DNA of 37,989 nucleotides, taken from Candidatus Woesearchaeota archaeon. Lineage in GTDB: Archaea; Nanobdellota; Nanobdellia; SCGC-AAA011-G17; PNOQ01. Positions 1-37,989 of the stretch are shown here, piece after piece. Numbering within the stretch: position 1 is the stretch's first letter; every line of letters starts with the position of its first letter. The position numbers were made by a program, and so were the translations under genes. The stretch lies in assembly GCA_043812195.1 (NCBI GenBank), contig JBDRML010000021.1, positions 1 through 37,989 on the forward strand, read 5' to 3'. The notes beneath the pieces were generated by a model. It did not search any database, was not told the origin of the DNA, and saw only the letters and a program-made list of their open reading frames with translations.

Positions 1-40
1 ATTATTAAATAGATAATATATATTGTTACTATTTTAAAGT

Positions 41-107
41 TTCTATAGGAAGAGAAGGGGTAAAATGATTAAAATTTGAATAAGATGTATTCCATAGGAA
101 ATATAGG
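41..107 (+). promoter_or_regulatory. Two ORB-like origin recognition boxes (probable oriC, right edge)
   Basis: Direct repeats TTCTATAGGAAGAGAAGGGG (41-60) and TTCCATAGGAAATATAGG (90-107) resemble the archaeal ORB consensus (TTCCAnnGGAAA followed by a G-string). They sit in AT-rich DNA immediately upstream of orc1/cdc6-DP1-DP2, as in the Pyrococcus oriC layout. Confidence 0.6.
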
Positions 108-147
108 TCTCTGAGTGTATTTTGAAACATAAAAATGTTTATAATGA

Positions 148-1380
148 ATGAATTCTTTGAGTTTCAATATGGTTAAGACAAATATTAATAAATTTTTTCA
201 AGAATATATTTCTAAAGATCCTATCTTCAAAGATAAAAAAGTATTACAAGCAAGTTATACTCCAGATACTATACCTCATAGAGATACTCAAATAAATGAA
301 GTTGCAGCTATACTTGCGCCTGTTCTTAGAGGTGAGAAACCATCTAATTTGTTTTGTTATGGGAAAACTGGCACAGGAAAAACTTTATCAATACTTCATG
401 TAGGAGAAACACTGAAAAATATTTCTAAAGAAAAAAATCTTCCTTTAAAGTTTGTATATATTAATTGTAAACTTAAAAGAGTTGCAGATACGGAATATAG
501 GTTAATAGCAGCTTTGGCTAGAGAATTTGGTTTAAATGTTCCAATTACTGGGTTACCTACTGATGAAATTTATAGGATGTTTGTAAAAGAGATAGACAAA
601 AAAAATCTTATTGTCGTATTGATATTGGATGAAATAGATCAGATAGTGAAAAAAGCTGGTGATGAAATATTATACAATCTTACTAGGTTAAATGCTGAAT
701 TGAAGAATACACAAATAGCTTTTATTGGGATATCTAATGATTTGAGGTTTGCTAGTGATTTAGATCCAAGAGTCAAATCTTCTCTTGCTGAAGAAGATTT
801 GAATTTTCCATCTTATAATGCTCTTCAGTTACAAGATATTTTAAAACAAAGAGCAGATGTTGCTTTTAAAGACAATTCAATTTCTTCAGGAGTTATAGAA
901 AAATGTGCTGCATATGCTGCTCGTGAACATGGAGATGCAAGAAGAGCTTTAGACCTTTTGAGGGTTGCAGGAGAGTTAGCTGAGAGAGATAATTCAACAA
1001 GTGTTAATATAAAACATATAGATAATGCTGAAGAAAAAATAGAGAGAGATTTAATTGTTGAAGTTGTAAATACCTTACCACCACAATCTCAAGTTACTTT
1101 ATTGGCTATATTCAAATTATATGAAAAAAATAACGATAAGAAATTTTTTACTGGAGACGTATATGGAGTTTACAAAGAATTATGTTTGAATAGAGGATTA
1201 AAACCATTAACACAACGAAGACTTTCTGATTTAATAGCTGAGTTAGATATGATGGGAATAATAAATGCTAAAGTGATTAGTAAGGGAAGATATGGTAGGA
1301 CTAAAGAAATAGGTTTACCTATGCCCAATAGTAGTATATCTAGTTTAACAAAATTACTTACACAATGGCTGAACTTATAA
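148..1380 (+). CDS. cdc6: Orc1/Cdc6 replication initiator
   Basis: N-terminal YTPDTIPHR, Walker A GKTGTGKT, Walker B LILDEID, sensor GDARRALDLLR, winged-helix end GRYGRTK. The true start may be ATG 169, about 25 nt after the TTTATAA box at 138. Confidence 0.97.
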   Translation: MNSLSFNMVKTNINKFFQEYISKDPIFKDKKVLQASYTPDTIPHRDTQINEVAAILAPVLRGEKPSNLFCYGKTGTGKTLSILHVGETLKNISKEKNLPLKFVYINCKLKRVADTEYRLIAALAREFGLNVPITGLPTDEIYRMFVKEIDKKNLIVVLILDEIDQIVKKAGDEILYNLTRLNAELKNTQIAFIGISNDLRFASDLDPRVKSSLAEEDLNFPSYNALQLQDILKQRADVAFKDNSISSGVIEKCAAYAAREHGDARRALDLLRVAGELAERDNSTSVNIKHIDNAEEKIERDLIVEVVNTLPPQSQVTLLAIFKLYEKNNDKKFFTGDVYGVYKELCLNRGLKPLTQRRLSDLIAELDMMGIINAKVISKGRYGRTKEIGLPMPNSSISSLTKLLTQWLNL

Positions 1381-3011
1381 ATATCAAATTAAAGGAATTT
1401 TTAGACAAAGGCTTTCTGGTCAATCCAGATGTCTATAAAGTTCTAAAAAAAGATCCAACTATTTTGGATTCTATTGAATTGTTTCTTGGCAAAGAACATA
1501 GTCCATTAGTCGTAACTAAAGATTTGATAGAATTTTCTGAGAATGGAAATTCTGTTTCTATTAATTGGTTGGATTTTGAGAAAGCAAGAGTTTTGTATGA
1601 AAAAAAGAAGGATGTAAAAGTTTACAAAACATTTTTAGATATTTTGAATTACGGTGAAAAGAAGGAAAAGTTTGACAGATTGCTGGAAGAAGTTTCAAAA
1701 CCTGTTAAAGCTATAGAACTTGAAGAAGAAAAATCTGAATGTGTTGAAAGTTCTGTCATTGTTCTTAAACAATATAAAGATGAAATTAAAGAAAGAGAAG
1801 TTCAAGATTTTGTGCAATATTATAAAATAAGGTATGGGTTTTTGAGCAAAATATTAAAACAGAGAATAGAATTAAAAGATGTCATTTCAATAAATAGGCT
1901 TAAAAATAAATTTGAAAAAGATAAGGTTTCTTTAATTGGTTTAGTGTCTAAAATAGAGAAGACTAAGAATAATAATGTAATGGTGACTTTAGAAGATTTT
2001 ACGGGAATTATTAAGGTTCTTATTAATAATAATAAAAAAGAGCTTTATGATCTTGCACAATATTTAGTTCATGATGAAGTTATTGGAATAACTGGAAATA
2101 TTGGAAATAATATAGTTTTTGTTAATGAACTATTTTATCCTGATGTTCCAATTGGTGAAAGTATTAAAAAATGTGATGATGATGTTCATGCAGTATTTAT
2201 TTCAGATTTTCATGTTGGCTCTAAATATTTTTTAGAGGAACCTTTATTTAGATTTATAAGATGGATTAATATGGAAACTGGAACGCATGAGCAAAAAGAA
2301 GTTGCTAAAAAAATTAAATATTTAATTATTGCGGGGGATTTGGTTGAAGGTATAGGTATTTATCCTGGTCAGATGGATGATTTAATTATTTCAGATATTT
2401 ATGATCAATACAATAAGTTTGCAGAATATATAAAATTGATTAGAAAAGATATCCAAATAATTGTTTGTCCAGGTAATCATGATGCATCACGTCTTGCAGA
2501 ACCTCAACCATTGTTGGATAAAGAAATGACTAAATCTTTGTGGGAAATACCTAATGTAACTGTTGTTACTAATCCTTCTTGGGTGAATATACATTCTAGT
2601 AAAGATTTTTCTGGGTTTGATGTCTTGATTTATCATGGGTTCAGTTATGATTATTATGCAGATAAAGTTGAAGCGATTCGCTTACAATGTCCGGAGGTAA
2701 GTAAACGTTATGAACAGGTTATGAAACTATTGTTAAAAAAGAGACATCTTGCACCATCTCATGAATCTACTTTAACCATACCAGATCCAAAACAAGATTT
2801 TTTAATTATAGAAAAAGTTCCTGATTTTTTTATATCTGGACATGTCCATAATGTTTCAGTACTTCAGTATGGTAAAACTACAAATATAATTTCAGGTAGT
2901 TGGATATCTCAGACACCATACCAAGATAAATTTGGTCATGTTTGTCAGCCCGGAAGGGTTCCAGTTGTTAATCTAAAAACAAGGGAAGCGAAGGTGATGA
3001 AATTTGTCTAA
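1365..3011 (+). CDS. polB: DNA polymerase D small subunit DP1 (proofreading exonuclease)
   Basis: OB domain plus calcineurin-like phosphoesterase motifs SDFHVGS, GDLVEG, PGNHD, YHG, GHVH; located between cdc6 and DP2. Confidence 0.95.
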   Translation: MAELINIKLKEFLDKGFLVNPDVYKVLKKDPTILDSIELFLGKEHSPLVVTKDLIEFSENGNSVSINWLDFEKARVLYEKKKDVKVYKTFLDILNYGEKKEKFDRLLEEVSKPVKAIELEEEKSECVESSVIVLKQYKDEIKEREVQDFVQYYKIRYGFLSKILKQRIELKDVISINRLKNKFEKDKVSLIGLVSKIEKTKNNNVMVTLEDFTGIIKVLINNNKKELYDLAQYLVHDEVIGITGNIGNNIVFVNELFYPDVPIGESIKKCDDDVHAVFISDFHVGSKYFLEEPLFRFIRWINMETGTHEQKEVAKKIKYLIIAGDLVEGIGIYPGQMDDLIISDIYDQYNKFAEYIKLIRKDIQIIVCPGNHDASRLAEPQPLLDKEMTKSLWEIPNVTVVTNPSWVNIHSSKDFSGFDVLIYHGFSYDYYADKVEAIRLQCPEVSKRYEQVMKLLLKKRHLAPSHESTLTIPDPKQDFLIIEKVPDFFISGHVHNVSVLQYGKTTNIISGSWISQTPYQDKFGHVCQPGRVPVVNLKTREAKVMKFV

Positions 3012-6000
3012 TGTTACGATGAGCAAGGAGATTGAAAGTTATTTTGATGAGATAAACGCTAAAGTTACTAAGGCATATAGTGTTGCTAACAATGCTAGGG
3101 CAAAAGGTTTTGATCCTTCTAAAGAAGTTGAAATACCTATTGCGAAAGATATGGCTGAAAGAGTAGAGAAGTTAATTGGTGTTGTTGCTCCTCAGATTGT
3201 TGGAAAAGGTATTCCTGAAAGGATAGTTGAACTTGAATCCGAATATGGAAAATTAGATTGGAGAGTTGCTTTAAGTGTTTCATTAGAAGTTGCTAATGGA
3301 AAATTTTGTAAATTTGAAAATAATTTAGATGCTATAAATACAGGTATTAGAATTGGAATTGCATATGTTACTAATGGTGTTGTGGCAAGTCCTTTGGAAG
3401 GATTTATTGGTGTTGATATTAGAAAAAGAAGAGATGGTGGTGAATATTTTGCAGCTAAGTATTCTGGTCCTATAAGAAGTGCTGGTGGTACTGGTGCAGC
3501 TGTTAGTGCTTTAATTGTAGATTATGTTAGAAAAAATTTAGGATATGAGTTATATGATCCTAGTGAGAAAGAGATAAAGAGAGCTTATACTGAACTAAGT
3601 GATTATCATGAACGTGTAACTAATCTTCAGTATTTTCCATCTGAAGAAGAAACAACTTTTTTTGTAGATAATATGCCAATACAAATTGATGGAGATCCTT
3701 CTGAAAAAATGGAAGTTTCTAATTATAAAGATTTAGATAGGATTGAAACTAATCGTGTTAGGAGTGGTTTTTGTCTTATGTTAGGAGAGGGATTAACTCA
3801 AAAAGCTCCTAAGTTATGGAAACAAATATCTAAATGGGGCAAAGATTTTGGAATGGAAGATTGGAATTTTTTAGATAAGTTTGTAGATTTACAGAAAAAA
3901 GTAAAAGCTAAGCAAAAAACAGGTTCAAAAGAGTCTGATTTAAAAGTTAAACCAGACTATACATTTATCAAAGATCTTGTTGCAGGTAGACCTATTATAG
4001 GACATCCTCTTGCAGACGGGTGTCTAAGGTTAAGATATGGTAGGGCACGAAATACTGGTCTAAGTAGTTGTGCAATTCATCCTGCTACTATGGTTGTTTT
4101 AGATAATTATATTGCAATAGGAACTCAGCTAAAGTGGGAGAGACCTAGTAAGGGAACTGCGTTGAGTGTTTGTGATTATTTAGAAGGTCCAATAGTTAAA
4201 TTGAAATCTGGTGAAGTTTTATTTTTAGATGAAAATAATGCTAAAAAACATTTAGAAGATATTTCTGAAATACTTTTTTTGGGTGATGCATTGGTTCCTT
4301 ATGGTGATTTTTTGAATAGAGCGCATGTTTTGGTTCCTCCTGGATATTGTGAAGAGTGGTGGATAAAAGAAGTTAAAGAAAAATGTGGTTCGCCTGAAGA
4401 GATTTCTAAAATAACAGGATTGGATTTATTATTTATTAAGAAACTTGTTAATAATCCTATTAAGACTAAGATTTCTGCTAAAGATGCTCTTATTATTTCC
4501 AATAAAATGAATGTCCCGTTACATCCTAAATATATCTTTCATTGGAAAGATATAAATCAAAAAAAGTTTTTAGTTTTATTAGGTTGGTTACTTAGAGCAG
4601 TCATAGATAAAGATAGTCCTGTCAAAATAGTTTTACCGTTGACTTATCGTGCTGAAGGTGAAGATATTGAACCTAAAAGAGTTTTGGAATTGCTTGGTGT
4701 TCCTCATAGCGTATTTTCTAATGAATATGTTATAATTGAAAAAGATTGGGCAGTTGCTTTTATGGCTAATTTAGGTTTTTATGAGAAAGAGGTTAATTTT
4801 AAAGAAGTGATTAAACAAATTTCTGAAGGTGAGGAAGTTCTGAAGAGTGTAAATAAACTTTCTGGTGTTGTTATTAAAGATAAAAGTGGAGTTTATATTG
4901 GTGCTAGGATGGGGCGTCCTGAAAAAGCTAAAATAAGAAAAATGACTGGAAGTCCACATGTTTTATTTCCTGTTGGCGAAGAAGGCGGAAGGTTAAGATG
5001 TTTTCAATCTGCCTTGGAGGCTGGAAAAATTAGTGCAGAATTTCCTAATCATTTTTGTTCTAATTGTAATCAAGAGAGTATATATTCTGTTTGCGAGAAT
5101 TGTGGTGGCGAAACTAATTTGAAATATCATTGTTATCAATGCAATAAATTTTTAGATTCTGATATTTGCTCTATGCATGGGGAAACTAAATCTTATTCAA
5201 CTAGAGAAATTGATATAAATAAATATTGGAGAGATATTCAAAAAAAGTTTAAGCTTAGTGAGATGCCTGCTCTTGTTAAGGGTATTAGGGGAACTTCTAA
5301 TATAAATCATATTCCTGAACATCTTGCAAAGGGAGTGCTTAGAGCTATTCATGGGTTGAATGTAAATAAAGATGGAACTATAAGATATGATTCAACAGAA
5401 ATGCCTTTGACACATTTTAAACCTAAAGAAATTGGTACTGATGTGAAGAAGTTAAAAGAGCTCGGATATCTTTGTGATATTTATGGTGATGAATTAAGTG
5501 ATGATAATCAAATATTAGAATTGAAACCTCAAGATGTTGTCTTGCCAGCATGTAATGAGGCTAGTGAAGAAGGTAGTGATGATATCTTATTTAGAACTGC
5601 TAATTTTATTGATGATTTATTGGAACATTTTTATAGTTTAGATAGGTTTTACAAATTAAATAGTAAGGAAGATTTGATAGGACATTTAGTTGTTGCAATA
5701 GCTCCACACATTTCTGCTGGATTTTTGTCTAGAATTATTGGATTTTCAAATACTCAATGTTTTTATGCGCATCCAATGATGCATTGTGCTGTTCGGAGAG
5801 ATTGTGATGGTGATGAGGTTGCTGTTATTTTTTTAATGGATGCACTGATTAATTTTTCTAGGAAATACTTGCCTTCACATAGGGGGGCTAGACAGGATGC
5901 TCCTTTAGTTATAACTCCTATTGTTACACCTTCTGAAGTTGATGATATGGTATTTGATATGGATGTTGTGTGGGATTATCCATTAGAATTTTATAAGGCA

Positions 6001-6552
6001 TGTGAGGAATATAAGATGCCTTGGGATGTCAAGATAGAGAAATTTGGAGATAGGTTAGGAACTGTTAATCAATATGAAAAACAAGGATTTACACATAATG
6101 TTAGTAATATCAATTTAGGTAGTGTGTATAGTGCATATAAAAAGTTACCAACTATGAAGGAAAAAGTAGTGGGACAAATGAAACTTGCTGAAAGAATTCG
6201 AGCTGTAAATGAACATGATGTTGCTAGACTTGTTATTGATAGACATTTTATTAGAGACATTAAAGGTAATTTGAGAAAATTTAGTATGCAGCAATTTAGA
6301 TGTGTTAGTTGTAATGAAAAATATAGAAGACCTCCTTTAGCTGGCACTTGTTTAAAATGTAAAGGTAAATTAATATTTACAATCTCTGCTGGATCTGTGT
6401 TGAAATATTTGGAACCTACTTTAGATTTGGCTAGAAATTATGAATTGGGTCCTTATATGCAACAGACTTTGCAATTATTACAGCAAAGGATTTATAGTGT
6501 ATTTGGAAAAGATCCTGATAGACAAGAAGGTTTGACTAAATGGTTTGCATAA
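3004..6552 (+). CDS. polC: DNA polymerase D large subunit DP2
   Basis: Motifs GPIRSAGGT, RLRYGRARN, GARMGRPEKA, catalytic RRDCDGDE, Cys zinc fingers and a C-terminal PIP-box-like QEGLTKWF. No intein visible. Start could be ATG 3019. Confidence 0.97.
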   Translation: MSNVTMSKEIESYFDEINAKVTKAYSVANNARAKGFDPSKEVEIPIAKDMAERVEKLIGVVAPQIVGKGIPERIVELESEYGKLDWRVALSVSLEVANGKFCKFENNLDAINTGIRIGIAYVTNGVVASPLEGFIGVDIRKRRDGGEYFAAKYSGPIRSAGGTGAAVSALIVDYVRKNLGYELYDPSEKEIKRAYTELSDYHERVTNLQYFPSEEETTFFVDNMPIQIDGDPSEKMEVSNYKDLDRIETNRVRSGFCLMLGEGLTQKAPKLWKQISKWGKDFGMEDWNFLDKFVDLQKKVKAKQKTGSKESDLKVKPDYTFIKDLVAGRPIIGHPLADGCLRLRYGRARNTGLSSCAIHPATMVVLDNYIAIGTQLKWERPSKGTALSVCDYLEGPIVKLKSGEVLFLDENNAKKHLEDISEILFLGDALVPYGDFLNRAHVLVPPGYCEEWWIKEVKEKCGSPEEISKITGLDLLFIKKLVNNPIKTKISAKDALIISNKMNVPLHPKYIFHWKDINQKKFLVLLGWLLRAVIDKDSPVKIVLPLTYRAEGEDIEPKRVLELLGVPHSVFSNEYVIIEKDWAVAFMANLGFYEKEVNFKEVIKQISEGEEVLKSVNKLSGVVIKDKSGVYIGARMGRPEKAKIRKMTGSPHVLFPVGEEGGRLRCFQSALEAGKISAEFPNHFCSNCNQESIYSVCENCGGETNLKYHCYQCNKFLDSDICSMHGETKSYSTREIDINKYWRDIQKKFKLSEMPALVKGIRGTSNINHIPEHLAKGVLRAIHGLNVNKDGTIRYDSTEMPLTHFKPKEIGTDVKKLKELGYLCDIYGDELSDDNQILELKPQDVVLPACNEASEEGSDDILFRTANFIDDLLEHFYSLDRFYKLNSKEDLIGHLVVAIAPHISAGFLSRIIGFSNTQCFYAHPMMHCAVRRDCDGDEVAVIFLMDALINFSRKYLPSHRGARQDAPLVITPIVTPSEVDDMVFDMDVVWDYPLEFYKACEEYKMPWDVKIEKFGDRLGTVNQYEKQGFTHNVSNINLGSVYSAYKKLPTMKEKVVGQMKLAERIRAVNEHDVARLVIDRHFIRDIKGNLRKFSMQQFRCVSCNEKYRRPPLAGTCLKCKGKLIFTISAGSVLKYLEPTLDLARNYELGPYMQQTLQLLQQRIYSVFGKDPDRQEGLTKWFA

Positions 6553-6670
6553 TATCTAAATTTCTTATAAAAAAGAAATTATTGGATTAATTTCTGAGTT
6601 TATTAATATATATATTACTTAAAAATTATATCTTATTTGCTAAAATTATAAAAAGAAGTAAGTTGGATTC

Positions 6671-7498
6671 TTGTTTTTAATGGAAAACATTCATGATTAC
6701 AATACAATTATAAAACAGATGCGCTCTTTTTTTCAGGATGAAAAAGGCTTTGCTGAAATCCCAGCACAATCAAGGTTATCTATTCTTGCAGCATGTGAAG
6801 ATCCTAAAACAATTTCACAATTTGTTTTTAGTGGAATGAATTACCCATTGCCACAGACAGGCCAGATGTGGTTAGAATATGAATTATTAAAGAATAAAGA
6901 ATTAAATGGTGTATTTTGTCAGACAACTAGTTATAGGAATGAACCAAATCCTATTCCTGGGAGACATGATAAGATATTTCCTATGTTTGAATTTGAATCT
7001 AAAGGAGATATTAAAAAACTTAAAGAATTAGAAAAAGAATTACTTAATTTTTTTGGATTTCCTGAACCTATAAGTTTATTATATGAAAATATGTGTACCT
7101 GTTTTAATACAGATACTTTGGAATCAGAGCATGAAGAAATGATGTATAGACAGTTTGGATCATCAATTAGCTTAGAGATGTTTCCGCAAAGAACACACCC
7201 ATTTTGGAATATGAAACATGGTAAAAATGGAGTTTTTAATAAAGTTGATGTTTTATTGTATGGAATGGAGACAATAGGTAGTGCTGAGAGGTCTACAAAC
7301 ATTGAAGAAATGTATAAAAATTTTTTATCAATATCTGATGGTCAATATAGCAAATTATTATTTAATCAGTTTGGTCAAAAGAGAGTTATGGAAGAACTTG
7401 AAAATTATTTATCTTTACCAATGTTTAAAAGGTATGGTGGAGGAATTGGAATAACAAGAATGGCTAGGGCGATGAGGTTGCATGGTCTGATTAGATAG
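6671..7498 (+). CDS. Class IIb aminoacyl-tRNA synthetase paralog (Asn/AspRS-like catalytic core only; possible archaeal-type asparagine synthetase)
   Basis: LPQTGQMWLE, motif 2 SYRNE..RH..FPMFEFE, ETIGSAER and motif 3 GGGIGITRM. Only 275 aa with no N-terminal anticodon-binding OB domain. Confidence 0.8.
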   Translation: MFLMENIHDYNTIIKQMRSFFQDEKGFAEIPAQSRLSILAACEDPKTISQFVFSGMNYPLPQTGQMWLEYELLKNKELNGVFCQTTSYRNEPNPIPGRHDKIFPMFEFESKGDIKKLKELEKELLNFFGFPEPISLLYENMCTCFNTDTLESEHEEMMYRQFGSSISLEMFPQRTHPFWNMKHGKNGVFNKVDVLLYGMETIGSAERSTNIEEMYKNFLSISDGQYSKLLFNQFGQKRVMEELENYLSLPMFKRYGGGIGITRMARAMRLHGLIR

Positions 7499-7544
7499 TT
7501 TTAAATATCAATGATATTGTATTGCATATTGAGGTGATAAAAAT

Positions 7545-7715
7545 ATGAAAGCAAAATGGAAACAGTTTTGGCTTTTTATTGGCTTGCTTGGTTATGGAAT
7601 TACAATAATAAATGCAGCAGGTCGTTATGGTTCTATAAATTATAATTTAGTTTGGTTATTAGTTTTAGTTATAAGTTCGGTTTTGATTACTTTGTCTTTA
7701 ACACCTAATAAATAA
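7545..7715 (+). CDS. Small 2-TM hypothetical protein (56 aa, not in ORF track)
   Basis: Translated by hand: MKAKWKQFWLFIGLLGYGITIINAAGRYGSINYNLVWLLVLVISSVLITLSLTPNK*. Strong SD GAGGTG at 7531-7536; fills the intergenic gap. Confidence 0.7.
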   Translation: MKAKWKQFWLFIGLLGYGITIINAAGRYGSINYNLVWLLVLVISSVLITLSLTPNK

Positions 7716-7718
7716 ATC

Positions 7719-8918
7719 TTAGATGAAATATAAAATAACTGGCAATAATAAACATCCCATTAAATGATTTCTTCCTATTCCTAATTCTGCTGGTACTATT
7801 CCTAAAGCTGTTGATCCTAATAAAACTAATAGGCCCCAAGGACCTGAAATTATTGCAACTAGAATTGTGATTAAAACTATAACTGATATACAAATTACTG
7901 CGTAATTTACTTTGGACATTAATTTTGCAAAGAGTTTAGAAAGATTTATTGTAAGGAAAGTTGCTATTCCTGCTACTACTAATGCTACTCCGAAAAATAA
8001 AACTAAGTTATTTAATGTAAATTTATCTAATAATTCTGATACCGCAACTATAGCACCATTTCTTGCTTTGTCTATAATATATAATCCTATAAAACTTAAA
8101 ACCATGTTTACAGTGTTCAATCCACCTACTAGAATTAAGAATCCTTCAGATTTTAAGTTTCTAGTTAATTGAGATCCTAATATTGCTGCTTGGGCTGGAC
8201 CTAGGCCTGGTAGAAATGAACAAAGTCCTCCTGCTGCTAGAGATGATGAAAGTGCTTTGAATGTAGTTTTTTTATCTATAGTAAAATCTTTTATTTTTTG
8301 TTTTGGAATATTTACTTTTTGTAATAAACTTATTGATAACATGCTTACTCCAAATAAACCAGATAATAAAGGGAAAAGGGGGGAATTTAAATTTGGCATG
8401 TTTAAGACAGCTAATCCAAGAGTTCCTGCATAGATAAAAATTATTAGAGCCCATATTCTTGATTTTCTCTCTTTGAAAATTAAAAAACTAGATGCTAATA
8501 TTAATATATAACCCATTACTTTAGATAAGATTGGATAAACTTTTCCTACTATTATCATAATCAATGGGGAAAATATTATTGCAAGAATTAAAGAGAATAA
8601 ACTTCCTATTAATGTAAGTATTATTGCTTTGTGTCCGTTACCTTTTAATAACATTTTATGTCCAGGTAGGACTGATAGTGCAGTTTCTGATTCTGGTGCA
8701 CCTAAAAATACTGAAGGAATAGTATCTAAGAACGTGTGTGTTATTGCCATTGAAATTATGAATATTGCTATTATTAATGGAGTTGTTATTTGAAGGAGTG
8801 TAGCTGAAAAACTTATGACAAGAATTGATACGAGGTTAATATGGATTCCAGGTATTAATCCTGTGAATATACCGAATGTACAACCAATCAAAATAGCTAA
8901 AAATATTTCTAAAAGCAT
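7719..8918 (-). CDS. Tripartite tricarboxylate transporter TctA-like permease (archaeal DUF112 type)
   Basis: Multi-TM protein with signature GLIPGIHIN and HTFLDTIPSVFLGAP..SVLPGH..G.G; the internal repeat FLPGLG recurs in the second half. Confidence 0.85.
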   Translation of the reverse strand: MLLEIFLAILIGCTFGIFTGLIPGIHINLVSILVISFSATLLQITTPLIIAIFIISMAITHTFLDTIPSVFLGAPESETALSVLPGHKMLLKGNGHKAIILTLIGSLFSLILAIIFSPLIMIIVGKVYPILSKVMGYILILASSFLIFKERKSRIWALIIFIYAGTLGLAVLNMPNLNSPLFPLLSGLFGVSMLSISLLQKVNIPKQKIKDFTIDKKTTFKALSSSLAAGGLCSFLPGLGPAQAAILGSQLTRNLKSEGFLILVGGLNTVNMVLSFIGLYIIDKARNGAIVAVSELLDKFTLNNLVLFFGVALVVAGIATFLTINLSKLFAKLMSKVNYAVICISVIVLITILVAIISGPWGLLVLLGSTALGIVPAELGIGRNHLMGCLLLPVILYFI

Positions 8919-8948
8919 TGATTTAGGAATTGATTAGAGTTTAAAACT

Positions 8949-9308
8949 TTATCTTCCTATTATATTTGAAATTTCTATTTCTAATTCACCTTGATATTCT
9001 ATTATTTCTCCTTCTATTTCAATAGTTTGACCTTCAATTAAATCTAATTCGTCTTTTGTGAAAAAGATAGCTGTTATTTTTCCAGTATTATCTTCTATAT
9101 TCATTATTGCTAATTCCTCTGTTTGTGTTAATCTTGTTAATGTCCCTGCTATTTTAACATTTTCTCCTATGCTTTCTTTAGTGATGCTGGTTATATTTGT
9201 TATTTCTGAATCTTGGTTTAGTATTGGAATGTGTTGAACACTTAGAATTATGAAAATACCTATTATTGAACAAATTAAGGCAGTTATTAATAAATTTTTT
9301 TCTTTCAA
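8949..9308 (-). CDS. Membrane-anchored OB-fold protein
   Basis: N-terminal TM helix, then an OB-fold pattern (VKIAG..IEDNTGKITA..IEIEGEIIEYQGELEI). TTG start. Confidence 0.75.
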   Translation of the reverse strand: MKEKNLLITALICSIIGIFIILSVQHIPILNQDSEITNITSITKESIGENVKIAGTLTRLTQTEELAIMNIEDNTGKITAIFFTKDELDLIEGQTIEIEGEIIEYQGELEIEISNIIGR

Positions 9309-9363
9309 ATTTAATTTAAGGGAGAGTAAGGCTTATATATAAATTCTATCTTACTAAAATTTA

Positions 9364-10482
9364 ATGGATGTGGCTGTAAGAAAAGAGGAGGTGAGCACTA
9401 GTTCTCTCTATGAAGAAAATAAAAAACTTAGAGAAACTGTTTATAGTTTAAAGAAAGAGATGGATGCGTTTAAAGAGCCACCACTTTTGTTGTGTGAATT
9501 GGTTAAACATCTTGGTAATAAAGCTGTAATTAAATTGCCTAATGGAAATAATTTTTTAGTTAATATTGCTCCTAGTGTTTCTAATAAAGTTAAACAAGCT
9601 GATCGTGTTTTGGTTGAGCAAAAATCTTTAGCTATTGTAGATAGGTTTGAATCTATGAAAGAATTTAATGTTGAGAATTTTGTTATAATTGATAAACCTG
9701 ACATGAGTTGGTCTAATATTGGTGGTCTTGCTGAACAGGCTAGAGAGATATATGAAGTTATTGAATTACCCTTGAAGAAACCTGAGTTGTTTAAAAAAAT
9801 AGGAATTCATCCTCCTAAAGGAATATTGTTGTATGGTCCTAGTGGGACTGGTAAAACTATTTTAGCTAAAGCAGTTGCAGCAAGTACTAATTCAACTTTT
9901 ATTGAGATAGTTGGGGGTGAGTTAGTTCAGAAGTTTATTGGGGAAGGTTCTAAATTAGTTAAGGATATTTTTAAATTAGCTAGAGAAAGGGGTCCATCCA
10001 TAATTTTTATTGATGAGCTTGATTCTATTGCTGCAGAGAGATTAGATATTGGAACTAGTGGCGAGAGAGAAGTTCAAAGAACTTTTATGCAGTTGTTGAG
10101 TGAGATTGATGGTTTTGATCATTTGGGTAATGTAAAAATAATTGGTGCTACAAATAGAATTGATATTTTAGATAATGCAATTTTAAGACCTGGCCGGTTA
10201 GATAGACTTATTCATATTCCTTTGCCTAATTGGGAGGGTAGAACTGAAATTTTAAAAATACATTCTAGAGATATGAATTTAATAGAAGTTGATTTAAGTA
10301 AAATAGCTGAATTGACTGAGGGTTTTTCTGGTGCAGATTTAAAATCTGTTTGTACAGAAGCTGGATATTTTGTTATGAGGGAAAAAAGAACAGAGACTGA
10401 ATTGAAGGATTTTTTAAGGGCTATTGATAAAGTTAAGCAACAAGAGGAAAAAGATTTAACTCATAGAGATATGTTTGGGTAA
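9364..10482 (+). CDS. pan: Proteasome-activating nucleotidase
   Basis: N-terminal coiled coil and OB domain, PPKGILLYGPSGTGKT, FIDELD, SRH ATNRIDILDNAILRPGRLDR, C-terminal MFG (HbYX-like). Confidence 0.95.
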   Translation: MDVAVRKEEVSTSSLYEENKKLRETVYSLKKEMDAFKEPPLLLCELVKHLGNKAVIKLPNGNNFLVNIAPSVSNKVKQADRVLVEQKSLAIVDRFESMKEFNVENFVIIDKPDMSWSNIGGLAEQAREIYEVIELPLKKPELFKKIGIHPPKGILLYGPSGTGKTILAKAVAASTNSTFIEIVGGELVQKFIGEGSKLVKDIFKLARERGPSIIFIDELDSIAAERLDIGTSGEREVQRTFMQLLSEIDGFDHLGNVKIIGATNRIDILDNAILRPGRLDRLIHIPLPNWEGRTEILKIHSRDMNLIEVDLSKIAELTEGFSGADLKSVCTEAGYFVMREKRTETELKDFLRAIDKVKQQEEKDLTHRDMFG

Positions 10483-10545
10483 TTTTGTTTTGTTTTTATA
10501 TTCTATAGAAACCTATTTATACTTTGAACTTATTATATAATTAAA

Positions 10546-10878
10546 ATGAATAATTGGTTAATATTTATATTATCAATAACAAGTCTTCTAGTTATATACT
10601 GGGTTTTATTTGGGGAGAGAAAGTTTAGAAGATCTGGTATGAAAGCAAGATTTAGCAGAGAACAAATGAAATTAGTTGGTGATATACTTTTATTGCCTGA
10701 TAATAAATTTCATGATTTATGTGTAAAAAAATTAAAACTTCAACATATCAAGATTAATCATCCACCTTATCCTAAGAAAGAAAAACAAAAACTTACATTA
10801 GCTATATTGGGTTCATATCCTACAGATGTTATTTCAAAAGCATTAAACGAATTGAATAAACCATATAAGAGAAAATGA
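10546..10878 (+). CDS. Hypothetical protein with N-terminal TM helix
   Basis: 110-aa ORF with a hydrophobic N-terminus and a promoter-like AGAAACCTATTTATA upstream; no family recognised. Confidence 0.6.
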   Translation: MNNWLIFILSITSLLVIYWVLFGERKFRRSGMKARFSREQMKLVGDILLLPDNKFHDLCVKKLKLQHIKINHPPYPKKEKQKLTLAILGSYPTDVISKALNELNKPYKRK

Positions 10879-10911
10879 GATTATTTATTGGAATACAATT
10901 ATCTAAGGAAA

Positions 10912-12224
10912 TTAAGAGGTAATGTGGGGTTTTATCAATTTGTACTTATATGGTATGCAACTATGAACATCTCTTTCGTATCCCCCACCATTTCTTTTTA
11001 TTATACCTTTTTTTCTAAGATTTTTTAATAATTGTCTGGAGTATTCTCTTGTAGATTTGTATTTTTTTGCAAAATTATCTAACTGGATAGGTATTTTATT
11101 ACTGTTTAATTTTGTAACTATTTTCCAAGAGATCTCAAATGATTTACCATAATCAACTTCTTTATAATTATTTAAAATTTCGTCTATCTTTTTATTTTTT
11201 CTTAGGATAGAAAACCCAATTAGTTCTTTAAATTTTTTAACATTATCTCTACCTTGTATTTGAATTGTCCATGGCATGATGATCCTTTTTTTACCTCCTT
11301 TATGTCTTAAGTAGCATGGTTTAGCATACGGACCATTAACTTTTATATTTAATTTTTTTAACATACTTGTGCAACCTTTCACCAAGTTTGATGCGTAATC
11401 TGTTAATTTCTCTTTTTTAATTTTCTCAATAAATTTTGCTCTAAACATGCTGACATCTATGGATGAACCGTATGCGATGGTTCCTTGGTTGTATTTTTTT
11501 GTAGTATATGCGCTACCGTCATCACTAAATGCCTGATTTAGAAAAGCACCGATAACTTCCTTTTTATTTGTATCTAGAAATATGTCTGGAATTTTCGGAT
11601 TATTTATTACTTTGTCTCCTATTTGCATATTTAAAGCATTTATTAGAATATCTTTAATGGTTTTAGGGAATATTAAACAATTATTTTTTTGTGGGTATAT
11701 GGGGTTTGTATGTATTTTCCCTATTAGTTTATTTATGGCTTTTACTACTCTTTTTCTCATACAAATTTCAGAATTGTTATACAATGGATTTCCCATTTTA
11801 TCTATTCCTCCATCACATAATAATGCAGAAACTAAAATAGCACCTTCTTTAGTCTCAAAGTTTATTGGGAATCTTGGATTGTGGATAGGTTTTCCACCTT
11901 TTGATTTAAATGAAATTGTATTTTTTTCTATAGATTTTATGGTATATTCTTTATGTTCTTTATTTTTTAGGAATTTTATTATAGAATAAAGATATTCAAG
12001 TGGAATGTAGCTTCTAGTAAATGATATTTTTGATTTGTAAATATATTTTTCACCCATTCCTTTCCAATATTTAAATGTGCTTATTTTTATTTTTAGCAAT
12101 TCACTTGCCTTTTTGTTTGTTAGATATTTACTTAAATTTTTAAATAACTTTTTTTGAATTTTGAATTTAGTAAAACATATGTTTTTTTATGTTCTAGATC
12201 CTTTAAGTTTAATATTTTTTTGAT
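10912..12224 (-). pseudogene. Free-standing HTH-LAGLIDADG homing endonuclease-like gene, 5' end apparently disrupted
   Basis: Two LAGLIDADG helices (LVSALLCDGG, FLNQAFSDDGS), FKELIGFS motif and a C-terminal wHTH. The frame stays open upstream of the TTG at 12099. A plausible N-terminus lies in the adjacent frame, joined across an A7 run (12149-12155) and starting at ATC 12224 after AAAGG. Confidence 0.65.
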
Positions 12225-12360
12225 TTTTAACCTTTAAATTATTTTTTGTATCTATATGGTAAAATTAGTTTATAAACTTGTCGTCGGTATTTGTCCATCT
12301 TGTCAAGCTCTGTTGCTATTGTTTAGTAAGGTTTATAAGTTATAAGTTATATTTTTTATT

Positions 12361-12909
12361 ATGCGTTGTTTTGTCGGCATTCTTTTGCCTAAGGAAATTA
12401 AAGATGAATTATACAGTGTTCAAAATCAATTTCCTAGTAAATTAGCTAAAATTAAATGGATTTCAAAAAGTCAATTACATCTTACACTTAAGTTTTTGGG
12501 AAAAATTAAGCAGGAAGACATTAATAAGCTTAAAGATAAATTATCAACTATTAAATTTAAACCTTTCAAGGTTAAATTGTCTGAGCTTGGTGTGTTTCCA
12601 AATTTGAGTAATCCTAAAATTATTTGGGTTAGCTTGTTACCTGGGAAAAAGGTAATTGAATTACAACAGAAAGTTGATGGTGAATTATTGAATATTTTTA
12701 AGTTTGATCAGAGCTTTAAATCCCATTTGACTTTAGGAAGAATTAAAATGATTAAAAAGAAAAAGGAATTTATGTCTAAGTTTTCTAGTATTTCTGTTGA
12801 TAATAAGAGCTTTGAGATTAGTAGTTTTAGTTTAATTAAATCTACTTTAAATAAAGATGGACCTGTTTATGAAGTTCTTGAGGACTTTGAAATGAAAGAC
12901 AATCTTTAA
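12361..12909 (+). CDS. thpR: RNA 2',3'-cyclic phosphodiesterase (2H family, 2'-5' RNA ligase-like)
   Basis: N-terminus MRCFVGI and two HxT motifs (HLTLKFLG, HLTLGR); ends GPVYE. Confidence 0.92.
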   Translation: MRCFVGILLPKEIKDELYSVQNQFPSKLAKIKWISKSQLHLTLKFLGKIKQEDINKLKDKLSTIKFKPFKVKLSELGVFPNLSNPKIIWVSLLPGKKVIELQQKVDGELLNIFKFDQSFKSHLTLGRIKMIKKKKEFMSKFSSISVDNKSFEISSFSLIKSTLNKDGPVYEVLEDFEMKDNL

Positions 12910-12934
12910 ATATAATTGTTATAGCTTTAATTGT

Positions 12935-14107
12935 ATGTTATGGGAGAATAGATCTTGGGTGCCGTTTGTTATTTTAGTGGCGGTAGTTATAGTTGCTATT
13001 GGAGTGATATTTATTGGTGATATTTTTCAGAGTGGTCCTGAGTATCCTACAGATCCTTCTGGTGGTTGTGTTATAATGAATGATAGGGGAGATTATGATA
13101 ATAGTATTGATATTGTTTTTATGGGAGATAATTATGATGATGTTGAAGAATTTGTAAAAGATACAGAAGATTTTTCTAATTCTTTACTAAATGTTTATCC
13201 TTATAGTTTATATAAAGACAGATTTAATTTTTTTAGAATTGAAAGTTTTCAGCCATTGGGATGTAGTTATGATGATGGTGTAATCTTATGCACTCCTGCT
13301 ACTGTTAAATTAGCTGGAAGAATTTGTCCGCATGATTACTACGTGGTATTGTCTGATGTTAATGGAGTTAAGAATTTATTTAGTTTTTTAAGATCTAGTT
13401 CTTGGATGGGGGTCAATGCGTTGAATAGTGCTGATAATAAATTAGTATTCGCACATGAGTTTGCACATTCATTTGGAGATTTTGCTGATGAATATGAATG
13501 GGAGGGTGGAAAAATAACTTGGGATTCTCCTAATTGTGATTCTGTATGGAAAACTTGCCCTAAATTTTCTGTTGTTTCTGGTTCTGAATGTTGGAGAGGA
13601 TGTGTTAATCAACAATATTCAAGATCTGTTAAGAATGGAATTATGAGAGATTATTGGAATTCTGATAATTATGGTGTTTATAATGAATATTTTTTGAAAA
13701 ATCTAATGGAAACTAAGACTGCTGCTGGTTCTTCAAATGATGCACTGAAAAGTCCTCCTGTAGAAATATTGATTGTGAATGGCATGTGTGATTGGTCTGG
13801 ATGTGTTATAAATCAAGTTATAGAAAATGTAGGGTATGCTGATAATTATGTTGATGATAGTTTTTTAGATATAAAAACTGGTGATAAAGTTGCATCTATT
13901 TCTAATAATATTTTATTTAGTGATTATGGTCCTGCTGGTGGTGCTGTTGTGCCTGAAGATTATACTTTTTCGGTTATTGTTGAGAAAGATCCTGAAAGTG
14001 ATAGGGTAGATTTAATTAATAATGTAGGAACAAGAATTAGTAGTTTTAGTTATTCTGGTAGTGAAAGTAGGGCTTATGGGCCTTCTCAGAGTGTTAGTCT
14101 TGTTTAA
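12935..14107 (+). CDS. Membrane-anchored zinc metallopeptidase, M64 (IgA peptidase)-like
   Basis: N-terminal TM, DIVFMGDNY, PYSLYKDRFNF and the HEFAHSFGDFADEY zincin motif; Cys-rich. Confidence 0.75.
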   Translation: MLWENRSWVPFVILVAVVIVAIGVIFIGDIFQSGPEYPTDPSGGCVIMNDRGDYDNSIDIVFMGDNYDDVEEFVKDTEDFSNSLLNVYPYSLYKDRFNFFRIESFQPLGCSYDDGVILCTPATVKLAGRICPHDYYVVLSDVNGVKNLFSFLRSSSWMGVNALNSADNKLVFAHEFAHSFGDFADEYEWEGGKITWDSPNCDSVWKTCPKFSVVSGSECWRGCVNQQYSRSVKNGIMRDYWNSDNYGVYNEYFLKNLMETKTAAGSSNDALKSPPVEILIVNGMCDWSGCVINQVIENVGYADNYVDDSFLDIKTGDKVASISNNILFSDYGPAGGAVVPEDYTFSVIVEKDPESDRVDLINNVGTRISSFSYSGSESRAYGPSQSVSLV

Positions 14108-15584
14108 GTTTATTTTTCATATTTAATAAAGTTTGTTTCATTTTCTTTTCTTTATTATATGCACTCCATTTATATCCTTGTTCTCTTGTTTTATTTGTTA
14201 CTAAAAATACTATTCTTCCTGTTCTTGTTCTTCCAACTCTCCCCTTTCTTTGTATGGTCCTAATTTCACTCGCTACAATATCATAAAAGATAGCTAGTTC
14301 TGCTCCTGACTGTATATCGATTCCTTCTTCTCCCACTTGAGTACAAACTAAGACATTATTTTCTCCTCTTTCAAATTTTCTTATAGTTTCTATTTGGTCT
14401 TTTTGTTTTAGACCTAACTTTTGACCTATTAATTTTGATGCTCTTATGTTTTTTAGTTTTGATAGTTCTTTTAAGATTTCTTCTATAGTATTTCTGTAAT
14501 TTGCAAATACAATTATTTTTGCTTCAGGATTTCTTTCTATCTCTTTTCTTATTACTCCTTTGAGCATGTATATTTTTGGATGTTTTGTGTTTTTTTGAAT
14601 TAATTCGTTTGTTAATGAAATTGCTGCTGTTATTTCTGGCATTTTTTTTATTGTGTTTGCGGCTTTTGTAGTTTCTTTATCTAATTTTTTCCAATATTCA
14701 TTTAATGAAGATATTCCTTGTGTTTCTAAAAGTTCTGCTGCATAATCTAATTTTATTAGAACTGCTGTTATGTATAAACCATAAAATGCTGACGGGTCTC
14801 TTTTTCTTGCTAAGATTGCAAATTTTTTTTGTAGAGAAATTAAATCCCCTTTGCTTATTAGATTTATTGGTTTTGTGAAACCTAGTTTTCTGAGATCGTG
14901 TAATTTGTATTCATATGCGATTTTAATGAATTTTAAAAGTTTTTTTAGTTCTTCTGGAAGTTCTACTTCTAACCAGGTTATCTTTTTTTCTTGTATGAAT
15001 TCTTTTATGTCTTCTTCAGTTCTGATTTCTACTGCTTCTATTGATAAGTTATTTTTTATTTCATCTATTTTTTCTTTTGTTCCACCTGGCGATGCTGTTA
15101 AGGCCATGATTCTTGGGAACTTAGATTGTTTCATATATTTTTGAGCTACTATTGTATTTGCAAAGTTCATTCTTGATCTGTGACATTCATCGACTACTAA
15201 TAATGATGTAACTGAAGTTGAGATTCTTTCATTCTCTAAATCTTTTTGAATAGTTTGGGGGGTTGCTACAGCTATAATTGCTGATTCCCATAATTCTTGT
15301 CTTTTTTTTGGCGTTGTTTCTCCTGTTAAAAGAACTATTTGATCTTCTGGTATGTTTGTTTTTTCTTTGAATTCTTTTAAGATTTGAGCTGATAATGGTT
15401 TTGTCGGAGTTAGGATTAGAATATTTGAATGGGGATGTTGTTTTAATCTTTCTATTGCTGTTAGAATTGCTATTGAAGTTTTTCCTGTTCCTGTTGGTAA
15501 GACTGTTAGAGTGTTGTTATTCTTAGATGTTTCTGTTATTTCATCCTGATACTTCCTTGCTGTGAAGTTTTTTATTTCATACAT
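14094..15584 (-). CDS. Hef/FANCM-like SF2 helicase (no ERCC4 nuclease domain)
   Basis: PTGTGKT, VDECHR, TASPG, HPK, VGEEGIDI and QRKGRVGR motifs; ends at 496 aa. Confidence 0.9.
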   Translation of the reverse strand: MYEIKNFTARKYQDEITETSKNNNTLTVLPTGTGKTSIAILTAIERLKQHPHSNILILTPTKPLSAQILKEFKEKTNIPEDQIVLLTGETTPKKRQELWESAIIAVATPQTIQKDLENERISTSVTSLLVVDECHRSRMNFANTIVAQKYMKQSKFPRIMALTASPGGTKEKIDEIKNNLSIEAVEIRTEEDIKEFIQEKKITWLEVELPEELKKLLKFIKIAYEYKLHDLRKLGFTKPINLISKGDLISLQKKFAILARKRDPSAFYGLYITAVLIKLDYAAELLETQGISSLNEYWKKLDKETTKAANTIKKMPEITAAISLTNELIQKNTKHPKIYMLKGVIRKEIERNPEAKIIVFANYRNTIEEILKELSKLKNIRASKLIGQKLGLKQKDQIETIRKFERGENNVLVCTQVGEEGIDIQSGAELAIFYDIVASEIRTIQRKGRVGRTRTGRIVFLVTNKTREQGYKWSAYNKEKKMKQTLLNMKNKLKQD

Positions 15585-15638
15585 AGTTTTATAGAAATAG
15601 TTTGGTGTTTATAAATGATTTCGTGGTGGTTGTCGAGC

Positions 15639-16235
15639 TTACGTTTTGAGATGGTCTGGTAGTTTATATTTATCGAATTCTTCTAAAAGTCCTTTTCCAT
15701 ATATTAATCTTGAAAATGCTTCTGCCTCCATTTTTGCACCTGTTAATGCATTATGTGGGTCTGGTTCGTCTGGAAGTCCCACATAATTGAGTATACTATT
15801 TGTGTTGATATTTGTCTTGTTATTTTTTATGGGAATTGGTTTGCCTTTTCTTAAATGATGTATATAACATGCTGTATGTAAATCTATAGTTCTATGTCCT
15901 AATGGCCATTTATGATTGTATCTCTTTAAAGACGAAATTAAGAAATCTCTATCGAATGAAGGGTTTTCTCCTGCAAGAGTTCTATTTCCTATTCCAATAG
16001 ACCAGTTTAAGAAAGATGTTACTATATCTTCTAATGGTTTTTTTATTGGACTTGTGATTTCTTCTTTACTAAATCCGTTTATATCTAAAGCTTGTTGAGT
16101 TATTTCTGCATCATCCCAGATTCTACATTCATCATAGAATTGTTTTTGAGGTATAAAAAGGTCTATGGCTCCGATACTTACGATTGAATGTTTATCTGGA
16201 TCAAGTCCTGTTGTTTCTACATCTACAATTATCAT
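15639..16235 (-). CDS. DEDDh 3'-5' exonuclease (DnaQ-like)
   Basis: ExoI VDVETTG, ExoII NPSFDRDFL, ExoIII HNALTGA (the usual Asp is replaced by Gly). Confidence 0.85.
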   Translation of the reverse strand: MIIVDVETTGLDPDKHSIVSIGAIDLFIPQKQFYDECRIWDDAEITQQALDINGFSKEEITSPIKKPLEDIVTSFLNWSIGIGNRTLAGENPSFDRDFLISSLKRYNHKWPLGHRTIDLHTACYIHHLRKGKPIPIKNNKTNINTNSILNYVGLPDEPDPHNALTGAKMEAEAFSRLIYGKGLLEEFDKYKLPDHLKT

Positions 16236-16274
16236 TAAATTTTGTGAACCATTTTAGATTTATAATGGTTTATG

Positions 16275-17012
16275 TTATCTGTGCTTATGTAAGAAGATTA
16301 TGAATAATGTTATTGCTAAAATTAAAGATAGAATTAAAGTTACTATCGGGTTTGCTACGTTAATTAATATCATTGCTGCTAACATTAAAACTATACTGAA
16401 TACATATAATGGAACTGATCCGAAGAATACTTTTGCTCCATCTAATTTTGATAGCGGAATCATTGAAAAGATTGCTACACTATAACTTATCATAACTAGT
16501 TTTGAGAATGTTTCTATTGGACTTAATAATGTTGCTAATAGGATTAAAGTGATTGGTCCTGCTAAATGGATAACTGCTGTTTGATATTCTGTTAGATGTT
16601 TGTATTCTTTTCCTAATCTTCTATGTGTTATTTCTTTTAATTCTGAACAGCCCACTGCTGCGAATTTAATAAAACCGTTTGATATTAATGCTAGTAATAT
16701 TGGAAGGAATAATCCTATTTTTATTGGCTTTTTGAATTTTGATTTTGCTCTGAACCAATATCTTTGGAGACCCCATATTGAATATTTTGTGTATGCTCCG
16801 TTTCTTAAAGCTACTAATTTATGTGCTAATTGATAAATTAAGAGAACTATCATTGATATTATTGCGGTTCTTATTAAGTTTATTATTCCTATTTGAAAAC
16901 TAAAATTTTGGCCATAACCCCATTCTCTAAATGAGAAAATAAATCCTAAAATTAATGCTGATAATAATAGACTTAGTATTTCTTTTCCAGCTAGAAATTT
17001 AGATTCCCTCAT
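16275..17012 (-). CDS. M50/site-2 protease-like membrane protein with degenerate metal site
   Basis: S2P-like topology with LAGP and MIPLSKLDG motifs; the HExxH position reads YQLAH. Confidence 0.7.
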   Translation of the reverse strand: MRESKFLAGKEILSLLLSALILGFIFSFREWGYGQNFSFQIGIINLIRTAIISMIVLLIYQLAHKLVALRNGAYTKYSIWGLQRYWFRAKSKFKKPIKIGLFLPILLALISNGFIKFAAVGCSELKEITHRRLGKEYKHLTEYQTAVIHLAGPITLILLATLLSPIETFSKLVMISYSVAIFSMIPLSKLDGAKVFFGSVPLYVFSIVLMLAAMILINVANPIVTLILSLILAITLFIIFLHKHR

Positions 17013-17127
17013 CTTTTAAGTATATTTTTAAAGCTTATTTATAAAGTCTTTTCTTTTATTATAGCTTAGAAAACTATATAAACTTTAAAAGACTTCTGAT
17101 TATCACCTGTTAAAAGGAGGTTTAAAG

Positions 17128-17412
17128 ATGCTAAGGACAAAGAAATTAACTGATATTAACGGAAAGGATGTTTATACAGATTCTGGTGATTATTTTGGAG
17201 AGGTTGAAGAGTCTATTTTATCACAGAGTAAAGTATTTGGCTGGAAAATTAGAGCCACTAAAGGTTCTTATTTGAACAAGATGTTTGGTGGTGCTAAGGG
17301 TGTAATTGTGCCACATCAATTAGTAAGATCTATTGGAGACATAATAATAATTAGTAAAGCTGGAATTCAGACTCCTGAAGAACCTGTTACACAAGATATT
17401 CAGGTAGAATAG
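17128..17412 (+). CDS. PRC-barrel protein (CdpB-like candidate)
   Basis: GKDVYTDSGDYFGEVEE and VIVPHQLVRSIGDIIII match the PRC-barrel pattern; strong SD AGGAGG. Confidence 0.85.
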   Translation: MLRTKKLTDINGKDVYTDSGDYFGEVEESILSQSKVFGWKIRATKGSYLNKMFGGAKGVIVPHQLVRSIGDIIIISKAGIQTPEEPVTQDIQVE

Positions 17413-17446
17413 AAACGTAACATTTAAATAGTATATTCCCAAATTT

Positions 17447-18001
17447 TTGAATATGGCATCTACTTTAGCAAATACGATAGAGTTTTTAAAAGACTTTGGA
17501 ATGTTTGATGTTGTATTACCATTTCTTTTTGTTTTTACAATAGTTTTTGCAGTCTTGGAAAAGACTTATATTTTGGGTAAAGAGAAAGATGGCACTCCAA
17601 GAAAGAATTTGAATTCTATGGTTGCATTTGTAATGGCATTTTTAGTTATTGCTGTTAATAAAGCTGTTAATTTTTTATCAAATCTTTTGCCAAACATTGT
17701 TTTGCTGATGGTTGTTGGTATAAGTTTCTTAATGTTGATTGGTGTATTTTTGAAGCAAGGTGAATTGGAATTAGGCGGAAAAAAACAAAAGGCAATGATG
17801 TGGATTATGTTAATTGCTTTAATATTTGTTGTTTTAGGTGCGTATCCAGTTGGAGATTCATCTGCATTGATGTATATTTTTGATAAAGTTGATTTGAGTG
17901 ATAGTTTAGTTACTGGTATAATTGCTGTTTTAGTTATTGTTGCGATTATGTATTATATTGTTAAAGGTTCATCTGGAGCTCAGAGCGAGGGAGAACCCTA
18001 A
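17447..18001 (+). CDS. Conserved multi-TM hypothetical protein (paralog 1 of 3)
   Basis: DVVLPFLFVFTIVFAVLEKT motif shared with the next two genes. Confidence 0.8.
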   Translation: MNMASTLANTIEFLKDFGMFDVVLPFLFVFTIVFAVLEKTYILGKEKDGTPRKNLNSMVAFVMAFLVIAVNKAVNFLSNLLPNIVLLMVVGISFLMLIGVFLKQGELELGGKKQKAMMWIMLIALIFVVLGAYPVGDSSALMYIFDKVDLSDSLVTGIIAVLVIVAIMYYIVKGSSGAQSEGEP

Positions 18002-18552
18002 TGGTGTATTCAGACTTTCGCTATTTTGTTGAGGAATTAAAAAGTATGGGTGTTTATGATGTTCTTTTGCCTTTCTTATTGATTTTTACAATTATTTTCG
18101 CTATTTTAGAAAAAACATTGATATTTGGGAATTCTGGAACTAAGGAAAATCCTTCTCCCAAAACAAATATTAATGTTATCTTTGCTTTGCTTGTGAGTGC
18201 AGTTACTATTGTCAATAAAGAGGTTATAGAAGTTATAAATCAATATTTGCCTGGTGTTACTTTAATAATTGTTATTGGTATTATGTTTATGTTAGTTGCG
18301 GCAATGTTCTCTAAGGATGGTTTTAAAGGGCTTCCGTTTTGGGGAGGGGGTATTATTGCATTAGTTGCAGTTATATGGTCTTTGTCTGATCCTACTTATG
18401 GTGCTGGAAGTACTAAATTTGGTTATTTATATTATGCTATTGAGCCTTATTTTGGCCTGTTAGTTGCAGGTGTATTAGTTGTGATAGTAATCTTTGCTAT
18501 TGTTGGTGGTGGCAAGAGTAAGAAGAAAGGTTTTAGATTGGTTGGAGATTAA
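18001..18552 (+). CDS. Conserved multi-TM hypothetical protein (paralog 2 of 3)
   Basis: DVLLPFLLIFTIIFAILEKT motif; TAATG overlap with the previous gene. Confidence 0.8.
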   Translation: MVYSDFRYFVEELKSMGVYDVLLPFLLIFTIIFAILEKTLIFGNSGTKENPSPKTNINVIFALLVSAVTIVNKEVIEVINQYLPGVTLIIVIGIMFMLVAAMFSKDGFKGLPFWGGGIIALVAVIWSLSDPTYGAGSTKFGYLYYAIEPYFGLLVAGVLVVIVIFAIVGGGKSKKKGFRLVGD

Positions 18553-18554
18553 TC

Positions 18555-19070
18555 ATGGCAACTTTTTTAGATTTAGGGGCAATGAATGTTTTGGAGTATT
18601 TCTTTCCTGCTTTTATTTTTATTTTAGTTTTTGTTTTGTTATATGCTACTTTAGATAAGACAGGATTAATTGGGAAAAATAAATCTTTGAATGTTACTGT
18701 AAGTTTGATAGTTGCTTTGACTGTTTTATTTAGTGGAAGTGCTGTTGAATTGATTAATTTTGTTACGCCTTGGTTTGCGGTTATAATTGTAATTTCTTTG
18801 TTAGCTATACTTGTTTTGTCTGCACATCTTAAAGAAGGTGCTGAGTTGAAGTTTAGTTTGGTTCATATATTGGCAATGATTTTTGCTGGTATAGTTTTAA
18901 TTGTTGGGATTACACAAGTTTTTGGTCCTGTGTTTACACCATTTGTTGAAGGGGCAGATCCTGATTGGTGGGCATTAAGAACTATATTTCATCCGAGAGT
19001 TTTAGGTGCAGTGTTTATTTTATTAGTTGCTGGATTTGCAATTAAATATCTTGCAGCTGTTAAAAAATAA
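18555..19070 (+). CDS. Conserved multi-TM hypothetical protein (paralog 3 of 3)
   Basis: PAFIFILVFVLLYATLDKT motif; 2-nt spacer from the previous gene. Confidence 0.8.
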   Translation: MATFLDLGAMNVLEYFFPAFIFILVFVLLYATLDKTGLIGKNKSLNVTVSLIVALTVLFSGSAVELINFVTPWFAVIIVISLLAILVLSAHLKEGAELKFSLVHILAMIFAGIVLIVGITQVFGPVFTPFVEGADPDWWALRTIFHPRVLGAVFILLVAGFAIKYLAAVKK

Positions 19071-19077
19071 ATAGAAA

Positions 19078-19767
19078 TTATCTTTTCTTTTTCTTAATTT
19101 CTTCAACTACTTTTTCTAGTTCTTTTATGTTTCTTGTTAATGGGCCTAGTATTTTTTGAAGTACTTGCTCCAGAGCTTTCATTTCTGTTCCTACTTCTCT
19201 TACACCATGGTCGTAATCTGTTAATTTGCTTGCTATTGATTTTTGTAGACTATCAAATCTTTCTTCTATTCTTAATATTTCTTGTTTTGTTGCATTTGTA
19301 TCTACTTGCATTCTTTCTTTCCAGGATCTAATATCTCCTACACTTTTAATCATATCTTCCCATTTTTCTTTAACTACAGATTCTACAATTTCTTCTACCA
19401 TTTCGAAACTAGCTCTTGTTGGAGGTTCTGGTGAGAATGAATCTATTGAACTCATTGGAGTTTGTTGCATTTGTTGAGTTGACATCGGCATTTGCTGTGG
19501 TATATTTGAAAATTGATCTCCAGGCATAGTTCCTGTTGGAGAAGGAGCATTTAGTAATTCATCAGGAATATTCTGTTGTGCCATAGGGTTTGTTCCTTGT
19601 GGTCGCATTAACATCTCGTTTCTACCAACTTCATTTTTGATTTTAGCTAAATCATTAGGCATCTCTTGTGTCGACATTATTCTTGATTGGGGAAATCCCA
19701 TTTCATTTCTTAAATCGTTTTCTGGCCTTAGATTTGGATACTCTCTTTTTTTTAGTTCTGGTAGCAT
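19078..19767 (-). CDS. Hypothetical protein: P/Q/M-rich disordered N-terminus plus coiled coil
   Basis: Low-complexity first half followed by a heptad-rich helix (VEEIVESVVKEKWED...). Confidence 0.75.
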   Translation of the reverse strand: MLPELKKREYPNLRPENDLRNEMGFPQSRIMSTQEMPNDLAKIKNEVGRNEMLMRPQGTNPMAQQNIPDELLNAPSPTGTMPGDQFSNIPQQMPMSTQQMQQTPMSSIDSFSPEPPTRASFEMVEEIVESVVKEKWEDMIKSVGDIRSWKERMQVDTNATKQEILRIEERFDSLQKSIASKLTDYDHGVREVGTEMKALEQVLQKILGPLTRNIKELEKVVEEIKKKKR

Positions 19768-20125
19768 TTTTACCTCTGTGTTTTTTTATTAGTTCTAATA
19801 CTTCTTCTTCAGTTACAAAATTTATTGGATTCCAGATATTAATATACTTTTCTAAAACTTTGAGTTGTTCTTTTCTTGCGAAAAACTGCATTTCTCTTAC
19901 AATACTATTCATTGTAGTCTTAATTGTCTCTAATCCTTCTTTTATATCTCTTATATCTTCATTTATCCCTTTCATATCTCCTTGAAGTGCTTTGTAATGA
20001 TCAACCATGTTTTGATTTATTACAAACATTCTTTCTCTAGTTAAGTTATATCTTCCTTCTAAAATTCTGATTCTTGTATTTATATTTCCTAATGTTGAGA
20101 ATGGATCTTGAGCAGCTACTTGCAT
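19703..20125 (-). CDS. Coiled-coil hypothetical protein
   Basis: Heptad pattern ending LEKYINIWNPINFV with a basic tail; SD GAGGT; divergent from the pilus ATPase. Confidence 0.75.
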   Translation of the reverse strand: MQVAAQDPFSTLGNINTRIRILEGRYNLTRERMFVINQNMVDHYKALQGDMKGINEDIRDIKEGLETIKTTMNSIVREMQFFARKEQLKVLEKYINIWNPINFVTEEEVLELIKKHRGKNATRTKKKRVSKSKARKRFKK

Positions 20126-20256
20126 TTAAATACCTCTTTATTAAACATTATTATATCTTAGAGAATATATAAAAGTATCGGCTTATAGGATATAAATTAT
20201 TTATAGAAAATTATATAACTAAAACAATATAAATCTTATTTATTAAAAGAGGTAAT

Positions 20257-23200
20257 ATGGTTATAACTCAGCAAAAGCTAAAACCTGGAGAATATGAGAT
20301 TATAAGAGAAGGACAAGAAGAAATTATGAAAGTTAATTCTTTTGGTTTGTCTTTTCCTCCATCTATTGAGCAGAGTAAATTGTGTATGATGGATGTTATT
20401 GATAAATTATTAGCTGTTCCAAGTATTAGTAGAATAATATTGTCTGCTGATAGAAATTATCAGTATGATGTTGATCAGATACAGATGATTAGAGAAATTG
20501 CTAATATATATTTATTTTTGACTAAACAGAAAAAAATATTGAGTTTAGATACTTTAGGTTTTAGTGTTGGATATGTAACTCAATTTCCATCTAGATTTTC
20601 TGAAATTCAGTATGTTGTTACTAATTTATTGAAAGGAGATCCTATTGGTGCTTATGTTGAAGTGAAAAGATTGATGAGAGAACAGAAAATTAGGATACAA
20701 AAAATTAAAGATGTTCAGATGTTGAGAGATGAGAACTCATATTTTAGAGTTCTTTTAGATATATATGAATTATTAGATAAGACTAATTTAATTAATAAAG
20801 TAAAACCATTTTTAGATGGGCACAGTATTGGAGATAGGTCTTTGTATAATCAGGTGTTTAGAGCGACTATTTCACCTAATTTTATGTTAACTAGATTGAT
20901 GTCTGAAATACCTTTAGATGGGGAGATTATTGATAGTTATATTTTAGATGAATATACACATGTTAGTATTATTAAGATGCCTAATAATGTTAAATTAAAA
21001 TATCATTTGAGTCCACCTGAATTTAATTTAACTGATGATAAGGTTGAATTATTAGAGTTGGCTAGGTTGGTTTTGTCTGAGCATAAGCCTGCTGCTGAAG
21101 AGTTTGTTGATCCTGAAAGAATGAGACAGACTTTTTTTAATATTGGAAGAGATTTGATTGCTGAATTAGCTGATAGAAAAGGGATTATGATTAGTTTTGA
21201 AGATAGCAAACATTTAGCTAATATTTTAGTTAGGTACACGGTTGGATTTGGATTGATTGAAGTATTATTGAAAGATGAAAAAATTCAAGATGTGGTTATT
21301 AATGGACCTATTGGGCAGAGTCCTATTTTTGTTGTGCATCAAGATTATGATGAATGTACTACAAATATAATTCCTAGTAAAGATGATGGTGATAGTTGGG
21401 CTACTAAATTTAGAATGATTTCTGGTAGACCTTTAGATGAAGCTAATCCTGTGTTAGATACTGAATTAATTATTCCTAATGCAAGAGCTAGAGTTGCAAT
21501 TATTTCTAGTCCATTAAATCCTGTTGGTTTAGGTTATGCTTTTAGAAGACATAGAGAGCATCCATGGACATTACCCTTGTTTATTAAACATAAAATGATT
21601 ACACCATTGGCTGCTGGTCTTTTGAGTTTTATTATTGATGGTGGAAGAACTTTGTTATTTGCTGGAACTAGGAGTTCTGGTAAGACGAGTCTTCTTGGTG
21701 CTAGTATGGTTGAGATAATGAGAACTCATAGAATATTGACGATAGAGGACACTCTCGAATTACCTGTTAGAAGTTTGAGAAAATTAGGTTATAACATTCA
21801 GCCTATGAAAGTTAGATCTGCATTGGCTTCTGGTGGTACTGAGTTGGCTGCTGAAGAGGGAATTAGAACTGCTTTAAGAATGGGAGATAGTAGTTTGATA
21901 GTTGGAGAGGTTAGAAGTTCTATTAGGGGAAATGAAGAAGTTATTGTTGTTGAAGATGATGTTTCTAAAAGAATTCCTATAAAAGAATTAGAAGGAAAAG
22001 TTATAGATAACATTTATGTGCCAAGTATGGATTTTGATTTAAAGGTTAAACTTTTGAAATTGACAGGTTTTGTAAAACATCCAAAAAGAGAGAGGCTTCT
22101 TGAAGTAACTACAAAAACTGGAAGAAAAGTTACGGTGACAGAGGATCATAGCTTATTTACCTCTAATGGCTTTGAAATATTTCCCATTAAATGCAAAGAT
22201 TTGAATGTCGGAAGCAAAGTTGTTTTACCTGCTAAGTTGCCTATAGGGTATAATGATTTAGATTTTATTGACTTAACACAAATGCTTCCAGAATATCATT
22301 TGGAAGGTGCTAGAGATTATATTAGGTTGGCAATAAATGAAATTGGAGCTAAAACGTGTTCCCAGATTTGTGAAGTTCCAGATGTTTACTCATTCTTTAC
22401 TGATAGGAATTATGTGAATAGCAGAGGTCCAGTCAGAAGGATAAAGGTGAAACCTTTCTTGGATCTTATGAAAGAATCTGACATAGATTATGGTTTAGAA
22501 AATTTAAAGATAAAAAAGATAACATCTAATACTCTTCCGGCTAAATTTCCTGTTAATAAAGAATTTTGTAGATTTTTGGGCTATTTTATATCTGAAGGAT
22601 GTGTAGAAGGGACTAATGTTTCTATAGCTAATACTGATCCTGATATTATTTCGGATGTTAAATCTATATGCTTTTCTTTATTTGATAAAGAACCAACACT
22701 TAGATTTAATAAATTCTCAAAAGGAAAATCGATAAAGATGGTACTAGCTAATTCACCTTTAATTGCATTATTAACCAAATTTGATTTGAATAGAAGGAGT
22801 TATGAAAAGAGAATACCTGGTTTTATTTATGGTTTAAGTAAGGAGAAAATATGTGCCTTCTTGAGAGGACTTTACCTTGGAGACGGTGCTTTTTCTGGCG
22901 TGAGAATGGAATACACAACCACTTCAAAAGAATTAGCTAATGACCTTCTTTATTTATTATTGGGTTTAGGAATAGTTGCTAGGGTTAGAGCTAAAAAACA
23001 AACTAAAAAATCCCAAGGGAAAAGACTGCTTTATAATGTGGAGTTTGCTAGGAAAGAAGATGTTAGGAATTTCATGAATCTTACTGGATTTTCACGAAAT
23101 AAGGAACTATTAGAGAAAAAAGAGGGTTTAGAAATTTCTACACAAAATGTCATTTCTTTTAGTAAGGAAGATATCTTTTTTAACTTTAATAAATTGTCTA

Positions 23201-24066
23201 AAAGATTTAATCATCTTAGGAGAGATTTGAGATGTAGTAAGTTTTATCTTAAGAAGATTATTGAGGATAAAGATATTGAATGCAGTGAAAAGGTAAAAAA
23301 ATTTGCTAATGGTGATTTTTATTTAGATGAAGTAAAGGAAATTAGAGGAATTGATTTGGAAGATGGAGAATATGTTTATGATCTTTCAGTTGAACCTTGC
23401 CAGAATTTTGTAGGTGGTTTTGGCGGTATTTTGTTGCATAACACAGAAGCAAAGGCCCTTTATGAAGCTATGAGAGTGGGAAGTTTGGCCAACGTGGTGG
23501 CTGGAACAATTCACGGTGGAAGTCCTTATGCTATTTTTGATAGAGTTGTGAATGATTTGGGAGTTCCTAGAACTAGTTTTAAGGCAACTGATATTATTAT
23601 TGTTTCTAATCCGATTAAGACTCCTGATTCTTTACATAGTGTTAGAAGAGTTGTTAGTATAACTGAAGTTAGAAAAGAATGGGAAGAAGATCCTTTGAGA
23701 GAAGGTGGTTTTGTTGATTTAATGAAATATAATCCTAAGACTGATGAATTAGAGCCTACAGATAGTTTGATAAATGGAGATTCTGAAGTTATCAAAAGTA
23801 TAGCTGGAAGTGTTAAGGAATGGGTTGGAGACTGGGATGCAGTTTGGGATAATATTGAATTGAGAGCTAAAATGAAAAGAAGATTAGTTGATTTGGTTAA
23901 GGAGACTGGAAATAATGATTTGTTAGAAGCTGATTTTGTGATTAAGGCTAATGATATGTTTCATATGATATCAGATGAAATATTGCAAAAGCAAGGAAAG
24001 TTAGATAGTAAAAAAATATATTTTAGATGGAATGAATGGTTGAAGAAGGAGAGTAGGAAGAAATGA
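20257..24066 (+). CDS. Type IV pilus/type II-IV secretion assembly ATPase (VirB11/TadA/ArlI family), intein-containing
   Basis: GFGLIEVLL.D.IQDV.INGP, Walker A GTRSSGKTS, Asp box IEDTLEL, Walker B VGEVR, His box GTIH. The spliced product is about 761 aa. Confidence 0.93.
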   Translation: MVITQQKLKPGEYEIIREGQEEIMKVNSFGLSFPPSIEQSKLCMMDVIDKLLAVPSISRIILSADRNYQYDVDQIQMIREIANIYLFLTKQKKILSLDTLGFSVGYVTQFPSRFSEIQYVVTNLLKGDPIGAYVEVKRLMREQKIRIQKIKDVQMLRDENSYFRVLLDIYELLDKTNLINKVKPFLDGHSIGDRSLYNQVFRATISPNFMLTRLMSEIPLDGEIIDSYILDEYTHVSIIKMPNNVKLKYHLSPPEFNLTDDKVELLELARLVLSEHKPAAEEFVDPERMRQTFFNIGRDLIAELADRKGIMISFEDSKHLANILVRYTVGFGLIEVLLKDEKIQDVVINGPIGQSPIFVVHQDYDECTTNIIPSKDDGDSWATKFRMISGRPLDEANPVLDTELIIPNARARVAIISSPLNPVGLGYAFRRHREHPWTLPLFIKHKMITPLAAGLLSFIIDGGRTLLFAGTRSSGKTSLLGASMVEIMRTHRILTIEDTLELPVRSLRKLGYNIQPMKVRSALASGGTELAAEEGIRTALRMGDSSLIVGEVRSSIRGNEEVIVVEDDVSKRIPIKELEGKVIDNIYVPSMDFDLKVKLLKLTGFVKHPKRERLLEVTTKTGRKVTVTEDHSLFTSNGFEIFPIKCKDLNVGSKVVLPAKLPIGYNDLDFIDLTQMLPEYHLEGARDYIRLAINEIGAKTCSQICEVPDVYSFFTDRNYVNSRGPVRRIKVKPFLDLMKESDIDYGLENLKIKKITSNTLPAKFPVNKEFCRFLGYFISEGCVEGTNVSIANTDPDIISDVKSICFSLFDKEPTLRFNKFSKGKSIKMVLANSPLIALLTKFDLNRRSYEKRIPGFIYGLSKEKICAFLRGLYLGDGAFSGVRMEYTTTSKELANDLLYLLLGLGIVARVRAKKQTKKSQGKRLLYNVEFARKEDVRNFMNLTGFSRNKELLEKKEGLEISTQNVISFSKEDIFFNFNKLSKRFNHLRRDLRCSKFYLKKIIEDKDIECSEKVKKFANGDFYLDEVKEIRGIDLEDGEYVYDLSVEPCQNFVGGFGGILLHNTEAKALYEAMRVGSLANVVAGTIHGGSPYAIFDRVVNDLGVPRTSFKATDIIIVSNPIKTPDSLHSVRRVVSITEVRKEWEEDPLREGGFVDLMKYNPKTDELEPTDSLINGDSEVIKSIAGSVKEWVGDWDAVWDNIELRAKMKRRLVDLVKETGNNDLLEADFVIKANDMFHMISDEILQKQGKLDSKKIYFRWNEWLKKESRKK
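21919..23442 (+). mobile_element. Intein (508 aa) with LAGLIDADG homing endonuclease
   Basis: Removal restores GEVRS|TEAKALYEAMRVG. Starts SIRGNEEV; block B VTEDHSLF; endonuclease FLGYFISEG and FLRGLYLGDG; block F YVYDLSV; ends LLHN before +1 Thr. Confidence 0.93.
24001..24050 (+). repeat. 50-bp direct repeat, copy 1 (ATPase 3' end)
   Basis: TTAGATAGTAAAAAAATATATTTTAGATGGAATGAATGGTTGAAGAAGGA; 49/50 identical to 24673-24722. Confidence 0.95.
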
Positions 24067-24656
24067 AAAATAAAGCCGTTTGGATTGGAGCTGTCATCGG
24101 AGCAATTATTGGATTAATTTTCTTCTTGCTAGGACTAATTATTGGGTTAAAAGTGCAACCTGTTATTTTTATAATAGGTTTTACTTTATTAGGGGGCTTG
24201 TTGGGATTAATAGCAAGTATCAAAAGGAAAAATATATGGATTTTATATTTTCTTTTGCTACTTATTGCTGTTATTAGCTTGTTTCTAACTATAAAATGGG
24301 GTGCACCACAGGTTCTATTAATTTTTGCTCCATTATTACTTTTGATTACCTTACATATATTTTTATGTAAATCTTTTTTTGGAAACACAGTAACGAGAGG
24401 AACAATAATACTTGGAGGGATAATTGGGTGGATATGGGGATTAATAAGTATATATGCGGGGGCTTTACTTCTTGAGAGGGATGTTACTTTCATTAAAATT
24501 TTGTTTGTTTTGCCTGTTTATCTATCTCGTAATATTTTTGGTAAGCCTCTTTTTGTTTCATTATCGCCGACTATAGGATCAATCATTGGTCTAATTATAG
24601 GATTAACTATAGCTCTAATTATTTTAGAACTAAAAAGAAAAAATGAAATCAAATAA
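24063..24656 (+). CDS. Multi-TM Gly-rich hypothetical membrane protein
   Basis: About 6 hydrophobic helices with GxxxG repeats; ATGA overlap with the ATPase stop; lies between the two 50-bp repeats. Confidence 0.75.
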   Translation: MKNKAVWIGAVIGAIIGLIFFLLGLIIGLKVQPVIFIIGFTLLGGLLGLIASIKRKNIWILYFLLLLIAVISLFLTIKWGAPQVLLIFAPLLLLITLHIFLCKSFFGNTVTRGTIILGGIIGWIWGLISIYAGALLLERDVTFIKILFVLPVYLSRNIFGKPLFVSLSPTIGSIIGLIIGLTIALIILELKRKNEIK

Positions 24657-24672
24657 AATATACAAAATAGAA

Positions 24673-24722
24673 TTAGATAGTAAGAAAATATATTTTAGAT
24701 GGAATGAATGGTTGAAGAAGGA
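24673..24722 (+). repeat. 50-bp direct repeat, copy 2 (orphan ATPase 3' end)
   Basis: TTAGATAGTAAGAAAATATATTTTAGATGGAATGAATGGTTGAAGAAGGA; reads LDSKKIYFRWNEWLKKE then AKNNNFLN*. Confidence 0.95.
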
Positions 24723-24767
24723 AGCAAAAAACAATAATTTTTTAAATTAGGCATTTTTCCCAAGTTT

Positions 24768-25211
24768 ATGAAAACTAATGATCTTATATTGACAAAAAGG
24801 ATAGACATCATGTGTATGAATGGAAGCATTGCAAATGCAAGAGTTCTCGAAAGAGATCATTATCTTATTATGGTTGATTTTGAACGAAAAGAAGAAACAC
24901 CATATATTGGATATTACGATTTTATTGATGATTTTGTAGAAACATTCCCTGCATATGAAAAAGGAGATGAACGTATAAACCATTTAAGCTACCATGATTT
25001 TAGCCATGATGAGTTTCCAATACATAATAACAACCAGGAGATTGGATTTTTCCATTGTGCTATATTTACTCTTAATTTACCTGGGAAAGGTTTTGAACTC
25101 TCCTTTATGCTAAATAAAAGTCACCCAAATTTTCAGAATGGTTTGGATGATTACGACTCTTTTTTGAGGAGATTAAAAAGAAGCCAAGACTACAGCGAAG
25201 AGCGCAGATAA
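24768..25211 (+). CDS. Hypothetical protein
   Basis: 147-aa ORF; by eye it uses more C/A-ending codons than neighbouring + strand genes; no family recognised. Confidence 0.6.
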   Translation: MKTNDLILTKRIDIMCMNGSIANARVLERDHYLIMVDFERKEETPYIGYYDFIDDFVETFPAYEKGDERINHLSYHDFSHDEFPIHNNNQEIGFFHCAIFTLNLPGKGFELSFMLNKSHPNFQNGLDDYDSFLRRLKRSQDYSEERR

Positions 25212-25281
25212 AAATTTCTATTGAACAAATTTATTCTTCTATCTGGATTTTGATTTTATTTAGAAACATTTAAAAACAATT

Positions 25282-25653
25282 ATGCTTAGAAAGAGATTAC
25301 CTATTAAAATTAAAATTAAGTATAATCATTGGTATGCAAAATTCTTGAAATTTATTTGGAGAAGCAAACTTGTTGCAATTATTATTTATCCTTACATTTT
25401 TGTTAGCGGGTCTAAAAAAATGGCATCAAAGTATAAGGTTATAGAACATGAAATGGCCCATGTTAAACAAATAGAAGAAGTAGGATGTTTTAAATTTTAT
25501 ACAAAATACTGTTTTGAGTTTATTATTAATTTTTTTAAATATTTTAGTTTTAGGAAGGCTTATCTTAATATTTCTTATGAAAAAGAGGCGTATAAAGAAC
25601 AAATAAAGTTAATTTACCCAAAAGGTACTCAACACTTAAAAGCTAAACTTTAA
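25282..25653 (+). CDS. Small HExxH zincin-like protein
   Basis: AIIIYPYIFV, HEMAHVKQ and YLNISYEKEAY (third-ligand Glu) form a minimal metallopeptidase-like pattern. Confidence 0.7.
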   Translation: MLRKRLPIKIKIKYNHWYAKFLKFIWRSKLVAIIIYPYIFVSGSKKMASKYKVIEHEMAHVKQIEEVGCFKFYTKYCFEFIINFFKYFSFRKAYLNISYEKEAYKEQIKLIYPKGTQHLKAKL

Positions 25654-25678
25654 AAACAATTATTCTTAAAATAAGTAT

Positions 25679-27808
25679 ATGCCAATAGATGATAAAGAGA
25701 TAGATGATATACTTTCTAAGTATAGAAAGAAGTTAGATAAGAGAATAAATAGCAGTGATATTGAACGTTATACTCCTGATCCTGAATTTTCTAGAGAATA
25801 TTTGAAGTTTAGAGAAGAAGCTATGTCTAAAGGAGTAACTAGTTATGAAAAATGGTGTAAGTTTTCTAGTAGTATTATTAAGGCTGGTGCTCCAACTAAA
25901 GGCAGAGAAGAATTAGAGGGAAATATTGAAAGAGCACATTTGGATATAACTCCAGGAGATGCAAGATCTTTTGGTATTTTAATTTCTGGTATTGTGATAT
26001 TATTATCTTTATTTGTTGGAGTAGCATCTTATTTAGCTAATGGAGGTCTTGGAATTCCATTTGTTAGTTCTTTAATAATTTTAATTGCTTTTTTAATGAT
26101 TGGACCATTAACTAATATCCCTAAAGGGATTGCTACTAAAATTAGATTAAAAATTGGAAATCAAATGGTTCTTTGTATTTTATATTTAGTTATTTACATG
26201 AGACATACTTCTAACTTAGAGAATGCAATTAAATTTACTGCTGATTTTATTGGAAATCCTTTAGCTTTAGATTTGAGAAAGATTTTTTGGGATGTGGAGG
26301 TTGGAAAATATACAACGATAAAAGAATCTCTTGATCATTATTTGATAACTTGGAGAGCTACTCATTTAGAATTTGTTAATTCTTTTCATTTAGTAATTAG
26401 TAGTTTGTATGAACCTAGTGAAGATAGAAGATTGGAATTGTTGGATAAATCATTGAATGTTATTTTAGAAGGAATTCATGATAAGATGATGAGATATGCC
26501 CAAGATCTTAAAAATCCAATAACTATGATTCATATGTTGGGTGTTATTTTACCTTTGCTTGGATTAGTTATATTTCCATTAGTTGGTGTTTTCATGGGAG
26601 GAAGTGTTAAGTGGTGGATGCTGGCTATTTTGTATAATTTAATGTTACCATTTATAGTTTATAGTGTTGGAAATAATATTTTAGCTAAAAGACCTAGCAG
26701 TAGTGGAGAAGTTGAGATTAAGCCTGATTCTCCTAAAGCTGCCTTAACGTTTTCTGTATTTTTACTTATTGTATTTGTTTTAATTGGAATATCTCCCTTT
26801 TTAATTCATGTTTTAGACCCTAGTTTTGATGTTCAATTTTTTGGAGGAGAATTATTGTTAGATTTTGAATGTGGTAGCGGAACATGTTTTGGACCTTTTG
26901 GATTTGGTGCATTATTATTGAGTTTATTTATTCCATTAGGATTAATTTTGTCTATTGGAATTTATTATGGTGTTAAAACTAATAGGTTTATGAAATTAAG
27001 AGCTAGGATTAAGAAATTAGAGACAGAATTTTCAAGTGCTTTATTTCAATTAGGAACGAGAATTGGAGATGGAATTCCTTCTGAAGTTGCTTTTAAGGAT
27101 GTAGCTGGTGTTATGCAGGGAACTCCTACTGGAAATTTCTTTAAAGATGTTTATCATAATTTAAGTAAATTAGGTATGACTTTAAAAGAGGCTATTTTTG
27201 ATAGAGAAAGGGGGGCTATTGTTTCTACACCTAGCTCTTTGGTTAGAAGTTCTATGCAAGTTCTTTTGGAAAGTGCAAAAAAGGGTCCTAAAATTGTTTC
27301 ACATTCTTTGATTAGTATTTCTAATTATGTAAATAATGTTCATAGAGTTAATGAAAGGTTAAGAGATTTATTGGCTGATATTATTGCTAGTATGCAGAGC
27401 CAGATTAAATTTATGGCTCCTGTTATTGGGGCTATTGTTGTTGGATTGGCTAGTATGATTGTGACTATAATTGCTCGTTTGCAAGCTATGCTTGATAGTA
27501 TTAATTCTGGTGAATTAAGTGCTGATGCAGTTGGGTTTGATATTGGCGGATTTGCTAATTTATTTCAAAAGACTGAAGCTATCCCAGGATATTTCTTTCA
27601 GATAATAGTTGGTGTTTATATTGTTCAAATTATTTATGTTTTGAGTGTTTTGAATAATGGAATTGAGTATGGTGTTGATGAATTAAATGAGAAGAATAGT
27701 ATTGGTAAGAATATGTTGAAGAGCGGATTATTGTATATTATTTTATCATTAATATTTATTTTATTATTTAATAGATTGGCTAATTTAGTTTTAACTGGAT
27801 TTACTTGA
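25679..27808 (+). CDS. Type IV pilus membrane platform protein (TadB/TadC/ArlJ-like, two T2SSF-type domains)
   Basis: Two cytoplasmic helical domains (YMRHTSNLENAIKF; FQLGTRIGDGIPSEVAF), each followed by TM bundles; located between the ATPase and the pilins. Confidence 0.85.
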   Translation: MPIDDKEIDDILSKYRKKLDKRINSSDIERYTPDPEFSREYLKFREEAMSKGVTSYEKWCKFSSSIIKAGAPTKGREELEGNIERAHLDITPGDARSFGILISGIVILLSLFVGVASYLANGGLGIPFVSSLIILIAFLMIGPLTNIPKGIATKIRLKIGNQMVLCILYLVIYMRHTSNLENAIKFTADFIGNPLALDLRKIFWDVEVGKYTTIKESLDHYLITWRATHLEFVNSFHLVISSLYEPSEDRRLELLDKSLNVILEGIHDKMMRYAQDLKNPITMIHMLGVILPLLGLVIFPLVGVFMGGSVKWWMLAILYNLMLPFIVYSVGNNILAKRPSSSGEVEIKPDSPKAALTFSVFLLIVFVLIGISPFLIHVLDPSFDVQFFGGELLLDFECGSGTCFGPFGFGALLLSLFIPLGLILSIGIYYGVKTNRFMKLRARIKKLETEFSSALFQLGTRIGDGIPSEVAFKDVAGVMQGTPTGNFFKDVYHNLSKLGMTLKEAIFDRERGAIVSTPSSLVRSSMQVLLESAKKGPKIVSHSLISISNYVNNVHRVNERLRDLLADIIASMQSQIKFMAPVIGAIVVGLASMIVTIIARLQAMLDSINSGELSADAVGFDIGGFANLFQKTEAIPGYFFQIIVGVYIVQIIYVLSVLNNGIEYGVDELNEKNSIGKNMLKSGLLYIILSLIFILLFNRLANLVLTGFT

Positions 27809-27843
27809 TTAGGCTAATATTTATAAATAGTAAAGGAGAAAGT

Positions 27844-27966
27844 ATGAATATGAAAAAAAGAGGTGCGATTTCAGATTATTTAACTGTTATTTTTGCTATT
27901 CTTTTTGCTCTTTTGCTATTGTTTGCATTTTGGTATTTTTTGAAAAGAGGTGGTGTTTTTGGATAA
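27844..27966 (+). CDS. Micro-pilin-like protein with class III signal peptide (40 aa, not in ORF track)
   Basis: MNMKKRG|AISDYLTVIFAILFALLLLFAFWYFLKRGGVFG*; SD AAGGAG upstream; overlaps the start of the next gene. Confidence 0.75.
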   Translation: MNMKKRGAISDYLTVIFAILFALLLLFAFWYFLKRGGVFG

Positions 27967-29374
27967 GAAAGGTGAAACTATGATGGTTATTGTAAAAGCT
28001 ATTGTAGTGATAGCATTAGTTGCAATATTATTTTATTTCTTTGTTGAATTTGTAGTTATTGGTAGAGAGAGTGCTGATAGAGAAGTTTGTAGAACTAGTG
28101 TTTTGTTAGCTGGGAAAACTCAAATAATTCCTGGAACTGAATTGAAATGCAAAACAGATTTTAAAACTATAAAAACTGATGATGTTGATGAAATAAAGAT
28201 GGAGATTACACAGGAGATGTATGATTGCTGGTATCAGTATGGTGAAGGTAAAGTTAATTTCATGAAGCATTTTGAATTTAGTAACAATGGTGAAAAGATT
28301 TTTGTTTGTTCTAGAATTGATTTTAAAGAAGGTGTTGATAAAAAGATAACAGGATTTTCAGATTTTTGGGCTACTAAATCATTGCCCTTTAAGAATGATA
28401 TGACTTTTTATGAGTATTTTTATGGTTCAGGCGTTACAGATCCTGATGTGGATATAACACTTAGTACTGAGGAACCTGTATATGTAATTTATTTAGCTAC
28501 TAAAAGTAATTTGTTAACTTGGGCAGAAAAACATCCAATTGGTGGTTCTTTGTTTCTTGGTGCTGTAGTGGTAGGAATTCCTTTGCTTGCAGGCGTACCA
28601 GTTTTGATTGCTCCTGGTGTTGCTATATTGGGTGGTGTAAATATACTTGGTACTAAGTATTCTAGTAATTTGTTAGTTGGTAATGCAGATACAATTATGG
28701 ATCTATTAGGTTATTCTGTTGAAATAAGAGATGGAACTAAAGATAATCCATTTACAACAGGAGATGAAACTAAAATTGAAGAATTTGTTGATAATCATAG
28801 AGAATTTTATTTTAAAGCAAAAGATACTGGAGCTTTTAAGTATGATTCTGCTAAATTTTATTTTGATGAGGAAAAAGGTTGGATGATAGATGGATCCTTT
28901 ACTGGAGTTAGAGGACCAAGAGAAGTTGAAAATATTGGTGGAATACTTATAGATAGTGGATTATTAAATGATGAGATAAAAGCTATTGCAGAATTAATTG
29001 TGGATAGGGCTGGCGAGGATCCTGATGAAGAAATAGAAGTTATTGATGAAAAAGTTATATTTCAAGATTTAACTCTCTGTAGAGATGATGAGTTTTATAC
29101 ATGCGGGCAAGAATATATAATTGCATTAGAAGGCGGAGCATCTTATACTTGTTGTGGCAGAAAATCAACTGAAGGGTACACTTGTAAAATTTATAGTTCG
29201 CCTCAAAAAAATTATGTAAATGTTTGCAAGGGTCAACTATTTCATTTGGTTTCTAATCCTTCTGGTGTTAGCGAGGATTGTGATTGGGATTTTTGGGAAC
29301 CATGTTGTAATGGTGACTCAGAGCCAGATTGTATTTCTGGAATATGGAGGTGCGATAAAACACCATGTCCCTAA
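27950..29374 (+). CDS. Large minor pilin/adhesin-like protein (class III signal peptide, internal hydrophobic segment, Cys-rich C-terminus)
   Basis: KKG|ETMMVIVKAIVVIALVAILFYFF; C..S/CW pairs; internal Gly-rich hydrophobic stretch; many Cys in the last 100 aa. Confidence 0.75.
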   Translation: MVFLDKKGETMMVIVKAIVVIALVAILFYFFVEFVVIGRESADREVCRTSVLLAGKTQIIPGTELKCKTDFKTIKTDDVDEIKMEITQEMYDCWYQYGEGKVNFMKHFEFSNNGEKIFVCSRIDFKEGVDKKITGFSDFWATKSLPFKNDMTFYEYFYGSGVTDPDVDITLSTEEPVYVIYLATKSNLLTWAEKHPIGGSLFLGAVVVGIPLLAGVPVLIAPGVAILGGVNILGTKYSSNLLVGNADTIMDLLGYSVEIRDGTKDNPFTTGDETKIEEFVDNHREFYFKAKDTGAFKYDSAKFYFDEEKGWMIDGSFTGVRGPREVENIGGILIDSGLLNDEIKAIAELIVDRAGEDPDEEIEVIDEKVIFQDLTLCRDDEFYTCGQEYIIALEGGASYTCCGRKSTEGYTCKIYSSPQKNYVNVCKGQLFHLVSNPSGVSEDCDWDFWEPCCNGDSEPDCISGIWRCDKTPCP

Positions 29375-29532
29375 GAAATAAAAGAGGAGAAATTATTTGG
29401 AATAAGCTTGGATTGTGGATATTAGCTTTGATATTATTAATTATACTTTTATTGATAGTTTTTGAGCATAAAGGTTCTTTGACTAATTTTTTAAAAAGCA
29501 TAGGAGATATTTTTAGATATGGAGGGAGTTAA
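29365..29532 (+). CDS. Small pilin-like protein with class III signal peptide (55 aa, not in ORF track)
   Basis: MSLRNKRG|EIIWNKLGLWILALILLIILLLIVFEHKGSLTNFLKSIGDIFRYGGS*; SD GGAGGTG at 29346; TAATG coupling to 29532. Confidence 0.8.
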   Translation: MSLRNKRGEIIWNKLGLWILALILLIILLLIVFEHKGSLTNFLKSIGDIFRYGGS

Positions 29533-30299
29533 TGGGGATTGAACTTAGCGTAAAACAAATTATATATGCAATACTTATTATTTTACTAATACTTATTGTA
29601 ATTTTTGGACCTGGCAATCTTTTACGATCTCTTGGTTTGAATATTAATATATTTTCTAATCCTGAAGAGATAGAGACTCATAGAAAAGCTAATGAAGTAG
29701 GTGATAATTTATTTGATTATTTAAATAAGTGTGTTAACGATAGAACTGAAAGTGTTGAAGAATGTTTTTGTTTTAATAAAAATATAGAGTTGCCAACTAA
29801 TTATCTCTTGAAATTTTATAATAATAAGAATGATAGTAGTTTCAAGTTCGAACTTAAAACAAATAAAGGTGCTAAACTTAGAGAACATGGATGGATTAGT
29901 AATAGTGTTGTTTTAGGATGTTTAGATATTGGAAATTGTTTTTTGGGCTCTGATAAAATTGTTGAAGATGGAATTAATTTGATTTATTCTAATCCTTCTT
30001 TAATTCAAATTGAACCTAAAAATGGGAAAGAAGTAAATTCAGAATTTGATGAGAATTATGTTTTCTTTTATTCTTTTAAGCCTAATGATAAAAAAGCTAC
30101 GATGTATTTGGTTTCTAAATCTTATGCATATAGGCAAATAAGGGATGGTGCTAAATTTTGTGGTGAAGAAGATTTAATTCAGTATACTAATAGAATGGAA
30201 TCATATTTGATTAATTATCCTTCTTCTAATATGGCTATAGAATATGATGATTTTGGTTTATTTGGATATGGTGGTTGGGCTAGTGAGGTGACTGAATAA
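29532..30299 (+). CDS. Pilin-like/membrane-anchored protein
   Basis: MG|IELSVKQIIYAILIILLILIVIF: pilin-like H-domain with a truncated leader; Cys-containing extracellular domain. Confidence 0.6.
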   Translation: MGIELSVKQIIYAILIILLILIVIFGPGNLLRSLGLNINIFSNPEEIETHRKANEVGDNLFDYLNKCVNDRTESVEECFCFNKNIELPTNYLLKFYNNKNDSSFKFELKTNKGAKLREHGWISNSVVLGCLDIGNCFLGSDKIVEDGINLIYSNPSLIQIEPKNGKEVNSEFDENYVFFYSFKPNDKKATMYLVSKSYAYRQIRDGAKFCGEEDLIQYTNRMESYLINYPSSNMAIEYDDFGLFGYGGWASEVTE

Positions 30300-30300
30300 G

Positions 30301-31836
30301 ATGAAGAAATATGTGCTTTTTTTTGTGCTTTTTATTGGAATGGTTTCTTTAGTTAATGGTGCTGATTTAACATGTGATAGTCAATATGTTGTTCAAAAAG
30401 GCGATAGTGCTTGGGATTTATGGAATGAGTATGAAGATCAATTAGATATTGATTGGGCTCAATTTCAGACTTTAAACCCACATATAGATGAATTAAATAT
30501 CATTGATATTGGAGATGTTCTTTGTTTATCTAATGAATATAAAAAGATTAAGTATACAGTGAAAGCCAGAGATACATTATTAGAAATATGGCAAAAATAT
30601 GCTAAACCATTTGGACTTACTTCTTGGGATGAATTTGTTTCTGTGAATGAAATTAGTGATATTAATTTGATAGATATTGGAGAACAATTTGTGATATCTA
30701 AGAAATTTAATAAAAAGCAAAGAGATGAAGATGGAGAATTGATTATGAATTCAAAGAAAATTGATTATTATACTTTAGAGTATGGTGATGATTTGCCTGC
30801 TCTTTATCGAGTATTTGATTATGCGAATGCTATCGAAGATGTTGTATCTTTAAATAAAAAATTGAATGAATTTTATGAAGATAGAAATAGAGATTTAAGA
30901 CATAGTTTCTATGTAGTTACTTTTCCAGGTAGTGGTTCTTTTTATGGTAACATGTTTGCAGCTTACTTATATTATGAAAAGATAGGTAGTCCAAATGCTA
31001 ATTCTTTTTTGATTGTTTATTATAAAGATGACAAATTTATTAGTGTTATAGGGGCAGATAGTAAGGCTGAATATACTAAGAAATTGTATGAGGCTATTAA
31101 TGGTAATAGCTATTTGACAGAAGATTATAAATTTGATTTGGGAAAAACTATTTTGAATGGAATACTTGAAGTAACTGATTTAGATGAAAATAGTATTCAG
31201 AAGTTTTTTGGGTTTTTTGAAGATTGGCTTAAGATAAATAAAGATGAAAGAAAAGCTAAGTTGGAGAATGCTATTTATTATGCAAAGAAAAATAGTATAG
31301 TAGAAAGAACTTGCGACTGTGGAGATGAATGTGAAGATTATGCAAAATTGATTTTAGAAAATTCAGAAAAAAATAATATTGATCCTTTATTGAGTTTATC
31401 TTTAATGATGCAGGAAAGTAGTTGTAATAGTGAAGCTAAATCAGGTACCTCATGTGGATTATATCAAATTCCTTGTGAAACTTCTAATTGGAAAGATCCT
31501 GAAATTAATGTGCCAAAAGGACATCAAATTTTGAGAGAGAAATATGGTTATTTTAATCATAATGTTTGTTCATTAGATAAAGATTGCAAACCTAAATTTG
31601 TTAATTTTTGTGGTACAGAAAATTGTAGATCTGATTGCTCTGATGGATATTGTTATTATGAATTTGTTGGCTGTGGATCAAATAAGAGACAGAATGATAA
31701 TGGGCATTTGTTTTATTCTGGCTGGAATGCGGCTATAAGGGCTTATAATGGATGGGGATGTGATACTACACTAAAAAATCAAGATAAATTTGCTGATGAA
31801 GTTTGGAATAGGTACTTAGAACTTAAAAAAGTTTAA
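30301..31836 (+). CDS. Secreted LysM-LysM-TPM-like-SLT lytic transglycosylase
   Basis: Sec signal (MKKYVLFF..VNG/AD). LysM1 YVVQKGDS..LNP..IDIGDVLCL and LysM2 YTVKARDTL..N.I.DINLIDIGEQFVI. SLT motifs: IDPLL..MMQES (E372), GLYQI, DPEINV..G..IL and AAIRAYNG.G. Confidence 0.88.
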   Translation: MKKYVLFFVLFIGMVSLVNGADLTCDSQYVVQKGDSAWDLWNEYEDQLDIDWAQFQTLNPHIDELNIIDIGDVLCLSNEYKKIKYTVKARDTLLEIWQKYAKPFGLTSWDEFVSVNEISDINLIDIGEQFVISKKFNKKQRDEDGELIMNSKKIDYYTLEYGDDLPALYRVFDYANAIEDVVSLNKKLNEFYEDRNRDLRHSFYVVTFPGSGSFYGNMFAAYLYYEKIGSPNANSFLIVYYKDDKFISVIGADSKAEYTKKLYEAINGNSYLTEDYKFDLGKTILNGILEVTDLDENSIQKFFGFFEDWLKINKDERKAKLENAIYYAKKNSIVERTCDCGDECEDYAKLILENSEKNNIDPLLSLSLMMQESSCNSEAKSGTSCGLYQIPCETSNWKDPEINVPKGHQILREKYGYFNHNVCSLDKDCKPKFVNFCGTENCRSDCSDGYCYYEFVGCGSNKRQNDNGHLFYSGWNAAIRAYNGWGCDTTLKNQDKFADEVWNRYLELKKV

Positions 31837-31890
31837 ACAGAAAGCTTTAAATATTAATTAGTTGATTTTAAATTATTGAGGTGAATATAG

Positions 31891-32223
31891 TTGTTAAATA
31901 AAAAAGGTCAAGGATTACAGGTTTCTACTGTTATAATTATTATTCTTGCTCTATTAGTTTTAGTTATTTTAGCTGTTATAGTTACTGGTGGATTTGCTGA
32001 ATTTGCTGAGAAGATAGGATTTATAAAAAAGACTTCAATTTCTTTAGATGATGCTAAATTAGATTGTCAATCTTGGTGTAATTCTCCTAATTCTGATATT
32101 CGTAAGAAGTTTTGTGGAAGTAGAACAGATAAATTTAAGATAGATAGTGATGGAGATGGAAAAGATGAACTTTATTCGTGTGAAGATTTAGGTCTTGCAT
32201 GTCCTGCTGTAGATTGTTCATAA
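31891..32223 (+). CDS. Type IV pilin (class III signal peptide; candidate major pilin)
   Basis: KKG|QGLQVSTVIIIILALLVLVILAVIV; own promoter-like AGAAAGCTTTAAAT and SD GAGGTG; 6 Cys; DSDGDGKDE loop. Confidence 0.85.
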   Translation: MLNKKGQGLQVSTVIIIILALLVLVILAVIVTGGFAEFAEKIGFIKKTSISLDDAKLDCQSWCNSPNSDIRKKFCGSRTDKFKIDSDGDGKDELYSCEDLGLACPAVDCS

Positions 32224-32249
32224 AAGTAAATTAATTTATTATTTATAAA

Positions 32250-32432
32250 ATGTTTAATAAAAAAGGTGAAGGATTATCTATAAGCACTATTGTATATTTG
32301 ATTCTTGGTTTATTGGTTTTAATTTTACTTATTTTAATTTTTACTGGGCAAGCTAGTTCTATTTTTGATAGTGTTAAAGAAACAATTCAAAATGTTTTAG
32401 GAATGGAACCTAGTTTAGAAGGTGTAAAATGA
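32250..32432 (+). CDS. Short type IV pilin (class III signal peptide)
   Basis: KKG|EGLSISTIVYLILGLLVLILLILIFTG; the N-terminus is paralogous to the 31891 gene. Confidence 0.8.
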   Translation: MFNKKGEGLSISTIVYLILGLLVLILLILIFTGQASSIFDSVKETIQNVLGMEPSLEGVK

Positions 32433-32944
32433 ATAAAATAGGGGAATTGTCAAAAACTATTTGGATAATTGCCAGTATATCTCTTGGTATTGTTGCATTA
32501 CTTTTTGTTCTTTTTCTTTTGAATACTGTTTATGGTTTGATTTTTGGAGGTGGTGGAGTTGATGATGAAACTAAAGAGACTTTTGAAGGACTTTCTATTG
32601 CATTAGAGAAATTAGAAGGAAGTGGTGATATTCTTTTTAAGTTTAGTAAAAGTTATAGCATGATTATTTTTGATAAAAGTAACTCTGCTTCCGGCGATAT
32701 TGGATATTATACTAGGCCATCTTCTTGTTTTAATACAGCATGTATAGTTTTATGTAAAGATAAATCTAATCAGGATTCTTGTTTAGAATCTAAATATATA
32801 ATTTATAATAATATTGATAGTTTTGGTACTTCTTCTGACAAAGGAATAGTTTATCCAGCTGAAATTGGAAAGTCTAAGGATGAGTTGAAATTATTAGAAT
32901 TTGTTAAATCTGATAATACTATTGAACTTAATGTTGCTAATTAA
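32429..32944 (+). CDS. Minor pilin-like protein
   Basis: NKIG|ELSKTIWIIASISLGIVALLFVLFLL; ATGA overlap; Cys pairs. Confidence 0.7.
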   Translation: MNKIGELSKTIWIIASISLGIVALLFVLFLLNTVYGLIFGGGGVDDETKETFEGLSIALEKLEGSGDILFKFSKSYSMIIFDKSNSASGDIGYYTRPSSCFNTACIVLCKDKSNQDSCLESKYIIYNNIDSFGTSSDKGIVYPAEIGKSKDELKLLEFVKSDNTIELNVAN

Positions 32945-33010
32945 GAGGATTCTTAAAATATTAGTGAGTTCAAAAACATTATATATATGTAATTTTATAT
33001 TCTTGTTGAT

Positions 33011-33406
33011 ATGGAAGAATCACAGTCTTTAATATGGGTTGGATATATAGTTCTAGTCGTTCTAGTTTTTTTGGGATTATTTGGGATTATGAATAAGATG
33101 GTAGATAATTCTGGTATTAAACAAGAATTATATGCAAGAGATGCTTCATTAATTGAAAGTATTTTATTAACTAATAATTATGATCATAATGTTAGTGTCA
33201 ATATTGATTCTGATTTTGAGTATTCTTTTAATGGATGTAGTGTTCTTGTAAATAAGAAAGGAACAAATTTAGAATCTGCTGCAAAATATTTCTGTGCTGA
33301 TAATTTAGTTGTTAATAGGGTTTATAATGCTAGTTTTGATTATGATTCTTTATTTTTTAAGTTGAAAGATAATGAATTGAGTGGGTTGGTGGTTATTAAT
33401 GAATAA
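33011..33406 (+). CDS. Pilin-like/membrane-anchored protein
   Basis: N-terminal H-domain without a basic leader; ARD-containing helix then a beta-rich domain; inside the pilin cluster. Confidence 0.6.
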   Translation: MEESQSLIWVGYIVLVVLVFLGLFGIMNKMVDNSGIKQELYARDASLIESILLTNNYDHNVSVNIDSDFEYSFNGCSVLVNKKGTNLESAAKYFCADNLVVNRVYNASFDYDSLFFKLKDNELSGLVVINE

Positions 33407-33890
33407 AAGAGGAATATCTAATGAATATGAGATGCCACAGATGCTTTTTTATGCTTTCATGGTTCTTTTAGTTTCTTTAGTATTATTATTTGGTTTTGGA
33501 ATTGGCGTTAAAAAAGATGTTGATACAGTTTCATTGGAAAGAACTATTAGTGAGTATAGATTGTTTAATTCTCCTGATTGTTTTGGCTATTTAGATGATG
33601 GTTTTTTTGTTAAAGGTGTTATAGATAGGGAGAAATTTAATGAAGATGTTCTTGGTAATTGTTTAGCTTATCCAGATGGAAAAATACAAGGAATTAAATT
33701 GAAATTAAAAGATATAGAAGGTAATGATTTAGAGAATATAGAATTGAATGATAAACTAGTTAGCCAAATGTTTGCTTGTGAACATAGTGACGATTATGAA
33801 TGTTTTAATGATAGAAAATATATTTTGTATAAAGAAAATGATCAAATTAAAAGAGGTGTATTGGATTTTTTGATAATAAGTGAAAAATGA
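33399..33890 (+). CDS. Minor pilin-like protein
   Basis: The start is more likely ATG 33399 than GTG 33381, giving MNKRG|ISNEYEMPQMLFYAFMVLLVSLVLL. Confidence 0.7.
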   Translation: MNKRGISNEYEMPQMLFYAFMVLLVSLVLLFGFGIGVKKDVDTVSLERTISEYRLFNSPDCFGYLDDGFFVKGVIDREKFNEDVLGNCLAYPDGKIQGIKLKLKDIEGNDLENIELNDKLVSQMFACEHSDDYECFNDRKYILYKENDQIKRGVLDFLIISEK

Positions 33891-34417
33891 TTAATAAAAA
33901 AGCTCTTATGTTGATTTCTGATCCTTTTGCTATTATTGGTATTCTTATTTTATTAGGTGCTTATATGGCTATAATGATTGGTTTTGGTGTTGGAGGATAT
34001 ACTTACATATACACAAATGATTTTTCTTTTACTAGTGTGAATTTATATTCTTATTTAGAGAGTCCTGTAGATGATTCTAGAATGGTTGATTTGCTAAGAG
34101 AATATGTTGAGAGTGATTTTAGTGATATTAATTTAGAAAATAAGATTAAGGATGAAAGTATAATAATCTTAAGAAAGCTTAATTTCTGTGCTAATGAAAA
34201 TTCTTATTATAATTATATACTTTTAGAGAATGAGGATAATGAACTTAGAATATTCTCATCTAATTTTGCTGAAGATCTTTATTTGAAAAGAGATCAAGAT
34301 AGTCTTTCTTCAACAACAGATCAGAGAATTCCTTATGATGATGGTATATTTTTTGTTAGATTTGGTGCTTTTATTGAGGATGATGATAAAGGTTGTAGCG
34401 AGGTGGTGAGTGTATGA
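33887..34417 (+). CDS. Minor pilin-like protein
   Basis: NKKA|LMLISDPFAIIGILILLGAYMAIM; ATGA overlap. Confidence 0.7.
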   Translation: MINKKALMLISDPFAIIGILILLGAYMAIMIGFGVGGYTYIYTNDFSFTSVNLYSYLESPVDDSRMVDLLREYVESDFSDINLENKIKDESIIILRKLNFCANENSYYNYILLENEDNELRIFSSNFAEDLYLKRDQDSLSSTTDQRIPYDDGIFFVRFGAFIEDDDKGCSEVVSV

Positions 34418-35157
34418 ATAAAAGAGGATTTTTGATGCTCTCTTTGTTTATTTTTACAATTATAGCAGTTGGTATTGCTCTTTATGTTTCCTCTACTATT
34501 AGTAATGTGGCCTTTTCTGAGAATTTAGGAGATATACAGCTTGGTGTAATGAACAATTCTAATTTAATATATGAAGAATTATATTTTAAAAATGAAATCC
34601 TGAAATCAACTGCAGGAGATTCTGTTTTTGAACTTGGAAATGTTGGTGGGGTTTTTGATGGTGAGTTTGTTGATGATTACAATGTTTGGTATAGGGGTGG
34701 AAAAGAATGTTGGCCTAATGAAGATAGTTTAACTGAGAATTATATTTTGGTTCTTGAAGATAAAATGGATTTCTATGAAGAATCTGATTATAATTTAAAA
34801 ATAGAAAAAGAAGATTCAGGTTTTATTAAAATTATTAGCGAGCTTGAAATATATAATGAAATTCTTAAAGATGATTATAATGTGAGTACATTTTCTGATG
34901 AAGGTTTAACTTATACTCTAGAATATAATTTTGATGATTTTGAAACAAAGGTTAAGAATATTAGAGATGATATTTTAGTAGAGTGTTCTGATGATTTTGC
35001 ATGTTGGGAAGAGAAAAAGAATTCTAGAAATTGGTTCAAAAGTCTTGATGTGAATGGGAAAGTATTTAAGTTCAAGCTCGTTTCTGATTCTGTTGGGGGA
35101 GAAGAGGTGATTATAAAGGGGGCTATCGACTTTAACGAAGGTAATTTAGAATGTTAA
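34414..35157 (+). CDS. Minor pilin-like protein
   Basis: NKRG|FLMLSLFIFTIIAVGIAL; LGNVGG motif; acidic extracellular domain; ATGA overlap. Confidence 0.7.
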   Translation: MNKRGFLMLSLFIFTIIAVGIALYVSSTISNVAFSENLGDIQLGVMNNSNLIYEELYFKNEILKSTAGDSVFELGNVGGVFDGEFVDDYNVWYRGGKECWPNEDSLTENYILVLEDKMDFYEESDYNLKIEKEDSGFIKIISELEIYNEILKDDYNVSTFSDEGLTYTLEYNFDDFETKVKNIRDDILVECSDDFACWEEKKNSRNWFKSLDVNGKVFKFKLVSDSVGGEEVIIKGAIDFNEGNLEC

Positions 35158-36125
35158 AATTTAGTTATTCTGAGATTGTTGAAAAAATACAGAAAGAAAA
35201 AAGTTTGAGTAAAGAAGAGATAGATAAAAAAATAAAAGAGAAAATGGCTCAACTTTCTGATTTGGTTAGCATGGAAGGTGCTGCCCACATAGTTGCTAAT
35301 CAATTAGGTGTTAAATTATTTGAAAATTTTGAGAATAAAGAATTGAAAATAAATGATGTTCCTAAAGCTGCTAATGCAATTACTATTGCAGGAAGAGTTG
35401 TTGATTTTTGGGGTATTAGAGAATTTAATAAAAATGGAAGAAGTGGTAGAGTTGCTAATTTTTTGATTGGAGATGAAACTGGTGCTGTTAGGATTGTAGT
35501 TTGGGATGAACCTATAATTAATAAAGTTGCTAATTTGAAAGAAGGTGATATTGTTAGAGTTAAGAATTCTTATTCTAGGGAAAATAGAGGTTATATGGAA
35601 TTGCATTTAGGTAGCAGATCTGAAATTGATATAAATCCTAAAGGTGTGGAAATTGGTGAAGTTAATATTAAATTGAATTCTCCTAAAGCTACTAAGAAAA
35701 ATATTAATGAATTAAAAGAAGGGGACGAATCTGAGTTATTTGGTACTATTGTTCGAATGTTTGATCCTAATTTTTATTTTGTGTGTCCTAATTGTATGAG
35801 GAAGGTAATTCCTATAGGTGCTAAATATAATTGTAATGAGCATGGAGAAGTTGAAGCTAAAAAAATGCCTGTTTTTAATTTGTTTTTTGATGATGGGACT
35901 GAAAGTATTAGGTCTGTAGTGTTTGCCCAACAGACTAAAGATTTGATTGGTTCTGAATTTAGTGAGGATAGTAATTTAGAGGCTATTAAAAGTGAATTAT
36001 TGGGTAAACAGATTATTTTAATTGGTAGGGCTGTTAAAAATCAGATGTTTGGAAGATTAGAATTTGTTGTTAGAGCTATAAAAGAAGCTGACCCCTCTCA
36101 ATTGATTAAGGAATTAGAAAAATGA
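35151..36125 (+). CDS. rpa: Replication protein A (ssDNA-binding; OB folds plus zinc finger)
   Basis: GAAHIVANQLGV N-terminal motif, OB fold GRVAN..IGDETGAVRIVVW, Zn finger CPNC..CNEH, second OB DDGTESIR. Confidence 0.88.
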   Translation: MLKFSYSEIVEKIQKEKSLSKEEIDKKIKEKMAQLSDLVSMEGAAHIVANQLGVKLFENFENKELKINDVPKAANAITIAGRVVDFWGIREFNKNGRSGRVANFLIGDETGAVRIVVWDEPIINKVANLKEGDIVRVKNSYSRENRGYMELHLGSRSEIDINPKGVEIGEVNIKLNSPKATKKNINELKEGDESELFGTIVRMFDPNFYFVCPNCMRKVIPIGAKYNCNEHGEVEAKKMPVFNLFFDDGTESIRSVVFAQQTKDLIGSEFSEDSNLEAIKSELLGKQIILIGRAVKNQMFGRLEFVVRAIKEADPSQLIKELEK

Positions 36126-36147
36126 TTTAGAAAAGTTTATCATTTCT

Positions 36148-37251
36148 TCAATATAATCCTAAAGCTCCAGTATTGGAATCCGAGTCATCCCAATCTCTCT
36201 CAAATTCACATTCTTGGGGACAAGTGGATGGTTTAACTTCAGTTATCCCCCAATTGCAAAAATTATCATTATCTTTGTCTACACATAGGATATCATATGA
36301 TTCTCCAGTTGGAGAAACATAGGGGCCTAATGGAATAATCCCAGGATTTATTTCATCAATTACATATCTATTTTCTTTAGGATCGATTCTATCAGTCACA
36401 GTTTTATAACCGTTTTCTTCATCATCTAGTCCGCGACTGTTTTTGAATATCCACATTGTTTGTCCATTTTTATTTGTTTCATACCCGGACAATACCATCG
36501 CGTGGTTCATATAATTAAGCCCAGTTGCTATTGGCCCATTCTCAATTAAAATTTTTTTAAATTCGTTTTCGTTTGTTAAATCATTATATTGACAATTTGA
36601 CCCACTTTCCCCTATCTCTCCTAAATTATTAATTACATAAATTTCATAATCATTAATTTTCCAGTTTTTGTTTTGCCAGTCAGAACAAATGTTTTTATAG
36701 GTACATTTTCCACGATATAACATAGAATATGGGTCACATTCTTCTAAGATTATTCCATGTTCTTTAAAGCGACAAAAATTCCGTGCCATTGATCCACAAT
36801 CATTATTTTCGCAGGCATTAGGAAGAAAAAATTCTTGAATGCTTTTAGTATCTCCTGGAGAACAACAGTTAATACAATCTTCTAAGAATTGTTCTGCAAG
36901 ATCAACATCAAGGTGCTGGTTGTAATAAAGATTTATATGTGCTTCAATTGCACCAATTATTGCAAAGCTGTAACATGCATCGTTGTTTCCTTGATTCTTC
37001 ACGGGAGTCATCCAATTCTCATTATGCCTATCTCTCCAATTAAATGACTTTGGAAGTTTGCAGTCACCTAAACAACATCTATTTGTATTGGTGCTAGTTA
37101 GAATAGAACCGTCACAAACTTGATGATTATAGCATATTTCTTCATTTTGTTCCTGACAAGTTTTTGATTCATTTTGTTCTTCATTTATTTTACAACTATT
37201 CAGAAATATTAAGCTTATGATTAGTATAGTTATTACTATTATTTTTTTCAT
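36148..37251 (-). CDS. Secreted papain-like (C1A) cysteine peptidase
   Basis: LPKSFNWR, PVKNQG..ACYSFA (catalytic Cys), NHAM (His), KNSRG (Asn); lipoprotein-like signal LIFLNSC. Confidence 0.85.
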   Translation of the reverse strand: MKKIIVITILIISLIFLNSCKINEEQNESKTCQEQNEEICYNHQVCDGSILTSTNTNRCCLGDCKLPKSFNWRDRHNENWMTPVKNQGNNDACYSFAIIGAIEAHINLYYNQHLDVDLAEQFLEDCINCCSPGDTKSIQEFFLPNACENNDCGSMARNFCRFKEHGIILEECDPYSMLYRGKCTYKNICSDWQNKNWKINDYEIYVINNLGEIGESGSNCQYNDLTNENEFKKILIENGPIATGLNYMNHAMVLSGYETNKNGQTMWIFKNSRGLDDEENGYKTVTDRIDPKENRYVIDEINPGIIPLGPYVSPTGESYDILCVDKDNDNFCNWGITEVKPSTCPQECEFERDWDDSDSNTGALGLY

Positions 37252-37385
37252 ATGGTTTCCTGTGATTATAAGTATAAAAATATTCCCATATTTTCTCTGG
37301 TAAAAATTTCTATATAATATTATTTAAACTACACGGTAAACAATTTAGAAACGTTTATAACTTCTTTTACAATTTTAAGTTTACT

Positions 37386-37841
37386 ATGATGTTTAAAACC
37401 CATGTGGCTTTTGCAATTCTAGTTGGAATAGTTTTTATTCAGATGTTTGAGATGCAATATTGGTGGTTATTTTTGCTTGTAACTGTGTTTATAGCTGGAA
37501 TTCCTGATATTGATGCTCATAAAAGTACTTATGGTAAAAGAATCAAACCTTTATCTTTTTTGATAAACTTGTTTTTTGGACATAGGGGATTATTTCATAG
37601 TTTTATTTTTGCTGTATTTTTGTTTATAATTTTTAATTTATTTGGAAATAGTACTTTAGCAGCTGCTTCTTTATTGGGATATAGTTCTCATTTATTGTTA
37701 GATGCTTTGACTAAACAAGGAATTATGCCATTAGTTCCTATATCTACTTTCAGAGTTCATGGGTTTATTAAATCTGGTGGGATTTTTGATTGGGCTTTGT
37801 TCTTTGTTTTTATAATTGGTATTGTTTTTGTGTTGATTTGA
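37386..37841 (+). CDS. Membrane-bound metal-dependent hydrolase (YdjM family)
   Basis: TH, PDID, HRGLFHS and GYSSHLLLDALT motifs. Confidence 0.88.
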   Translation: MMFKTHVAFAILVGIVFIQMFEMQYWWLFLLVTVFIAGIPDIDAHKSTYGKRIKPLSFLINLFFGHRGLFHSFIFAVFLFIIFNLFGNSTLAAASLLGYSSHLLLDALTKQGIMPLVPISTFRVHGFIKSGGIFDWALFFVFIIGIVFVLI

Positions 37842-37894
37842 AAGTTTTAACAGCATCTCCGAATAAGAATTCTCTACTCAAGAATTAATAGAAA

Positions 37895-37927
37895 ATAGCA
37901 AATATGAGCAGAACCCATATTTGCTAT
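37895..37927. repeat. Perfect 12-bp inverted repeat (hairpin)
   Basis: ATAGCAAATATG, 9-nt loop AGCAGAACC, CATATTTGCTAT. Confidence 0.6.
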
Positions 37928-37989
37928 GGTCCTTAAACCAATTAGATGGATTAAGAAGCAATTAAAAAAGCTTTTCTCTACATTATTTA

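What the first reader, a model, noticed from the sequence alone, without database searches (positions are those of the whole stretch)
20257..36125. Archaeal type IV pilus locus armed with a murein-binding, murein-cleaving enzyme: candidate machine for attaching to and breaching bacteria
Seen: a co-oriented and largely translationally coupled run of ATPase, TadC/ArlJ-like platform, about 11 pilin-like genes and one secreted LysM-LysM-SLT protein placed 1 nt after a pilin-like gene. Established: bacterial pili and secretion systems carry SLT lytic transglycosylases to cross their own wall, but archaea have no murein. Inference: the substrate must be foreign, so this small-genome archaeon may use the pilus to dock on and perforate bacterial cells (parasitism, predation or scavenging). 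Characterised DPANN hosts are archaea, so a bacterial target would be notable.
Basis: partly seen in the sequence, partly recalled or inferred. Interest (0 to 1): 0.92.

Follow-up and report, generated by a model that had tools for sequence, protein, structure and literature searches.

The report
Murein-cutting enzyme in archaeal pilus operon
A tiny groundwater archaeon that makes no bacterial-type wall carries a wall-binding, wall-cutting enzyme gene inside its conserved pilus operon, and related archaea fuse such enzymes directly onto pilus subunits, which points to a filament used to grip and breach bacteria.

Summary
Window 20257-35157 is a co-oriented type IV filament operon of a 0.94-Mb DPANN archaeon. 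It holds an intein-split ATPase, a 709-aa platform, 10 pilin-like genes (not 11; the last ORF is replication factor A) and a Sec-signal LysM-LysM-SLT gene 1 nt after a pilin-like gene. Contigs of four groundwater metagenome runs bridge the upstream junction and two bridge the downstream one, so it is not chimeric. The genome lacks four families of murein synthesis, so the substrate is foreign.

The exact gene is unique to this genome: 0 of 13 same-family loci hold it. The link between pilus and murein hydrolase is nevertheless recurrent. At least 18 of 240 genomes of the order (8 families) carry SLT, M23 or amidase domains within 10 kb downstream of the platform gene, mostly fused to pilin-like subunits. 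The nearest relative of this SLT domain is a pilin-SLT fusion in the same slot of a homologous locus. In the window's own family the domain sits in giant secreted proteins coupled to a 655-aa pilin-like gene.

Murein transglycosylases in Woese-/Pacearchaeota, and the idea of bacterial hosts, are already published. I did not find the pilus link or the pilin fusions in print. Activity, expression and host remain untested.

The parts
17447..20125 (.). Conserved neighbours of the operon: three paralogous membrane proteins (17447-18001, 18001-18552, 18555-19070, +) and two coiled-coil-like proteins (19078-19767, 19703-20125, -). Role unknown.
   Evidence: Same order and orientation next to the ATPase gene in 18 of the 20 homologous loci; the outermost gene is cut off by the fetched range in L025 and L032. 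No Pfam family at E <= 0.001 apart from a sub-threshold Laminin_II match in one.
20257..24066 (+). Type IV filament assembly ATPase (T2SSE/VirB11 superfamily) interrupted by a LAGLIDADG intein (residues 555-1062, nt 21919-23442).
   Evidence: Pfam T2SSE 32.6 bits, Intein_splicing 73.6, LAGLIDADG_3 74.5. NCBIfam FlaI 109 bits and TadA-type 97 bits, both below their cut-offs. The two exteins are 66% and 72% identical to the uninterrupted 772-aa homologue of L018, and the break comes right after GEVRS.
24063..25653 (+). Insertion specific to this genome: 197-aa polytopic membrane protein, 147-aa protein, 123-aa protein with an HExxH-like EHEMAH.
   Evidence: ATPase and platform are adjacent in 19 of the 20 homologous loci (L025 has a 2.1-kb gap). 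No Pfam family above cut-off.
25679..27808 (+). 709-aa polytopic platform protein, GspF/PilC/TadC-like by fold.
   Evidence: Found in 223 of 240 genomes of the order. AF2 model with pLDDT 79, pTM 0.76. Foldseek: type IVa pilus machine model 3jc8_Ca is the top hit (E 0.17, prob 0.77); cytoplasmic domains of EpsF, OutF and PilC score prob 0.98-1.00, TM 0.67-0.72. No Pfam T2SSF match and no PDB sequence match.
27950..30299 (+). Three pilin-like genes: 27950-29374 (474 aa, Cys-rich C-terminal extension), 29365-29532 (55 aa), 29532-30299 (255 aa).
   Evidence: N-terminal hydrophobic helices; KG or RG motif in the first two. Homologues sit in the same order in relatives.
30301..31836 (+). Secreted LysM-LysM-orphan-SLT protein (511 aa). 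Signal peptide about residues 1-21; LysM about 29-76 and about 83-134; orphan middle about 190-320; GH23/SLT domain about 320-511; catalytic Glu372 (nt 31414-31416).
   Evidence: Pfam. E372 invariant, S373 and Q389 nearly so. AF2 pLDDT 84-98 over most of the SLT part. Foldseek finds MltF, MltE, MltC, Slt and g-type lysozymes at prob 0.98-1.00. The middle part has no relative among 1.84 billion representatives. Junctions are bridged by metagenome contigs.
31891..35157 (+). Seven pilin-like genes: 31891-32223 (110 aa), 32250-32432 (60 aa), 32429-32944, 33011-33406, 33381-33890 (likely true start 33399), 33887-34417, 34414-35157. The 110- and 60-aa proteins are the major-pilin candidates.
   Evidence: N-termini such as MLNKKGQGLQVSTVIIIIL and MFNKKGEGLSISTIVYLIL. 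Conserved order in relatives. Weak Flp1_like match for the 60-aa protein (17.8 bits, below cut-off).
35151..36125 (+). Replication factor A (ssDNA-binding). Not part of the pilus system, although its start overlaps the last pilin-like gene.
   Evidence: Pfam OB fold. NCBIfam replication factor A E 2.5e-50. Conserved at this place in relatives.

Best explanation
The window holds the conserved type IV filament operon of a Woese-/Pacearchaeota-type DPANN archaeon: ATPase, fused platform and ten pilin-like subunits, with the prepilin peptidase encoded elsewhere in the genome. This lineage has gained a gene inside the operon, directly before the candidate major pilin. It encodes a Sec-exported enzyme whose two LysM modules bind the glycan of murein. 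Its GH23/SLT domain cleaves the MurNAc-GlcNAc bond. The archaeon makes no murein, so the target is the wall of bacteria. The enzyme is made together with the filament and acts where the filament holds a bacterial cell, opening the sacculus for attachment, feeding or lysis. In other families of the order the same job is done by pilin-like subunits that carry SLT, M23 or amidase domains. Shown: gene content, synteny, intact motifs, fold, lack of murein synthesis genes, recurrent co-location. Inferred: co-expression, secretion, murein activity, filament assembly, contact with bacteria.
For: Domains, motifs and fold of the enzyme. Operon parts; Peptidase_A24 in the genome at 65.7 bits. No Mur_ligase_M, Transpeptidase, Transgly or FtsW/RodA in the 90%-complete genome. 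The contig is sound: the 30300 junction is bridged in 4 of 4 runs laid and the 31836-31891 junction in 2 of 4. Recurrence: 11 of 124 SLT matches and 9 of 110 M23 matches lie within 10 kb downstream of the platform gene on the same contig, against about 1.5 and 1.4 expected for 800-kb genomes (kin are not independent). Together with Amidase_2 that makes at least 18 of 240 genomes in 8 of 29 families. In 14 loci inspected the domain lies in locus proteins, 11 of 15 of which have a [KR]G or VKG motif before the hydrophobic N-terminus. Examples are SLT+Amidase_2, SLT+M23 and M23+Amidase_3, and SLT or M23 in homologues of the window's 247-aa and 131-aa pilin-like proteins. Six of the 7 database relatives of the SLT domain have pilin-like N-termini. 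The closest, P0002, sits in a homologous locus directly before the small pilin, the same slot as here, with a Peptidase_A24 gene two genes further on. In 8 of 10 same-family loci the giant SLT protein gene overlaps the end of a gene for a 652-690-aa protein with a pilin-like N-terminus; the other 2 are cut by contig ends.
Against: The exact gene is unique: 0 of 13 same-family loci and no full-length relative in the length band searched. Its N-terminus is Sec-type, so it is not expected to enter the filament. Only about 7.5% of genomes of the order show a hydrolase in the locus, so the filament works without one in most. The SLT Pfam score is modest (28.4 bits). LysM can bind chitin, and GH23 also holds lysozymes and chitinases. 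The class III signal peptides are motif-level calls only, with no Pfam class III match. No filament, activity or host has been seen.
Confidence: 0.58

Rival explanations
1. The machine is not a long adhesive pilus. It is either a short pseudopilus that works like a type II secretion system, or a bindosome-like surface array. It pushes out or anchors hydrolases at the cell surface, and the LysM-SLT protein is one of its cargoes, exported first by Sec and then released through the S-layer.
For: Functional globular domains on pilin-like N-termini recall the class III signal-peptide binding proteins of the Sulfolobus bindosome (recalled knowledge). Ten different pilin-like genes with very small major candidates. 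The enzyme has a Sec signal like type II secretion substrates. A weak NCBIfam match of the ATPase to BasE (44 bits).
Against: The BasE score is far below its cut-off of 1000. No secretin or S-layer conduit is known or was sought. Small conserved pilins of 60 and 110 aa fit a filament-forming major pilin, and one shows strain-level hypervariation like an exposed subunit.
Confidence: 0.2
2. The enzyme is a freely diffusing bacteriolytic or scavenging enzyme, acting as a bacteriocin-like weapon or feeding on wall debris. Its place in the operon is an accident of insertion into a highly expressed region.
For: The gene is a single-lineage insertion. The same genome has other lineage-specific insertions in and beside the locus: the intein, three small ORFs and a secreted papain-like protease. 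A second SLT gene lies far from any pilin gene, between EF-1alpha and S10. Secreted archaeal murein hydrolases that kill bacteria are known (PMC12352652).
Against: Hydrolase domains enter this operon again and again at several slots and in 8 families. The closest homologue is a pilin fusion in the same slot. The 1-nt spacing suggests coupled translation.
Confidence: 0.14
3. The substrate is not bacterial murein but another GlcNAc polymer: chitin, pseudomurein of a methanogen host, or a glycan of the archaeon's own envelope that must be opened for filament assembly.
For: LysM can bind chitin and engineered forms bind pseudomurein (passage of PMC12352652 citing Visweswaran 2012). Foldseek also finds MltE with chitopentaose and g-type lysozymes. 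Known DPANN hosts are archaea (recalled).
Against: Orthologous loci carry M23 endopeptidase and Amidase_2/Amidase_3 domains, which act on the peptide stems of murein and have no target in chitin. SLT enzymes cut the beta-1,4 MurNAc-GlcNAc bond, which pseudomurein lacks (established knowledge). No wall synthesis genes of the four families tested were found.
Confidence: 0.06
4. Assembly artefact: a bacterial gene was joined into an archaeal contig.
For: SLT and LysM are typical bacterial domains.
Against: G+C content and GC skew are continuous across 30-32 kb. Contigs of independent runs bridge both junctions. The SLT domain groups with those of relatives of the same order.
Confidence: 0.01

Closest known systems
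[quoted passage not shown] 2021, PMC8204110; also Vigneron et al. 2022, PMC9723730)
   Same: Same organism group and same SLT domain family: 31-43% identity to the domains in 1373-3034-aa ORFs of same-family genomes. Same inference of action on bacterial walls.
   Different: Here the protein is 511 aa with two LysM modules and an orphan middle part, and it is encoded inside the pilus operon. This genome has no giant SLT protein. The passages I read do not mention pili or pilin-like partners.
Specialised lytic transglycosylases of bacterial envelope-spanning machines (VirB1 of type IV secretion, EtgA of type III secretion, FlgJ, BfpH of the bundle-forming pilus; recalled)
   Same: A small SLT gene embedded in the operon of a filament or secretion machine.
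   Different: Those enzymes open the producer's own sacculus. This producer has none of the four murein synthesis families tested, so the wall must belong to another cell.
Sulfolobus bindosome assembly system (Bas): class III signal-peptide proteins with functional globular domains, assembled by a dedicated ATPase and platform (recalled)
   Same: In relatives, functional domains sit on pilin-like N-termini beside an ATPase-platform pair.
   Different: The domains are murein hydrolases, not solute-binding proteins. The window's own enzyme has a Sec-type signal. ATPase similarity to BasE is weak.
Type IV pili of ultrasmall episymbiotic bacteria (Saccharibacteria, PMC9894109, search listing only; Vampirococcus lugosii, PMC8080830)
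   Same: Reduced-genome epibionts with rich pilus gene sets, secreted murein hydrolases and giant surface proteins thought to act on a bacterial host.
   Different: Those are bacteria with their own murein. The passages read do not describe hydrolase genes in the pilus operon or fused to pilins.
Omnitrophota giant proteins with an SLT domain beside a type II/IV-like secretion locus and small class III signal-peptide genes (bioRxiv 10.1101/2023.11.21.568195)
   Same: A wall-degrading domain in a very large protein next to pilin-like genes and a GspE/GspF-type machine. This parallels the giant SLT plus pilin-like gene pairs of the window's family.
   Different: A bacterial predator of archaea, with proteins over 30,000 aa and no fusion to pilins reported in the passages read.
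Secreted archaeal peptidoglycan hydrolases that kill bacteria (Woldo and Danwoldo of Halogranum; PMC12352652)
   Same: Modular binding-plus-catalytic architecture in an archaeon without murein. That survey notes that such hydrolases are prominent in Nanoarchaeota.
   Different: Tat or Sec signals only were considered: 32% of homologues had a known signal peptide, and the words pilin, prepilin and type IV do not occur in the text. Those enzymes are M23 or glucosaminidase with PG_binding_1, not LysM-SLT.

Membership tests
GH23 / SLT lytic transglycosylase (Pfam PF01464) | Match to the family model above its curated cut-off | tested here: met
   28.4 bits against cut-off 21.3, residues 350-421; 29.9 bits in the genome scan.
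GH23 / SLT lytic transglycosylase (Pfam PF01464) | Catalytic Glu in the E-S motif, plus the GLMQ-like and AYNxG-like motifs (motif names recalled) | tested here: met
   E372 invariant; S373, M388 and Q389 nearly invariant; A478, Y482 and G484 invariant in 18 rows. The window reads MMQESSC, GLYQI, AYNGWGC.
GH23 / SLT lytic transglycosylase (Pfam PF01464) | Goose-lysozyme-like alpha-helical fold | tested here: met
   AF2 pLDDT 84-98 over most of residues 310-420 and 470-511. Foldseek finds MltF 4oz9 at E 3e-3 and prob 1.00, then MltE, MltC, Slt, LtgA and g-type lysozymes.
GH23 / SLT lytic transglycosylase (Pfam PF01464) | Non-hydrolytic cleavage of murein giving 1,6-anhydroMurNAc | not testable with these tools
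   Needs an enzyme assay.
LysM (Pfam PF01476) | Match above cut-off, in tandem copies | tested here: met
   64.6 bits against cut-off 20.9, two stretches. 78 proteins at E <= 0.001 among 1.84 billion representatives, one of them the protein itself; their best stretches lie almost all within residues 3-192.
Type IV filament system | T2SSE/VirB11-type hexameric ATPase | tested here: met
   Pfam T2SSE 32.6 bits against 24.9. FlaI and TadA-type NCBIfam matches at E 1e-31 and 1e-28, below their equivalog cut-offs.
Type IV filament system | GspF/PilC/TadC-type polytopic platform protein | tested here: met
   At fold level only. Cytoplasmic domains of EpsF, OutF and PilC score prob 0.98-1.00, TM 0.67-0.72, and the type IVa pilus machine model is the top hit. 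Pfam T2SSF was not found at E <= 0.1, and the profile found no relevant match among PDB sequences.
Type IV filament system | Pilins with class III signal peptides | tested here: inconclusive
   7 of 10 proteins have [KR][GA] before a 19-residue window with mean hydropathy above 2.5; 3 have the hydrophobic N-terminus only (my own regex). No Pfam class III family matched. No dedicated predictor was available.
Type IV filament system | Prepilin (class III signal) peptidase in the genome | tested here: met
   Peptidase_A24 at 65.7 bits, G000:C3:11220-11591.
Type IV filament system | Assembly of a surface filament | not testable with these tools
   Needs imaging.
Giant DPANN lytic transglycosylase proteins (fam00969, Castelle 2021) | SLT domain homologous to that of the giant proteins | tested here: met
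   30-53% identity (best segment) to ORFs of 1230-3034 aa in same-family genomes and 31-43% in the domain alignment.
Giant DPANN lytic transglycosylase proteins (fam00969, Castelle 2021) | Very large multi-kiloresidue extracellular protein | tested here: not met
   The protein is 511 aa. tblastn of three giant proteins against the genome matches only this SLT domain.
Machine-associated lytic transglycosylases of bacteria (VirB1/EtgA/BfpH type) | Opens the producer's own sacculus | tested here: not met
   No Mur_ligase_M, Transpeptidase, Transgly or FtsW/RodA in the genome, which is 90% complete.
Pilin-fused murein hydrolases of this order (described here) | Pilin-like N-terminus on the hydrolase itself | tested here: not met
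   The window's enzyme has a Sec-type signal. Relatives P0002-P0006 and P0008 and 11 of 15 locus proteins have the motif.

The most novel reading that the evidence does not exclude
An entire order of ultrasmall DPANN archaea builds a 'lytic pilus': a type IV filament whose minor subunits are themselves murein hydrolases (transglycosylase, M23 endopeptidase, amidases), or which is co-produced with a LysM-anchored transglycosylase as in this window. It serves to catch bacteria and drill through their wall. This would be the first molecular mechanism for archaeon-on-bacterium parasitism or predation, and a new functional class of type IV filament.
Probability: 0.4. Interest if true: 0.9.

Novelty: new variant of a known kind. 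Interest (0 to 1): 0.72.

Why it matters
The hosts and way of life of Woese-/Pacearchaeota, among the most abundant uncultured archaea in groundwater, are unknown, and every characterised DPANN host is an archaeon. Murein transglycosylases had hinted at bacterial partners, but with no delivery mechanism.

Placing these enzymes in the one conserved filament operon gives a concrete hypothesis. The operon is found in 223 of 240 genomes of the order, and in several families the enzymes sit on the pilin-like subunits themselves. The enzymes can be expressed and assayed, the pilin-hydrolase precursors can be tested with the cognate peptidase, and the filament can be sought at archaeon-bacterium contacts.

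The result also revises a recent survey's view that DPANN lack ordered type IV filament loci (PMC13705601). It adds enzyme-bearing pilins to the known uses of these filaments. It also offers a set of unusual, Cys-rich murein hydrolases.

Tried and rejected
Searches that found nothing useful:
- Platform profile against PDB sequences: only chance-level membrane-protein matches at E >= 0.049.
- LysM-SLT protein against PDB sequences: no match at E <= 0.01.
- NCBIfam names for the platform and the pilin-like proteins: none.
- Relatives of the LysM part, of the middle part and of the C-terminal extension of the 474-aa pilin-like protein among all ORFs of the fetched loci: none.
- ESM Atlas by features: no usable hit.

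Weak leads not followed:
- ESM Atlas by structure suggests a TPM-like fold for residues 150-325 (TM 0.55-0.62), but on a model of pLDDT 0.59. I treat it as a lead only.
- I guessed by eye that the second SLT protein of the genome (C29) ends in a LysM module. Pfam did not confirm it at E <= 0.01.

Steps not taken:
- I considered a complex prediction of the enzyme with the neighbouring pilin-like protein. I did not send it: the report does not claim that they bind, and the enzyme's N-terminal two thirds fold with low confidence.

Expression: no RNA holder listed.

Limits of the survey:
- Only 150 of 239 platform rows were printed, so the co-location counts are lower bounds. I made them by hand.
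- G236, G200 and G128 are counted from coordinates only; I did not inspect their ORFs.
- The Poisson figures ignore relatedness and assume uniform placement.

Supplementary Table 3 of PMC8204110, S2 Table of PMC12352652, and S10 Fig and S4-S5 Tables of PMC13705601 could already list such loci or proteins.

Papers: for all of them I saw search listings and passages returned by 'find' (abstract plus hits), not whole texts. PMC9894109 was seen as a search listing only.

The statement that pilin-fused or pilus-operon murein hydrolases of DPANN are not in print rests on searches and on word counts.

Full report
WHAT IS THERE

The window is contig C21 of a 938,338-base genome in 45 contigs, 90.4% complete and 1.4% contaminated. 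It is archaeal: Cdc6/Orc1, both subunits of DNA polymerase D, a proteasome-activating AAA ATPase and replication factor A. G+C content is 25-34% with a steady positive GC skew across the locus. Genomes that encode the closest platform proteins are labelled Candidatus Woesearchaeota, Candidatus Pacearchaeota or Nanoarchaeota MAGs. Runs that hold the stretch are groundwater metagenomes.

Nine of sixteen gene junctions overlap or are 1 nt apart.

THE MACHINE

The first gene is a T2SSE/VirB11-superfamily ATPase: Pfam 32.6 bits, and nearest NCBIfam models FlaI and TadA-type, both below their cut-offs.
- It is split by a 508-residue LAGLIDADG intein placed directly after GEVRS.
- Relatives have an uninterrupted protein of about 770 aa.

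The 709-aa membrane protein at 25679-27808 matches no Pfam family. A profile of 14 homologues finds no relevant match among PDB sequences.
- Its AlphaFold model has pLDDT 79.
- The model's best match is the platform chain of a type IVa pilus machine model.
- At domain level it matches the cytoplasmic domains of EpsF, OutF and PilC (prob 0.98-1.00, TM 0.67-0.72).

Ten downstream proteins begin with a hydrophobic helix.
- Seven have a [KR][GA] motif before it, for example MLNKKGQGLQVSTVIIIIL.
- This is a motif-level call of my own; no class III Pfam model matched.

A Peptidase_A24 gene lies elsewhere in the genome (65.7 bits).

THE ENZYME

The gene at 30301-31836 encodes 511 residues in four parts.
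- A Sec-type signal, read by eye.
- Two LysM modules (64.6 bits).
- About 130 residues with no relative. The search of residues 1-320 against 1.84 billion representatives found 77 other proteins at E <= 0.001, and nearly all their best stretches lie in the LysM part.
- A GH23/SLT domain (28.4 bits).

In an alignment with 17 relatives, Glu372 of the E-S motif is invariant and the GLMQ-like and AYNxG-like motifs are kept. The names of these motifs are recalled.

Most of the SLT part folds with pLDDT 84-98. It matches MltF, MltE, MltC, Slt70-type enzymes and goose-type lysozymes.

The genome has no match to Mur_ligase_M, Transpeptidase, Transgly or FtsW/RodA, while the controls ring in 10-12 of 14 named genomes.

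NOT AN ARTEFACT

Contigs of four runs from four studies were laid on 28500-33500.
- Four of four bridge the junction at 30300. One does so with no difference over 1686 bases.
- Two of four bridge 31836-31891.

Across the runs the enzyme gene shows 4 synonymous and 3 non-synonymous differences, none at a motif residue. One of the runs may be the source of the assembly.

IS THE GENE CONSERVED IN THE LOCUS?

No. The platform gene is found in 59 of 61 relatives and in 223 of 240 genomes of the order.

In 20 fetched loci the gene order is strikingly constant: PRC-barrel gene, three membrane proteins, two coiled-coil genes on the other strand, ATPase, platform, the pilin-like series, replication factor A, then a small membrane protein.

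None of the 13 same-family loci has an SLT gene, by blastp and by an HMM of the domain. Four features are peculiar to this genome:
- the intein;
- the three ORFs at 24063-25653;
- the enzyme gene;
- a secreted papain-like protease at 36148-37251.

No protein of 281-895 aa among 5.8 billion shares the full architecture. The 7 hits cover only the SLT part.

THE LINK ITSELF IS RECURRENT

First, same-family genomes carry the homologous SLT domain (13 of 24) in ORFs mostly of 1230-3034 aa.
- In 8 of 10 loci fetched, that gene overlaps the end of a gene for a 652-690-aa protein that begins like a pilin (MKKRGQVTIF...).
- The other two loci are cut by contig ends.

Second, a profile of the domain finds it in 97 of 240 genomes of the order.
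- Eleven of its 124 matches lie within 10 kb downstream of the platform gene on the same contig.
- Nine of 110 M23 matches do so, and three of the Amidase_2 matches.
- Uniform placement in 800-kb genomes would give about 1.5 and 1.4 for SLT and M23.
- These figures overstate significance because kin are not independent. However, the captures occupy at least four different slots and 8 of 29 families.

Third, inspection of 14 such loci shows the domains inside the locus's own N-terminally hydrophobic proteins:
- SLT+Amidase_2 (L027, 91 and 105 bits);
- SLT+M23 (L050, L059);
- M23+Amidase_3 in a homologue of the window's 247-aa protein (L058);
- SLT in another such homologue and M23 in a homologue of the 131-aa protein of the same locus (L052);
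- the same M23-then-SLT pair in L054 and L055;
- a 211-aa SLT protein whose gene starts at the base after the platform stop (L026).

M23 and the amidases act on peptide stems. This makes murein, not chitin, the common target.

Fourth, six of the seven database relatives of the window's SLT domain start with pilin-like motifs.
- The closest is P0002, which shares the Cys-rich insertion.
- It lies on a 292-kb metagenome contig in a homologous locus, directly before the small KKGQ-type pilin. That is the slot occupied here.
- A Peptidase_A24 gene lies two genes further on.

The simplest history is that a pilin-SLT gene of this slot exchanged its pilin N-terminus for a Sec signal plus LysM modules, or the reverse. 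The direction is not shown.

HOW IT LIKELY WORKS

The operon makes a filament or short pseudopilus. The enzyme is translated with it, exported by Sec and held on murein by LysM. It then cuts glycan strands where the filament holds a bacterium.

The main rival keeps the link but changes the machine. In that reading the apparatus acts like a type II secretion system or a bindosome, displaying or releasing hydrolases at the cell surface.

A free weapon or scavenging enzyme placed here by chance is less likely given the recurrence. A non-murein substrate is unlikely given the partner domains in relatives.

Nothing here shows expression, secretion, activity, a filament or a host.

WHAT IS KNOWN

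Large extracellular murein-like transglycosylases of Pacearchaeota and Woesearchaeota, and the suggestion of bacterial hosts or prey, are published.
- PMC8204110, abstract and one passage, citing Rinke 2013 and Castelle 2015.
- PMC9723730 and PMC10936187.

A survey of archaeal peptidoglycan hydrolases found them prominent in Nanoarchaeota. It considered only Sec and Tat signals, and the words pilin, prepilin and type IV do not occur in it (PMC12352652).

A 2026 survey of archaeal type IV filaments states that DPANN rarely show an ordered locus and that their pilins are scattered. The words transglycosylase and peptidoglycan do not occur in it (PMC13705601).

Six literature searches found no paper that describes murein hydrolases in the pilus operon, or on pilin-like proteins, of DPANN. 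Supplements, which I could not see, might.

The nearest parallels are bacterial:
- Omnitrophota giant proteins with an SLT domain beside a GspE/GspF-type locus with class III-like genes;
- the pilus-rich, hydrolase-secreting epibiont Vampirococcus.

VERDICT

The idea of a bacterial target is not new, and the particular gene is a one-lineage insertion. The functional tie between this conserved DPANN filament operon and murein hydrolysis is real in the comparative data and, as far as I could search, undescribed.

I rate it a new variant of a known kind, with interest 0.72.

Noticed in passing
window 21919-23442 (residues 555-1062 of the ATPase): A 508-residue LAGLIDADG homing-endonuclease intein splits the pilus ATPase right after GEVRS. 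The ATPase ORFs of the relatives' loci are uninterrupted (about 730-770 aa where complete).
   Followed up: partly
window 24063-25653: Three small ORFs lie between ATPase and platform and are absent from relatives: a 197-aa polytopic membrane protein, a 147-aa protein, and a 123-aa protein with EHEMAH and a weak DUF6782 metallopeptidase-like match. Their origin is unknown.
   Followed up: no
window 36148-37251 (-): A secreted, Cys-rich papain-family (Peptidase_C1, 65 bits) protease gene is inserted between replication factor A and the small membrane protein, which are adjacent in most relatives. It is a second lineage-specific secreted hydrolase beside the locus.
   Followed up: partly
window 31989-32093 (codons 33-68 of the 110-aa pilin-like gene): A strain variant in run X1, seen in part also in X2, differs at 22 positions within about 105 bases, many of them non-synonymous, just after the hydrophobic helix. 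The flanks are nearly identical. This looks like a hypervariable exposed region of the candidate major pilin.
   Followed up: partly
G000:C29 about 67.5-68.5 kb (L001 1204-2184, -): A second SLT protein of the genome (326 aa, N-terminal membrane anchor, Pfam SLT 50 bits) lies between EF-1alpha and ribosomal protein S10, far from any pilin gene.
   Followed up: partly
G000:C16:69633-77146 (-) (L061): A second pilin-like cluster: a 278-aa protein starting MNKRGQVTIF, a 1203-aa secreted protein with no Pfam family, and four more small pilin-like genes. It may be the counterpart of the pilin-like plus giant SLT pairs of relatives, but without an SLT domain.
   Followed up: partly
L038-L047 (same-family genomes): Giant secreted SLT proteins (1216-3029 aa) are translationally coupled to an upstream gene for a 652-690-aa protein with a pilin-like N-terminus. 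Apart from the SLT domain, Pfam finds nothing in the one 2068-aa example scanned.
   Followed up: partly
window 27950-29374: The first pilin-like protein is 474 aa with 16 Cys. Its homologues in relatives are mostly 240-300 aa, and the C-terminal Cys-rich extension has no relative in the fetched loci.
   Followed up: partly
window 17447-20125: Three paralogous small membrane proteins and two divergently transcribed coiled-coil-like proteins are syntenic with the ATPase gene across the order. They may be unrecognised parts of the machine.
   Followed up: no
G117:C1 about 8.3-9.7 kb; G138:C4 about 51.4-52.7 kb; G124:C19 about 8.9-10.2 kb: Multi-domain murein hydrolases also occur outside the pilus locus in the order: SLT+Amidase_2 in a 1271-aa ORF, M23+Amidase_2 in a 1230-aa ORF, and M23+SLT in a 636-aa ORF.
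   Followed up: no
window 30750-31260 (residues 150-320 of the enzyme): The orphan middle region has a possible TPM-domain-like fold by Atlas structure comparison (TM 0.55-0.62), based on a low-confidence model.
   Followed up: partly
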